Source: an uncultured Oscillospiraceae bacterium (lineage in GTDB: Bacteria > Bacillota > Clostridia > Oscillospirales > JAAYOS01). Taken from it: DNA of 64,000 bases. Numbering within the stretch: position 1 is the stretch's first letter; every line of letters starts with the position of its first letter. The notes beneath the pieces were generated by a model. That model worked only from the letters and a program-made list of their open reading frames with translations. It searched no databases and had not been told where the DNA came from. The stretch lies in the NCBI GenBank assembly GCA_964493515.1, contig CAZBNJ010000001.1:10866-74865 (forward strand), written 5' to 3'. The translations under genes and the position numbers were made by a program. Positions 1 to 64,000 of this stretch are shown here, one piece after another.

Positions 1-3000
1 CGCGCGCGACTCTCTTCGCGAGCTCGTAGACAGCCTCGGTCGGGTAGACGGTGATTATCGTGCGATCCTGCTCGTCGAGCGAGTAGACGAACACCTCGTC
101 CGAGCTGTCGACGTCGAAGCGCATCTCGAGCACCAGCGAGTCGACCGCCTTCGTGACGCGGACACCGACCTGCTCCTCGTAGAACTCGGCCCATGTCTTG
201 CCGCCGAACTTGTCGTCCCTGTGCTTGTCGAAGTATGCCACGAGCAGCTCGTCGAGCACCTTGTACAGATCCTCGCCGGGTATGTCGTCCAGCTGACCGT
301 ACTCCTCCTCCATCTCGGCGGTGTACAGCTCGGTGTCGTCGCCGTAGAGCACCGCGTCGTAGACCACGTCGCGCCAGTCGCTTATCACCGTTGCGCTGTA
401 ATAGTCGGTGTAGTAGGTGGTACGGTTTTCGATAAGCTCGCCGAACGACACTATCGCGTCCGCATAGACGGTCAGGTCGCCCGTGGTCGAGCCGTCGATC
501 AGGTTGTAATCGACGGTGTACTCGAGCACCGAGCGCATGAACTGTCTGCCGCCCTTGAACGGCACGCGGCTCTTCGCAAGCTCAGGCGCGGTCGCCTCGG
601 CTATCTCTATCGAATCCATCTCCTTGCTGAAGGTCGCGAGCTGGTTGAGGTAGAGGTCGATGTTGACATAGTAGATGGCTATGACGTAGTAGTTCTCGGT
701 CAAGGTCGCGTCGAACGGCGTGACGGTCAGGTAGTAGTAGTTCCAGCCGTCCTCGAGGTTCTCCACGCGGATGTGCAGCTGACCCTGATCCTTCGCGTCG
801 AGCGCGGCGACCGGTATAACGTGATCGCCGGTCGAGTCCTTGTAGCGCAGGACATACGCGTCGCGCTCAAGCTCAATGCCCGCCGAGACCTGCGACGCCT
901 TGATGAGCACGTCGGCTGTGCGGTCGAGGTTGTAGACGGTCGCCATAGCGGTCAGCTTGCCGCGGCGTGCCGGATCGGTGTCGGTCGAGCGGTTCAGCTC
1001 CATACGCTCGCCCTCGATGTAGATGTAGTCGAGCCACTTATCGAGCGCGTTCTTGCGCAGCGCCGCCCTGAAGGTGCGGCGAGCCTCGCCGTACTTCACT
1101 TCGACCGGCACTATCGTCTCCGAGCCGTAGAGCGCGACCCTCGGGTTCTGCGTGAAGAGCATATCTCCGTTCGGGTTGCCCTCCGAATCAATGAGGATCT
1201 TCTCCTGATCCTGGACGGTTATGCCGTACGCCGAGTAGGTTATAACGTGGATGTCACCGTAGGTGTTGTCCACAACGCTGAACTGGCCGTTGGAGTAGCT
1301 GTCGCCATTCGAGATGTCGATGTTCATGCTGGTCGGACGTCCGACGACCGTCGGGTTCAGACGATCGGCGAGGTCGAGGTAGGTCGAGCCCATCTCCACC
1401 GACGCGAGGCTTACATCGTAGACTATCTCGCGGTAGATCGTGCGGCTGGTGAAGTCCTTCGCCTCGCGCACGTTGTCGTTGACGGTGCCGTCGTTTATCA
1501 GCATGATCGGAATCTGGGCGCTGCTGCTGCATCCGACGTGGACAACACGTCCGACGCTCGAGCTGGAAGCGTCCACGAACGGAGCGAACTCCTCGGACGG
1601 TATCCATCTCTGGCAGCCCGGGCAGTAGTACTCCATCGTCATATCATCCTGGTCGAAGTGGTACATCAGACCCGGGACCTCGTTCTTGCCGTTGATGTCC
1701 AGCGTACCGCGGTCGATGCCCATGTAGTAATAGGTGGCGGTCGGGTACCTGGAGTACTCCTCGGCGCTGGTCTGGACGAGCAGACGGTAGTAGCCGTCCT
1801 CGGTCAGGCTCATCACACGTCCCTGCGCGGTTATGATTATGCCGCTGAGGTCAACGCGCGTGTTGTAGATTATCAGCTCGTACGGCGTAGGCTCGGTGAT
1901 GCCCGGAACGTGAACGTAGATGCGCAGGCGGATGCTGACCGCGTCTCTCGGCATTGCGACATAGCCGTTGAGGATGTAGCGGTTGGAAGCTCTCTCGCTG
2001 CTCAAGACAGCCGACTCCTCGGTCGGTATCGGATCGACACCGCCGGTCTTGGTCGACAGCTTGTTCCAGGTGGTGCTCGCCACTTCTTCGGTGTAGTACT
2101 CGAACTTCATGAAGCTGCCGCCCTCGATATCGGTCAGCTCAAGCCATGCCGAGCGGTTGGACGCCTGGATGTTTATCGGGATGAAGGTGTAGTCCTTGTC
2201 CTGATCGGTGGAGACGTATCCCGCGTAGTCCATCGTGCCGACCTTGGTGGTCGGGATGTCCGCCGGGCTCTCGTCGCCGGTGGTGTTCTTGCGTCCGACG
2301 AACACGTTTATCGCCGTCTCGACCGACTGGTTGAGTATGACTATCTTGTACTCGCGCTGCGTGTGGCCGTCCGGAGCGGTGACACGCACCCAGTAGACGA
2401 GCGTCTCCTTGGAGGTGGTGTCTATCTTGTCCTCGGTGGCGTAGCCGGTGCCGAGCTCACGATACCTTCCCTCCCAGGTGTCCTTTATCTCAATCTTCGA
2501 GTCGCTCTTCTCGGTACGGAGCTCGAGGTCGAAGCGCGCGGCGTCCACAGGCATCGTGATAGTCCAGGTCACGATACCGTCCACGTTCTCGCCTTCGGTG
2601 CCGCGCGCCTTGTCGGTGCCGAGCGGCTTGCCGTTGTACTCGAGTATCTCTATACCGTTCGCCTCGACCAGGCGAGCGTTCGACGACGAGCGGCAGATGC
2701 GCAGCTTGTACCAACGCTGCTGGCGCGTGCCGTCCGCGTTCATCGGGGTCATGGCACGGAAGAAGACGTAGTCCTCGGTCAGCGTGCCCATGTTGTAGTT
2801 GGTTATCGCCTCGTGGATGCCCGACTTCATCATGCGCGGAGGCTCAACGGTGCCATCCGCCTTCACCTTCTCGTGCGACCATATCTCAATGTAGGTCGTC
2901 AGCGACTCGGAGATGCCGGTCAGCTTCACTTCGCTTATGCCGTCGCGCACGGTGGTCCAGACGTTGTAGACCTGGACGTGCTGCTCGGTCGGAACATCCA

Positions 3001-6000
3001 TATAGGTGATGTACGGCTCATCCTCAACCGCCAGGTTTCCGAGGCGCTCGTTGAGCGTGCCGGCGTAGATCTTCAGATCGAGGTCGCTGACCGTCTCGCG
3101 CTTGCTGAACACCAGCAGCACCAGCTCGACCTGATCGCTCAGGCCGTTCGACGTGCCGGTAGTAAACGCGTTGTAGCGGTCGGACGCGCCGACGAGTATC
3201 GGGTAGACGATGCTGTCGCCGAGCACCATCTGTCCGAGCGACACCTGGATGGAGGACACGCCCTTCGAGAATGCGTTGAGTGTGGTGCGGTTCGCGTTGA
3301 CATACTTCTCGTCGTCAAGCGCGGTCGCGACCAGGCTGCCCGCGTTGGTCTCGTCCTTGCCGATGTCGACCTGGTAGACGCGGATGTTGCCGGTGTTGAG
3401 ACGCACCGCCTGCATATCCTCGCTGCCGCCCTTCGGCCACAGCCACAGCGTGCCATCGGTCTCGTCGAGACGGAACTCGATGTCGCCGTCCGCCGAGTAG
3501 ATAACGGTGCTGACCGCCGACTCCGGAGCGTTCGCGCCGGTCTCCTGGAAGTAGAGCAGATCCGCCTCGGTGCGGAGCTTGGAGATGAGTCCGTTTTCGC
3601 GCGTGCCGTCGGTGGCGATGAGGTTGCCCGCCTCGTCGACATCGAGGAAGAGCGTGTCACCCGAGCCGTCGAGCTCGGTACGGCGCAGCGCCATACGCTC
3701 GTGATAGGTGATGCTGTCGAGCGTGAGCACGTTCTCTCTGCGCTGGAGCAGTATCTCGTACACCTTCGGGTTGCGGTCGCCCGCCATGCTTGAAACATGC
3801 ACGGTGTATGCGGTCAGCTCGCCCTCGTCCATCGGCACCGAGATGACTATCTGGTGCGCGTAGTCGTTTGCCGAGAACTTGGTCATGCCGGTCGCGTCTT
3901 CGACAAGCTCGGTCCACGGATTCTCGTATCCGTCCTCGTTCTTGCCGTGGTAGAACTCCATCAGCTCATCCTTGTATGTGTCGGTCTCCGGGTCATAGAC
4001 CTGGCGGTAGACCGAGATGAGCGCGGTCTCGGTTATCGTGGTCAGCTCAAGCGTCGCCACCGTCGCGCCGTAAGGCACGTCGAAGGTTATGCTGAGGCTG
4101 GTGGTGTCGCCGTCCTGCTCGGTGTTCGAGATGTAGCGGTGATCCTGGAGCAGCTTCGCGCTCTCGAGATAGCGGTTGCCCGCCAGACGGTTGAAGCGCA
4201 GCTCGTACAGCTGTCCCTGGATGGACGGCGAGTTGGTGCCTATCCACTGCTGGTTCTCCGAACGGACGTAGATCGCCACCGAGCGGTCGCCGACCGAGCC
4301 GACGCCGGGTATGCTGTCCAGACGCACATACGCCGGATCGTTCGCGCCGTTCGCGTCGGATGCGCGGTTGTAGCTCGTGCTGCCGTTTCCGGTGTTCACG
4401 CCGACAGCCGCCTCGTAGTACTCGCTTCGGACCCACAGGTCGACCGAGGTGGTCTCCTCGCCGATGTCGACGCCGAACAGGGTCGGGATGTACTCGCCCT
4501 TGAAGTCGAGCACCGGAGTGCCGTCGTCCTTGGTGATGTAGCGGTACGGCTCGTAGAGCGTCGTGCCGGACATTATCTGCTCGATGACCGAGGTGGCTAT
4601 CAGCCTTGCCATGTTCTCGGCAATGCCTATCGACCTGTCGGTCAGCAGCTCGACCAGCTGCTCGGTCGAGGTCACGCCGCGGAGCTGATAATTGTTCGGA
4701 TCGGCGTCGAGCAGTCTCCACGCGCTGGTAGCGTCGAGCTTGACATACTTCCAGCCGCCGAGCGACGGAGTGTACTTGTCCGCAGCGGTGTCGCGCTCGA
4801 CGATGTACACGAGCTGGTTGTACTCGAGCTTGCTTCCGGTAACGGTCGTCGGGCTGGACGCCTGTCCGCCGACGGTGCGATAGAGCGGGTAGGCGTTCGG
4901 CGCGAGCGTGCTCGGGCTGTTGCCGGCGCTGTACGGATACGCCCAGATGCCGTAGTCATAGCCGAGGATCTCGCCGGTCTCCTCATCCGTGTTCGGGATC
5001 TGGATGAGGTCGCGGTTCTCGGTGTCCGCGTTGCGCATCTCAAGCACATAGCGCTCGCGGGTGCCGTCCTGCGCCACGATGTCGAAGTAGATATACTCGG
5101 TCGCGACAGCCTCGAAGCTCGGATACTTACGGTTGGTATCGTCGCCGGTCGAGTTGTAGTCAAGTATCTTCGCGTTGTAGTCCGTGACCTCCAGCTGGAG
5201 CGTGTAGCCATAGTTCAGCTGGCTTATCGCGCGTCCGGTGCCGGTGAAGGCCTCACGGTAGGTGGTATCCAGTCCGATGCTCGGGTTGAACGCCTGCGGC
5301 ACGTTGCCGTAGATTACGACGGTGCTCGTTGCCGAAGTCGCGGTGACCTCGACCTCGAACGACTGCCTGTACTCCGCGTTCGTCGTGCCGTCGTTCGACA
5401 GCGCCGCCGAGTAGACCTTACGCTCGACCTCGGTTATCTTGTCGGCGGGGATGAGCACCGTGCCGTTGCTCGCCACGATAGCGCCATCCGCTATCTTGAC
5501 CGAGCTTGCGAGCACCTCGGCGCCGTTGTACCTTATGACCGCGCCGTTCTCGTCTATCAGACGGCCTCTCGAGTTGACTATCATGCCGTCGTTCGACTTA
5601 TACGCGTAGTAGTAGCGCAGCAGCTCCGGCTCAATGGCGCCGTACTTGCGCGCGGTCGAGCCATCCGCCAGCTGACGCTCGCGTATGTCGTCCGCGGTGC
5701 GGTAGATGTCCTCCGCCACTCCGCTGTCGTTCAGGAGCTGATACTCCTTGGCGTAGTGCGGATAGCGGCTGTACGCGATGACCTGTCTGACGCCCGCGTC
5801 GGACGACGAGACGATCAGGCGGTACAGCTCGGTGCCCTTCGTGCCGTCCTCCGCCTCGATTCCGACCGAGACGTAGCCGACCAGCTTCTTGATGTTGTTT
5901 ATCGCCTCAATGGCATCCGGATAGCCCTCGACCTTGGCGTAGACGAGCTTGCCGTCCTCGCCGAGCGTGGTCTTGTCAAAGGTCTGCTCGCCGTCCGGAG

Positions 6001-9000
6001 TCTCAACGGTCAGCTTGCCCATGCGCTTGTCGATGACGTTCTCCGGCGAGTAGAGCACCACCGGCGCGTAGTACACGCCGTCTATCTCGATGAAGCTCGA
6101 GGAGTTGACGGTGAAGTCATACGCGGTGTTCGGACGCTCAGCGCCGACGCTTGCGATCGGGGAGCCCTGGCCGGATATGCTGCTGAGCTCGGCGTCGCCG
6201 TCCATCCACTGGACTATCGCCTGACCGTTCTTTATGTAGACCTCGAGGTCGTACACAGCGGTGCGTCCGCTCTCGGCGGTGGCGGTTATGCGTATCATCG
6301 CGCGCGAGTTCTGCTTGTCGCCCATGTCGCCCTGGCCGACCAGTATCTTCGACAGGTCAAGCTCTATCGGCTTATCGGTGCCAAGCTCTATCTCGAACAT
6401 ATCGCTTACTGCGGTTATCGTGTTGCCCGACTGCGCGACGGTGACGCTGCTCGCGCTCACCGGAGCGGTGCCGTAACCGTTCAGCGCGTCCTCGTACGCG
6501 TACACCGCGAGCATCGTATCGCGCAGCGGCTCGTTTATCTGCGGCGCGACCCACAGCGTGAGCGTGCGGTCGTTGCGGTTATTTATCTGCGACGCTATCT
6601 CGCGGCGGATGCCCTCGAGCGCGGTGTACTCGCCGTCCTTGTCCTCTATAGCGTCGAAGCTGACGAGCAGCGTCTCGGCAAACGGAGTGTTGTCCGGCTG
6701 CGCCATGTAGATGTTCAGCTCTGCCACGTCGCTGCGGCGGCGCGCAACGAGCTGTGCCGACGCGGTTATCGGGAACTCGACGGTCGTGACCGTCTCGCCG
6801 TCCACCTCGCGGCTTATCTCGATGCCGTAGCCGACCTCGATCATGACCATCGAGGTCTTGCCAGACGTGCGGTTGAACATCCTGTCGGCGATGCTCGCGA
6901 CGAAGTTTGCGTCGCTCTCGGTCCACTCGCTCCAGACAACGCCCTTCGCGTCCAGACCCTCGTACTTCTCGTTCAGCTTTGCCGCGCTCATGCCTGCGGT
7001 GATGTCGGCGAGCACGCTCTTCGCGTCGGTGTAGTCGGCGACGTAGGTCGTGCCGTTGTAATCGACGGCGAAGTTGTTCGCCAGACGCTGATATGCCGCG
7101 AACAGGTAGTCGTACAGTGCCGCCGCGTCCTCGTTCGTCTCATAGTCTGCCGGCTTGGTCGGCGCCATGATGTACGCCGCGCGAGCGTACAGCGCGTTCT
7201 CACCGAGCACGTTCTCGGCGTCGGCGAGCGTTATGGTCACGTTCAGCGTCTCAGCGTCCATTATATCGCCGGTGTACAGACGGACATCCTGCTCGACCAG
7301 CTCGTACAGCGCGTTCGTCGCGGTGCTCTTGCGCTCGTTCTTCGTGGACTCGAGCGTCGGATAGCTGTCCTCGTCGCCGTAGCTGACAGTCGGCGCGTCG
7401 ATGCCGATGTCGATCTCGACTATCTTCAGCGTGTACTGCTTCTCGGTCGAGTAGTTGTTCTTTGCCGGCTTGACGACTATCTCGGTGTCGGCAAACGTGC
7501 CGGCCGCCGTGACAGCGAAGGTCGCCGTGCGCGCGATCGTCGCGGTCGAGGTCTCGTAGGTGTAGTCCTCGCCGTCGAGGTCGAACTTCACCAGCGCGGA
7601 TGCCTTGTCAGCAAACGCGGTTGCGGTCAGCTCGGTCGCGTTCGTCTTGGGCAGATACGCGGTGTAGACATCCTCCGCGGTCTTGTACGCGGTGACAGTC
7701 TGGTTCTTGCCGTAGGTCACGGTCACATGGTCAAGCTCAGCGTCCTCCGCCGGGTTTATCTTGATGTACTCGGTGCGGGTGCGGAAGTCGCTCTGGCTGT
7801 TCGCCGTGGTGTCGGTAACGACTATCTTCGCGTAGACAACGCTCTCGCCGTCCCACGCGTCCGCGACCGTCTTCTCTATCGCGGCGCTGCCGTACTGCTC
7901 GCTGACCACGTTTGCGGTGTCGAGCGACGCAATGCCGAGCCATGTGTTGTAGTCCGCGCTGTATGCCTTAGCGGCGACGTCGACCGACTTGGTGCCGGTG
8001 ATCGGCTGCTCGACATACGCGACATAGCCGGTGACCTTCGTGCCGTTCGGCAGCTCAAACTCGACGTTCCTGCGTGCGTCAACGGCGGTCGCCATATCCG
8101 CGGCGTTCGCGGCCTTGACCATCGTCAGCGTTGTCACAGCGCGGTTGACTATCACGCTGTACACCGAGACGATGTCCGCGCTCGAGCGCACGACCACATC
8201 GAGTATCGCAAACTCTGCGTACTCGCCGTCGGTGTTCTTGGTAAAGTCGAGGTGGAAGCGCTCGAGCTTGTTGGTCGCGGTCTTCCACGCGTCGGCGTAG
8301 TCCGCCGAGTCGCGGTATTCCTCGCCGAGCGCCTTGAGAGCCGCCGCGTCGAGGCTTGCCGCCTCCTCGCTGTACTCGCGCATGACCGCTATGACCTTCG
8401 CGTGCTGCGACGAGGTCTCGGTGGTCAGGTAGAAGCCGTGAGCACCCTTCTCGATGCCGACCTCCTCCGGGAAGACGTACGGTGCATTCGTCGCGGTCTC
8501 GCTGGAGACGGTGAGCGTCTTGTTCGGCTCGTCGTCGAAGGTCGCAACGCCCTTTATCGTCTCCTTGTGCTCGATGGTCACATGGTTATCCACAAGCGTG
8601 GTGTCGTTGTCCATCTTCACAACATCGACGTAGTAGCGCGCGCTCAGGTCGGTAGCTCCCGGCACGTTTCCGCGTACCACTATCACGAAGCGCTTCGAGT
8701 CCGCGCCCTCCGGTATCTCGACCTCAAAGCCGTCGGTCGGGTCGATCTTGTCGCCGACAGGCTCGCCGTTCGCGCCCATCTCGTACAGCTCAACGACCGC
8801 ATTGTCGTCGTAAGCCTTGATGTCGAGTATCGGGTTCGCCGCCGGATACTTCTCGGCGTCGGTGGTGGCGTTCTCAACGGTCGGATAGTTCGGTATCTTC
8901 GCGGTGTAGACGGTGTAGGTCTTGCCGCCGTAAGTCGCGCTGCCGGTGCGTCCCTCGACCGCGACACGGTCGGTCACGACCTTGTCGGTGTGCGTATCGG

Positions 9001-12000
9001 TGCCCGTTCCGGCGATGCCGCCCTTGTCGACAGCGGTCGCGGTCAGCGTCTCGATGTCGAGGTAGAGCTTGTTCATCGTCAGGTTGTACGCCGCGCGCAT
9101 GGTGTTGTCGGTCGAGCGGACGAAGGCGTAGGTCTTGCCGCCGTTCTCGAGCGTGATGTTCTTCAGCGTGTCGGTGTGACGCTTGAGCGTCAGGTTCTGC
9201 CAGGTGGTGCGGTCGTTGGTCAGGACCTCGCTGTGGCTGAGCGCTATCTGCGCGCCCGGCGCGACGGTCGTGCCGCGGACATCCGCCTTCTCGACGGTGG
9301 ACGGATAGTAGATGACAAAGTTGTGCGTCTCCACGCCGTTCTCGTCGAATATCTGGGTCGCCTCACGCTGCTGCGCGCCGTTGAACGGGTCGTTGTATAT
9401 CAGCTCGAACTTCTCGAGCTTGACATCGGCGCCGCGGCGGAACGCGTAGACGTAGTACTCGGCGGTGTACGGCACCGTCGCGTAGGTTCCGTCGCCCAGG
9501 GCGATGCGCGCATACGAGCGGACGCTTATGACGTATATCGCCATCTGCGTGTTGCCCTCGATGCGGTGCGTCTCGTTTATCGTGGTGGTGTAGGTCGACT
9601 GGAAGCCGTTTTCAACGCTCACCAGCTTATCCATCTCCGCCTTGCCGACGGTGCCGGTGGCGAAGCTGGACGCCGACCACAGCGTCGCGCTGTTCGACGA
9701 TGCCTCAAACAGGGCGGTCAGGTCGAACGAATCGTCCGCCGACTCCGGTCCGAGCACTATCTCGTAGTAGCGCACCGGCTCGCCCTCAATGGTGTAGTTC
9801 TGCTCAACGCCGTCAACGATCAGCCAGTGCTGCTCGACCGTCTGCGGGCCGACGCCGGTCGCGTCGTCCATCGTCATGGTCTTGAGCGTCAGGTCGACCA
9901 CCGAGATATTGAGTGCATAGCTCGCCTTGTTGCTGCCGTCCGACGAGGTCACGTCTATCCTGGTGTTTATCGTGCCGTTGTTGACAAGGCTCACATCCAG
10001 CTCGAGCGTCGTCTCGCCGATGTAGCTCTCGGTCTTGCCCATCGCGGTCACGTCGACAGTCGCGTACGGATGCTGGCTCTTCGCGTCGATCCACGCGGTC
10101 ACAGCGGTGGACGGTATCGCCGCCGCGTAGCCGGTCGCGGTCTTGTAGACGGTCGCCGTGCCCTCCTTGCCGAGGTCGTCGATGTAGCGGATGACCGGCA
10201 GGACGATGTTCGCGTTTGCGTCCGCCTTGTAGATGCGCAGCGTCGCCTGACGCGGCTCCGCGACCGAGTTCAGGTGCGCGCGCACCAGTATCGCGAGCTC
10301 GGTGTAGGTCACGCCGTACTCGTCGGTGTGGTCGCGTCTGAGCGTCAGTGCGTCGTCGCTCCAGATGTAGTCGTGGCTTGCGTTCGGACGCGCCGGAGCG
10401 GTGTATGCCGCGTTGACCAGCGCCTTCTTGCTGACCGCGGTGATGACCGTGTTTGCGGTCGCGGCGGTCGGGTCGCTCTCAAGCGCGTCGTAGCGGTCGA
10501 TGCCCGGCGCGATGCCGTCGACACGCTGTATCGCCTCGACATCGTCGACGGTGACCGACAGGATGCGGTCGTCCTCACGGTAGATGACCACCGAGTAGTT
10601 GCCCTTCGTGCCGTCCATCGCGGTCACGCCGAGCGAGTAGCGGGTCTCGTCCGTCTCGAGCAGCTCGTCGACAGCGGTCGCGCGCGCACGGGTATGCGCT
10701 ATCGTCTTGCCGTCGGCGGTGTGGGTCGGAGTGCCGTCCTCACGCTTGAAGTCGAGGTAGCTCAGGTCGCTCGGGCCGATAAGCTCGATGTCGACTATCT
10801 CAACATATTCGGGCAGGAACACGGCATACTCGCCGTCCAGTCCGGCCGCCGGGTACAGCTCCGCGACCTTGGTCTGCGGCTCGCCGTCCTTGTCAATGTA
10901 GTGGACTATGACCGACTGCATACCGGTCTCGCTGTTCAGGCGATAGATACGCAGATACTTGGTGGTGAAGTACATCGGCAGCATCCAGTCGAGGTCATCC
11001 GAACCGACCTTTATCTCGAACTCGCTGCGCTCGTCGAAGCGGCGCGCTATCAGGTTGCCCTCGGCGTCGAGTATCTCCTCGTACATCGGCGCGAGCTTCT
11101 GGGTCGGACGATAGATGCGGCTGCCGTCGCCGGCGGTCGGATCCGCCGCCTTGACGTCCAGGTCGCTGACCGACAGGTGCGTGTACGGGCTGTGCGCCGC
11201 GTCGTTGCCGTGCATCGCGGTCTGTATCTCAAGCGCCGCGTAGCTCGACTCGACCTCGCCGAAGTCCTTGCCCGCTATCGCGTAGTAGACCACGCGGTCT
11301 ACGCCGTCGATGTTGTCGATGTAGAACTGCGGCTTGCCGGCGTTCGCCGTCAGCACGTCGAAGTCGTCAACTATCAGTCGGTCAAGCTCGAGGTTGACCA
11401 CCGCAAACTCGAGCGGATAGTGCGCGTGTGCGCTGCCGTCCGACGACTCGACGGTTATCATGGCGGTGCCGAGGTTGCGGACCTCCTTGTCCTTCTGGGT
11501 CGCGCTGCCCTGGGTCATCTTCGCCGCGTTGTAGCTGTCGTCGGCGTTCTTCACGTCGATGCCGACCTTAGCCGCGATACGGTTCGCAACGGCGGTCAGG
11601 TCGCCGTATATCGCTGCCGCGACATCGCCGCTGGTGAGCACGATGCGGTACGCGGTCGCGCCCTCGTCGTTTATGAACTGCTCGGCGCGGACGACCATCT
11701 CCTGGCCGTTGAGCGAGTAAGTGAAGTAGAGATCCTTCAGCGTCACGTCGTTGTTGGTCAGGTAGACGTTGAGTATCGAGGTACGGAACTTGGTCGGCTC
11801 CGCGTCCTCTGCGCGCGACTTTATCTCGAAGCGGGTCAGCTCGCCGTCGGCAAGGCTCTGCGAGAATATCGACGCACGGCGGAGGTCGACGCCCACTCTC
11901 GGGTTCGCCGCCGACTCGTTTGCCTGGCCTATCGTGACCATGGCGACCGAGTCGGTCGTCTCAACGATTATCGTCGAGGCGCGGAGGTTGGTGTCCGGAA

Positions 12001-15000
12001 TGTAGACGTTGTAGACGTCGCCGTTGTGGTCGGCGCTTACGCGTCCAACGCCCTCGTACTTGAAGCGATCGGCGACATTGTCCGCCTTCTCGTTTATCGC
12101 CATGTCGACGCTGTCGCCCTCGCTGCCCTCAACGAGTATGCGGCGCAGCGAATCGTCGTCGTTTATGCGAGTCAGAACGAGGGTGTACTCCTCGACATAC
12201 TTGCGGACACGGACTTCCTCGCCCGCCGCGTTGTAAGTCGTGCCGTAGGTTATGACGTATATCGGCAGGTACGCCACCTTGAAGGAGACGTTCGCCGCCT
12301 GCTCGCCCATCGTCGAGAGATGCGGGAACTTGGCGAGCTGCGCGCCGTCTATGGTCATCCAGGTCAGCTCATCGAGCACCAGCGTGTAGCGTCCGTCCTT
12401 GGTGGCGGTCGCAACCGCGTTCTCGCTGTTCTGCGTGAACACCGACTGACCTATCAGGCTGCCGCTGCGCTGTACCGGCGTGCGGATACCGTCGCTGCCG
12501 TTGGTGGTGGTGTTCGACGCCGCCTTGTCGTAGATGTACGAGTCGAAGCCGAGTATCACGGTGTTCGACTTGTTCACCGGGTCGATGCTTATCTCGACGT
12601 ACTTGTCCTCGTTGCCGATGAGCGTCGAGTAGTAGATGTAGGAGTTTCCGGCGGTGTCGAGCACCGGCTTGCCGCTCTCAACGACCGTCTGCGGCAGCAG
12701 CTCGGTGAAGCTGCTGGCTTCCTTGGCCCTCAGCGTGCCCTCGTACTTGCCGTTCGCGAAGCTGACTATCTCGGTCTCGCCGCTCGCAACGCGCACGCTC
12801 TCCAGTCCGGTGGCGAAGTTGCCGCTCTGGACGACCACGACGTACTCGGTCGCGGCGGTCGTGTCACCGTTCTCCGGGGTCAGGCGGACGAGATAGCGGT
12901 TCTGCGCGCCGGTGTCGGCGGCGAGCGTGTAGCTGTACCTCGCGCCGTTCTGGGTGCCCGCGACCGGGACTGTGCTGCCGTCTGCGGCGTAGACGAACAC
13001 CTCCGCCGTCGAGCCAAGTCCGGTCTCGAGCGTCATCGCAAGGTTCGCCGACACCTTGCCGACATAGGTGAATACGTTGCCGGTAACGGTGCGCGTCCAG
13101 CTGCCCGCAATATCGAGGCTCTTCAGCTCGGTCTGCGAGTAGCGGCGGTTTATCGTGATGTTGACGACCTTCTGCGTCGTGTCATCCGACGAACGCACGC
13201 CGGGCACGAGAGTCAGTCTGTCGCCGCTCATCGCAAACGCTCTCTCGTAGAAGCCCACGCCGCCGACGATGCGGTTCAGCTCGTTCAGATAGCCCACCGT
13301 CGCCGACTCGTCCGCCGAGCGCAGGAACACCTTTATCGACTCGGCGTCGCGGTCGACGGTTATCGAATAGTTGCCGTTTGCGTCGGGCCTCAGCGTCTGC
13401 TGGGTCTCGAGGCCGCGGTCGATTATGACCTCGGTGAGAGCGGTGTTCGCGCTCTGCTTTGCCACCTCGAGGGTGTAGGTCGTGTAGCCGGACGCCGAGT
13501 AGACGGTCACGGTGAACTTATCCTGTCCGTTCGCGCTGAGCGGGACATTCTTGAAGTCGTAGATGCGTGCGACGGTCGCGCCGCCGGCATCCTTGTTCTC
13601 GGATATGGTCGTGGCGGCGATGGTCTTGCCGTTCTGCGTGAGCAGTATGCTGTGTGTGCCGCGCTGGGTGGTCAGACGGATGTCGGTCGCGGTCGCGCCG
13701 CTCGCGACAAACTGCTTATACACGCCGAACTCGTTGAGCGACGTCACCTTGCCGCCGACCGCGACCTCGCCGAGGGTGTGGAGCGCCGCAGCGTCACGAC
13801 GGACGGTTATGCTGGTGTTGGATACGGTGCCAAATCCGTTGCCCGAGTAAGTGTAGATACGGATCGGGATGGTCACCGACGGACGGGTCGCGCTCAGGTT
13901 CAGCGTTATATCGCGCAGGTCGCTTGCAAAGACCGGATCGTTGCTGCCGATCTGGACCTTCGCGACCGCGCTGGTGGCGCTTATCTCAAGGCGTATCTTC
14001 TCCGCCGACGCGGGCACGGTGTAGTAGTAGTTCGCAGCCGACGCGAGCGTCACGCCGCCGACGCTGACCGACGCGATGTGCGCCGCCGCGCGGACGATGT
14101 ACAGCGTGTACTTCTCCGCCTGACCCGCCGCGATGAGTGCCGCGAGCGCGTCCATATACTGCTTGCTGCCCGACTCGATGCCGCTGCCGCTTATCGCCTG
14201 CCAGTTCGCGTTGTCGCTGCGCTGAGCGTCCGCGCTGACGACGTAGAACTCAACGCGGGTCACGCCGGTGTTCAGCGCGCCGACGCCGCCGGTTCCGACC
14301 GCTATCTTCTGCGTGTCGCCGAACTCGAAGCCCTCGGTGACCGCCTCGCTGTAAACGACATACTGCTTCGAGTTGTTGCGCTCGAGCGTGAAGTACGCGT
14401 CGCTCGTCGAATTCCTCAGCGATGCGAAGTATGCCTGCTTGCCGTCGCCAAGGCTTATCAGCTCCGCGTGTGCGGCGGTCTCAGCCGAAGCGAGCGCGTC
14501 GCGCACGATTATTCCGCTGATGCCGGTGTCGGTAGCCGAGTAGTAGTCGAGGACTATCCTCAGCTCGGAGTAGTACTTCGCGTTCGCCTTGAAGGTCTCG
14601 ATGCGCGAGTTGTAAGTCGTCTCGTCTATCTCGCCCGCGGCGTATGCCTCTTCGATCGCCTTCAGCTCTTCAACGCCGAACGCGCTCATTATCGTTGCGA
14701 TGTAGACATTGCGTCCGATCTTCGGCACCGGCAGGTTCTCGAACACTCCGCCGCCGCGCTTGGAGTCGAGCGCCGCGTTCTCGGTGCTCTCCGAGTAGAT
14801 GGTCACGACGTCGAGGTCGCTCTGCGGCGTGATGGTGACGCTCACCGGCTCGCGGGTGCGGACTTCCTTGTAGTACTCGCCCGCGACGTTGTAGTAGTAG
14901 GTCCAGCCGTTGGTTATGACCTGCTCCTCGAACTTCGCTACCGCGTCCGGATCGGTGCTGGTCGGATCAAAGAAGCCCTGCGGCGCGTACGAGTCGATAT

Positions 15001-18000
15001 ACACGCCCGAGCGCGACTCGGCAAACGAAGCCCTGTTGTCGCTCATCACCGACTCGTCTCCGCGGTGATAGATGCGCAGCGTGTACCACTGCTGACGCTC
15101 GAGCGACGAGCTCAGCACATAGAAGTTTATCGTAAGCGAGCTGCTCGTCCGCGCGAAGCTCGTGCGGTCGATGAACAGATAGCCCTCGCCCTCGCCGCTC
15201 GCGCTGTCGGTCAGCGCATGGCCGTTGGTCGCGTTGACCGGGATTATCGTGCTGTAACGGTTTGCAGCCTCGATGCGCGCGGTCAGGTTCTCAAGGCTCG
15301 TCGGGACAGCCACCTCGTACACCGTCGGGTTGTCCGGACGCTGATACGCCACATACTGCGTGTCGGTATCCGGCTTGCCGCCGACGAGCGGGTAGACGAT
15401 TATGCCGCCGAGATCGGTGCTGTGAGTCGTGCGCGAGATGTTGATGTTGTAGGTCTTCTGCGCGTTCGGCGTGGCGACGAAGCCGTTCTCCTCGTGGAAG
15501 AACTTGGTGTCGCGCACAACGAACTTCACGTCGACGCTCGAGCCTTCCTCGACGGTGTCGGGTATCTCGTACTCATAGCTGCCGCTCACGAACGGGTCGA
15601 AGCCCGCGTCGCCCGCGACCGACACGACCTTGACGACCTGCTCGCCGGTGTAGCTCGGCGCTGCGTCGACCGTCTTGAAGCTTATCGGGAACTGGGTCTT
15701 TGCGATGTTGAAGCTGTACTCATCCTGGTCCTTCTGGATGACGCGTCCGCCGACCTCGACCTCGTACACGCCGAGGTGCGCCGAGCCGCGACCGACGTTC
15801 AGGTAGTAGACAGCCGTGGTGGTGCCGTCCTGCGCCGTGACCGACACGCGTATCGCGGTCGCGTTTGCGGGCAGGTTCACGCGCACGCCGCCGAAGTCCA
15901 CCGTGCTCGAGGCATCGCGCATGGCGACCGCGCCGACCGACTCGATGTAGCGAGCGGTCGAGCCGTGCGAATCGACATAGCTGATGTACCTGATCGACAG
16001 CGGCGACCATGCGGCGTTCTCATAGCTGTCCGCGGTGAACGCCGAGGTGTTCGCGGTGATGTAGTCGACGTGGTTTATCGTGGTGTAGTCGTTGAACGGC
16101 ACGATGTCGAAGGTCGAGGTGCCGGTCTTGATGTCCGGAGCGACGGTGTAGTACGGATGCGCCGCGCTGCCGATGTTCTCGTCCTCTGCCTTCAGCGCCT
16201 TCGCGTCGACCATCTGCGCCTTCGAGCGGGTCAGGTACTCCTCGGTAAGTCCGCGCGCCGAGTCGGTACCGATGTCGGTCTCGCTCGACTTCGGCACTAT
16301 GCGGATGATGTAGGTCGCCTTGGAGATGCCGTCCGCTGCGGTCACGATCGCCTCGTAGCGTCCGAGCGCCAGGCCCGAGAAGGTCGAGCCGGTCAGCGGC
16401 GCGTTTATCTCGCCGGAAACTCCGGTGACCGGGTTGTTATAGTAGTCGTTGAGCATACGCCAGGTCAGGCTCGCGCCGTCGGCGATCTGCATGTACGGAT
16501 CAGCGGTGGTAGCGCCCGACGGGACGTACAGCGCCAGCGTGCGTCCGTTCTCACCCTCGACCTGCGCGTTCTTGTACGGGTCGTTTGCGGCGACGCGGCT
16601 GTCGTTGTTGACAACGCGCAGGCTCGTGTCGTTGGACAGGCGCTGCAGCACAAGCTGATAGCCCCAGCTGGACAGGTTGGTGTTGTAGAAGATGTTGCCC
16701 GCCTGAGCCTTCGACTGGACGAACAGTTCAAGCTCCTTGTAGTCGTCGCCGAGCGGCAGGTTGGTGAGCGTGACGTTGAAGTTGTTCTTCGTCTCGCGCG
16801 CCGCGACAGCCGCCCAGAACGCGTTCCACTCGGCGGTCTGAGCCGCGTCAAGTCCGCTCGGAGCGGTCGAGGGCAGCGCCGCTATCGACGCGTAGCTCTC
16901 GTCCGAACGTCCGACACGGTTGGCGGTATCCAGCTCGAGTATGTCGAGACCAATCTGCGAGTACGGATTCTCCGAGCCGGTGGAGGCGGAGATTATCGCT
17001 GTCGTCGTGTCGATGCCTATCGGCGCGGTAAAGACGGTGCCCTCCGCGTTCGGCGTGGCCTCGACATACTTGGTCTCGCCGTCCTGCTCGTACTGCACCC
17101 AGATGCGGATGCTCGTATCGCTGCTCATCTCCTCGACCTCGAACAGGTAGTCCTTGTACAGGTCGCTCATGCCCGCCTCGCTCGAACGCACGCGGAAGAC
17201 GAAGGTGCTCTTCTTGACGCTCGCGCTGTCGAGGTTGATGACGAACGGCGTCGTCGAGTTGTACACCGCCTGCGTCGCGGTCTTGGAAGCCGCAGCGCCC
17301 GGGTACACGGTCGCGCGGTCGCTCATCAGTATCTCGAGCACCACTCCGCTCGTCGCGCGGGTGCGCACGGTCAGGTACGCGTTGTGCGCGTCGGAGTAGT
17401 CGAACACATGGAATCCGTCATCGGTCACCTCGACCTGCGGATCGCTCTGCTCCCAGCTGGAGAACGCCATGCCGGTTATCTCTCTTGTGCGGGTGTAGAC
17501 GCCGCTTATGTCGAAGTTCATCTCCGCCGGGGTCACCCAGACGGTGTAGGTCGTGGTGTGCTTGGTGTACTCGGCCTCAACGGCGTTACGCTCGGCGGCT
17601 ATGAGCAGCGCGTCGTAGCTGGCTGCGGTGCGTATCGCGTTCGCGACAGCCGCGTCCTCGGTGCTCGCCGACGCGACATACGCCGCAAACGCCGTGTCGT
17701 TCATGCCCGCTATCTCGCCGCGGACACGGTCGTAACGGTTGCGTACCTCGGTCGCGACAGCCTCACCGCGCAGCTTGCCGAACGCGCTCAGTCCGGTCAG
17801 GGTGAACGCGTAGGTCTCCGGCTCATAGTTGCTGCCGTTGCTGTTCTTCAGGCGCATACCGCTCTCGTCGGTGAAGTTTATCGCGCCGAAGCTCACGTTG
17901 CCGTCGGTGGTCGGAGTGTAATCGCTCTCGCCCGGCGTGCGCAGCGACGCGGTCTTGGACGCGAGCGTCGCCTCCATGTACGCGCTGAGCGGTATCGACA

Positions 18001-21000
18001 CGTCGGTCTGACGCGGGATGTAGGTCTGCCACTTGGTGCCGTTGTCCTTCAGCACCGCAGTGTGCGCGTAGTTCTCCGACGGATTTGCAACGAGCTTTGT
18101 CATCGTGGAGTCTATCGACACCGGCTCGAGCTTCAGCTCATAGTCGATGCGCACCAGCTCGTCGTTCGCGCCCTTGACGTACAGGTAGACCGCAAGCGGC
18201 TTGTCGGTCGCAGGCATCGTGCTGTACGCCTTGGTCCACGCGCCGGTGGTCTTGTTCTGCGTGTAGCCGAGCGCGGCGAGCCTCGTCGCGGTCGGAGCCG
18301 CGATGAGCGTCGCGTCGGTCTCGCCGATGAGGATGTACTCGACCGACGGCGCGGTCGGCGTGACGGTCAGCTCGAGCTTCTCGCCGTTCGCCTCGGGCAG
18401 CTTGATGTTGTACGCGCCCTTGAGCGTGCTCGCGCTCGGATTGACCTTCGTCGCGTAGTCGGTGATGTGATCGGTGTTCACGCCGCCGTTGTACTTCCAG
18501 TCGTACTCGCCCTTTATCGACTCTATCTCGATGGAGGTCGCGTCGTAGCGCATGAACACCAGGGCGTAGGCTATCGAGCCGTTCTCCGCCATGATGTAGA
18601 CCGGAACGTAGATGCCGTCCTCCAGCGCCGCGACGAGCTTGCGGCTGTCCTCGGTCTCGCCGCTGAGGTCGAACACCGGCGTCTGATACGCGGTGCGGGT
18701 TGCGGCTGCCCAGGTCTCGGCGGTCGGATAGCGCGAGCTGTCCATGACCGAGCTTGTGACCGCGCTGTCAAGCGACGTGTAGGCAAACCAGCTTCCGAGC
18801 ACGACCTTCGCGTAGTCGTTTACCGTGTCGACGCGCAGCGCGCGCTGAGTCTCGTTGCGCGAGACTATCGAGCGGTAGACGTCGAGCTTTGCGACCTGCT
18901 TCTCCTCCTTGACAAGCGGAGTCGCGGTGTCGGCGACGTTCGGCGTGCGTACCTTTATCGAGGTATCGCCCGACTGCGCGACGACATTCAGCTTGAAGTA
19001 GCCGACCTCGCCCGCCTCGTCAACAACGCGGATGTAGACCCAGCCGTAATCAAGCAGCGTCTCGCCTATGCGGATATTGTTGTCTTCGTCGTAGACATTG
19101 TTGCCCAACTCATCGGTCACCGGCAGCGTCGAGTCGGCGACGTTCAGGTTGGTGCTCAGCTGCCAGACGATGTTCTTGCTGCGCAGCTGTACCGCGTCGC
19201 CGGTTCCGCGCGTGTAGTACTGCGAATCGGTCGGCACCTTCATAGTGGCGGTGCTCGTCATCAGCTCCGCCTCCGCGTAGATGTCTATCGTCGGATTGCG
19301 CACCAGGTCGGGCGAGACCGCGACATAGTAGTGGCTGAACTTGCCGTTCGCGTCGTAGATCTCGTAGACGGTGTACTCGTTTACCGTGTCGTCGATTATC
19401 GCGCCGTCGGTGTCGCGGGTCGGGTTGTACTTCGACCAGACGCGCAGCGCCGCCAGCTTGGTGCCCGCCTTCGCATACTCAATGGTCAGGTCGTAGCGGA
19501 TGGCTGCGGTCGAAACGAGGTTGTTGCCCTCGTCGTCCTTGCCGTAGACAAGATCTATCTTCGACTCGACGACGACCTCGGTCGAGTTCACCGTCTCGCT
19601 CTTCGGCGTGAGCGGTATCGTCAGGTCGACGTAGGTCTGACCGTTCGCGGTGACAGCCTTGGTGTAGTTCGCCACGTTACCGTCCGCGCCGACGATGCCG
19701 ACCAGAGCCTCGGCGGTCTTGGTGTACAGACGCACGACCGCGCGCGGGGTCTCACCGGTCCTGAAGCTGTACAGCATACGGATGGTGTAGTGGCCCTCGA
19801 ACGGGTTGGTGTCGTCGTACTGCTCATAGGTGTACCAGACCGAGTCGTACTGCGGCCTGCCGTTTGCGTCGAGCACCGGGCTGCCGCTGTCGTCGGTCCT
19901 GAGCACCTCTATCTCGCGCTGGAGCGTGTTGGTGTTGGTGTCGCGGTCGTTGAGCGCCGCCTCGGTTATCTCGGGCGTTATCTTCTCGATGCGCACCTCG
20001 GGCACTCCCCAAGCGTAGAACATATTCTTGGTGGATATCGTGCCGTCCGCGTCCTTGCTCTCGTACTTCACCGGCGTGTGGTAGTTCTCCGGCGCGATGA
20101 GCACGAAGAAGCTGGTGTTCTGGCTCTCAGTGTCGAGCTTCAGCGACGAGTTGTTGTAGTTCGCGCCGGTCAGGCTCACCGTGCCGTCCGCGTCGATGGT
20201 GTAGTACAGCTCTGTTCCGAATCCGTAGAGCGGATCGGCGGTCGTTCCGAGCCAGCTTATGTCCTCGTTGTCCCCACGCAGAGCGGTCACCTTAGCGATG
20301 TACTCCGCCTCCGCCGCGCGGGCGTCGGCGAGCGTCGCGTAGACGCCGACTATCTTGGCGTTCGGGTCGAGCGTCGAGACAAACAGCTGCTTTGCCTCGG
20401 TGGTGTTCATGTTGTTTATGCGCACCGAGTAGTAGCCGCCCACGTTCACCGTGTTGTTGTACTCAGCCGGCAGCTTGTAGTCGTATTCGGTCGGGTCGGT
20501 GCCCGGGACCTCAAAGGTGCCGTCCACGCCGACTATCGGCTTCTGCTCGTCGTCGAAGTACACGTCCACGCCGTCGATGCGCGCGTCCGCGTCCTCACGG
20601 TAGATACGGACATACTCGTTATACACCCTCGTCGTGGTCGTGCCGGACGAGTCGGTGACCGTCGAGCTGACCTGGAACGGGATGTCGACATAGCTGTATG
20701 TCGCGGTGTGACGGAAGTAGTAGACCGAGCTGTCGTTGGTCGGCGGGTCGCCCGCGCCGGTCCAGTTGCGCAGCGTGAACTGTGCGGTCTGCTGACCCTG
20801 CTCGGCGACGTGTCCGCCGATGCTGACCATGCTCTTGCCGTCCGGCGCGATGACCGTGACGGTCACGTCCTCGGCGTCCGCCGCAACGGTGCCGATGTAG
20901 CGGTAGCGGGTGGAGGTCGAGTTGGTCGTCTCGTCGTTGACGTAGGTCTTGTCGAGCGGATTCTCGTAGTCCGCGTTCAGGTAGACGAAGTAGTCGAGGT

Positions 21001-21600
21001 CTATCGGCAGCACCTTGACGCTGTACTCCTTCTCGACATAGGTCGTGAAGCTCTCGTCGGTATACACGCGCACCCAGACGCTGAAGCTGTCCTCTCCCGC
21101 GCCCGCGTAGATGTTGTAATTGGTGCGGGTCGCCGAGCCAAGGAACTCGTTTGCCGAAGCGGCGTTGTTCATCGTACCTCTGTAACGGACATATCCAAGC
21201 TCGCCGAGCGTCGCCGCAGCGGTTATCTCCGCTATTCTGCCCGCCATGTCGTACATCTCCTTGTTTACGACAAGCAGCAGCTGCGAGTTGTCGCTTCCCG
21301 GCAGACGCGCCGCGCGGAACTCGGTGTAGGTCGGGTTGCCGTTCGAGTCGAGCACCGCGGTCTTGTTGCCGTCCTCGTCCAGCTCGTAGTTCTGGATCTT
21401 CGCGGTCAGGCTGAGCAGTCCGGTCGCGTAGTCCTTGGTGAACAGGTCGAGCGTGTAGCTGCTCGCGGTCACGCGCGTCTCGCCGTCGCCGACTATCGTG
21501 CGGTCGTTTATCGCGAGCGGGATGTCGCGGATGAAGTTCGCGCCAGCGGCGAGGGTGCGCGGCTGCTCGTCGAAGTAGGTGCGGTGGACAGCCGAGTTCG
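1..21600 (-). repeat. Long tandem array (several dozen units) of ~100-130-aa cadherin-like / Ig-like beta-sandwich modules, running off the window
   Basis: Module openings recur, of the type s-n-D-t-s-L-x-x-L-x-V: SNDTSLRVVN, NNDVTLKDLYF, NDDSLRRILVEG, SANTALTEVII, AAHIASVSVGG, AAALHTLGEVAVGG, SQTELKSLDIAG, DNDTTLVDNHV. Each is followed by ...Y-x-V-x-V... and closes with x-Y-x-(L/I/V)-x-(V/I)-x-R, for example TEYVVVVQ, YTLEVAKQ, YTLYIVRA. Short helical inserts sit at ~17.6, 14.7, 8.3 and 7.1 kb. Confidence 0.7.
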
Positions 21601-24600
21601 TCTCGATGACGCCCTCCTCCGCGTCCTCAACTATCGTCTCAAGCTCGGCGACATACGCGGTTATCATCGTCTCCGCGTCGTTGACGTTTGCGGTCCTTGC
21701 CGCGATGTAGACGTTCGCCGCCGAGGTAACGCTGCCGGTCGCGCCGACGAGCTTCTCAAGCTCGGTGTACGCAGTGCGGTCGATGAGCGCGCCGATCACC
21801 GCTGCATCCAGCGCGTCAACGGCGTTCTTGACCTCGCCAAGCGCGGTGGCGACGGCGGTCATGTTCTCTGCGGTAAGCGTCTCGTTCGGCTTGCCCGAAG
21901 CGTAGAGGTTGTCGGTAACGACGTCCTTCAGCGTCTTTGCCGCTGCGGCAAGCGCGTTTGCCGCGTCCTTGTGCGTCTTGCCGTAGCTCACGGCGAGCGC
22001 ATCCACCGCGGCGATGGCGTCTGCCACGTTCGCCGAGGTCAGCGTCTCGGAATAGTCGGCGTAGCGCTCGGACGCGATGTGCTTGAGCGCGTCCTCCTTG
22101 GCAGCGCCGAGCTTTCCGCTCGCGGTGACTATTGCGGATGCGATGTTGTTCTGCGTTATGTCGACGCCAATAAGCACGCCATACTTCGCAAACGTGCCGC
22201 GCACTCCGTCGGCGTACGCTATACGCATATCATAGTAGTTCTGAACGTCGGTCACGAGCGCGTTCCAGGTCGTGTTGGCGCTGCTCTCCAGCTTCGTGAC
22301 AAGCGCCTCGGTGCTCAATACCAGCTCCTTGCGCGCGGCGTCGTAGGCCTCTGCCGTCAGACCCTTCGGCTCGTAGCTCGCGAAGTTGCTGAACTTGACC
22401 CACTCGTCATGCGCGACGCTGTCCGTAGCGTCGATCATGGCGGCGTGCGCCTTGCCCGCGAGCTTATCCCATGCGTTCGTAATAGCGCGGTTGGTGTACT
22501 CGTTCAGGTACATATCCTGCGCCGTGTTAAGCTCGGCGACCATGTCCTTCGCGTAGTTCAGCGCGTCCAGCTTCGCCTGCGCCGCCTTCAGGTCGCGGCG
22601 AGCGTCGCTGAGCGTATCGCCCACGCGCTTTGCGGCGGTGATGTGGTCGGAGTTGACCGCAACGCCGTCCACCGTGACGGTGGCGCTCTGTGCCGCCGCC
22701 GCAGCGTAGATGTAGTACTGGGTCGCCGATGCCTCGTTGGTCGGCGGGATGATGCGGTAGTAGCGCGTGGCGGCCGCCCTTGTCGACGCCTCGCGCGTGC
22801 CGGCGACGTCCGCCGACAGCAGGCTTGCGGACAGGCTCTCGCCGAGCAGGACGGTCTCCTGCTCCTCGCTGCTCTCATCTGTGCCGATTATCATTGCCGC
22901 GACCTCGTCCGCGCCGAACATCGCCACGAGCGACGCGACCGTCTCCGCCGACGTCTCAAGCGCGCTGAACGTCACGACCTCGCTCTCGACAGACAGCGTG
23001 CTCGCGCTCGTCGTCTCGGTCTCGGTCGAAGTCCTGCGGTCGAGCGTGGTGTCAGCGGTGCCCGACGGCGTGTGCGTCCTGTCGGTCGGATAGCGCGCAG
23101 CCTCCCAAGCCACGGTCTCGCCGTCGATGACGGTGTTCTGCGGCATGGCGTGCGCGGTGTCTCGGTCAATGCCGACGTATATCGACTCTATGTCGGTGTT
23201 GTCCGGGCGCGCCACGATGACGAGCTTCTCCCAGGCGTCCGAGCCTTCCTCGTCGACGTAGCGGATGTAGACCTCTTCAAACGCGCTTACCGGCACGTTC
23301 TCGAAGCGGTAGTAGGTGAGCGTATCGTTGTTCTCGTTTATCTTGTCCGGAGCTATGACCAGCTGCTCGGTGCCGCCGTCGGCGTTGCCGTCAGCGTCAT
23401 AGGTCGCGATCTCGAGCGTGCCGACATACGCGCCGAAGCGTGCGTTCTCATCGGCGTAAGCGTCCGCGTAGTCATCCGCCTTCGAGCGCGCGATGTTCCT
23501 TGTCAGGTCGCTCTCGGCGGTGTCTATCGAATCGGCGCGGACGAGCGAGTATCCGGTAATTTCGCCGTCTGCGTTGCGCGTCGGCATCCACAGCTCGACG
23601 GTGTCGGTGTTGTAGTAGAGCACCACACGCAGCGTCGTGCTTTCGGTGCCGTTCGGCAGATACACGATGTGCGCGTTGCCGAGCGACTTCGAGAGATCCT
23701 TGACACGATCCGCCTCGTCCTTTGCGTCGTTTGCGGTCTTGACCTCGCTCGACAGCAGCGACGGGATGTTGTTCAGCGTCATGACAGCCTGCGCCGCCGT
23801 GTCGCCCGTGTTGGTCACATACTGATACTCCTCCGGCTGCATGTAGCCGCCCGCGACCAGATCAACGCTGCCGTTGCCGCCTATGCGGCTGTCGTCGGTG
23901 GTCTTGCCGTCGGCGAATATCTTCTGGCTGCGCAGCGCGCCGCGGTCAACGACCTCGACCCATGCGCTTACCGAAGTGCCGGTGCCCGGATCGGTCGCGA
24001 ATATCTGCGCAAGGCCGGTCGCGAGACCCGCGTTGAGCACCTTCGCGTCCGCGCGGTCCTCGAACGGATCGAGCGATATCTGGGTCTTGCTGAACTTCGG
24101 ACTGTCGCTGTCGCCCTGGACGGTGGTCCAGGTGTACTCGGGTATCGGCGCGTTCTGCTCGTTTGCAACGTAGAACTTGCCGATCTTAGCCTCGACGTTC
24201 TGCTTGGTGCCGGTCGGCAGCTTGATGTCCGACGGACGCATCCACTGCTCGTCGCCGAGCACCTGACGCGGTATCGTCGTGTTGTTCACGCCCTGCTGCG
24301 CGGTTCCGGTAACGGCAAGTGTGCCGTTGCCCAGCTGACCGTCGTTGTTGAAGCCGTAGGCGTAGAGCAGACCGAAGAAGTCGTTGTCCGGCAGCTCCTT
24401 CAGCTCCTCAGTCTCCTTGCCGTCCTCGTCCTTGACCTTCGGCCAGTCGGCGGTCGGCGCGGTGTAGGTCTCCTGCTCGGTCGGCAGGACAGCCGCGATG
24501 GTGCTGTACGCGCCGCCGGTCGCGACGGTCTGCGCCACGAGCGGTTCGTCGGTGACATGCCATCTATACTCGGTGGAGCCCTCAGCCAGCGGCCTCAGCT

Positions 24601-27600
24601 CGTAGGCGAACAGCTGCGTCGGCGTCGGGACGGCCTGCTTGAGGTTCTCGTCGGTCGGGACGATGCCGATGCCCAGACGTCCGTCGTGTCCGTCACCCCA
24701 CGTCCACACATAGTCGTTGGAGTCGAGCACGACCGAGTGCAGGTTGGTGGAGGACATGAGCACCGCGTACTTCTGCTCGGCAAGCTCATCGCCCTGAGCG
24801 CGGCGCACGTTGTGTATCGTGCGGTCGCCGTCGGTCTCGGTCTCGAGCACGCCGCCAAAGCCCACAACATACTGCGGGCTCTTGAGCGTGAGCGATCCGC
24901 TTTCGCCAGCCTCGAGCGGCGCGGTGACAAATCCGCGGCCGAGCTCGCCCTGCTGGTTGTCGCCCCAAGCGATGAGCGTGCCGTCGTTGAGCATCGCGAG
25001 AGTGAACTCGTCGGTGTTCTGGACCTTGATTATCTGCTGCTGCTCGCTGAGGTCGATATACGCCATATTCAGCTTGACGATGCCAGGAGCGGTGTGCAGC
25101 TGCTGGCCGGAATAGGTGCTGAGCTCGCCCTTCATGTTGTAGCCCCAGCCCCACAGCGTGCCGTCATAGCGGGTGACGTAGACGGTGTTCGCGCGGGCAC
25201 CCTCGGATATGTCAATGACCTTGCTCATACCGCTGACGCTGATAGGCGCGGACGAGTATGCGGAGTCGCGCGACTCGGTACGGCCGAGTCCGAGCTGGCC
25301 GTAGCGGTTGTCGCCCCAGACATACACGCGTCCCGACTCGCTGAGCGCGACGGTGTGCTGGATGCCTGCCGCTATCTTGGTTATCTTCGGATAGGCGCGT
25401 GCGTCGCTCTTGTCCTCCGCCGGATCGCTGAAGCGCACCAGAGTCGGCTTGTCGACATAGGTGTGCGACAGCATCTCGGTCTCGCTGAGGTTGAAGGTGT
25501 AGCGCAGACCGAGCTGGCCAAGGAAGCTGCCTCTGGTCTGTCCGCTCGCGACCGCCGCGTTCGGGACGATGTTCGAGCCCCATGTGTAGACGCGTCCCTC
25601 GCTGGTCAGCGCCGCCGAGTGGTCATAGCCCGCGGCGAGCTGGACGATGTACTCGCCCTCGCTGAGTCCCTCGAACACGACCTGTACGGGCACGGTGGCG
25701 TTTTCGGTCTCGATGCTTATGCCAAGCTGTCCGCTCGGGTTCGAGCCCCACGCCCAGACGGTGCCGTCGTCGCGCAGCGCGAGAGTGTGTGCGTAGCCGC
25801 TCACTATCATCGGCGCGACTATCGAGGTGTAGTTGCCGTTTGCGTCCTTCGTTCCCGGAACGGTGTTGACATAGTAGACTATCTTCTGATAGTTGTACTG
25901 TCCAGGCTCGCCGACGGTCAGCGTGAGATGAGTGAATCCGTACTGGACGCCGTACACGGAGAACGTGCCGCTGTCCTCGTACAGTCCGATATAGTCGGGC
26001 TGCGGCGGCATATTGTCCAGCGTCTCCTGAACGTGCGCCAGACCGTCGTTCTTCGACTCGAGCTTGGTCGGCAGGTCGTTCCAGAACTTCTCGTGCAGGT
26101 TGAAGCGCTTGGAGATGATGTACTCCGCCTCCACCTTCTCACCGACGTGCACCACGATGGTGTGGTAGGACGCGGGCTGACCCTTTTCGCCGACGATTAT
26201 CGGGGTGTCGGCGTTGGTGTCGTTGCGCAGGACGGACAGTCCGCGCGCACGCGTGTAGTCGCCCATGCCGTAGACGAAGCCGTTCTCGTCCGAGTAGGAG
26301 GTGTAGTAGCCGCCCGCCGAGATGGTGTGCACCTCGATGTCGGCATCCACCAGGTAGGTGTAGTTTATCGTCGGATCGGCGACCATGCTCGCGGTGTCCG
26401 AAGTGCCCAGTCCGAGCTGACCGCTAGTGTTCGAGCCGAACGCGTAGACCTGACCGCGCGCGTCGAGAGCAAGCGAGTGGTCGTAGCCAGCCGAGATGTC
26501 GAGCGCGCTTGCAACGCGGTCGACAGCGGTGACCGGCATGTAGTTGGTCTCCGGATCCTGGATGATGTAGCCGAGACGTCCGTCGCCCGATCCGCCCGGG
26601 CCCATGTAGCCCCAGCTGTAGACCGTGCCGTTCGCGGCAAGCGCCAGCGAGTGATCCGCGCCCGCGCTCACGCGCACCACCGCGTCGGCGGTGTTCATAA
26701 GCTCACTTATGTACACCGGCGTGGAGGTGAAGCTGTTGTATGCCACGACGTCCTCGCTGACGCCGAGCTGACGATAGGTGTTCGCGCCGGACGCGTAGAC
26801 CTTGCCGTCGTAGGCGAGCAGCAGGCTGAAGTCTTCGCCAGCCGACACCTGCTGGATGTTGGAGAGCGCTATCATCTCGGGCGAGTAGGTCGTGTCGGTG
26901 TCGTGCAGGCCGAGCTGACCCACATCGTTGCGGCCCCATGCCCACGCGCGTCCGTCGCCGCTCAGCGCAAGGCTGTAACCCTTGCCCGCCGAGACCTGCG
27001 TGAAGCGCTCGTGGTTGCTGTACAGCGACTGATACTGCGTTATGTCGACGACCTTGACGAACACGTCGATGAAGTTCTGACCGATGTTGCGTCCGAGCGC
27101 CCTGTTTATCGCCTGGACCGCCTGGTCGGATATGCCGAGCTGTCCGTACTCGTTCGAGCCGGCAGCCCAGATGTTGCCGTCCGCGTCGATCGCCAGCGAG
27201 TGATCGTAGCCCGCTGCGATGTCGACGAACTTGACCGTCGAGTGGTTCGGACGCTCCGGATCGTACGCGTTTCCAAGCACGGACTTGCCGTACATCGCGG
27301 TCAGGGTCGCCTCATAGGTGGCGCTCGTGCCCTGGCTCCTCAGCGTGTAGGTGTAGGTCTGGATCTCGACCGGATCGTCACTGCCGAGCGCCGAGCCGTT
27401 GGTGTAGACGTTGCCGCCTATGTTCGTGCCGATACCGAGCTGGCCCTTGTCGCTCAGACCGTAAGCCCAGATGCTGCCATCCGAGCGCAGCGACAGCACA
27501 TGACCGTAGCCCGCCTCAACCTTTGCCTGAGTGAGCTCGGCGTAGCTGTCCCAATACTCCTTGGTCTTGCCGCTCGACGCCGCAGTCTTGTATGCGGCCG

Positions 27601-30600
27601 CGTCAAACACAGGCTTGCTGCCCGCCGGCTGACCCGCCGCGTTCCAAGCCTCGAGTCTGCTGAGGTAGTCGCGGTACGCGGCTGCGTACACGCCGTAGCC
27701 CTCGGTGACCGGAGTGCCGTCGTCGTTCTTATCGCTGTACCAGAACTGGTACAGCGAGTTGCCGGCGTAGTCCGCGTTCTTTATCGGCTCCGCCCAGTTG
27801 TCGTATGCCTCCGGACCGTCGAGCACGACAAGCTCGACATAGCGCTCCTTGCCCACCGTCGCGGTCTCGATCACCTTCAGGTAGTCGCGTCCGCTGCGGT
27901 AGTTGCCCTGCTCGTCAACGGTCGGCGAGCCGGCGCGCAGCTCGACAACGAGCACATCGAACTCGTATCCGCCGAGGCTGTACTTGTCGTAGCGCTTCTC
28001 CACGCTCGCGTTTGCAAACAGACTCATGTCCGCCGCGTTGTTGAAGAAGGTGTTGTAGTCGTAGTCGTACTGGATCTCGGCGCTCGACTCGTACATCGAG
28101 AACGCGCTGAACGACGTGTCGAGGAAGTAGTTCTCGCCGCTTATCAGATAGAGCGGGCCCGCGTCGACACGGCGCTTTGCGGTGTCAAGGAAGACGTAAT
28201 CGCCGTCGTAGGTCGTGCCCTTCTTTCTGGTGCCCATGTCGACAAACTGTCCGTCGACAAGCGCGTAGCGGTGGGTCAGGTTGCCGTCCGGGAAGTACAG
28301 CTCGTTTCCGGTCGCCTTCTTGTAGACATCGGCGTACTTCGCGACGAAGGTGTTGACCGGCGTGCGCTTGCCGATGTAGAGGAAGGTGCCCAGCTTGAGG
28401 CGTCCATCTTCGCCGACGATGTAGTTCGGCGCTATCGTGATTTCGAGCGCGCTGTCGCCGACCAGCGTCGCGGTCTCGGTGTCTGCGTTGCCACCGTTTG
28501 CGAGCTGACCATCGCTGTTGCGTCCCGATGCCCACAGCAGTCCGTAGGTGTCGAGATAGAATATCTGGTTGAATCCGGCAAACAGGTCGATATAGTCGCG
28601 GCGTATCGTGTTGATACGGTCGACCGACTCGACATACTGGTAGTCGCGCAGCTGTCCGCCTCCGCCGACGCCGAACTCGCCGTACTCGTTGAGACCCCAG
28701 ACGTAAGCCGCTGCCTGAGCCGAGTCGAGACCGACGTTGTTCGGGCCGAGCGCGTAGGACGAGTACATACCCGCCGCTATCGCGGTTATGTCCTCAAGGT
28801 ACTCACCGGCCTGATACTGGCTTATCGTCGAGCCGACGCGCACCAGCTGCGGCACGAGATACTCGATCTTCGCGTTGCGCTGGATGTAGTCGTCCTCGTT
28901 CGCGTACAGACCCATCTGGCCGTGATAGTTGCCGAGGTTGACCGTGCGGCTGCCGTCGGGCAGCTCCTGAGTCGCCCTGGTCGTGCTCACCGTCCACACG
29001 CGTCCCTCGCTGTCGAGCGCGACGAGGTGGTACGCGCCGGCGGCTATCTGCGTGATGGTTATGCGCGCGTCCTCCGACGATGCGTCCTCACCGACCAGAG
29101 CCGAGTCGAAGAACTCGAGCACGCTGGACTGGTCGACCTCACGGCGGCTGACGTCTATCGGCATTACCGTTCCGTCGGTGGTGAGGATGAAGCTGCCGCT
29201 TATCTCGGCGACATTTATCTTGGACGCGCCGCTGGTGGCTATCTGGTACGCCACCGAGCTTGCGCCGGTCATGTAGATGTAGTCCTCGGCGCCCGCGACC
29301 TTCTCGCCGTCCGCGCCTATCTGGTTTGCCGCGACGAACGTGTAGGTGCGATAGTCCTCGCCGCCCACCGGCACGCTGCTGACCGAGATCTCGAACGCGC
29401 CGCTGGTGTACTCGCGCAGCGCCACGCCGTCCTCGTTGCGGATGACGGTCGGCTCAAACGCCGCCTGCTTTATCGTTCCGTCCGCGCTCACGATGTTGCG
29501 GCGCATCAGGGTCGGCGCGGCAACTCCGGTGCGGTCGATGCCGGCAACGCCGACACCCGGCATGGAGGCGTTCACGCTGCCGATGCCAAGCTGGTTCTCG
29601 TCGTTGCGGCCCCATGCGTACACGCGGCCAAGCTCGGTTATCGCATAGCTGACGTGCGAGCCGGCGGCTATCTTCTGGACCGGATCCGGGTCAATCCAGT
29701 CGGCGTCGAACACGAACTCGAAGTTGCCGCTGTACTTGTACCACGTCGAGTAGGAGGTGACGGCTATCGGGTTGTTCCTCTCGTCGGTGCCGTAGCCGAG
29801 GAACTTCTCGTTGCCCGGCGTGAAGTATCCAAGCTCTATCGCGCGCTCGACCATGTGCGGGAATATGACCTGGTTCATCACCTCGTTGTCGGTACGGCCA
29901 AGCTCGCCGTAGTCGCCGCGGCCCCAGCTCCAGACGGTGCCGTCGGCCTTCAGCGCGAGGGTGTGGGTCTGACCCGCCGCGACCATCGGGGTGGCGCGCG
30001 AGTTGGTGTCGGACAGGACGCGCACCGTTACGAACGCGGTCGCGGTCAGTCCGGGCACCGAGATCTCCACCATCGTCTGTCCGAGGCGGTTGCCGGTGAT
30101 GTAGTAGTCCTTGTCTATGGTGTGCTGCTGCGGAGCCTTCGGGTTGGACGGGTTGTAGGTGTAGTCCGCGTACTCGCCGTTCTTGGAATACTCGTCCAGC
30201 CACCATTCGACATAGCGGTTGGTGTCGTACTCCGCCCTCTGCTCGCCCGCCGGCAGATAGTCGGTCGCGTGTGCCGCGTTGAACGCCTCAAAGGCGCTGG
30301 TCGCCTTGCGGTCAGCGTTTCCAAGCTCAACGAGCTGTGCCACCGCGTCCGCGACCGTCAGGTCCTCGGTCATGGTCGCGGAAGCCGTCGCGATGTTTAT
30401 CGCATAGGTCCTGCTCACCGCGCCGTTCGCGAGCATCTCTGCGATGTCGTCTGCGAGGTCGAGGTTGAAGTTCGGATAGGTCGAGTTGAACTCGGCAAGG
30501 TCAGCCTCGGCGACTGCCTTCGCGTCGAGGTAGAGACCGTAGGTGATGTTCAGCTCTTCCTTGGACACCAGCTCGCCGCTCTGAGCGCCGGTGCGGTCGG

Positions 30601-33600
30601 AGATGTACCACTGCTCGTCTATCGAGGTGGGATTCTCCGGTGTTCCGTACTCGGCGAGGTGGTCGTCGATGTTCTGATCCGCCTCGGCAAGAGCCGCGAT
30701 GAGCGTGAGATAGCGGTAGTAGCCGCCTGCGGTCGCCGCGATCTGCTCCCACTGAGCGTCGCTGATGCTCGGCGTCCAGGTCCAGGTCTTGGCCTCCACC
30801 ATCAGATCCGCCGCCGACGAGCCTTCAAGTATCGGAGCGATGACGTCGTCGTACAGCTTGTAGTTGTGCGTCAGGCTGCCGCTGCTCGTCAGCCACGCGC
30901 CGTCGCCGCTCATGTAGCTTGCCAGAGCCTGAACGGCTGCCGTGTACTCGAGATACGCGGTGTAGCACGGATCGGACGAGCCGACGGCGATGACGTTGCC
31001 CATATCGTCGAAGTGGTTGTTGTGTCCGTTGAACTCCGCGGTGGTGTTGAAGTTCTCGAGCGCCTCGTCGACAGCCTCGGTAAGCTCAAGATACTTCGCG
31101 TATTTCGTCTCGTAGCCGAGGTCGTAGAGGTAGCCCTCGTAGGACTGCGTGGCGCGGGTCGCCATGTAGTCGTCAAGCGTCTGCTGCGCGGCGTTGACCG
31201 CTGCCTGGAGCGCCTGCTGCTGGGTCACCTGCTCCTGCGTTATCGGCGGAGTCAGCGAATCCTTGAAGTTCTGGAGCGTCTCCTTGGCAAGGGTCAGCGC
31301 ATCGCGGAGCGCGAGCAGCTTGCCGTAGTAGACGGCGGTCGCGGCTATCGTGTTCGCGTCGGCGATTCCGCCGAATATCGCGCCCGAGCCGGTGAACATC
31401 TGCTTTGCGTAGTCGTCGCGCGCCTCAACTGCCGCCTCGACAGCCGCCTTCAGGCGACCGAACTCGGCAACGAGCGCCTGGCTCGCCGCAGCTTCCTTCA
31501 TGCTGAACATCGGGTGGTCGTACTCGAGCATGACCTCTGTGCCCGAGCTGTCCGCCATGCCCTTGTACACGCTCACGATGGTGGACAGGCTTCTCGGCGT
31601 CCAGCGGTTCGCGGCGTCTCCGAGGTCGCGCAGCAGCAGGTTGATGCCTGCCTCGAAGTCGACCTTCAGCGGAACGTCGGGCGGGAATATCTGCTCGGAG
31701 ATGTTTATCGTCTGTCCCTTGCTTATCGTGATGATGCTCGGCTCGACCGAGACCTGCTGCTGACCGACCATGACCAGCTTGTTCGAGTTCTGGCGGCTGA
31801 CATTGCCGAGCTGGCCGTACTCGTTCTGACCGGCGCTCCACATATAGCCGTCTTCCTTGATGCTTATCAGGTGTCCGTCGCCGGCGTTGACGCCGATGAC
31901 GCTGGTCGTGCCGCCGAGGTCGGTCGACTTGTACACGACCTTCTGCGGGTTGGAGTAGGTGGACAGCGGACGCTCGTAGGTGTCGCCCAGCGCGAGCTTG
32001 CCGCCCTCGTTCGAGCCCCAGGTGTACAGGTTGTACACGACAGCCGGCGTGGTGTGTACCTCGTCGCTGTATTCGGTGTGAGTCTCGGTGGTGGTGACTA
32101 TCCTGCTGCCGTCGCTGTAAGTGCGCTCGGTGGTGGTGACGACCGTGCGCTCGGTCACCTCGGTGGTCCAGGTGTGTTCGGTCGCGACGCTCTGTCCGTC
32201 TATCTCCTCGTTTACGATATAGACCTTATTCTCGATGCGGCGCTCGAGCTTGTTGCCAAGCGCATCCACGCCAACTATCTCGGTTATCGTGTACTCAACG
32301 TTCTTGCGCTCGACGTCCACCACGCCCTCGGCTATCATCACGCTCGGCAGCGTGAACTTTCTGACCGTGGTCACGCGGTTCATGTCGACCCAGCCGCCGG
32401 TCTCGAGCTGGCGGTGTCCGGTGACGGTGGATATCGTCGTCTCCACCTCGACGTCGTCGAAGTACTGATAGGTCTTGGTCGCGCCGCTGCGATACTCGTT
32501 GCGCTCGTCAATGACCTTTATGGTGTTCTCGGTGGTCTTGGACGTCTCGACTATCGTGCCGACGCCGTTGTTCTGCGCGGGATCCTTTTTCAGCGCAGCC
32601 TCGCTGTCCGCGAACTCCGCAAACTCCGGAATATCCGCGCGCACGAAGCTTATCGCCGACACATCCGCCGGGTTGTTCTCGGTCACGTTGGACACGACCT
32701 TGCCCTCGCCGTCGGTGGTCACGACGTTGGTCGTACCGCCAAGGCCGTAGCTTCTGACCACGCTGTAATTGGCAACATCCTCGGTCTCCTTGGCTATCGC
32801 GGCGCTGAATCGGCTGCCCGCCGCGACGCTCACGACGTCGGTGAACGGCCTCATTATCGCCTTGCCCGCCGCGTCGACGTTTCCGCTTGCGCGGAGCACC
32901 GGCGACATTATCGACAGGTTGCCCGCCTCCTCGTTGGTGCCGAGCTGTCCGGAGTAGTTGTCGCCGAGCGCGTACAGAACCGTCTTGGCCTTTTCGCCGG
33001 TGTACATCGACTTGACGTCGTTCTTCAGGTTCTTCTTTATCATCAGGATGTGCTGGCTGTCGATGTCTATCATCTCGCCCGCAATGTACTGGCTCTCCAC
33101 CTGGTACACATCCGAGTGACCCGCTATCGCGACGATGTTCTGGTTGTTGGTCGAGTCGCCCTGCTTGCGGATGTCCGGGCTGGTAGCCGAGGTCGGGAGC
33201 TGCCAGACGGTGCCCGAGCCCTTGAGCGCGTAGCCGTGCGCAACTTCGATGGCGCGCTGCAGCAGGCTCAGCGGGGTCGGCGTCGAGCCGTAGCCGTCGG
33301 TCTGCTTGACTGTGTAGTCGGTGGTGTCCAGCTCGACCATGAAGTTCTCGCCCGCGCCAAACGCGTACACCGTGCCGAGCGAAGTGAGAACGTAGCTCGA
33401 ACGGTCGAGCGCGTAGATGCTGACCGCCTTGACGCCATCCTCGGCAACGCCGTCGCCCAGGGTCGCGACCAGAGTCGGTGTGCGTATCTCCTTGATGTGG
33501 TCGTACTCCTCGCCAAGTCCGAGCTGGCCGAACTCGTTGGAGCCCCAAGCCCAGACCGCGCCCATGTTGTCCAGCGCGAGAGCGTGGTTCGCACCCGCGG

Positions 33601-36600
33601 CTATCTTCACGATATAGCGGTCGCTCATGCCCTGCTGCGACGCGAACGCCGCGTTGAAGTCGATGGTCGTCGGGTTGGTGTTGTAGCGGCGAGTCGTGCC
33701 GTCGCCCAGCTTGCCGTAGTATGTCACGCCGTCCTCGCCTATCCACGAGTTCGATCCCCAGGCGATGACCTCACCCGCGATGTTGAGCGCGAGGGTAAAG
33801 CCGTCGCCCGCCGCGACCTGCGGCAGCGCCACGAACTTCTGCTGGATGTACTTGTTGCCCTCTTCGTCGCCCTCCTCAATCGTGCCGACGCGGTCCTTGC
33901 CGAGCACGTCGACTATCGCGACGCCGCTGCGCGAGATGTTGTTCTGGCCGTCGGACGGCTCGTAGGTCACGATTATGCGCGACGTGCCGAAGCTGTCCTC
34001 CGAATCGCCGGTCAGCTCTATCTTAACATCCGAATAGGTGGATATCTTGTTGCGCAGGTTGTCCTCGGTGTAGCTGACGGTCTCCTTGCGCTTGCCGCCG
34101 TCCATGATGCCGCTGAGGTGGAAGATGTCCTCATCCAGCGACTCATAGGTCAGCTCAAGCGTCTTTTCCTCGTCGACCTGCTTGTCGACCGAGAAGGAGT
34201 ACATATACTTTGCCACGAACGAGCTGGACTCGATGCCCTCATCGAACTCCTCGTAGCCGGTCTTTATCTTCTCCTGGAAGTTGTAGTTCTCGACCTCGGT
34301 GCGGACGGTCTGCTCAAGCTGTCCGAGCGAGTCGCGGATCTCCTCGGTGAACACCTCGAATATCGCGATGTGCTCCTCGTCCACGACGGTCGGACGGCTC
34401 TGCGAGACCTCGCGCTTGTACGCCGAGTTCGGGTTCGCCGCGTCTACGGTCTCGGAGATGTGTCCGCTGTGCTTCAGATACTCGAAGTTGCCCAGCTGAC
34501 CGTACTCGTTGTTGCCCCAGGTGTAGACAATACCGTTCGAGTCGAACGACGCCGAGTGGTTGCCGCCCGCCGCGACGCCCTGGAGGTAGACTCCGTCGTC
34601 GAGCAGCGACACGACCTCGGTTCCGCTGATGAAGCCGTTCTCGTCGTACACGTCGTACGCCGCCTCGAATATCTCGATCTTGTCCGCACGGGTGGTATCG
34701 GTGTTTCTGGTCGTACCGCCCTTGTAATACTCGTTCGAGCCCCAAGTCCAGACCTGATAGGTACGGCTTGCGACCTCGGCAAGTCCTCTGCGGTAGTCGT
34801 ACTCGACGTCCATCGTGACCGCGAGCACCTGGACCTTGCCGCCGACGTAGCCGCCTATCGAGATGGAGGTCACGCCCTGGAGCGCGCTCTGGTTCGAGCC
34901 GGCGTCGGCGCCGACCTGTACCTTGACCGGGCGTATCGCGAAGTTGTGCGCCATCAGCGCCTTCTCAAGCTCGCCGGTGTAGTTCTTGGTCTCCTCCTCA
35001 TAGGCACGGCTGCCAAGCTCCTGCACCCAGACGTCGGCAGCGAGCTGGCTGGAGCTGTTGTCGCCCCACATATAGGCTTCCTTGCCCTCGGTGATTATCG
35101 CGAAGTTGTAGCCGCGTCCGATTATGCGGTTGATGTTGTCGATGGATTCGCTCTCGATCGGGCGGTTCGAGCTGTCCACCGTCTCCGCCGAGTAGTCCAC
35201 CTGCACCCAGTCGCCGACGCTGTCCACGCCGATGCCCTCGGCAAGCAGATGATCGGCGAGCATGTTGTTCGGCATCAGACCCGCGCCGAGTTCGCCGTGG
35301 GTGTTGGAGCCGACCGTCCAGACCGTGCCGTCGGTGAGCAGCACCGCGGTGGTGCCGACGGTGGCGGCGATGTCCATGACGTTGGATATCTTGATGTCCG
35401 GGCTGAAGCCGTTCATCTCGGTCGGACGATAGAGCGGGTTGCCGTCCGGCGTGTTGGTGGAAGAGACCACCGTCGCTATCTTGCGCGCGTTGCTCTCGTA
35501 GATGTTCGATGCCTCGATCTTCTCCTCAACGGTTATCGGAGTCTTGGGCACCCAGTTGCCCTCAAAGTCGTACTCGCCGTAGAGGGCAAGCTCGCCGTAC
35601 TCGGACACATAGCCGCGTCCAAGCTGGCCATACTGGTTGTCGCCCCACGCAAACACGCGTCCGTCGCGGGTCAGTGCAAGCGAGTAGTTCGAGCCGGCTG
35701 CGACAGTTATGAAGTCGAGCGTCGTGCCGTTTGCGTCGCGGATGTCCAGACGCACCGGATAGCTGGAGCGCGGCAGCACGTTCGGGTCGTAGCCGAGCTG
35801 ACCGTAGGTGTTGTCGCCCCACGCGTACAGCTGACCGCGGTTGTCAACGCCGAGCATATGGTTGTCTCCCGCCGCTATCTGGATTATGTTCTTGAACTCG
35901 CGGAGCTGCGGCTTGCTTGCCAGCGGCGCGGAGTTGTAGTACGCAAGCTGTATCGGCGTGGTTATCAGCGTCTGCGCGCTGCCGAAGCCGAGCTTGCCCG
36001 CGATGACTCTGTCGTCGCCGCCGTACAGCGGATTGTCGTACTCGTCGCGATAGGTGTTGTCGCCCCACGCCCAGACGGTACCGTCCTTCTTCAGCGCGGT
36101 GGAGGTGTTCTTTCCGAGCGTCATCTGCGGATAGGTAACGCCGTCGGTGACTATAACACGGGTGGACAGGATAACGCCGGTGGCGGTGTTCTCCGCAAGT
36201 ATGCGGGTCTCGCCCTCGCGGACAGCCGTGATGACCGCTGCGGTCGAGTCCTGTCTATCCGGCGCGACTTCGACTATCGAGTCGTCCAGCGACTTCCAGG
36301 TGTAGTTGTTCGCGCTCTGCGTCTGACCGTAGACCATGAGCGGGTTGCCGTCGTCGTCTATCTTCAGACGGCGCTGGGTCACGGTCTGGAGGTTCATGGT
36401 AACGAGCGATTCGAGGTCCGGCTGTCCGCCGCCGACCACGACCGGGTAGGACGTGCTCTGCGTCTGACCGTTGCCAAGCTCGCCGTACAGGTTCGAGCCC
36501 CAGGCGTATGTGATGCCCGTCTCGGCGTGACCGACGATGTGGCTGCGATCGTTCGAGCCGCTCGACTGTCCGAGGCGCACCATGCCGGTGAGATAGTCGT

Positions 36601-39600
36601 TTCCGATGTATCCACGGTAGACGAGATCGGGTATCTCCTGCGTATTGCTGTTGGAGCGGTTGCCGAGTATGCCGCCCGCGTTCTCCGCCGACTGGTTCGT
36701 GCCGTTCGAGTAGATGTGGCCGTCCTCGGTTATCATGGCGGTGTAGTGGTCACCCGCCCAGACACTGACGACGTTCGAGTTGATGCCGCTCGCCTCGAAG
36801 GTGTGCGTCGAAACAAGTCCGGTGATGAACTTGGCGGCGGAATCTATCGTCTCCGCCTTCTCGCGCATGAGCATGAGCATCGCCTGGATGTTTATGCCCT
36901 GCGAGTTCTTCTCGTAGGTGCTTACAACCTCGGTGAAGGTCTCCTTCGCGGTGGTAGCGCTGTCGTACGCGTTCTTGAACAGTCCGTTCGTTATCGCCGC
37001 CTTGACCTCCTCAAGCTGCTTGGTGGTGTTCGACAGCGACACACCGTGGCTGTCGTACTTCGCCATAGCGCTGCTGGCGGCGTTCTTGATGCTTTCCACG
37101 TCCGCCTTCGCCTGCGCCAGATGTGCGGCGAGGTAGATGCCGTAGTCGTCCTGCGGCTTCTTGTTGGTCGTCTCCGGGTCGGTAACGGTCAGGTAGACGC
37201 CGGTGAGCAGCGTCGCGTCCTCAATGGCGCGCTTCGCCACACGGACAGCCTTTTCGGCGTCCGCGACATTCTTCTTTAGCTGCGCTATCGCTGCGTCGCT
37301 CGCGTCCTCATCCGCCTCGTCGAGTGCCTTCAGCGCAGCCTCGAGCGCACGGTTCGCGTTGGTCAGGTCAAGCGCCAGACCGCCCTTGCCGTCAACATTT
37401 GCGCCGTTTATCCTGCGGTTCTCCTCGTTATAGGCGTTCACCAGCGCGACGCGCAGATCCTCCGCCGCCGCCGTGACAAGCACGCCTTCCGCCTTCTGTG
37501 CATCCTCCGCGCGCTTGACCGCCGCCTGCTTGCCCGCCTGCGAGCAGAGCATATTCGCAATGGTGCCGAGCGGGTTCGCGGTCATCTCATAGCTGCCGTC
37601 GCTGGACGGGACAGCCTCGTAGTTGCCGACTATCGTGACGCTCGACGTGCTCGACGGATCGACGACCGCCATGTACAGCGGACTCCACGCGTCGTGCTTG
37701 GTCTTGTAATCCTGCTCGAGTGCCGCTATCGCGTCGGCGATCTCGGTGTCGGTGGTCGTGTCGGTCACGGTGATGCCGATGATGTTGCCGAGCGCGGTCT
37801 GCGCCGCAGCGACAACCGCCGCCAGCTTCGCAAGCTCGGTCTCGTCCTTGCTGTCTAGTCCGGCGTAGTCGGTGTATGCCTTCTGCGCGTCGGCAAGCGT
37901 GGTCTGCGCGGCAAGCGCCGACTGCCACTTGGAGTACGCGTTGTATGCCGCAAGACCCGGCTCGATGGTCGGCGTGAACTGCGCCATCAGCGCCGTCTGG
38001 TATACGGTGGTGGTGTTCGGGTTCTTGCCGTCGGCGGTGGAGACGGTGCCGTCCTTGTTCGGCAGTCCGACGCCCTCGACGGTGGAGACGGTCTCCGCAG
38101 ACACGCCGTAGAAGGTCTTGAAGCGGTTCTGCCACAGCGTCGCGGCATCCTGAAGCGCCTTCTGCGAGTTCAGCAGGGTGGTGAGTATCTGCGCGAACAG
38201 CTCGTCGGTGTCCTCGTTCGGCTTGCTGCCGTGCATCAGCTCATATTCCTCGATGTACTTGGTGTACTTGTCGAAGTTCTCCTTGTAGACCTCGCCCGCG
38301 CTGTACGCAGCCGCACCGAGCGCCGCGATGTCCGACGTCTCCTTCTTTATGCGGTTCTGCGCCGCTGCAAGTGCGGTACGCGCCGCGGCAAGCGTGTTCT
38401 GCGCGGTGGTCGACTGTCCGCTGACGCTGACATACCTGTCATACAGCGACTTGAGCGTGGCCTTGTCGCCCGCCGCGTTGTACGCGAAGGTCTGATTCTC
38501 GTTTGCTGCGCCCTCGGCGACCGGATACTCGCCAAGCAGCTTCTGCCAATTCGCGTAGTGCTGCTGTGCGCTGGCAAGCAGTCCGGGCACGGTGTCGCCG
38601 TACTCGTCGACGACAGTCTCGTCGATTATCTGGTGATAGTTGACCAGAACCTCGGCGCGCAGCCGTTCAAGCTCTTTTATCTTGTCCTCGAGCGTCTCCT
38701 GCGCGACCTCTATCCAGTCGGGCTGCAGCTCGAACGAGGTCACGACCTCAGCCACGGTCATCTGCTCGGCAATCGCGCTTCTGATGTCCGCCTCGGTCGC
38801 GGCTATCTCCGCCGCAGTGAGACCCTGCTTTACGGCGGCGTCGGCCTTCCACGCGTCCAGCATATCCTGGCTGAACTTGACCGGATCCCTTCCGTCCATG
38901 GTCACACTCATCAGCGTGCGCAGCTCGCTTGCGATGTCCGCTTCTGTCGGCGGCTCCTGCTTTATCTCGGTGCCGAACTTCGCGCCCTCGGCGCGCAGCT
39001 CCCTGTACAGGGCGTTGTCCGCCTTGCTCGACGTAGTAGACGCCGCCGGATCGTAGCCCGCGCCCATGACGCTCATTATCGTGGTGCGCCACTTGCTCGT
39101 CACGTCGCGCTCCCAGTTCGCCGCGATGTCATTACGGCCGTAAGCGTATGCGACCTCTGCGGCCTCGAACAGAGCAGTCTTCAGCTCGTTCGACGTCACA
39201 TACATCGTGTTATAGGTGCTTGCCGCAGTCGCCGCGTTGTAGTTGTTCTTCTCGAGCCAGTCGCTCACCGCGTTGCTTGCCGTGAGCATCTCGGTGTAAG
39301 TCTCATACGCCGCCTGGAACTCCGCGGGCGCGTCGTCGGCCTTCATCTTGTCAACGACGTTCTCGTTCCACGCCTTCTCCTTGGTCGCAAAGTTCGCCGC
39401 AGCGTCGGCATAGACGAGCTGCACTATCACCGAGTAGTCGGTGCCGTCCGGCTTCTTGCCCGTCTCGATGCCCGGGAACGCGGCCTTTATCTGGTCAAGC
39501 TCGCTCTTCGCGGCGTTGTACTCGTTCCAGTATCCGGTCGCAAGCTCCATCGCCAGAGTTATCTGCGACAGACTGATCTCCCACGCCTCCTGCGCGGTGG

Positions 39601-42600
39601 AGGTCTTTTCGGTCAGCGCGGTATACTCGCCGTACAGCTTGTAGAACTCGATGCGCGACTTCTCCGCGTCGTGCCACTTTACAAGCAGCTCGTCGTAGCT
39701 CGCGTTCGCCTTTTCGATGAGCAGCTTCTTTGCGTAGGCATACGCGCCGTTATAGCGGTGCTGGAGCTGCTGCCAATCGGGATCGTAGCGGGTGGCGTAC
39801 TTGTGCACCGAGCTGTATCCCTCGTCGACCAGCTCGCTCAGACGGTCATACTCGACCGCCGCGAGGTAGCGATAGCGCACCGGAAGCGCGATATTGGTTA
39901 TGTTCGTCTCGTTCTCATTCTCGAACTTGAACGCGCCCGCCTCATATGCCGCGTCGAACGCTCCCGTGTAGGAGTCGACGATGCGCTCTGCGAGGTCGCC
40001 GAAGCCGAACTCGTCGAGTGCGTTCACGGCGGTCTCGATAGTCTTGTCGTCCGCGTCCGCGCCGATATTCTTGGTCGTCTCGAGTATCACGCCGAGGCCG
40101 CCGAGCAGTCCGTCCACATCCTCGCCGAGCATGTAGATGTGCGGCAGGATGCCGTCGGTGGTGACGAGCGTCTTGTTCTCGCCGTCACCGGTGACGCCGG
40201 TGATGCGTCCGTTCTCCTCGTACTCCATCGTCATGAGCACCATATGGTTGTTGCCCATGCCGAGTCCGACGACCGAGTGCATGTAGTCGCCGCCCTCGTG
40301 ATCGCCGTCGCCGTAAGTGTTCAGCATCGGCTGCGGGAAGTCCGCCATGCTGTTCATGCGGGTGTTGTCGCGACCGATGAGTCCGAGGTAGCTGCTGCCG
40401 GACACGAATACCAGTCCGCTGGCGGTCAGCACCGCCATGTTGTTGTCGGTTATGACAAGCTCCATCGCGCCCTGGATGCCGGGCACGCGTGCCGGATAGG
40501 AGTACTGGTTGGTGTTTGCGAACGCGCCGAGGCGGTGGTTGAGGTTCGAGTCGCCCCAGACATAGACTTCGCCGTTCTCGGTTATCGCGGCGGAGCTGGA
40601 GCCGGACGCGAACACGCGCAGTATGCGACCGGTGCTCTCGTCGCCGAGGTAGCCGACGCCGCCCGGTCCGGCGACCATCGTCGGCACCGCGTAGGCAGTG
40701 ACGTCGCTCGAGTCCGCTCCGCGCAGACCCAGGCTCGAGTAGCTGTTCAGACCCCATGCGTACACGCGGTCACCGACCGTCGCGAGCGCGTGATTGTCGC
40801 CCGCCGCGACCGACAGCACTCCGGTCAGGTTCTGACCGTTCGCCATCTTGACCGGGACGTAGACGGTGCTCTGCTTCTCGCTGAGGTTCAGCTGACCGAG
40901 CTGTCCGTTCTGGTTCGAGCCCCAGGCATACGCACGGCCCTGGCTGTCCACAGCCACGCTGAACGCGAGACCCGCAGCGACCTGCGGCGCGACGCCCAGC
41001 CTCGAGTTGCGCTTGTACACGCGCGTCGATTCGGTCCTGGTCTCGACCAGCTTATACAGCTTGCCGCCCGCCTGAGCCTTGTCCTCGTCGGTCACATGGG
41101 TGACGATGCGGCTGACGGTGGTCTTGAATTCGGTGATAACGCCGTCTGCGGCACGCGAGTATCTGGTGGTGCTCGACTCGTTCGCGGCGCTCGACTCGGG
41201 ATCGTCGCCGGGCTGGAGATCCTCGTCGCCGATGTAGCTGGTCGCGGTCGTCGGCTTGCTCGAGGTCGATATCTCGTCGAAGAAGTATCCGGCGTAAGGC
41301 AGGACCTCAACGTCCAGATAGGTCTGGAGATACAGGTCGTCGAACTCCTTCTCGTACACGACTATCTTTGCCGTGCCGACGCCGACATAGGTCATCTCGC
41401 CGTACTCGTCCACCGTCACGACCGTCTCGTCGGTCGAGGCAAACAGGTACTGCGCCTTCTCGTTCATGTCAAGCGGCAGCTCATAGTAGGCGTTGAACTG
41501 CTTGATGTACGGATTTATGCGCCAGCCGGAGACTATGTTCGTCGCGCCGGTGTACGGCAGGACGTAGACATAGCGGTTGGCGACAACGCCGTCAAGCTCG
41601 TTTGCGAGCGCCAGCTCATAGTTGTAGGTGTATCCGGGCAGGTCGCGGTAGGTCGCGTCCTCGCCGTCGCGCTTGTGGAGCACGTCCGCGCCGATGACCA
41701 GGTTGCCGAGCTGACCGTAGTCGCTCTGACCCCATGTCAGGAAGTCGCCGTTGGTCAGGACCGCGGCGCTGATGCCGTCGTCGCGCGACTCGCTCGAGCC
41801 TATTGAGGCTATGCGCAGGCCCTCGCCGGTGTCCACCGACACGACGCCGCGCAGGATGCTCATTTCGGTCTCCATCATGCCCGGATCGATCACTTCGCCG
41901 GTTATCGGGTCGACGGTGTCGTCGACCTCCAGTGCCTCGCCCGCACGGATGAAGCTGAAGTAGCTGCGGGTATCCGACGAGCCGTCGCCAAGCTGTCCGG
42001 TCGTTCCCACGCCGGTCGAGACCGCGAATGTCTCGGTGGTGCCGTCGGCAAGCAGGAACCTGACCAGCGCGACGGTGGTGGTGCCGCCCATCGGCGTGAC
42101 GCTGAGTATCTTCGCGCCGTCGAGGTTGAAGCTCTTGCCCATTCCCTCGGTCTCGCTTATCGTCTTTGCGAGGTTGGAGAAGTAGCTGGTGCTCGTCAGA
42201 TTGTTGTTTTCGACGTAGTTCATCGCCACATCGTAGTTCTCCGCCGCCGGAGTGCCCATGCCGAGAGCACCGGTGGTTGCCTTACCGGTGTGGTTGAGTG
42301 TCGTATCGAATGTGCTGAGGTCGCCGCCGCGCGCGTAGATGTCGCCGTCCTCGGTGCTCGCGAATATCACGCCGGTCGTGCCCTCGATGTCGGTTATGCG
42401 GCTGTCGATTCCGGTGCTGGCGTTCTCCATCGAGTAGGTCTTTTCGGCGGCGTTCCAGGTCATCAGATGGCCGTAGAGGTCAAGCAGGTAGCTCGACGAG
42501 CCGTTCACCGCCGCGACATCGAACACGTCGGCTATCGGCAGCATCTTCGGCGTGTAGTTCGGATCCGCAAGCGAGCTGCCGGTGCCGAACTGCATCGACG

Positions 42601-45600
42601 ACGCGCTGCCCCAGTAGAACAGGTCGCCCAGCTCGCTGACGGCTATCGCGTAGCCCTCGTAGCCGTTGGCGGTGTGATAGCTTCCGGTGTAGATGTCGGC
42701 AATGCGCACCTGCCTGTCGGGATCGCCGAAGGTATGAGTGTTGGTGAAGTGCTCGACAAGCGTCGGCGTGCCGTAGGTGGTCTTGACAACAACGCCGCTC
42801 GCGTCGGTGTAGGTCAGATCGGCGACCTGGCCGTGCTGATTCGAGCCCCACGCCCAGACGCTTCCGTCGGTGTCGATGGCAAGCGCGAAGTCGATACCCG
42901 CGGCGAGCTTGACGATGCGGACGTTCTCGGTCACGGCGACATAGTTGTTCGTCAGCGCCGTGCGCACCGTGTAGCTGCCCGTCTCATAGGTGTAGTCATA
43001 CTCGCCCGGCGTGTAGACGCTCTTGAGCTTGCCGGTGGCGGTCGCGCCCGGCTTCAGCTCGTAGCGGACCGTCTTGTTGAACTTCAGCTTGGTCGGACGG
43101 CTCTCCAGTCCGCCGACGCTGCCCGTGCCTATACCGAGCTGGCCGTAATCGTTGCGGCCCCACGCCCAGACGGTGCCGTCCGCCTTCAGCGCGAGCACGA
43201 AGTCCTCGCCAACCGCGACCTGGGCATGCGCCACAAGCTGCTGCTCGGTGGTGAAGGTGTAGTTGAAGTTGACGTCCTTCGCAACTGCGGTCGGGGTTTC
43301 GACCTCGTCCGCGTGGATCTCGTTGAAGTAGCTGTACTCGTACGGCTTGAGCACGGTTATGCCGAACTCGAGCGTACGGGTGGTCGCGGCGTCGCTGACC
43401 GTCACGAGTATCTTGGTCTGACCGTAGCCGACCGCCGTGACGATTCCGTTCGCGTCCACGGTCGCGACGGTGGTGTCGAGCGACTTGTAGCTGACGTTGT
43501 AGCCCGCAGTCCTCGCCGCGGTCAGTCCCTTGTGGACCGTCGGCGCGGAGTGGAGCAGGTTGAAGCCCTTGGACACGGTGTAGTTCGCCGCGAGGTCGAA
43601 GGTCGAGGCCGCGTCAACAAAGTTGTTGTTATCGGTAACCTTTGCGAGATCCTCCGCTATCGACAGCGGGATCCACGAGCGCTCGCCGTCGACGGTGAAC
43701 AGCTCCGCCGAAAGCTTTGCGAGCGTCGAGTACGGGGTGTTCTCGCCGATGCGTCCTATCTGACCCGCCGAGTTGTCGCCGAAGCTCCAGACACGTCCGT
43801 CGCGGTCGACGAAGCTGGTGAAGTATCCGCTCGCCGATATGCCGGCGCTCAGCACGTCCTTGACCACGCCCGAGGCGGTGGTGGAGGAGGTGTTGGTCGG
43901 CGCGATGGTGTAGACAAGGTTGCCGTCGACCGGGCTGTTGTCCTGGAAGCCGACGCCCAGCTCGCCGTACTTGTTGTCGCCGCCGAGCATCATCAGCCAG
44001 CCGTTGGCGTCGAGCATCGCAAGCGAGTTGCCGCCGCCGATGGTCATTATGCCGCCCTTGTAGCCTATCGGGTTAGTCTTCGGGTCTATCTCCTCCTTGG
44101 TGGAGGTCAGACGCTCGGGCAGGGTGATGTATGTACGGCTGTCGTTTACCAGGCCGTCGTTGTAGCCCCAGACGTACACGTTTCCGGTTATGTCGTTCTC
44201 GTGCGCCACGTTGCCGACAAAGACGTGCATCGTCGGCGACTGGAGCATGATGTAGCTGGTCGCGGCTGCGAACCTGTTGCCCGCGGCGACGCTCATCGAG
44301 CGGTACGGCATCGCGACCGAGCCCTGCGCTCCGGTGTTCGTCTCGTTGCCGAACTCATAGTTGCGGTTCGAGCCGGTGGCGCTTATCGAGCCGTTGCCGC
44401 CGAGAGCGTATGCGGTCGCCGAGCCGCTTGCGGATACCGCCGCGACTATTCCATTCGAGCTGCGCATCGCCACCGGACGCGAGAAGTACTCCGCCGACTG
44501 CGTGTTTATCTGATAGTTCACGTTGTCGCCGGTACCGTACAGGTTCGACGAGATGCGATGCTGCTTTGTCACATATTCGATAGTGCCGTCCTCGGCGCGC
44601 ATGGCGTCCTCGGTGCGGTAGTAGGCGCTGCGGAGCATTATCGCAAATCCGTGGCCGTCATCCTCGCCGCCGACAGCGATGTCGACGACCTCCTGGATGA
44701 AGTTCGACTTGTAAGTGGACACCGTTCCCGCCGGCGCAAGCACCTGCACCGCGTACGGATAGCGGGTGAAGTACATATCGGTGCGCACCGCGTCCTGACC
44801 GAGCTGTCCGCGGTCGTTGCGGCCCCATGCCCAGACGGTGCCGTCGTTCTTCAGCGCGTAGACGAAGTTTCCGGCCGCGTCTATCTTGCGGACGTTGTTC
44901 AGGTAGCCGAGCACGACATCGCCCTCAGCGAAGAACTCGGTCACATCGACGCCGTTCTTCTTGCCCACGACCACATATTCGCCCTTGACGCCGTCCTTGG
45001 TGTCGGTGCCCTTGGCGTAACGGACGGTCTCGTCCGCGTTGTACATGACCGAGCGCACCTGCTGCGGCGTGGAGTAGCTGCCGTAGATGCTGCCTATGCC
45101 CAGCTCGCCCCACTCGTTGGTGCCCCACGTCCAGACGGTGCCGTCGCCTGCGAGCGCCGCCGAGAAGCTGGTGCCGCTTGCAATCATCGGGAAGGAGACG
45201 CTCGTGCCGTGTCCGTATCCGACGTTTCCGAGCGACGTGTTCGTCTTGTCCTTGTTGTACTTGCCGGTCTTTACCTCGGTCTGCGCGGTGTACGCGTCAT
45301 AGATGTCCTGCCAGTAGCCGCCGTCGATGCCGATGACATCGGTGTGCAGCCACGCGGGCGCGTTCGACGGAGTGCCGGCGCGGTAGACCGACGCGTACTT
45401 CTCGTCGAAGTTGGCCGAGTCGACCAGCTTGTTCAGATCCTCATAGATCTCGCCCGTCTCGCTGCGATGCGGCACGGTGATAGTGTTCTTCTCGGTCACC
45501 TCGTCCGCGGGACGTACCTCGACCTTTATCGCGCCGACTATCAGGCTGTCGTTTGCGACCGACACGATGATATAGCTGGTGCCGGCGTGCAGTCCGGTGA

Positions 45601-48600
45601 TGCCCGGGCGCTTGTCGCACTGGTCGATGAGCGGGTCGATTATCGGGTCGCCGTCCATGTTCAGGTCGTAGTAGCTGACCTTGACTATGTCGTTGTAGCT
45701 TATCTTGTAGCCGGTAAGCTCGGCGGCCTCCTGCGGAGTGTACAGGCTTCCGGTGCTCTGGTTCGTCTTGGTTATGACGTTGGTGAGCATACGCTCCTCT
45801 TCGGTCCAGTCGCTGTCCACCGCGTCGTCCCACGCGAACCACGCAAGCTCCTGATTCTGGCTGTCGCTCTCGGCATCCTGGAACACGTTGAACGCGGAGA
45901 TGACCGGCGTTGTGTCGAAGTAGAAGGTCTCACCCTCGCGCACCGACACCGAGTAGTCCTCCATGATGAAGTAGCTCGCGCCAACGCGCACCGGAACGTC
46001 GGTCGGGTTGGAAGTGCCGTCGCCCAGACGTCCGCGCATGTTCGAGCCGTAAGCCCACAGCGAGCCGTTGTCCTTGAGGAATATCGAGTGTCCGTCCACA
46101 GCTGAGACCGAGTTCTTGACCTCGACGACGCCGCTCATCGCGGTGCCCTCGATGTCGGTCGAGCCGCTCGACACCTGACCCTCGATGCCCCAATAGCGGC
46201 GGGTCTCGTCGTTGACATACAGCCGCTTCGCATCATCGTAGCCGCGGTTCACGCCCGCCACGTTGTTGCGGTAGTACTCGGCGGTAAGCACGGCGAGCAT
46301 CTCACCTATCGGCTTGTGCACGGTCGAAGTCGCTATCGACTGCTTCTCGCCGTTTATCGCGAGCTTCGCGTCATAGGTGTAGTAGGTATCGGTCCTGTCG
46401 CCGTTCAGCTTGTAGTACCAGTCGGAAGCCGTCTCACCGAGGTCGGTGTACAGCGTCGCGGTCTCGGTGACTGCGCTGTCGCCCGTGCCGGAGGTGATGA
46501 CCGTGATGGTGTTCGCGTCCTCCGAGGTGTAGAACTTGTCGTTCTTGGCGTTCATGTCGCCCTGGCCGAGTCCCGGGCCGTACAGCGGGGTATCCTCGCC
46601 CGGCTCGGCGTCCGGATTGTATATCTCGAACATGCCGACCGACCACAGATAGCCGTCGTTGTAGCCGACCTGGAGGTACTCGGAGATGTCCGCAGTCTGC
46701 GGGAACGCCACGCTCAGGTCGGTGATGTAGTAGTCGTAACCGACCGGACGGTCGCCGCCGTACAGTATGTTGTTGATGAACATAAAGTCGGTCGCGGTGG
46801 TAAAGCCGATAACCACCGAGGTCGTGTCATACTTCGCCGCGCCGACAAGTCCGTCCTTGCCCGCGTTCGGAAGCATATTCTCGTAGACCGTCCAGTAATC
46901 GCTCGACGGCGCAGTGACGTTCGAGGTGGACAGCGGCACGAACTTCGACTCGTTGCCGTACTTGTCGACCCTCGTCATATATCCGACCACGTCGCCGTTT
47001 GACACGACCACGGTGTAGCCGTCTATCTGCGCTATGCCGCGGCGGACGTCATTCATCTCGATAAGCTCATCCGGGTCGGCGTGGGCGTAGATGCCCGCGT
47101 TCGGGTTCTGCTCGTCGTAAGGCAGGCTCGACGGATCGTCCGGATCGTACAGCTGCTTGGTGTACACCTTCTCGTGCTCGACGTTGTTGTCCGGATCGTA
47201 CACGTCGCGGAAGTCGACGCCCTGCGTGAGCGTGGTTCCGTTGAAGCTGACGACCGTGCCGTCATCCTGAATGAGCGACACATCGACCATGTACCTGCCG
47301 TGCTTGATGAAGCCGGTGCCCTCCTTCGGGCCGTAGATATAGCCGTAGCTGAGGTGCTCGTAGGTCTTAGGCTGCGCGTAGTTCTCGATAACGCCGCTGA
47401 CGCGCTCGAACATGTCGCCGTTCACCTTGGTCACGACCTCGGTCGTCTCGTCGGTGTACGGGTCGGTCTCCTCGGTTATCGTGTCCGCGATGACCGCGAC
47501 ATACTCGCCGTACTCATCCTGGACAAACTCATAGTAGTAGCTGTATATCGGTATGCGGACGGTCGTCATCGGCGGCTGGCCGAATCCGCCGTAGCCCGGC
47601 TCGGGATCGGGCGTATCGCCGCCCTCTTCGCCCTCGGTCTCGCCGGCAAAGAGGCTTATCTCCGTGTATCCGGTGACTATGGCTATCTTGTTGTGATACG
47701 CCGCCATCGGCAGGTCGCCGGTGATTATCTCGTACTCGTCATACTCGGCGTCGCCGTCCTCGGTTATGAACTCGCCCCTTGCGTTCGCGAGCCTGAAGCC
47801 TTCGTATTCGTCCTCGCTGACGACGCTCGCGCCGAACAGACCGGTGTTCGCCTTGCGGACAACGCCCACGCCCTCGAGTATGGTATGGACGTAGGTATTG
47901 GTGTCGTATGCCGCAACGGGCAGCTCCTCGTCGTCCTCGCCGTCCTCGCCGACATTCGGCAGCTCGGGAGCAATCGTCTCCTGGCTTATGACCGTGCCCG
48001 CAAACGTGGGCAGATCCGCGATGTTCGCCACGATGTCGTAGCGCTCGGCGGTCACGATAATGCCGGCGCCCGTCTCATCGACCATCTGCTCGCCCGCGTA
48101 GATTATACGGTCGTGCTGTCCGTTGGCGTAGCGGGTGTCGTTATACTGGTCGTAGATTCCGCCCCACGTCTTGACCTGACCGCGCACGGTCAGCGCGACC
48201 GCGTTGTACACGCCGCCGCTGACGGTCAGTGCGCGTCCGCCGAGCGTTGCGCGCTCGATGGTCTCGCGGGTGCTGTATCCGCCGTACGGGTTGTAGCTGT
48301 CGTTGTTCTCGCCCCAGGTCATTATCTGACCGTCGCGCTTGATGACGCGCATATTCGCGCCGATCTTGTCCTCGGACAGCGTGTACGCGTCGCGCAGCGT
48401 CGACTGGCTGTTCGAGATGTTGACCGGCAGGGTCATGACCTGCGTCGCGACGCCCAGCGACTGCGGGTTCGCGCTCGGATCGACCACGCCGTGGTAGTTG
48501 TAGCCCCACTCGAATATGCGTCCGTCGACGTCCATCGCCGCCGAATACTGGCGGGTGGTGGTTATGTTCATCGACGAGCCGGTGTAATATCCGACGGCGT

Positions 48601-51600
48601 TGCCCGAAGCGGCGATGTCGATTATCTTGGAGCTTGCCGAATCCGCGCCCAGCATCGCGCCGTCCTTGGCGAAGTTCGAGCCTCGCACCAGCTGTGCCGA
48701 GTAGTACGCCTTGGTGACCAGCGATCCGACGCCGATAGCGCCGCGGCTGTTGTCGCCCCACGCGTACACGCGGCCGTCCTCGGCAAGCGCCAGGTTGTGC
48801 GTTGCGCCCACCGCTATCTTGATTATCCTGCCGGTGCCCGAGCTGTCTGCGCCGAGCGGCTCATAGCTGCCCTCGCCGTTCTCGTTGACCTTGTAGACGG
48901 TGACCTCGATCGGCACGTTCGAGTAGGTGGTGCTGCGCTCGACGCCGAGCTGTCCGAGGCTGTTGTCGCCCCACGCCCAGACGGTGCCGTCCGACTTGAG
49001 CGCCACGGTGTGATACGCGCCGACGCCTATCATCGGGAAGGTGATGTCGCGGATTTCCTTGTCCTCCGCATCCGGAGCGACGCCCACGCGGAAGTAGCCC
49101 ACGTTGCCGCGAGCATCGGTCGCTATGATGTAGCTGAAGCCCGCCTTCTCCTTCATCGTTATCGCGCCGAAGGTGGACGCGTCGGTCCAGTCGTTGCCGA
49201 TGGTCGCGACCTGCTCGTTGGTCGACTCGAAGAACAGCTCGCTCGGGTCGGGACGATACTCGGTCGGGCCGTAGGCGTTGAAGCCGACGTGCGCGACGAT
49301 GTCGCTGACGAGTATATCCAGCTCGTCGTTGTACAGGAAGGTGGTGAGCATGCTGCCGTCCGGCTGGACGAGCGTGTCGTAGCGCATCGAGCTGGTCGTG
49401 CCGTAGCGGAAGTTTACGGTAGCCTGCGCCGAGCCGTGCGGCATGACGAAGCTCGCGCCGCTGCCCTCGTTGTGGACGGCGGGCTTGACCTCGCTGTGCA
49501 GCAGGCTGGTCGCGCTGACTATCGGGTAGAACGGATATCCCGGAGTGGTGGTCGAGCTTATCGTTATCACGTCGCCCGGACGCACGCCGTAGACTATCTG
49601 GACGGTCGGGCCCTCGCCCTCGCCGCCGATATCCTTGCCAAGCTCCGCCTTGAACACGCCGTTGATGTACACCTTGGCGATGTTCTGCGACAGCTCGTTG
49701 GTGCGATAGTTGTCCTCGATGATGAACTTTATCGGGAAGGTCTCGAGCTGCGCGGTGGCCTCAAACTCGACCTCGAGCACCGCGTCCGACTCGGGCATCA
49801 CGAACGGTATGGTGTAGCTGCCGTCCGCCGACGCGCTGCCGAGCGCGAGCGGAAGCTTGACCTTGCCGCTCTGAGTGGACAGCTGGACATACCGCACGGT
49901 GTAGCCGTCGATCGGCTTTATCGTGGCGGTCAGAGTGGTGCCCGCCATTATCGAGCTTGCGTACGAGCCGCCGTACGGCACCTCAACGCTGCCGTAGCCC
50001 CTGTTGTAGTCGGTGGTAAACGAGTACATGGTCGGGCCGGTGCCGAAGACGTTGGTCACGTTGACCGCGATGCGCACCGTCTCGGTGGTCATCTTGAAGT
50101 GTGCGGTGTAGATGCCGCGCTCAGCGTCATATTCGGTCGACAGCGCGCGAACCTCTCCGCTCGAGCCGACGGTATAGACGGTGCCGAGGCGCGCGCCCTC
50201 ACCGACCTTAACCGCGAGGTACACGGTGTCGGTGCCGCTGTGCGCCTGGATTGCGGTTGAGCCGAGCATCTCGGGCGTCGCGCCGGCGTTCAGCATCAGT
50301 CCGGCGGTGGTTCCCGAAGCGGTCGGATCGAGCACCTGCACCGTTGCGGTGTAGGTGGGCAGCTCTCCGGTGTCGTCGAATATGACGCTGGAGATGTCGA
50401 GATAGCTTCCGCCGCCGTCCATCAGAACGAGGGTCGGCTGCGCCTTGTCCGAATATGTTCCGTCGCCCGCCTGACCGCGAGCGTTGTCGCCCCATGTGTA
50501 GACCGAGCCGTAGTCGTTGTCGTACGCGAGCACAAAGTTGTCGTACGGCGAGGTGGCTATCGCCATGATGCGGTCTATCGGCAGGGTCGGGTCGGAGTTG
50601 TTCGCCTCGCCCGCGATGACCTGGAGCGCGGTCTCGTTGTAGGCAAGCGAGCGTCCCTCCTTGCCCACGCCGAGCTGACCGTCGCTGTTCGAGCCGGCAG
50701 CCCAGACCGTCTTGTTGGTGTTCCTTCCGCCGGTCGAGCCTGCGTAGAGCACATAGCCGGTGCGTCCGACGGTGACCGCGGTCGCGTTGGTGCCCTCGCG
50801 GTTGAAGGTGGTCTCGCTGAGAACGGTGGTTATGGTCGGGACAATGTAGGTCACGTCGTCCATTATCGGCCTGCCCCTGTTGTCAAGCACCGGGTTGCCG
50901 TCCTCGTCGACGCGCTCGACCTTTACGACGTACTCTATCTCGCCGTTGGTCACGGTCGTCTTGCTGACAAGCGCGTCCTTGACGGCTGCCGGACGCGAGT
51001 AGACGTTGCGTCCCGGATCGTCCTTCATCTTATTGCCGTTCGTGTCGGTAACGCCGACTGCCTCCTTGGCCTCGTCGCCCTTGAGATACGCCTGCGTGTA
51101 CAGCTTCTGGATGGTGGTGGTCACGCGCACGCCGAGCTGTCCGTAGGTGTTGTCGCCCCAGACGGCTACCTTGCCGTCGTTTGCGCGCTTGCCGTCCTTG
51201 TCCGTCGTGCCGCCCTCGAGTATCGCCATCACGCTGCCGAAGCCGCCGGATATCGCGACAGCGTTCGACTGCACCGCGCCCTCGGCGTACGAGTGACCGA
51301 TGCGGCTCGCGTTCGCGGTTCCGAAGTCGGCGTCCTTACCCCAGCTGATGACGTCGCCCGAGCGGGTCAGGACGTGGCTGGAGTAGCGGTTGGCGGAGAT
51401 GCCGTAAGCGAGCGCGTCGCTCGGCAGCTGTATCTGTATCGGATAGACTGAGTTGGGCAGGACGTATCCGGACGCGTCTATCCTCGGATAGAGCGTCAGC
51501 TGGCTGTTCTGCATATCGCCGGTGCCGTAGAGCTTGCCGCTCTCGGTCAGTATCAGGACGTGCTGGTAGCCCGCCGAAATGTCGACTATGCGGTCGGTCG

Positions 51601-54600
51601 GATGCTCGAAGTCGCTGCCGATGATGTTGGTTATATCCATCTCGACCGGCTTTATCTTTGCCTCCATCGAGTTGCCGACGCCGAGCTGTCCGTTGCGGTT
51701 CGCGCCCCAGACCCAAACTCTGCCGTTCGAGTCGAGCACGACGGTGAAGTTGTAGCCGACGGCTATCTTAACGCCGGTTATCTCCGCCATCGAGACCGGC
51801 TTGCCGCTGAGATCGGTGCCGTTTATCATCGAGCCGGGGCCGATGACCTGACGCGGCGAGGTGCTCGACGGGAAGTCGGCGTAGGCCGAGCCGATGCCGA
51901 GACGTCCGTCCGCGTTCGAGCCGAAGGTCCAGACCGTGCCGTTGTCGCGCAGCACGACGCTGAAGTCGTTGCCGCCCGCGACCTGCGGATAGACGACGCT
52001 CGGTTCGCTCTTCTCGTCGCTCTTGTTCTTGGGCAGCGGCATGACGTTCACCTTGACAAACGCGCTGAACGTCTGACCGTCCGGTGCGGTGTACTCGGCG
52101 ACGACATAGGTCACGCCGAAGCCGCGGGCGGTGATGAGTCCGAATCTGTCCATATTGGTCGGGTCGTTTCCGACCGTCGCGACCGACGTATCGAGCGAAC
52201 GGAAGGTTATCCTGCCGCTCTCTATCTCGTCGAGGGTCACGTCGTGCACGACATTGCGCTGAATGACGTTGAAGCCGTTGGTCGTGCGGGTTCCGAAGAA
52301 GTACGGATCGAGCCTCAGCTCTCCGCCGACGTACAGCGAATTCTCATACTGCGTATTCACCGAAGTCGCGCGGTCGTACCAGCCGTCTCGGATCACGCTG
52401 TCGTCATAGCCGGTCGCGCCGGTCAGCGGGTCGGTGGTCTTGGTGTATGCCGCGTCGTACCAGTTCGGGATGTAGTGCATGAACAGCGTGCGCTGGGTCT
52501 TGTCCACGCCGACACGCACCGCGCTCTCGACCGCGCTCTGCGACACTCCCAGTTCGACCGAGCCGAGCGCGCCGTAGTTGTTCGTGCCCCAAGCCCAGAC
52601 CGAGCCGTCGTCGCGCACCGCGAGCGCGTGTCCGTTGCCCGCCGCGACCGCTATCATGTCGCCGGTCTCCGTTCCCTCCGCGACCTTTGCCACGACGGTG
52701 GCGAGCGCCGCGGTGTTGTTGCTGCGTGTGGCGGTATCGCCAAGTCCGAGCTGTCCGCGGTTGTTCGCGATGTTATTGAGCGCGACGGTATAGACGTTGC
52801 CGCTCGTTGCGAGCACCGTCATAAATCCGTTGCCGAGGTCTATCGCCTTCGCCGCCTCGGGTATCTGATTCGCGCCGTTTCCGCTGACGCGGATCGGGGT
52901 CGCCGAGCCGCCGCCCCAGACCCAGACCGTACCGTCGCGGCGCAGCGCGGCGGTGTAGTTGCTCTCCGCGGTTATCGCCACAACGTCGTCTATCGCAACG
53001 CGCACCGGCACCATCTTGAAGGTGGCGTTGGTGTGAGTGTTCAGGTTTATCTCGCGTATCACGTTGCCGGTGTCGCGAGTATTGCCGAGCTGTCCGTAGG
53101 TGTTGTCGCCCCACGCGTAGACGTTGCCGTACTGGTCGAGCACCACCATGTGGTTCGTGCCCGCAGCAGCCGCGACGATGTTGGTGAGGAAGACCTCCGC
53201 CTTGGCGTAGCCCTCGGTGATGCTCACGTCCTTCGAGATGTACGGCGTGGTGGTGGTGTTTTCAACTATCGTGCGGTCGAAGTGGCCGAATATCTCATCG
53301 TCCCAGGTGTTGGTCAGCGACGGATTCTCCACGCCGCGCAGCACCATAGCGGGCGTCGCCTGGGCGTTGCGCATTATCTCCGCGTCGAAGCCCATGAAGT
53401 CCGGGTTCTCAAGCGAAGTGCGGTTGCGGCCGAGCACGCCGTAGTTGTTAAGACCCCAAGTCCAGACATATCCGTCCGCGTCCACCGCGACCGAGGCGTT
53501 GCCGCCCGCCGCGATGTCCACTATCCAGGCGGTGGTGTCGAAGTTCACGGTAAGCGGGGTCGCGCTGCGATCCGGCGACTGACGGCCGAGCAGGTACAGC
53601 GAGGAGTTGAGGCCCCACGCGTAGACCACGCCGGTGTCGCTCAGCGCGAGCATATGCTTCGCACCGACCGAGACCTTGACGATGTTCTTCAGATAGCCGC
53701 CGGTCGCGGTCGAACCGCTGAAGTCGACGACCTGGACGGGCGCCTGCATGTAGTCGGTCGCGCCCTCGGCGTTGAAGTAGCCAGCGCCGAGTATGCCGTC
53801 GGCGTTGTTGCCCCACGTCCAGACCGAGCCGTCGCTGAGCACCGCCGCGTTGGTGTAGCCGTTGGAGGCGACCATCGGCGTGTAGCGCACCGAGGTGTCG
53901 TTGTAGTAGCTGTCGTGCGTGTTGAGAACGACGCTGCCGTCGGCGTCCTTCTGGGCCTTTGCGTATTCGTCGGTGGTCAGGAACTTCTCTATCTGTCCCT
54001 CGTCGTCGAGGTGGCGATACTCTATCTCCACATCGCGCGAGTAGTTGATGAAGCGGTCGGAGACGGTGACCGTGCCGACGTTATAGCGCTCGGTCGGGTC
54101 GGCGAGCACGATGTAGTCGTTCGTCGCGGTCAGGAAGGACGAGCTGTCGTACACGTTCTTCATTGTCGACGAGCTTATCTCAAGGTCGTCGGCGCGGCGA
54201 GCCGCCTGCGAACGGGTGCGCAGCAGGTTCATGTAGAAGAAGTCCATCGTGTAGACGGCGTCCTTCTTTATCACAAACGCCTGGTTGTCGCCGAGGACTA
54301 TCTTGTCCGGCAGCGGATTCTCGCCGTCGAACACCACGCCGCCCTTGACGACGGTGTTCATGTCGGGTATGCGCGATATTGCCGAGAAGAGGGTCATCTC
54401 GCCTACGACATTGTTGTCCTCCGAAGGCGTGACCACACCGTACAGCTCGTCGAGCTGCTCGTCGCTGAGCGGGCGCTCGCCGGTCAGATAGGTCGCGAGG
54501 TTGTCGAATCCGTGGCGCGCGAGTATCTCCGCCGCCGCGAACGGATCGTTCTTGGCAAGCTCCGCCATGTTGTCGGTCAGCGTGATTATCGCGGCGTAGG

Positions 54601-57600
54601 CAAGCTCCATCTCGCTGTTCGCGCCGGAAGCTATCGGCAGCAGCGAGCGATAGAGCACACCGTCGTCCTCGTTCGGTACGCGTCCGTCGGAGGACACGCT
54701 CTTTTCGCCCTCGACGCCGAACTCGCGTCCCCACGAGTAGCTTGCGCCCTCGCCGAGCTGGTAGCGGTCGTTGAGACCCCACGCGTACAGCGCGCCCTCG
54801 TCATCCATGACTATCGAGAAGCTGCCGCCTGCCGCGAGCGTCGGACGCTCCGCGTCGTAGGCGTATCTGCCGCTGCCTATGGTATATCCGGTGTTGCGGT
54901 TGGTGGTGTTCTCCGCGTAGTTCATCGTGTAGACCGGGTCGAGCGCGCTTATCTCGGTCGGCACCGCGCGGTTGCGCAGGTCGCCCTGACCGAGCTGTCC
55001 GTTCGCGTTGGTGCCCCAGGCGTAGACCCTGCCCGAAGCGGTGGCCGCGAGATAGTGACCGTCGCCCGCCGCTATCGCTATGACCGGATCGACATTGCCC
55101 ATCGCGTCCGCGTTGCCGAGCACACGTCCGGTGTCGTCGGCAAGCGGGCTTGTCGAGTTGTAGTTGTAGACCCTGCCGCCCGCGAGGTATATCGCGCCGC
55201 TCGAGCCGGCGGCTATCGCCTCAACACCGCTTATCGACGCGGTGAGCGTCTTTGTCGGCGCCTGATACACATAGCCGTGAGTGCAGCTTCTGTATAGCGG
55301 ATTTGCGTTCGTGTCGATGAGATACACGCCGCTCGCGGTCGAGTAGTAGAGCTGCTTCGAGCCGCCGAAGTCAGCCGCCGTCACGCCGGTCACGCCCATG
55401 TACGAGCCGTCGATGACGCCGACCTCGCCCCACGCGTAGAGCACGCCGTTCGAGGTGATAACGCCGGTGGAGTTGCCGCCCGCGAACACCTTCGCCACGC
55501 TCGATATCGTGAAGCTGCGGGTCGTAGTGTAGTGCGAATAGCCGGAGTCGTAGTGATAATCCCAGTAGAGGGTCGTGTCCATGCGCACGGCGTAGCCCGC
55601 GCTGGTGGTGTTGTGCGCCGAGTCGATGGCTCCGTTCGACGCGCCGAGGCGTCCTATCGGGTACTTGGTGTTGTAGCTCGAGGTCAGGTTCGCCATCGCA
55701 TACGCGGTGTTGCTGCCCCATGTGTAGACCGCGCCGGCCGAGTCGAGCGCTATGGCGTGGCTTGCTCCGGCTGCGATCATCACGACGTTGCGCAGATCGT
55801 CCGCGTCGCGGTTCGAGTCGGTGCGCATCACCTGCATCGGCGCTGCGATGTATCCGCCGATCGAGCCGATGCCGAGCTGTCCCTTGGTGTTGTCGCCCCA
55901 CGCCCAGACGGTGCCGTCCGCACGCAGCGCAAGCGTGAACTTGTCACCCGCGACTATCATCGGGCTGACCTTGGTGTACTCCTTGTTCGGCTCATAGACC
56001 TGAGTCGGGGTTATCGTCACCAGGAAGGACTCGGTAAGTCCGCTGGTGCGGTCGGTCACGGTGATTATCGCGCTGCCCTCGCTGCCCTTGGTCGGAAGCA
56101 GGCGGAACTTGGGCGCAGTCTTTACGCCGTTCTCGTTATACTCGCTCTCCTCGCGCACGGTCACGACCGCGCTCGACGAGCTGACTTCGATGTCTCCGGC
56201 GCTGCTCATGGCGTCGAACACGTTGATATAGCCCTCGTTCGAGAGCGCGAACGCGCTGAGCAGCAGGTACTCCTCGTCGGTTATCGTGACGCCGTTCTTC
56301 CAGTCGGCGACGTTTGCGATCGACTCGCTGCCCGCGCCGCTCATGCCGCTCTGGACGGTCATGCTCAGGCGCGCGGCCTCATTGGTGCCGGTAGTCACTG
56401 CCACGAGCGTGCTCGACGAGCCGAGCGTGTTCGTGCTCACGCCGAGCTGTCCGCGGTCGTTGCGTCCGGCGGTGAGCACCAGACCGTCGTTGCGTATCAT
56501 TGTCGACGACTCCGCGCCGACCGAGATGTAGCGTATATCCTCGAGATAGGTGTCGCCCGCCGGAATTGCGCCGCCGTTCTTTATCAGCTGATCGAGCGTA
56601 TAGCCCGGCTCGACCTCCGTCATCGTCGCGTAGAGCTTGTCGCCGTTCGAGCCGTCGCCCATCTGACCGTAGGCGTTAGCGCCCCAGCTGTACACCTCGC
56701 CGTTCGACGCGAACGCGAACGCGGTGTCGCCGCCCGCCGACAGTCCGACGATGCCGGTGATGTAGCTCTTCTCCGCGTCGGTGTTAGGTGTGGTGACGAC
56801 GCGCATCGGGTGATCGCTGTAACGTATCGTGTTCGAGGCGGTGTCGGCGGTGCCGTAGTCGGAGACCATCTCGGTGCCGATGCCCAGCTCGCCGTGCTCG
56901 TTGGTGCCGAAGGTGTAGACATAGCCGTCGTCGGTCAGTATCATCGAGAAGCGGTCGCCGGCGGCTATCGCTACGACAACGTGGTCGTGGCTGAACGGAT
57001 AGTGCGTCGTAGTCTCAAGGTTTGCGGCGGTCGCGTCGAGCACCTCGCTGCCATTTGCGCGGTAGAGGGTGCTGTTCAGCAGCTCGCGCGGCTGCACGCT
57101 GTTCGAGGTGCCGCCCAGGCCGAGCTGGCCGTAGTCATTGCCGCCCCATGTGTAGACCGCTCCGCCGCCGGTCAGAGCCATCGCGTGGTTCGAGCCTGCG
57201 GCTATCGCAACGATACCGTCCATGCGGTACTGCGTGTGGTTGAACGCGGTGTTGCCGACGTTTTCGGTGTTAGCCATCGACGTGCCGAAGCTGTAAACTC
57301 CCGCCGGGGACGCGGAATACGTCGATCCCGAATCGCGTCCGAGCTGGTAGAACTCGTTGCGGCCCCAGCTCCAGACCTGTCCCTGGTCGTCGAGCGCCAG
57401 CGAGAAGTGGTCACCCGCTGCAAGCGCGGTCACCTTTGCGGGACGTCCGGTCACGGCGGTGCGCGGCAGACTGTTTGCCTTTGCGGGCGTGGTGACATAG
57501 GTGCTCGTCGTGCCGTTGCCCACCTGGCCGTAGGTGTTCGCGCCCCAGCCCCAGACAGCGCCGGTCGAGTCGGCGGCAAGCGCGTGATAAGCGCCCGCGG

Positions 57601-60600
57601 CTATCGCGACGATCTTGACACCCTCGCCGAAGTTGACCGCCACGGCGTTGTCGTCGTAGCTCTTGCCCGCAGTCACGCGGCCGAGCTGACCCATGTCGTT
57701 GCGGCCCCATGTGTAGACGGTGCCGTCGGCGGTCAGCGCCATGCCGAATCCGTTTCCGGTCGCGACATTCGGGACTATCGAGGTATTGATGTAGTAGCCG
57801 GTCTGAGCGGTCGCGGTCGTCTCGACGTCGGTGACGCTGCCGTCCTCGCCTTCGACCTGCTCGATGACCGTGGTCGAGGTGGTCACCGCCTCGTTTGCGA
57901 CCTTGCCGTTGCCGTTGACGACGATGCGCACCAGTCCTATCTCGACGCTGTGCTCGTCCGGATGGAGGTCGCTCGACTCGTCGTAGATTATCATGGTCAC
58001 GCTGCCGGTCGCGGTAGCGTTCGCGTGTATCATCGGATGTCCGTTCGCGTCCGCGCCGACCCAGTCGATTATCTCGGTGTCGCCGCTCTGGATGACGAAG
58101 CGGAACTTCTCGCCGAGGTCGCTCTCCTCGGTGGTAGCCTCATATCCGGTCTTGGTGCGGTACCAGATAAGGTTCGGATACTCTGCGGCGCCGCGGATGA
58201 GCATATCGAGGCGCAGCAAGTCGCCCGACTTGATAACTATCGTCGGATTCTCGTTCTTTATTACATACTTGGTCTCGCTGCCCGCGGTCATCAAGTAGCC
58301 GTCAAACCTTGTTTCGGTGCTCGACGGATCCTCCTCGGTCTCGCCCGGGATCTCGACGGTGCTCTGCATGACCGTCGCGCCGCCCACCGCGTAGGCTATC
58401 GGCAGCACGCCGTCCAGCTGGCCGACCACACGGACGAGCGACGGCTCGCCGTTGCGCAGATCCTTGTCGCCCAGGCCCGAGCGCGAGTCGCTGTCGGACA
58501 GGCTGTATATCGAGCCGTCCAGCGTCACGACGGTGGTCAGACCCGCGTTCGACGCGACGGTGTAGACCTCGCTGAGCGGCGAAGTCGCGGTATCGTTCTC
58601 GTCGGAGGTCGCCATGTACGCCTCGCCCGCCGCGAGATAGATGTTCTCGCCGCTCGGGACGGCGTTGGTAGTGACCCAGATAACCGCCATGTTGTTGGTG
58701 GTGGTGAACGCCACGTCGTTTCCGCGCAGGCTGATGTTGCGTATGCGCAGGTATGCCGCCTCGCTGTCGCCGTTCTTCACAACGGTGCGGTCGGAGGTGA
58801 CGCTGCTTCCCTTGACGAAGTTCGCGCCCGCGTCATAGCTTCCGGTCGGCACGCTCGCCGAGAGGATGCGCGCGGCGTAGACATGGTTCTCGCCCGCGTA
58901 CAAACCCCACGCCCAGACGGTGCCGTCGCGGTCGAGCGCCATCGAGTAGTTATTTCCTGCGTGGACCGACACGATGTTGCGCAGCGGCGTGTTCGAGGCG
59001 GTGAGTACCTGCCTCATGTAGTGACCGCTGTCGGCGGTACCGCCGTTGCCAAGCTGTCCGCCGCCGTTCGTGCCCGCGGCCCAGACGGTGCCGTCCTGCT
59101 TGAGGTAGAGCGCGTGACCCGTGCCCGCAGACACGTCCACGACATCCTCTATCTTCAGGCGCTGAGCGTAATCCCAGTCGTAATCGCCGCTCTTGCCGCG
59201 TCCCATCGGGGTGCTGCCCGCGTTCGATGTGTTCGGATAGTAGCCGAACACCGCGCCGTCCTGCATCAGCATCAGCAGGAAGTCGTTGGTGGCGGCTATC
59301 TTGACGACCTTGTTGGTGTAGCCGTACTTGTAGGTCGAGGTGGTCGGATAGGCGGTCGACGCGGTCGAGTTCTCGTAGGTGCCGAACGCGCGGTTCGCGG
59401 TCGCGGCGGCGGCGAGTCCGACGTTGGTCGTGCCTATCGCGTGGTAGGTGTCGAACGAACCGTCGACGCGGAACTCGTTGCCCGCGTGCGGGTCGCCGTA
59501 GGATACTCTGATAACGTCCTCATACGCATAGTCGTCGTTTGTGCCGTAGGCATTGTAGTAGTTGTACACATTTCCGTTCTTCAGATAGAACAGATAGCTG
59601 CCCATCGCGACAAGCTGCTCGACATCCTTGAGATAGCCGCCGGATGCGGTCGCGCGGGTCGGCAGATACGAAGCTCCGTGGTCTCCGCGGCTCGCGCTCG
59701 AGCCCCAGGTCCAGACCGAGCCGTCGTTCATCAGCGCATAGACCCTGTTGCCGCCTATCGTGAGCACGGTGGTGAGCGCGACCTGCTTGACGCTGTTTAT
59801 CGCGCTGCCGTCGTCCGCCGGAACGCCGGTAGCCTCGTTTATCGACTTGTACGCGAGCATGTAGCGAGTGCCGGTGTAGCTGACCTCGGCGGTGGTGTAG
59901 AACACGCTGCCGTCCGCGTTTTCGACCTTGCGCAGCTCGCCCTTGTCGTCCTGCTTGTAGTAGTATCCGGTAAGTCCGTCAAACTGCTCGCTGAGACCGA
60001 CGGTGTAGCCGCCGTCCGCGCGGTTGCCGGTCGCGCCGAGGGTGGTGTAGAAGAACTCAACGCGGATGCGCGCGGTCTGTCCGGTGGCGGTGTCCTCCAC
60101 CTGGATGTAGGCGAACATACCCGGCTGGATCTCCTCCGCGTGCAGCGTCGCAAGACCGACCGTCGCGTCCGCAAACGAGATGAGACGCGGGTTGGTCGAG
60201 CTGAAGCGCAGACGCTTGCGCTTGTCCTCGGTCTCGCCGAAGCCAACGGTGTACCAGACGTTCGACGCGATGGCGTTGAAGGTGTCAACGTGCTCGCTTA
60301 CGATGTTCTGCTCGGTTATCATGACCGCCTGCTGCTGGTCGACGTACAGCTTGAGCGTCATCGGGTCGTGCAGCGTGTACACCGACCTGAAGTCGCCGTC
60401 GATGTAGCCGACATCCACACGCTGCATGGTCAGCGCGTCGTAGTTCGACTGCGAATGACGCACCTGCGTCGCGGCGGTGATGGCGGCGGTGGTACCGCTC
60501 TCGCTCTCGTTGCCGAACACGCCCGCCGACGAGTTCAGACCGAAGCTCCAGACGGTGCCGTCGCCCGCGATGAGCGATCCGCTCTGAGCGGTCAGCGCTA

Positions 60601-63600
60601 TCGCGAATATCTGCTTTGTGCCGAGGTCGGCGTCGTTTCCGATATACTCGCGCGCGCCGGTCGCCTCATAGCTGTCAAAGCGCACGTTGCGTATGCCGTA
60701 GACAGGCGCGGTGGACGCGACGGCGCTTGCGCCGGTCCTGTCCTCGCCCCACTGCATCGCGTATCCGTCGCGGGTGAGCGCCGCGCTCTGGTCGTAGGAG
60801 GTCGCTATCGCGACGATGCGGTCGTCCTTGCGGGCGTCGGTCGCCATGAAGCTCATCGTCGAGTTCGCGCGTATCGGCGAGTAGCTGTATCCGGTGCCCG
60901 CGGTCGAGCCGGTCCTGGTCGTGGCGGTTATCTGATAGGAAGCGTTCGAACCCATGCCGTAGACGGTCGGCGTGCGGTCGGTGGAGATATAGGTGCGTGC
61001 GCCGCCGTCCAGCTTGTACAGCGCGCCGCTGAACGCGTTGTACTCCGCCTCGCTTGCGAAGGTCACGACCTGGAAGCCCATGACCTCCGAGCGCACGGCG
61101 TAGGTCGCGGCGGCGTCGTACGCGGCGCCCTTCGCGACATACGAGTAGGTCGGGTAGGTCATGTCCACGGTCGCGTCGTCCGCGCTCTTCTCGGTGATGT
61201 TCGACACCGCGGCAAACGACGAATCGTGCGCGTCGATAAGACCGGACACCGCTCCGCGGCCGGTCAGATTCTCGCTGTAAGTGTGCGTGCCGTCCGCCGC
61301 CGAGGTGAATATCATGTGCGGCTCGGAGGAGACGTTGGACACAGCCACGTCTATCGTGTACTGGAGGTAGTTCGAGCGATAGCTGTTCGACTCGCCCGCG
61401 CGTATCGGCATCGGCACGCGCTGATAGCCCTCGCCGTGCGGCGGGATGTAGCTTCCGCCGATAAGCGAATAGTTCGTGCCCGAATACGAGCCGACGGTGT
61501 ACAGCTCGCCGTTCGCCATCTGGATTATCGTGTAGCCCTCGCCCGCGTAAGCAGCCGAAGCCATGGTTATGAATCCTATCGTGTCGGCGGCGGTGGACGG
61601 GTTGTAGCTGTCAAAGTTCACCGAGCTCCAGTTGACGAATCCGCCGCGACGCATCGCTCCCGCAGCGCTGAAGGTATTGTAGTTGTTGGTGTGAGTCCAA
61701 TACTGAGTGGTCTCTATCTGGCTCTTGGTGTTGTCGCCGGTGCCCCAGACCGTGCCGTCGCTCATGACGATTACGGTGTGGTTGGTGCTGCTGGACAGCG
61801 TCGAGAGCTTGCCGTGACCGCTCGGCAGAGCGACCGCGTACGGATAGACCGCGTTGCTGTAGCTGCCAATGCCCAGCTGTCCGCTGGTGTTGAGACCCCA
61901 CGCGTAGAGGTTGCCCTTGGAGTCGACCGCGAAGCTCGAGTTCGCGCCGGCGTAGATGTCCACAATATCGACGAGATAGCCGTTTGCGGAGGTGTTGCGC
62001 ACCTGCTGCGGCGTGTACTCGGCTGTCGTGCTGTTGTCGCCGAGCTGACCGTAGCCGTTGTAGCCCCAAGCCCAGACCGTGCCGTCCGCCTTGAGCATCA
62101 GGACATGGTTCTCGCCCGCGACGATCTTCGGGCTTGCGACCTTGTAGTTCGGATCCTCGGTTATGTCGTACTGCGGACGCACCTCAACGCGGAATATGCG
62201 CGCAAGTCCGCTCACCTTGTGGCGAATGAGCACCGTGACCTCACCGAACGTGTTCGGCACGGTCTCGAACTCGAAGTAGTCGTCGCCGTCCGCGGCCTTG
62301 ACGCGGCTGACGCGCAGTATGCTCTCGTCCGACGAGATAACGTCGAAGTCGGTAAGCTCAAGCAGTCCGTTCGCGTCGTAGCCGATGTCGTGCTCGGCGT
62401 CCGCGCTCGATGTGAAGTACTTGGTGTCATAGGGCTGGCGTCCGTTCATGCCACGCTCCTGATAGCCGTCAAAGCGCGTGGTGACAGTGCCCCAGCCGTA
62501 GCCGCCGTCCGAACCGGTCTTGAGATAGAGGTTCGTGCCCGCGGTGGTGTAGCTGCGGATCATCGGGACGTGCTCGGTCGTGGTCGTGACGGTGGTCTCG
62601 ACCTCCTCGCCGTCCTCGTTTGTTGTCTTAGTGGTGGTGGAAGTGCTTATCGGCGCGGTGATGTATACGCGCACGCTGTCGCGCTCCACGATGCGTATCG
62701 TCTGCGAACCGATGGTCGCGCGCTCGAGGCTGCGTCCGTCGGCGCTGTCCATGCTCGCCAGTCCGGTGTCCATCGCTATCGTCTTTTCCGCGACGGTGTT
62801 CGGGTCGGAGGAGACGTCGACGTGGGTTATCTTGCCAAGCCACAGCGTCGTGTCGTCCTTCATGCCGACGAGCACCGGCTCGGTCACGTCGGTGGTGCGA
62901 TAGTCACCTATCGCGCCGGTCAGGTTTGATGCGAAGGCGCAGCTGGTGGTCGTGTTGTCGGTGCCGGTGGCGTACATCAAGCCGTCCGCGCGATATACCA
63001 CCGTGCGTCGAGTACCGACAGTAATATCCACGGCATCAGTAAACGCATCGTAATTGCCAACCCTGTCTGTCTCGCCGTGGTCGTTTATCGTCTCGCCCGC
63101 GCGCATCAACGTCGGCAGGTTCGAGCTCGTGGTCGTGCCGTTGCCGAACTGACCGTTCGAGTTGTCGCCCCACAGCCAGACGTGGCCCGCGTGATCGCTT
63201 GCCGCCGAGGTATATCCGCCGGCGTAGACACGCGTGAAGTAGTAGTCGCCGTTTCCGACCTTCACCGGCGTTGTGGAGTAGTTCGCGGTCGTGCCGGCGC
63301 CGAGCTGACCGTTGCGGTTCGAGCCCCACGCCCACGCCGTGCCGTACGAATCGAGCGCGACGATGTGGTCCTTGCCCGCGGCGATGTCCACGATGTCGGT
63401 GAGGAACAGTCCGCCGCTCACCTGCTCGCCCGCGAGCACCTGCACCGGGTACGGACGGTTGATGTTCGTGCCGTCGCCTATAACTCCGGTGAAGTAGTTC
63501 GTGGTGTAGCTTCTGCTGCCATACGAGTACACGCTCCACGACGAGTAGTATATCTTCTGGTAAACGGTGGAGTTGTAATCGGTGTTCATACCCCATGTGT

Positions 63601-64000
63601 AGACCGAGCCGTCGGCAAGCAGCGCCGCGGCAAACGCGTCACCCGCGACTATCTTTATCACGCGAGCGGTCTGGTTTGCGGTGTGGAAGCGCAGCGAGGA
63701 TGCCCTGGTCGAGTCGCTCATGCCGTTCGCGTCCAGGCTGGAGTCGCCGAGCTTGCCCATGCCGTTCATTCCGACGACCTCCACCGGCACGACGCGATAG
63801 ACGCCGTTTGCGCCGTAGTTGGAGGAGTTCGGATACTCGTACGCCAGATAGTTGCCCGGGCAGTCGAAGCGGTAGCCGCTCGACATGTACGGCGCGTAAG
63901 TGGTCGCGTCGCCGGCGCGCTGCATATCGGCATAGATGCGATGGCCGAAGCCGTCGTAGCCGTAGTAGCTGCTCGAGACGTTGCCGCCGCTCATTATGGC
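1..64000 (-). CDS. Internal fragment, open at both ends, of a single giant ORF (>=21,333 codons). Multi-domain RCC1 / Ig-like / cadherin-like beta-sandwich protein, probably extracellular or cell-surface.
   Basis: The reverse-complement frame with codons on plus triplets starting at positions = 2 mod 3 read without TAA/TAG/TGA across the window. Spot re-checks at ~13.7, 26.9, 57.1 and 64.0 kb confirmed the phase. No minus-strand ORF in this phase appears in the track. If any stop existed, start-to-stop pieces >=60 aa would be listed. Third positions are G/C-rich. The translation gives textbook RCC1 blades, Big_2-like motifs and cadherin-like modules. All seven large + ORFs share the codon-aligned antisense phase. 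Confidence 0.93.
13140..14090 (-). repeat. Three consecutive exemplar cadherin-like beta-sandwich modules (about 98, 113 and 105 aa)
   Basis: 14090-13795: AAHIASVSVGGVTLASAANYYYTVPASAEKIRLEISATSAVAKVQIGSND...TSITVRRD. 13795-13455: AAALHTLGEVAVGGKVTSLNEFGVYKQFVASGATATDIRLTTQRGTHSILLTQNG...YTTYTLEVAKQ. 13455-13140: SANTALTEVIIDRGLETQQTLRPDANGNYSITVDRDAESIKVFLRSADESATV...VVNITINRRY. Confidence 0.7.
21610..22650 (-). other. Helical-looking segment H3 (~345 aa) at the junction to the C-terminal array
   Basis: Examples: SDARRDLKAAQAKLDALNYAKDMVAELNTAQDMYLNEYTNRAITNAWDKLAGKAHAAMIDA and HKDAANALAAAAKTLKDVVTDNLYASGKPNETLTAENMTAVATALGEVKNAVDALDAAVIGALID. Helicity is inferred from composition only. Confidence 0.55.
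23960..24230 (-). other. Ig-like beta-sandwich following P17
   Basis: Translation: IKLPTGTKQNVEAKIGKFYVANEQ...FEDRADAKVLNAGLATGLAQIFATDPGTGTSVSAWVEVV. Confidence 0.5.
24290..25815 (-). repeat. RCC1-like seven-bladed beta-propeller (block P17, last propeller in the window)
   Basis: Blades DDGTVWAWGSNPSGQLG (25.74 kb), EGRVYTWGSN...FLGQLG (25.59), SGRVYVWGDNRYGQLG (25.31), DGTLWGWGYNMKGEL (25.15), DGTLIAWGDNQQGELG (24.96), DYVWTWGDGHDGRLG (24.70) and YAYGFNNDGQLG (24.35). Confidence 0.9.
25830..26180 (-). other. Ig-like beta-sandwich segment preceding P17
   Basis: Translation: YHTIVVHVGEKVEAEYIISKRFNL...GTFSVYGVQYGFTHLTLTVGEPGQYNYQKIVYYVN. Confidence 0.45.
26200..27525 (-). repeat. RCC1-like seven-bladed beta-propeller (block P16)
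   Basis: Blades SDGSIWAYGLSDKGQLG (27.47 kb), ADGNIWAAGSNEYGQLG (27.17), GDGRAWAWGRNDVGQLG (26.93), YDGKVYASGANTYRQLG (26.79), NGTVYSWGYMG...GRLG (26.61), RGQVYAFGSNTSGQLG (26.43) and NGFVYGMGDY (26.25). Confidence 0.9.
27526..28460 (-). other. Domain-orphan segment (~310 aa), Tyr/Asp/Phe-rich
   Basis: I recognise no motif. Examples: LYFPDGNLTHRYALVDGQFVDMGTRKKGTTYDGDYVFLDTAKRRVDAGPLYLISGENYFLD and YEFDVLVVELRAGSPTVDEQGNYRSGRDYLKVIE. Confidence 0.45.
28465..29995 (-). repeat. RCC1-like beta-propeller block P15 with a degenerate central part
   Basis: Blades ADGTVWSWGRGDYGELG (29.93 kb), GRVYAWGRNDENQLG (29.61), SEGRVWTV...NYHGQMG (28.99), AYVWGLNEYGEFG (28.70) and GLLWASGRNSDGQL (28.52). The 29.05-29.56 kb stretch lacks clean blades. 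Confidence 0.7.
30000..30135 (-). other. Ig-like strand segment preceding P15
   Basis: Translation: HTIDKDYYITGNRLGQTMVEISVPGLTATAFVTVRV. This resembles the C-terminal half of a Big_2-like fold. Confidence 0.45.
30140..31500 (-). other. Helical-looking segment H2 (~450 aa)
   Basis: Examples: AASQALVAEFGRLKAAVEAAVEARDDYAKQMF, LRDALTLAKETLQNFKDSLTPPITQEQVTQQQALQAAVNAAQQTLDDYMATRA and DAQWEQIAATAGGYYRYLTLIAALAEADQNIDDHLAEY. Helicity is inferred from composition only. Confidence 0.55.
31790..32040 (-). repeat. Short RCC1-like block P14 (two blades)
   Basis: Blades LYTWGSNEGGKLALG (32.01 kb) and DGYMWSAGQNEYGQLG (31.83 kb). Confidence 0.7.
32045..32560 (-). other. Thr/Glu/Val-rich beta-strand-like linker segment
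   Basis: The core at 32045-32190 translates to ATEHTWTTEVTERTVVTTTERTYSDGSRIVTTTETHTEYSDEVHTTP. Upstream of it is VETSKTTENTIKVIDE...VEVETTISTVTGH. Confidence 0.5.
32790..33835 (-). repeat. RCC1-like beta-propeller block P13
   Basis: Blades GEVIAWGSNSW...GKLGDG (33.75 kb), GAVWAWGSNEFGQLG (33.55), GTVYAFGAGEN (33.37) and VLYALGDNYSGQLG (32.95). Confidence 0.75.
34380..36130 (-). repeat. RCC1-like beta-propeller block P12 (about seven blades)
   Basis: Blades KDGTVWAWGDNTY (36.07 kb), RGQLYAWGDNTYGQLG (35.81), DGRVFAWGDNQYGQLG (35.64), DGTVWTVGSNTHGELG (35.32), AYMWGDNSSSQL (35.07), YQVWTWGSNEY (34.74) and GIVYTWGNNEYGQLG (34.51). Confidence 0.85.
36140..36310 (-). other. Big_2-type Ig-like domain preceding P12
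   Basis: Translation: YTWKSLDDSIVEVAPDRQDSTAAVITAVREGETRILAENTATGVILSTRVIVT. Confidence 0.75.
36400..36850 (-). repeat. Short RCC1-like block P11 (about 2-3 blades)
   Basis: Blades WAGDHYTAMITEDGHIYSNGTN (36.73 kb) and TGITYAWGSNLYGELGNG (36.50 kb). Confidence 0.65.
36860..40110 (-). other. Long (~1,080 aa) Ala/Glu/Lys/Tyr/Trp-rich, predominantly alpha-helical-looking segment H1
   Basis: Gly/Pro-poor sequence with no beta-repeat motifs. Examples: YDPDWQQLQHRYNGAYAYAKKLLIEKANASYDELLVKWHDAEKSRIEFYKLYGEY, LEDKIKELERLRAEVLVNYHQIIDE and ALEAALKALDEADEDASDAAIAQLKKNVADAEKAVRVAKRAIEDA. Helicity is inferred from composition only. Confidence 0.6.
40130..41000 (-). repeat. RCC1-like beta-propeller block P10 (4-5 blades, C-terminal ones degenerate)
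   Basis: Blades QGRAYAWGSNQNGQLG (40.93 kb), DRVYAWGLNSYSSLG (40.75), NGEVYVWGDSNLNHRLG (40.56) and GLVFVSGSSYLGLIG (40.40). Confidence 0.75.
41300..41460 (-). other. Big_2-type Ig-like domain preceding P10
   Basis: Translation: YLFASTDETVVTVDEYGEMTYVGVGTAKIVVYEKEFDDLYLQTYLDVEV. Confidence 0.7.
41640..43235 (-). repeat. RCC1-like beta-propeller block P9
   Basis: Blades ADGTVWAWGRNDYGQLG (43.16 kb), TDGSVWAWGSNQHGQV (42.86), GDLFYWGSASSMQFG (42.61), GVGTTGQLGDG (42.01) and NGDFLTWGQSDYGQLG (41.73). Confidence 0.8.
43345..43505 (-). other. Big_2-type Ig-like domain preceding P9
   Basis: Translation: VSYKSLDTTVATVDANGIVTAVGYGQTKILVTVSDAATTRTLEFGITV. This is a near-canonical Big_2 signature. 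Confidence 0.75.
43700..45200 (-). repeat. RCC1-like beta-propeller block P8
   Basis: Blades GDGTVWTWGTNEWGELG (45.13 kb), NDGTVWAWGRNDRGQLG (44.83), SISATGSNRNYEFG (44.39), GNVYVWGYNDG (44.17), GWLMMLGGDNKYGELG (43.99) and DGRVWSFGDNSAGQIG (43.79). Confidence 0.8.
45510..45715 (-). other. Ig-like (Big_2-like) domain preceding P8
   Basis: Translation: YKISYNDIVKVSYYDLNMDGDPIIDPLIDQCDKRPGITGLHAGTSYIIVSVANDSLIVGAIKVEV. Confidence 0.5.
46000..46100 (-). repeat. Isolated single RCC1-like blade
   Basis: Translation: VDGHSIFLKDNGSLWAYGSNMRGRLGDGT. It is flanked on both sides by non-RCC1 sequence. Confidence 0.6.
46110..48100 (-). other. Domain-orphan Tyr/Asp/Glu-rich segment (~660 aa) with acidic low-complexity stretches
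   Basis: I recognise no RCC1, Ig or cadherin-like motif here. It contains NVGEDGEDDEELP (~47.9 kb), GETEGEEGGDTPDPEPGYGGFGQPP (~47.6 kb) and many Y/D/E runs such as YSYYYEFVQDEYGEYV. Confidence 0.5.
48100..49060 (-). repeat. RCC1-like beta-propeller block P7 (about five blades)
   Basis: Blades SDGTVWAWGDNSLGQLG (48.98 kb), DGRVYAWGDNSRGAIG (48.76), DGRIFEWGYN (48.51), DGQIMTWGEN (48.31) and GQVKTWGG (48.17). Confidence 0.8.
49075..49245 (-). other. Big_2-type Ig-like domain preceding P7
   Basis: Translation: LFFESTNEQVATIGNDWTDASTFGAITMKEKAGFSYIIATDARGNVGYFRVGV. Confidence 0.65.
49400..50410 (-). other. Three beta-rich modules resembling divergent InlB B-repeat / bacterial repeat domains
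   Basis: Example: YSFTTDYNRGYGSVEVPYGGSYASSIMAGTTLTATIKPIDGYTVRYVQLSTQSGKVKL...SYTIPFVMPESDAVLEVEF. This follows the pattern G-x-G-x-V ... G-x-x-V/L-T-x-T-A-x-P-x-x-G-Y ... F-x-M-P ... V-x-x-x-F. The call is by motif memory only. Confidence 0.35.
50450..51990 (-). repeat. RCC1-like beta-propeller block P6 with a ~105-aa insertion
   Basis: Blades NGTVWTFGSNADGRLG (51.93 kb), NGRVWVWGANRNGQLG (51.70), GDVISWGKD (51.35), KVAVWGDNTYGQLG (51.15), KTVWAAGSNSDGQLG (50.70) and GSVYTWGDNARGQAG (50.49). Non-RCC1 sequence lies between ~51.12 and ~50.80 kb. Confidence 0.8.
52040..52215 (-). other. Big_2-type Ig-like domain preceding P6
   Basis: Translation: ITFRSLDTSVATVGNDPTNMDRFGLITARGFGVTYVVAEYTAPDGQTFSAFVKVNV. 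This matches the classic Big_2 S-x-D-x-S-V-A-T-V ... G-x-x-T-A ... G pattern. Confidence 0.7.
52505..53890 (-). repeat. RCC1-like beta-propeller block P5
   Basis: Blades DGSVWTWGNNADGILG (53.81 kb), GVVYAWGLN (53.62), DGYVWTWGLNNYGVLG (53.46), GNVYAWGDNTYGQLG (53.10), DGTVWVWGGG (52.91), NNRGQLG (52.78) and DGSVWAWGTNNYGALG (52.59). Confidence 0.85.
54700..55965 (-). repeat. RCC1-like beta-propeller block P4
   Basis: Blades ADGTVWAWGDNTKGQLG (55.90 kb), AGAVYTWGSN (55.72), NGVLYAWGE (55.43), SGRVYAWGTNANGQLG (55.02) and EGALYAWGLNDRYQLG (54.78). Confidence 0.8.
56005..56205 (-). other. Big_2-type Ig-like domain preceding P4
   Basis: Translation: IEVSSSSAVVTVREESEYNENGVKTAPKFRLLPTKGSEGSAIITVTDRTSGLTESFLVTI. 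Confidence 0.6.
56395..57775 (-). repeat. RCC1-like seven-bladed beta-propeller (block P3)
   Basis: Seven regular blades: ADGTVYTWGRNDMGQLG (57.70 kb), TGAVWGWGANTYGQVG (57.55), QGQVWSWGRNEFYQLG (57.37), GGAVYTWGGNDYGQLG (57.15), DGYVYTFGTNEHGELG (56.90), NGEVYSWGANAYGQMG (56.68), DGLVLTAGRNDRGQLG (56.47). Confidence 0.9.
57930..58330 (-). other. Ig-like beta-sandwich segment between P2 and P3
   Basis: Translation: FRFVIQSGDTEIIDWVGADANGHPMIHANATATGSVTMIIYDESSDLHPDEHSVEIGLVRIVV. Confidence 0.5.
58385..59785 (-). repeat. RCC1-like beta-propeller block P2 (several degenerate blades)
   Basis: Blades NDGSVWTWGSS (~59.72 kb), QDGTVWAAGTNGGGQLG (~59.08 kb) and RDGTVWAWGLY (~58.92 kb). Confidence 0.75.
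60040..60430 (-). other. Ig-like beta-sandwich segment between P1 and P2
   Basis: Translation: RLRFSSTNPRLISFADATVGLATLHAEEIQPGMFAYIQVEDTATGQTARIRVEF. This follows a Big_2-like SSxNPxxxxxxxxG...A...G pattern. Confidence 0.5.
60490..62140 (-). repeat. RCC1-like beta-propeller block P1
   Basis: Blades ADGTVWAWGYNGYGQLG (~62.07 kb), GNLYAWGLNTSGQLG (~61.9 kb), DGTVWGTGDN (~61.75 kb), GYAMQWGED (~60.75 kb) and GDGTVWSFGLN (~60.55 kb). Confidence 0.8.
62170..62360 (-). other. Ig-like (Big_2-type) beta-sandwich domain preceding propeller P1
   Basis: Translation: ISSDESILRVSRVKAADGDDYFEFETVPNTFGEVTVLIRHKVSGLARIFRVEV. It ends in the xVxV strand seen in Big_2 domains. Confidence 0.5.
62940..64000 (-). 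repeat. RCC1-like beta-propeller blades (block P0, continues upstream beyond the window)
   Basis: Blades DGSVYTWGMN (~63.60 kb), YGTAWAWGSNRNGQLG (~63.33 kb) and GHVWLWGDNSNGQFG (~63.17 kb), with the AAGxxHxxAL strands typical of RCC1. Confidence 0.8.

What the first reader, a model, noticed from the sequence alone, without database searches (positions are those of the whole stretch)
3797..37279. An 11,160-codon antisense shadow ORF caused by near-total absence of TCA/CTA/TTA sense codons
The plus-strand ORFs 221-3793, 3797-37279, 38231-41806, 42290-46105, 46316-47002, 47081-50260, 51560-55297 and 55532-62929 all share one phase, exactly codon-aligned antisense to the real gene. That phase is closed only where the sense strand uses TCA (3791, 41804, 46103, 47000, 50258, 51449, 62927) or CTA (37277, 37856, 55295). 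TTA is never used. That is ten codons out of about 21,333, with an 11,161-codon run free of all three. This is more selective than simple GC3 bias, because A-ending ATA, GGA, GCA, GAA and GTA are all used, ATA very often. It is a strong annotation trap: gene callers could emit an 11,160-aa protein on the wrong strand. It is also a codon-usage oddity in its own right.
Basis: seen in the sequence. Interest (0 to 1): 0.55.

Follow-up and report, generated by a model that had tools for sequence, protein, structure and literature searches.

The report
Mirror-image ORF opposite a giant gene
The 11,160-codon plus-strand reading frame is a non-coding mirror image of a giant surface-protein gene (at least 21,333 codons) on the other strand, left open because that gene almost never uses the three codons that read as stops backwards; it is a record-sized example of a well-known artefact, not a new gene.

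Summary
Observation confirmed in every detail. The whole 64-kb window is one stop-free minus-strand frame of 21,333 codons. The codon-aligned plus frame has 10 stops, exactly at 7 TCA and 3 CTA sense codons, with no TTA. It contains an 11,160-aa ORF at 3797-37279.

The minus strand is the real gene. It has about 27 RCC1-like propeller matches (Pfam E=0), then about 8,100 aa of orphan sequence that looks beta-sandwich-like. Its GC3 is 0.865. The plus frame has no Pfam hit, no homolog among 5.8 billion proteins, mirrored codon-position GC (0.87/0.43/0.58) and a product pI of 10.2.

The depletion exceeds GC3 expectation: 10 stops observed against 129-136 under composition nulls, or about 84 at the rate of GC3-matched genes. 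It is not specific to the three antisense-stop codons. CCA, CAA and CGA (0/0/7), AAA (3) and GGG (1) are depleted as much or more.

Given the gene's own codon usage, a longest open antisense run of about 5,600 codons is expected. The observed 11,161 is a mild tail (P 0.007-0.03).

A distant relative shows the same thing: a 4,358-aa shadow over a 4,257-aa gene. This is a known kind of artefact at extreme size. I could not test whether the codon restriction is genome-wide or gene-specific, because the source genome was not retrievable.

The parts
1..64000 (-). Real gene: one uninterrupted reading frame of 21,333 codons, open at both window ends, so the gene is longer than 64 kb
   Evidence: 0 stops in this frame. 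Pfam RCC1/RLD E=0. GC1/2/3 = 0.57/0.44/0.865. Nc 30.6.
24250..64000 (-). RCC1-like propeller region of the sense protein (sense residues 0 to about 13,250; about 27 PF25390 matches, one Big_2)
   Evidence: Internal repeats are only about 25-45% identical.
1..24249 (-). Orphan C-terminal-side region of the sense protein (about 8,100 aa). It has no Pfam family above threshold. It is probably an array of divergent cadherin-like beta-sandwich domains.
   Evidence: PF12733 at E 0.0075 and 0.32 only. Only about 10 distant homologs exist among 1.84 billion representatives. Same codon-position GC as the RCC1 part.
3797..37279 (+). The 11,160-codon shadow ORF (non-coding mirror frame)
   Evidence: No Pfam hit over 10,000 aa. 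No homolog for 24401-28900. GC1/2/3 = 0.868/0.433/0.576. Product has V+R+L+A = 57%, Met 0.1%, Trp 0, pI 10.2.
221..3793 (+). Shadow ORF, 1,190 aa, same phase
38231..41806 (+). Shadow ORF, 1,191 aa, same phase
42290..46105 (+). Shadow ORF, 1,271 aa, same phase
46316..47002 (+). Shadow ORF, 228 aa, same phase
47081..50260 (+). Shadow ORF, 1,059 aa, same phase
51560..55297 (+). Shadow ORF, 1,245 aa, same phase
55532..62929 (+). Shadow ORF, 2,465 aa, same phase
3791..3793 (-). Sense TCA codon (plus-strand TGA) that closes the frame just before the big shadow ORF
37277..37279 (-). Sense CTA codon (plus-strand TAG) that ends the big shadow ORF. The other eight closing codons are at 37856 (CTA), 41804, 46103, 47000, 50258, 51449 (TCA), 55295 (CTA) and 62927 (TCA).

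Best explanation
The plus-strand ORF 3797-37279 is not a gene. It is the codon-aligned reverse-complement image ('shadow ORF') of a giant minus-strand gene that fills the whole window (at least 21,333 codons). That gene encodes an extracellular-type protein: about 13,000 aa of RCC1-like beta-propellers followed by about 8,000 aa of orphan, probably beta-sandwich, sequence. In the codon-aligned antisense frame, a stop can arise only where the sense gene uses TTA, CTA or TCA. This gene is written in a very narrow codon dialect (GC3 0.865; effective number of codons 30.6 against 41 expected from GC3). In that dialect all Y-N-A codons, AAA, GGG and TGT are practically unused, while ATA, GGA and GCA are tolerated. 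Antisense stops therefore occur about once per 2,100 codons. Over 21,333 codons a multi-thousand-codon open mirror frame is then the expected outcome. The enormous size of the shadow reflects the enormous size of the sense gene plus a modest amount of luck in where the ten stops fell. Shown: which strand codes, the codon counts, the statistics, and the lack of any coding signal on the plus strand. Inferred (about 60% likely): the codon dialect belongs to the organism's lineage (tRNA supply plus GC pressure; probably a GC-rich Clostridia/Oscillospiraceae-like bacterium) and is not a special adaptation of this gene.
For: Strand assignment. The minus frame has 0 stops in 64 kb, the plus frame 10. 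The minus translation hits RCC1-like domain PF25390 at E=0, 8e-185 and 1.9e-207. Its orphan part has real, distant homologs (E down to 9e-61). The plus translation has no Pfam family over 10,000 aa and no homolog among 5.8e9 proteins for the 1,500 aa opposite the RCC1 region. Codon-position GC is 0.57/0.44/0.865 on minus, in both the RCC1 and orphan parts, and the mirror 0.87/0.43/0.58 on plus. The plus product is 57% V/R/L/A with pI 10.2, against a sense pI of 4.5. That is the Arg-rich alkaline signature of spurious ORFs described for GC-rich genomes (PMC2516542). No promoter-like excess lies upstream of 3797, and there are no tRNA or Rfam features.

Cause. Stops sit exactly at the 7 TCA and 3 CTA codons. 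Control Y-N-A codons are equally or more depleted (CCA 0, CAA 0, CGA 7). Sense codon usage is the same inside and outside the shadow span and uniform along the gene.

Expected length. Codon permutation and synonymous resampling give a median longest run of 5,560-5,760 codons, P(>=5,000) = 0.66 and P(>=11,161) = 0.007-0.03.

Generality. In 101 RCC1 genes from other GC-rich genomes the antisense frame is often open over most or all of the gene. In L121, a distant relative of the orphan region, a 4,257-codon gene has 0 TTA/CTA/TCA and a 4,358-aa shadow. L122 and L001 also have 0.

Lineage dialect. L118 is an RCC1 contig from a Clostridia MAG. It shows the same avoidance of GGG (0/242), CAA (0/70), AAA (4/111), CCA (1/64, both ORFs) and CGA (0), with ATA at 30% of Ile, but at GC3 0.55.

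Literature. Frame-aligned antisense stops equal sense CTA/TTA/TCA, and codon bias lengthens such ORFs (PMC11266595). Long frame -1 ORFs are attributed primarily to codon usage by Merino 1994 and Silke 1997, as cited in PMC3454372. High GC lengthens antisense ORFs.
Against: The 11,161-codon gap is about twice the expected longest run (P 0.007-0.03). By the permutation criterion used for candidate overlapping genes, it would be nominally significant before correction for the many windows scanned. The genome-wide part of the explanation is untested, because no other gene of the source genome could be obtained. On the related contig L121, the two largest genes (10,175 and 4,257 aa) have a stronger bias (GC3 0.89-0.90, AAA 1-2% of Lys). 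Their 1,872-aa and 3,472-aa neighbours have GC3 0.81-0.84 and AAA about 20% of Lys. Rare codons also decline weakly from 5' to 3' in the window. Both observations would fit a gene-specific, length-related component. The homolog search on the plus translation covered only 1,500 of 11,160 aa.
Confidence: 0.94

Rival explanations
1. The codon restriction, and hence the giant shadow, is specific to this gene. Selection for translational accuracy and processivity over more than 21,000 codons purges slowly or ambiguously decoded codons more efficiently than in ordinary genes. The shadow is still non-coding, but its cause is gene length and not genomic bias.
For: Nc is 30.6 against 41 expected from GC3. 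Depletion is 8- to 500-fold relative to GC3-matched genes of other genomes. There is a weak but significant 5'-to-3' decline of rare codons (2.9% to 1.7%, Spearman p = 7e-4), as models of nonsense-error cost predict (my knowledge: Eyre-Walker 1996; Gilchrist and Wagner 2006). In L121 the two largest genes are more biased than their two smaller neighbours.
Against: L118 shows the same dialect at a very different GC3, which suggests a lineage trait. However, L118 also carries only RCC1 genes. In L002 and L119, large RCC1 genes are not more biased than neighbouring ordinary genes. The 5'-to-3' trend is small and confounded with the change from RCC1 to orphan domains. No gene from the same genome was available.
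Confidence: 0.2
2. The plus-strand ORF, or part of it, is a genuine antisense overlapping gene, and its stop codons are held down by selection on the plus-frame product.
For: The gap in antisense stops is longer than codon permutation predicts (P = 0.007). Translated frame -1 overlapping genes of 957 and 1,536 nt have been claimed in GC-rich Pseudomonas.
Against: There is no Pfam hit or homolog. Codon-position GC is mirrored, and the composition lacks Trp and almost lacks Met, Phe, Asn and Lys. Sense codon usage inside the span is indistinguishable from outside. Control codons with no antisense-stop meaning are depleted even more. There are no promoter-like signals. P rises to 0.03 when the stop count is allowed to vary, and the window was selected for being extreme. 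An 11,160-aa overlapping protein would be without precedent.
Confidence: 0.015
3. Simple GC3 (mutational) bias alone explains the open antisense frame. No extra codon selectivity is needed.
For: GC3 is 0.865 and A3 only 5.9%. Open antisense frames are common in GC-rich genes (PMC2516542).
Against: Composition-only nulls predict 129-136 antisense stops against 10 observed. GC3-matched real genes carry 3.9 per 1000 against 0.47 here, giving a mean open run of 255 codons against 2,133. ATA, GGA and GCA are over-used 1.7- to 5.7-fold while Y-N-A codons are used at 0-0.19 of expectation.
Confidence: 0.03
4. The plus strand carries the real gene(s) and the minus-strand frame is the shadow.
For: Both frames are very open. 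Over window 1-24,249 the plus frame has only one stop.
Against: The minus frame has 0 stops in 64 kb, RCC1 domains at E=0, and homologs in the orphan part. The GC3 > GC1 > GC2 pattern and 70% purine at codon position 1 are on minus only.
Confidence: 0.005

Closest known systems
Shadow or spurious antisense ORFs in GC-rich prokaryotic genomes (the 'ORF overprediction problem'; long frame -1 ORFs explained by codon bias: Merino 1994 and Silke 1997 as cited in PMC3454372; Veloso 2005 as cited in HaloLex/Pfeiffer 2008, PMC2516542)
   Same: The ORF is codon-aligned antisense to a real gene. It is closed only by sense TTA/CTA/TCA and lengthened by GC-rich codon usage. Its translation is Arg-rich and alkaline with no homologs.
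   Different: Size. The longest spurious ORF quoted for Halobacterium is about 1,300 codons, while this one is 11,160, because the sense gene is at least 21,333 codons. The codon restriction also goes well beyond GC3 (Nc 30.6) and coexists with heavy ATA use.
Claimed functional antisense overlapping genes olg1 and olg2 in Pseudomonas aeruginosa (Kreitmeier et al., bioRxiv 10.1101/2021.02.09.430400 / PMC8850804)
   Same: Same frame relation (directly antisense, frame -1), a GC-rich host gene, and an ORF longer than codon permutation predicts.
   Different: Those ORFs are 957-1,536 nt and are supported by Ribo-seq, mass spectrometry and conservation tests. No such evidence is available here, the composition and control-codon tests argue against coding, and the ORF is 33.5 kb.
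Oscillospiraceae (Clostridia) RCC1-type giant genes from gut metagenomes (West-Roberts et al. 2023, bioRxiv 10.1101/2023.11.21.568195). This is the closest match for the sense gene.
   Same: A giant ORF of more than 10,000 aa dominated by diversified RCC1 propeller repeats. No hydrophobic run of 17 or more residues lies in the window. The GC-rich, Clostridia-like codon dialect is shared with a Clostridia MAG RCC1 contig.
   Different: That class is described as having a single repeating domain along the entire length. Here the last 8,100 aa in the window lack RCC1 and are near-orphan. Taxonomy of the window is not established.
Near-unused NNA codons in GC-rich bacteria (TTA/bldA in Streptomyces; unassigned codons in Micrococcus luteus). 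From my own knowledge, not tested here.
   Same: TTA is absent and other A-ending codons are nearly absent in a GC-rich coding sequence, plausibly linked to the tRNA repertoire.
   Different: ATA is also rare or unassigned in those organisms but makes up 46% of Ile codons here. GGG is common in those organisms but occurs 1 time in 1,861 Gly codons here. No tRNA set is available for this genome.

Membership tests
Shadow (spurious) antisense ORF | Lies codon-aligned antisense within a gene that has independent coding evidence | tested here: met
   Same phase. The sense strand has RCC1 at E=0 and homologs.
Shadow (spurious) antisense ORF | No homologs or domains of its own | tested here: met
   No Pfam family over 10,000 aa. 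No hit among 5.8e9 proteins for 1,500 aa. The other 9,660 aa were not searched for homologs.
Shadow (spurious) antisense ORF | Composition is the mirror of the sense gene (GC1 high, GC3 intermediate; Arg/Val/Leu/Ala-rich, alkaline) | tested here: met
   GC 0.868/0.433/0.576, pI 10.2, Met 0.1%, Trp 0.
Shadow (spurious) antisense ORF | Length explicable from the sense gene's codon usage | tested here: inconclusive
   The median expected longest run is about 5,600 codons and 66% of simulations exceed 5,000. The observed 11,161 has P = 0.007-0.03. That is compatible with chance after selection of an extreme, but it is in the tail.
Shadow (spurious) antisense ORF | Not translated | not testable with these tools
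   Needs strand-specific RNA-seq, Ribo-seq or proteomics from the source organism.
Functional antisense overlapping gene | Stop depletion specific to the overlapping frame, beyond the mother gene's codon usage | tested here: not met
   Control codons CCA, CAA and CGA are depleted more than TCA, CTA and TTA relative to GC3-matched genes. Codon usage inside the span equals that outside.
Functional antisense overlapping gene | ORF conserved and under purifying selection in relatives | not testable with these tools
   No ortholog closer than about 30-45% identity was found.
Oscillospiraceae RCC1-type giant gene (sense strand) | Predicted protein of more than 10,000 aa | tested here: met
   At least 21,333 aa within the window, open at both ends.
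Oscillospiraceae RCC1-type giant gene (sense strand) | RCC1 repeats as the single repeating domain along the entire length | tested here: not met
   RCC1/RLD covers only sense residues 0 to about 13,250. The remaining 8,100 aa have no RCC1.
Oscillospiraceae RCC1-type giant gene (sense strand) | Encoded in an Oscillospiraceae genome | not testable with these tools
   The source was not found in any collection. The only indirect hint is the codon dialect shared with a 'Clostridia bacterium' MAG contig.

The most novel reading that the evidence does not exclude
The near-elimination of Y-N-A, AAA and GGG codons is not the organism's general usage. It is a length-driven adaptation of this gene: across more than 21,000 codons, even rare ribosome stalls, frameshifts or drop-offs become costly, so selection has polished codon choice far beyond the genome average. 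The 5'-to-3' decline in rare codons would be its footprint, and the giant shadow ORF a by-product. The more radical reading, that part of the 11,160-codon mirror frame is itself translated, is not formally excluded, but I put it at 2% or less.
Probability: 0.2. Interest if true: 0.5.

Novelty: new member of a known kind. Interest (0 to 1): 0.2.

Why it matters
There is a practical point. On a contig that ends inside this gene, any tool that needs stops at both ends reports only wrong-strand ORFs of up to 11,160 aa and misses the true gene, as the ORF lister did here. Databases could therefore acquire very large bogus Arg/Val/Leu-rich 'proteins' from GC-rich giant genes. There is also a conceptual point. 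The case shows that permutation-type tests for overlapping genes can give nominally significant results (P about 0.007) for what is almost certainly a by-product of codon usage, so control codons (CCA, CAA, CGA) should be part of such tests. The more interesting biology lies in the sense strand. It is a gene of more than 64 kb with an extremely narrow codon dialect and an 8,100-aa stretch with almost no relatives. If the source genome shows the codon restriction to be gene-specific, that would bear on how very long ORFs are translated reliably.

Tried and rejected
1. Finding the source genome, to compare genome-wide codon usage and tRNA genes. All of these came back empty:
- protein-pattern scan of genome contigs;
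- exact 51-mer in viral and metagenome contigs;
- megablast of 25 kb against plasmids and phages;
- viral scan with the C-terminal 1,200 aa.

The second genome-contig scan used a recurrent 23-mer (DGTVWAWG motif). None of those loci had the window's codon dialect. They served instead as a GC3-matched comparator set.

2. Exact look-up of seven shadow-ORF products among 15 billion proteins. None was present, but the true protein has no close match in the 5.8-billion-cluster protein search either (best hit 46% identity over 7% of the query). The result therefore says nothing about whether gene callers fall into the trap. The 11,160-aa product exceeded the input limit.

4. Iterative profile search for a repeated domain in the orphan region gave only marginal self-hits.

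5. Single-sequence AlphaFold2 of sense residues 16,040-16,420 gave mean pLDDT 33.8, which is unusable, so I ran no fold search.

6. Relatives L001, L002, L119 and L120 are from lineages with different codon usage (ATA about 0, or AT-rich). They cannot stand in for the source genome.

7. Considered and rejected: alternative genetic code (there is no in-frame TGA, TAG or TAA at all on the sense strand); several same-frame genes instead of one (impossible without stops); a repeat-driven assembly artefact (internal repeats are only 25-45% identical and the last 8,100 aa have none).

Full report
OBSERVATION

The window (64,000 nt, 62.6% GC) contains one reading frame on the minus strand with no stop codon at all (21,333 codons). 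The plus-strand frame that is codon-aligned with it has 10 stops. The other four frames have 289-956. Because the true gene runs off both ends of the window, the list does not include it.

The longest run free of all three is 11,161 codons.

WHICH STRAND CODES

The minus translation matches the RCC1-like domain PF25390 at E = 0, 8e-185 and 1.9e-207 in three consecutive 5,000-aa pieces. That amounts to about 27 matched stretches, plus many RCC1/RCC1_2 repeats and one Big_2 domain. RCC1 signal ends near sense residue 13,250.

The remaining 8,100 aa or so (window 1-24,249) have no Pfam family above threshold. There are only weak cadherin-like beta-sandwich hits (PF12733, E 0.0075 and 0.32). This region still has genuine distant homologs:
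- P0121 at 28% identity in the 5.8-billion-cluster search;
- ten proteins, with E down to 9e-61, in the exhaustive search of 1.84 billion representatives.

Codon-position GC is 0.57/0.44/0.86-0.87 in both the RCC1 and the orphan parts, with 70% purine at codon position 1. That is the normal signature of a gene in a GC-rich genome.

The plus ORF shows the mirror image (0.868/0.433/0.576). Its product is 57% Val+Arg+Leu+Ala, with 0.1% Met and no Trp, and has pI 10.2 against 4.5 for the sense protein. It has no Pfam family over 10,000 aa. The 1,500 aa opposite a dense RCC1 stretch have no homolog in the protein search. No promoter-like excess precedes 3797, and there are no tRNA or Rfam features anywhere in the window. 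The plus ORFs are shadows.

HOW UNUSUAL THE DEPLETION IS, AND WHETHER IT IS SPECIFIC

Two composition nulls predict 136 and 129 antisense-stop codons, against 10 observed. The first uses position-specific base frequencies. The second keeps the amino-acid sequence and codon box and draws the third base from global frequencies.

As an empirical control I used 101 RCC1-motif genes from other genomes, brought in by a genome scan. The 28 genes with GC3 0.83-0.90 carry 3.9 antisense-stop codons per 1000, against 0.47 here. That rate would give about 84 in this window (Poisson P = 2.5e-24).

It is not, however, a property of those three codons.
- All six Y-N-A sense codons are nearly absent: TTA 0, CTA 3, TCA 7, CCA 0, CAA 0, CGA 7.
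- So are AAA (3/733), GGG (1/1861) and TGT (0/10).
- ATA (495, 46% of Ile), GGA (282) and GCA (234) are over-used relative to composition.

Relative to the GC3-matched genes:
- the controls CCA+CAA+CGA are depleted about 40-fold;
- GGG is depleted about 500-fold;
- the antisense-stop codons are depleted only about 8-fold;
- ATA is 23-fold enriched.

The effective number of codons is 30.6, against 41 expected from GC3. The open antisense frame is thus a side effect of a very narrow codon dialect. Nothing suggests selection acting on the antisense frame itself.

IS 11,160 CODONS MORE THAN THE CODON USAGE PREDICTS?

I placed 10 stops at random, which is equivalent to codon permutation in this frame. 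I also resampled synonymous codons from the gene's own usage. Both give a median longest open run of 5,560-5,760 codons. 66% of simulations exceed 5,000. P(>=11,161) is 0.007 with a fixed count and 0.03 with a Poisson count. Allowing for the weak positional gradient of rare codons changes this little.

Sense codon usage inside the shadow span is indistinguishable from outside (summed chi-square 41.6 on 28 df; only Thr differs at P < 0.01). Other very rare codons are spread evenly, with 25 of 56 inside the span. A shadow of several thousand codons was therefore expected. The actual one is about twice that. That is a mild tail for a feature chosen because it was extreme.

GENERALITY

Many of the comparator genes have an antisense frame open over most or all of their length. 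Among the few distant relatives of the orphan region, L121 is instructive. It is a 95-kb ENA contig carrying consecutive genes of 10,175, 4,257, 1,872 and 3,472 aa. The 4,257-codon gene has zero TTA/CTA/TCA. The antisense ORF over it (4,358 aa) is longer than the gene itself, yet the record's gene caller annotated the true strand. L122 and L001 also have zero such codons.

The literature describes the mechanism explicitly.
- Frame-aligned antisense stops exist only where the sense ORF has CTA, TTA or TCA, and codon bias against them lengthens such ORFs (PMC11266595).
- Long frame -1 ORFs were attributed primarily to codon usage by Merino 1994 and Silke 1997, as cited in PMC3454372.
- GC-rich genomes suffer 'ORF overprediction', with spurious, alkaline ORFs of up to about 1,300 codons (PMC2516542).
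- The term 'shadow ORF' and the permutation tests are in Kreitmeier et al..

CAUSE OF THE DIALECT: GENOMIC OR GENE-SPECIFIC?

The source genome was not retrievable from any collection. Only indirect evidence is available.

For a lineage trait:
- L118 is an RCC1 contig from an NCBI 'Clostridia bacterium' MAG. It shows the same avoidance of GGG (0/242), CAA (0/70), AAA (4/111), CCA and CGA, with ATA at 30% of Ile. Its GC3 is only 0.55, and TCA is common there.
- This suggests a lineage dialect onto which high GC3 adds the loss of TCA, CTA and TTA. West-Roberts et al. describe RCC1-type giant genes in gut Oscillospiraceae, which fits.

For a gene-specific component:
- In L121 the two largest genes are more biased than their smaller neighbours.
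- In the window, rare codons decline from 2.9% to 1.7% from 5' to 3' (Spearman p = 7e-4).

I put about 60% on the lineage explanation and about 20% on a substantial length-driven component.

VERDICT

The finding is real and correctly interpreted. It is an extreme instance of a known artefact and not a new biological entity. Its size follows from the size of the sense gene. It is worth recording as an annotation hazard, and as a caution for overlapping-gene statistics. The sense gene is the more interesting object: more than 64 kb, a very narrow codon dialect with 46% ATA at GC3 0.865, and 8,100 near-orphan residues.

Noticed in passing
window 1-64000 (-): The entire window lies inside one gene of at least 21,333 codons, open at both ends. 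That places it among the largest bacterial ORFs described. It resembles the Oscillospiraceae RCC1-type giant genes of West-Roberts et al. 2023, but is not RCC1 along its whole length.
   Followed up: partly
window 1-24249 (-): About 8,100 aa have no Pfam family above threshold and no internal repeats detectable by BLAST. By eye, recurring '...Y.L.V.R'-type domain ends and weak PF12733 hits suggest an array of very divergent cadherin-like beta-sandwich domains. Only about 10 distant homologs exist among 1.84 billion representatives. Single-sequence AlphaFold2 failed (pLDDT 33.8).
   Followed up: partly
window 1-64000 (-), codon usage: The codon dialect is unusual. ATA makes up 46% of Ile codons and ATT only 4%, at GC3 0.865. 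GGG occurs once in 1,861 Gly codons, CAA 0/585, CCA 0/636, AAA 3/733. Nc is 30.6 against 41 expected. GC3-matched genes of other phyla have GGG at 25.6 per 1000 and ATA at 1.0 per 1000. The same dialect at GC3 0.55 appears in L118 (Clostridia MAG GCA_017406685.1).
   Followed up: partly
window 1-64000 (-): Rare codons decline weakly but significantly from 5' to 3' along the gene. Codons with RSCU<0.2 fall from 2.9% to 1.7%, and those with RSCU<0.7 from 13.2% to 10.2% (Spearman p = 7e-4 and 1e-4). Nine of the ten antisense-stop codons lie in the 5' 42% of the window. This may reflect rising nonsense-error cost along a very long ORF, or simply the change of domain type.
   Followed up: partly
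window 1529-1624 (-): The protein has only 10 Cys in 21,333 residues. Three of them cluster in a CPGC(x27)C motif ('YYCPGCQRWIPSEEF...HVGCSS'), which may be a small metal-binding or disulfide element.
   Followed up: no
window 350-1480 (-); L121 10001-11050: A conserved module of about 375 aa is shared at 31-40% identity with a handful of proteins. In L121 it forms the N-terminus of a 4,257-aa cadherin-like protein that directly follows, and overlaps by 50 nt, a 10,175-aa gene. The window's single ORF may therefore correspond to two adjacent genes elsewhere, through fusion or split.
   Followed up: no
L121 9881-22957 (-): In this distantly related giant-gene cluster, a 4,358-aa antisense shadow ORF is longer than the real 4,257-aa gene it mirrors. 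A second shadow of 1,715 aa lies over the 1,872-aa neighbour. The record's gene calls are on the true strand.
   Followed up: yes
L119 10001-27698: An AT-rich (about 30% GC) ENA contig carries three consecutive large genes: RCC1 of 2,565 aa, Big_2/cadherin-like/Peptidase_M23 of 2,498 aa, and RCC1 of 5,056 aa. This RCC1 plus cadherin-like combination echoes the window's architecture, but split across genes and in a very different codon regime.
   Followed up: no

Follow-up and report, generated by a model that had tools for sequence, protein, structure and literature searches.

A giant RCC1-type gene spanning the window

The window analysed here is a 64-kb stretch of DNA whose minus strand is occupied by one stop-free reading frame (minus frame 0; 2..64000, 0 stops) that counts 21,333 codons and runs past both ends of the window. 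Long plus-strand ORFs on the program-made list, such as 3797..37279, are shadows cast by this giant gene on the opposite strand. The translated frame, the window protein, has matches to the Pfam families PF00415 (RCC1), PF13540 (RCC1_2), and PF25390 (WD40_RLD) over residues ~60–13,250, with E-values down to 0. An RCC1-blade HMM trained on the window protein identified 70 canonical blades up to residue 12,950. Zero Pfam domains were found in residues 13,250–21,333 (~8,000 amino acids).

Related giant ORFs that are colinear with the window protein were found at seven loci (L001 to L007) from Oscillospiraceae and Clostridiales MAGs and gut metagenomes. The MAGs are titled uncultured Oscillospiraceae (MGBC124762, MGBC108936, and MAG3936) and uncultured Clostridiales. 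L003 to L007 are stop-free over 20 kb each, and L007 is 77% identical to the window protein across 7,026 alignment columns in tblastn. The window gene has RCC1 repeat arrays that form propellers, with blades on either side of a helical segment, it is a single ORF of more than 10,000 codons, and its colinear orthologues in Oscillospiraceae/Clostridiales MAGs (35% to 77% identity) tie it to the Oscillospiraceae and the mammalian gut. It is a member of the RCC1-type giant genes of gut Oscillospiraceae, a class already known from a 2023 preprint (bioRxiv 10.1101/2023.11.21.568195). West-Roberts et al. describe the encoded proteins as one repeating domain from end to end and, in what is the sole published description, predict that the class is extracellular (bioRxiv 10.1101/2023.11.21.568195). 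By that class prediction the window protein may be extracellular too; the termini of its gene lie beyond the window. A preprint from 2026 deals with gut megaplasmids that carry giant proteins; as RCC1 is absent from it, it was taken to be unrelated.

The window gene resembles the class of West-Roberts et al. in its giant ORF (>21,333 codons), its long RCC1 propeller arrays, its gut source, and the occurrence of its relatives in Oscillospiraceae and Clostridiales MAGs, mouse-gut catalogue genomes among them. It differs in that its array is broken by a conserved module of ~1,100 residues that is predicted to be all-alpha, and in that the protein also has a second helix-like stretch (residues 10722–11303) in addition to the ~8,000 Pfam-free residues. 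At least two further helix-like stretches besides the module are present in the window protein.

The segment between two propellers

An earlier note on this DNA had placed a segment without propeller repeats between two propellers at 36860–40110. This segment is real: the self-trained HMM found no RCC1 blades between residues 7814 and 9044, and nothing in Pfam matched the segment, though RCC1, RCC1_2, and WD40_RLD flank it on both sides. With motifs conserved among orthologues, its boundaries were refined to residues ~7971–9065 (~1,095 amino acids; 36806..40090, on the minus strand, as are all features below), which nearly coincide with the earlier span. We annotate it as a putative all-alpha connector module on the basis of its lack of blades and family matches, its composition, periodicity, and codon usage, and the secondary structure (DSSP) of AF2 models.

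Directly before the module, residues 7954–7970 (40091..40141) form the conserved end of the final blade of the upstream propeller, HIYMLGEDVDGLLGGLG, a motif found in the window and in L001 to L007. At the N-terminus of the module lies a ~51-residue block (residues 7981–8031; 39908..40060) that the window shares with its close relative L007 alone; alignments A1 and A2 have a gap there in L001 to L006. A conserved N-terminal cap covers residues 8018–8103 (39692..39949; LPVRYRYLAAVEYDRLSELVDEGY...). It is the sole part of the module with BLASTP similarity to distant orthologues (37% identity to L001 over 67 residues, E = 3e-8), has 88% or higher identity to L007 over 25-residue windows, and shows invariant P, Y, Y, E, R, and L columns in A2. 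The peptide cited in the earlier note, WHDAEKSRIEFYK..., is an exact match to residues 8109–8175 (39476..39676), starting at codon 8109 and reading down from 39676. Further on, a conserved, mostly non-helical island at residues 8787–8832 (37505..37642; VTIVGNYEAVPSSDGSYEMTANPLGTIANMLCSQ...) is at least 88% identical to L007 and contains C8819, the single cysteine of the whole module; here the low-confidence AF2 model has a 42-residue gap without helix and two tiny strands (DSSP). The conserved C-terminal cap (residues 9035–9065; 36806..36898), also at least 88% identical to L007, runs into the next propeller. It aligns with L003 to L006, and tblastn HSPs to L003 and L004 resume at residues 8963 and 9008. 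The first blade of the downstream propeller is marked by VSVWAG (residues 9078–9083; 36752..36769), a motif with a single copy, in the corresponding position, in the window, L001, and L003 to L007; L002 has the variant ATIYAG.

The segment had been described as Ala/Glu/Lys/Leu-rich and Gly/Pro-poor, and binned composition agrees. In 200-residue bins, residues 8001–9000 contain 6–8% G+P and 39–48% A+E+K+L+Q, compared with 11–17% and 22–31% in the propeller flanks. Over the module, Gly accounts for 4.75% and Pro for 2.1% of residues (~75 Gly or Pro per 1,095 residues), Ser is low too, and 8.5% of residues are aromatic. The module is not of low complexity, since its sequence entropy equals that of the flanks. 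No transmembrane-like stretch was found in it (the maximum 19-residue Kyte-Doolittle mean, 1.66, falls in an Ala-rich stretch), and a hydrophobic helical hairpin of the pore-forming or translocation toxin type was rejected because the module has no paired hydrophobic helix.

The abrupt change in composition, and nothing more, would favour an artefact, namely a misassembly, a foreign insertion, or a non-coding stretch that is open by chance. Yet the frame, GC3 (0.844 in the module and 0.865–0.867 in the flanks), and synonymous codon choice agree with the remainder of the gene, an independent assembly (L007, ERZ808040) has a colinear segment with 56–75% identity and a dN/dS of 0.44, and an equivalent segment is present at the same junction in six further orthologous loci. 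The colinear segment of L007 and the codon usage refute such an origin, to which we give almost no weight; the segment belongs natively to the giant RCC1-propeller protein.

Helical character and comparison with known families

Several measures indicate that the module is mostly helical, as had been claimed together with a call for secondary-structure prediction. Its Chou-Fasman helix propensity is 1.05–1.10, against 0.95–1.0 in the flanks, and its hydrophobic periodicity is 3.4–3.8 residues, with power at 3.5–3.6 residues enriched 1.4x. Alpha-band periodicity is 1.4–2.0x in all seven orthologous segments and ~1.0 in the propeller flanks. Y/W/F pairs are more frequent than in 2,000 shuffles at lags 3, 4, and 7 (z = 2.0, 2.8, and 2.5) and less frequent at lags 1, 5, and 12, which bears out statistically the conserved aromatic spacing noticed earlier. 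AF2 modelled the whole segment as 71% helix, in 35 helices of 4–59 residues (DSSP; pLDDT 39.5, pTM 0.24), and a 261-residue tile as ~85% helix, with helix borders concordant with the whole-segment run (DSSP; pLDDT 46.7, pTM 0.34). Both runs were single-sequence predictions of low confidence, and so only their secondary structure is usable. The AF2 helices are mostly 12–40 residues long with short loops between them, which points to packed helical hairpins or bundles rather than a single long coiled coil. The module would then consist of one or more all-alpha domains without repeats, with ~35 helices in total, a prediction that belongs to the connector reading below.

The very low pLDDT of both runs, the fast sequence divergence, and the plastic length of the module could also be read as signs of an intrinsically disordered or transiently helical linker without a stable fold. 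We consider this unlikely, as low pLDDT is expected anyway from single-sequence prediction, the entropy matches that of the folded flanks, the aromatic residues (8.5%) have helix-face spacing, and Pro, Gly, and Ser are low. Amphipathic 3.6-residue periodicity also extends across all orthologues, and the module is under purifying selection.

Coiled-coil character was assessed with a crude heptad score of our own, distinct from COILS or MARCOIL, which was passed by 7% of the 28-residue windows of the module, 89% of those of tropomyosin, and 1.4% of those of shuffles. High-scoring runs span 30–50 residues, the longest Pro/Gly-free run in the module is 62 residues, and Gly or Pro occurs about once per 14 residues on average. 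A canonical long coiled coil was rejected, as the module has neither continuous heptads over ~100 or more residues nor a near absence of helix breakers. The earlier preference for bundles over a simple coiled coil is upheld in that the heptad score and the Pro/Gly breaks disfavour the coiled coil; the bundle packing is our inference. These data also bear on the proposal that the module serves oligomerisation, with several copies of the giant protein bundled by a long parallel coiled coil. Its helical, Ala/Glu/Lys/Leu-rich sequence and a few 30–50-residue stretches that beat shuffles for heptad pattern would suit this role, but we judge it very improbable given the gap to tropomyosin in heptad score, the ~75 Gly and Pro residues that limit uninterrupted runs to at most 62 residues, and the loops that interrupt the mostly 12–40-residue AF2 helices. 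With long coiled-coil stalks of the M protein and tropomyosin-like kind the module shares helical character and a high content of Ala, Glu, Lys, and Leu; it differs from them in heptads that are weak and often broken, with a Gly or Pro at roughly every 14th residue.

Tandem internal repeats within the window module were rejected, as self-BLASTP gave no internal HSP with E < 0.1 and hhalign comparisons of 120-residue two-sequence tiles reached a maximum probability of 5.5%. Repeats of ~55 residues are visible by eye in the distant orthologue L002. Pfam searches with the segment and four tiles at E <= 10 returned noise, with no FIVAR, GA, DUF1542, or spectrin match, and searches with the seven orthologous segments, which likewise gave noise only, detected no FIVAR/GA, DUF1542, or spectrin family at E <= 0.1. 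A repeat-built helical rod of these kinds was rejected, the module having neither a family-profile match nor tandem repeats. The Ebh-type rods of S. aureus, a giant Gram-positive surface protein with FIVAR-GA repeats, are tandem arrays of recognisable repeats. The module shares with them a long Ala-rich all-helical region, a giant Firmicute protein predicted to be extracellular, and a plausible extended stalk, but has no internal repeats and no FIVAR, GA, or DUF1542 match even at the permissive threshold. Spectrin and talin rods consist of helices tens of residues long with short loops and serve as connectors. The module is likewise a predicted chain of such helices, without the ~106-residue periodicity, a repeat signal, or a Pfam match; talin R4 appeared in a Foldseek search with E = 1.7.

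The earlier note had recognised no family in the segment, and likewise no significant match came from Pfam, NCBIfam, or PDB (by sequence or by profile), nor from two very large protein searches. NCBIfam and PDB (sequence and profile) searches with the segment yielded noise only, matches to helical surface proteins were non-significant (E = 0.02–0.8), and no catalytic or known binding family was matched in Pfam, NCBIfam, or PDB. An exhaustive phmmer search of the segment against 1.84 billion representatives returned nothing at E <= 1e-3. The segment and the seven-sequence alignment A2 also found nothing at E <= 1e-3 in a word-indexed protein database, but giant proteins are probably outside these negative results, because the 120 matches listed there for another query were all shorter than 1,460 residues and known relatives on gene calls of 4,789 residues and larger were missed. 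The first scans of genome and metagenome contig collections with the segment as query found no relative. Foldseek against PDB with the low-confidence tile model gave nothing at E <= 0.001; its best matches were designed helical bundles (E > 0.1) and, like the talin R4 match, were regarded as uninterpretable.

Conservation among relatives and probable role

A Gly-poor, Ala-rich, helix-like segment lies between the same two propellers in all seven orthologous loci. Its length is 1,124 residues in the window and 1,157, 684, 673, 673, 670, 670, and ~540 residues in the relatives, the module having been enlarged by ~450 residues in the window lineage. Only the module ends are alignable with distant orthologues. 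In 15 of 15 pairs the module is less identical than both flanking propellers (for example, 68% versus 82% and 86%, and 36% versus 61% and 70%). In three independent close pairs, module dN/dS is 0.44, 0.56, and 0.19, compared with 0.09–0.31 in the flanks, i.e., 1.4–4x the flanks and always below 1. Sequence comparison shows that the module is under relaxed but purifying selection and that it is a conserved architectural feature of the gene family, fixed in position and variable in sequence and length. The earlier view that a helical insert in a propeller chain is unexpected is softened accordingly: the segment is real, but it belongs to a conserved family architecture and is accompanied by at least two more helix-like stretches.

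Retention of the same place, combined with fast change in sequence and length, most likely indicates a structural connector and not a new machine. We favour, with a probability of roughly 0.55, the reading that the module is native, folded, all-alpha, and fast-evolving and links propeller blocks as a connector or stalk, with a spacer function that we infer. Its conserved ends would probably dock onto the adjoining propellers, while its interior may vary in sequence and length (540–1,160 residues) and remain helical. Its role would most likely be mechanical, in that it sets how far apart two blocks of the array lie and how freely they move relative to each other, and binding would be carried by the propellers rather than the helices. 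Against this reading, the AF2 models are of low confidence (pLDDT 39.5 and 46.7), the bundle packing is putative, and the module may be partly disordered.

Between the window and L007, several islands inside the module (residues 8150–8180, 8415–8444, and 8787–8832) equal the propellers in conservation, and the 650-residue versions in L003 to L006 have many sharp motifs in common (HPDW, LWxALLxQIQ, GLPxPKDYxxPTY, GETMVDM, and SKWxSGDLYK). A featureless spacer would not need such islands and motifs, which hint at a specific fold or partner. The faster rate is equally expected of an exposed interaction surface. A less probable alternative is that the module is a functional, surface-exposed interaction or variable module that may contact host, mucus, or a partner or may face immune or phage pressure, by the logic of the helical-bundle surface proteins of pathogens, with fast evolution reflecting adaptation and not a lack of constraint. 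The elevated dN/dS in three pairs, the islands and motifs that argue for a defined fold, and the ~450-residue expansion are consistent with this, but mean dN/dS is everywhere well below 1 (0.19–0.56), no known binding family was matched, the matches to helical surface proteins are noise, and nothing points to a ligand. More doubtful still is the idea that the module adopts an all-alpha fold not seen before and has a dedicated task, for example self-association of the giant proteins in a surface lattice or recognition of host or partner. Were this true, the conserved non-helical island with the lone cysteine C8819 would serve as the functional site, and the doubling of length in one lineage would be adaptive, altering reach or valency.

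Taken alone, a helical spacer without annotation is no great surprise in a giant surface protein. However, few known bacterial genes are as large as the RCC1-type giant genes of gut Oscillospiraceae, which lack experimental characterisation, and the predicted all-alpha module, which matches no known family, occupies one fixed junction in all relatives examined. The segment constitutes a sequence family, its caps conserved and its helical core plastic, that could be used for alignment-based structure prediction. A helical module at a fixed junction suggests that the protein is organised as propeller blocks separated by helical connectors, and it is this block organisation that is needed first to model the shape of the protein, to select fragments for expression, and to study the folding and display of a protein of this kind.

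The module within the giant reading frame

Six-frame translation showed that minus-strand frame 0 is free of stop codons across all 64,000 bases of the window, giving 21,333 codons with both ends open. The peptide quoted in the earlier note begins at codon 8109 of this frame (window position 39676 downwards, minus strand), and the interval that it described as helical, 36860-40110, covers residues ~7964-9047 of the encoded protein. The "+ strand ORFs" of the ORF list (3797..37279 and others) translate to Arg/Val/Leu-rich nonsense and are antisense shadows of the minus-strand giant gene, which has a GC3 of 0.865. Over 64 kb the antisense frame of the giant ORF has just 10 stops, and it gives rise to the spurious 11,160-codon "+ strand ORF" 3797..37279; where an ORF list omits ORFs that extend beyond the sequence, only such shadows remain visible for this window. 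The window protein is strongly acidic (2,818 D+E vs 1,600 K+R) and has only 10 Cys among its 21,333 residues (0.05%).

Pfam placed RCC1 (PF00415), RCC1_2 (PF13540) and RCC1-like PF25390 domains on either side of the module, over residues ~60-13,250, along with a few Big_2 (Bacterial Ig-like) domains, also on either side. Big_2 matches lie at residues ~6834-6871 and ~7517-7556, and residues ~9200-9290 (window ~36100-36400, minus strand; YTWKSLDDSIVEV...AVITAVREGETRILAENTATG) resemble one more Big_2 domain by eye. The "propeller chain" is therefore really composed of propeller and Ig units. The module itself had no Pfam match, nor did separate scans of the segment and of four tiles of it give one at E <= 10. 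Of the 70 canonical blades detected by a blade HMM built from the protein's own sequence, none lies between residues 7814 and 9044. In 200-residue bins, Gly plus Pro make up 6-8% of residues 8001-9000 (11-17% in neighbouring bins), while Ala, Glu, Lys, Leu and Gln together make up 39-48% (22-31% in neighbouring bins). Motifs conserved in relatives mark the end of the upstream propeller (HIYMLGEDVDGLLGGLG, residues 7954-7970) and the start of the next one (VSVWAG, residues 9078-9083), and so limit the module to residues ~7971-9065, about 1,095 amino acids (window 36806-40090, minus strand). The loss of propeller motifs reported in the earlier note was thus confirmed by composition, Pfam and the blade HMM, with its borders refined from 36860-40110 to 36806-40090.

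Relatives and gene class

A search with the downstream propeller (residues 9064-9900) returned two ENA metagenome proteins with 46% and 41% identity, and the contigs that encode them (loci L001 and L002) proved colinear with the giant protein of the window. Genome and metagenome scans queried with an alignment of the junction between propeller and helical segment recovered loci in four MAGs (uncultured Oscillospiraceae MGBC124762 and MGBC108936, Oscillospiraceae MAG3936 and an uncultured Clostridiales bin) and a close relative, L007 (ERZ808040 NODE-6, 279.7 kb), which matches window residues 4682-11481 in one HSP with 77% identity. These five loci (L003-L007) have no stops over ~20 kb apiece. 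L002 has an in-frame stop within the giant ORF at nt 9971-9973, and the giant ORF of L001 (contig coverage 1.6x) is interrupted at ~nt 10000, at the gene-call split, its upstream frame having stops from nt 9998 on. Both breaks probably arose in assembly, dividing the giant gene among several gene calls and so bringing fragments of it into the protein database.

"Oscillospiraceae RCC1-type giant genes" are known from human, mouse and rabbit gut metagenomes; their products are depicted as one repeating domain end to end, are extracellular by prediction and are said to lack membrane anchors (bioRxiv 10.1101/2023.11.21.568195). Its relatives place the window gene in this class. However, the helical segment interrupts the array, so the picture of one repeating domain does not quite hold for the window protein. 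Also at odds with the preprint's "single repeating domain along the entire length" are the ~8,000 residues past the last RCC1 blade (residues ~13,250-21,333; window 2-24253, minus strand), which have no Pfam matches at E <= 0.01. From residue 14,200 onward this region has beta-type hydrophobic periodicity (2.0-2.3-residue band, 1.28x).

Helical character of the module

The segment has a Chou-Fasman helix propensity of 1.05-1.10 (0.95-1.0 in the propeller flanks), and its hydrophobicity power at 3.5-3.6 residues is enriched 1.4-1.46x (~0.9-1.0 in the flanks). Aromatics account for 93 of the 1,095 residues; compared with 2,000 shuffles, aromatic pairs are in excess at separations 3, 4 and 7 (z = 2.0, 2.8 and 2.5) and depleted at separations 1, 5 and 12, a pattern that would match aromatics along one helix face. 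Single-sequence AlphaFold2 models had low confidence (mean pLDDT 39.5 and pTM 0.24 for the whole segment, 46.7 and 0.34 for a tile) and were used for secondary structure alone. For the whole segment (1,100 residues) the model has 35 helices, which together take in 71% of the residues, and just two tiny strands, while the tile (residues 8806-9066) was ~85% helix with helix borders that agree with the whole-segment run. Four lines of evidence (propensity with periodicity, aromatic spacing and each of the two AlphaFold2 runs) thus agree that the segment is helical, and both the helicity and the aromatic spacing proposed from the sequence alone are borne out.

An oligomerising coiled coil is very improbable and a disordered linker improbable; both are disfavoured by the heptad score, by entropy and aromatic spacing, and by alpha-band periodicity in the orthologues. 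A crude heptad score was passed by 7% of 28-residue windows (89% for tropomyosin, 1.4% for shuffled sequence) and the longest stretch free of Pro and Gly is 62 residues, in agreement with the earlier view that this is no simple coiled coil. Segment entropy is 3.59 bits, compared with 3.63-3.69 in the flanks, which rejects low complexity. Construction from repeats was likewise rejected: self-BLASTP gave no internal match, and hhalign of 120-residue tiles (window and L007 profiles) reached a maximum probability of 5.5%. In contrast, internal repeats of ~55 residues (A[RK]xACIDxGIxxPDxPTxxELA...) are visible in the shorter connector of the distant orthologue L002 (nt 9000-9500, plus strand). No transmembrane-like stretch was found in the module, where 19-residue hydropathy peaks at 1.66. 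Codon usage in the module (synonymous choice, and GC at each of the three positions) matches that elsewhere in the gene, so the module is not a foreign insertion; an artefact is excluded by the codon usage match and the comparison with L007, including dN/dS.

Family searches likewise left the module unassigned, as the first reading had it. The segment had no match among PDB chains at E <= 10, a profile built from seven orthologous segments returned noise (best E = 0.02), and NCBIfam gave a single sub-threshold match (14.7 bits vs a cut-off of 210). Against the PDB, Foldseek of the low-confidence tile had no match at E <= 0.001; helical bundles of generic or designed type, at E > 0.1, were its only matches, a result that we regard as uninterpretable. 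Two very large protein searches and a profile search gave no homologues of the segment, with giant proteins probably outside the coverage of the word-indexed search. Among the matches listed for another query, that database returned nothing above ~1,460 residues, and it missed known relatives whose gene calls are 4,789 and 7,991 residues long. Since known multi-thousand-residue relatives were missed, "no homologue" in this search leaves giant proteins uncovered, and the orphan status of their pieces is partly a database artefact.

Evolution and proposed role

All relatives carry a Gly-poor (5%), Pro-poor (2%) and Ala-rich (14-17%) segment at the same junction, with alpha-band periodicity of 1.4-2.0x. 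HLYM-to-VSVWAG lengths are 1,124 residues in the window, 1,157 in L007 and 684, 673, 673, 670, 670 and ~540 in the others, making the module of the window lineage about 450 residues longer. Two further stretches are Gly-poor and Ala-rich, at residues 10722-11303 (window 30092-31837, minus strand; alpha-band 1.34x) and ~13400-14200 (window 21401-23803, minus strand; 1.24x). At the first, ~420 residues separate alignable blocks in the window and only ~92 in L006, so this lineage seems to have expanded helical inserts in general.

Similarity to distant orthologues is recognisable only at the module ends: the N-terminal cap shares 37% identity over 67 residues (E = 3e-8), and tblastn HSPs restart at residues 8963-9059. 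In 15 of 15 pairwise comparisons conservation is lower in the segment than in either of the 700-residue stretches of propeller beside it (for example 68% vs 82 and 86%, 36% vs 61 and 70%, and 22-24% vs 35 and 49% identity). In three close, mutually independent pairs the segment has Nei-Gojobori dN/dS values of 0.44, 0.56 and 0.19 (flanks 0.31/0.21, 0.24/0.13 and 0.11/0.09); its constraint is relaxed, with selection still clearly purifying. Islands conserved between the window and L007 lie at residues 8018-8103, 8150-8180, 8415-8444, 8787-8832 and 9035-9078. The 8787-8832 island is non-helical and holds the sole Cys of the module (C8819, one of the ten in the window protein).

The most economical reading, to which we give a probability of about 0.55, makes the module a folded all-alpha connector. 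It would be joined to both adjacent propellers through conserved caps, and its interior would be a plastic helical core in which precise sequence and length matter little. The main rival, in which the module itself forms an exposed surface for interaction or variation, is unlikely, though the module's faster rate, its conserved internal islands and the sharp motifs common to the 650-residue versions fit it equally well. As a connector, the module would act as a stalk, spacer or hinge separating propeller blocks of a giant protein whose predicted location is extracellular. An unannotated helical spacer in a giant surface protein would be of little surprise to a specialist, and as mechanism the support extends as far as "connector". 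The host gene class was already described; the helical module, which matches no curated family, is the new element.
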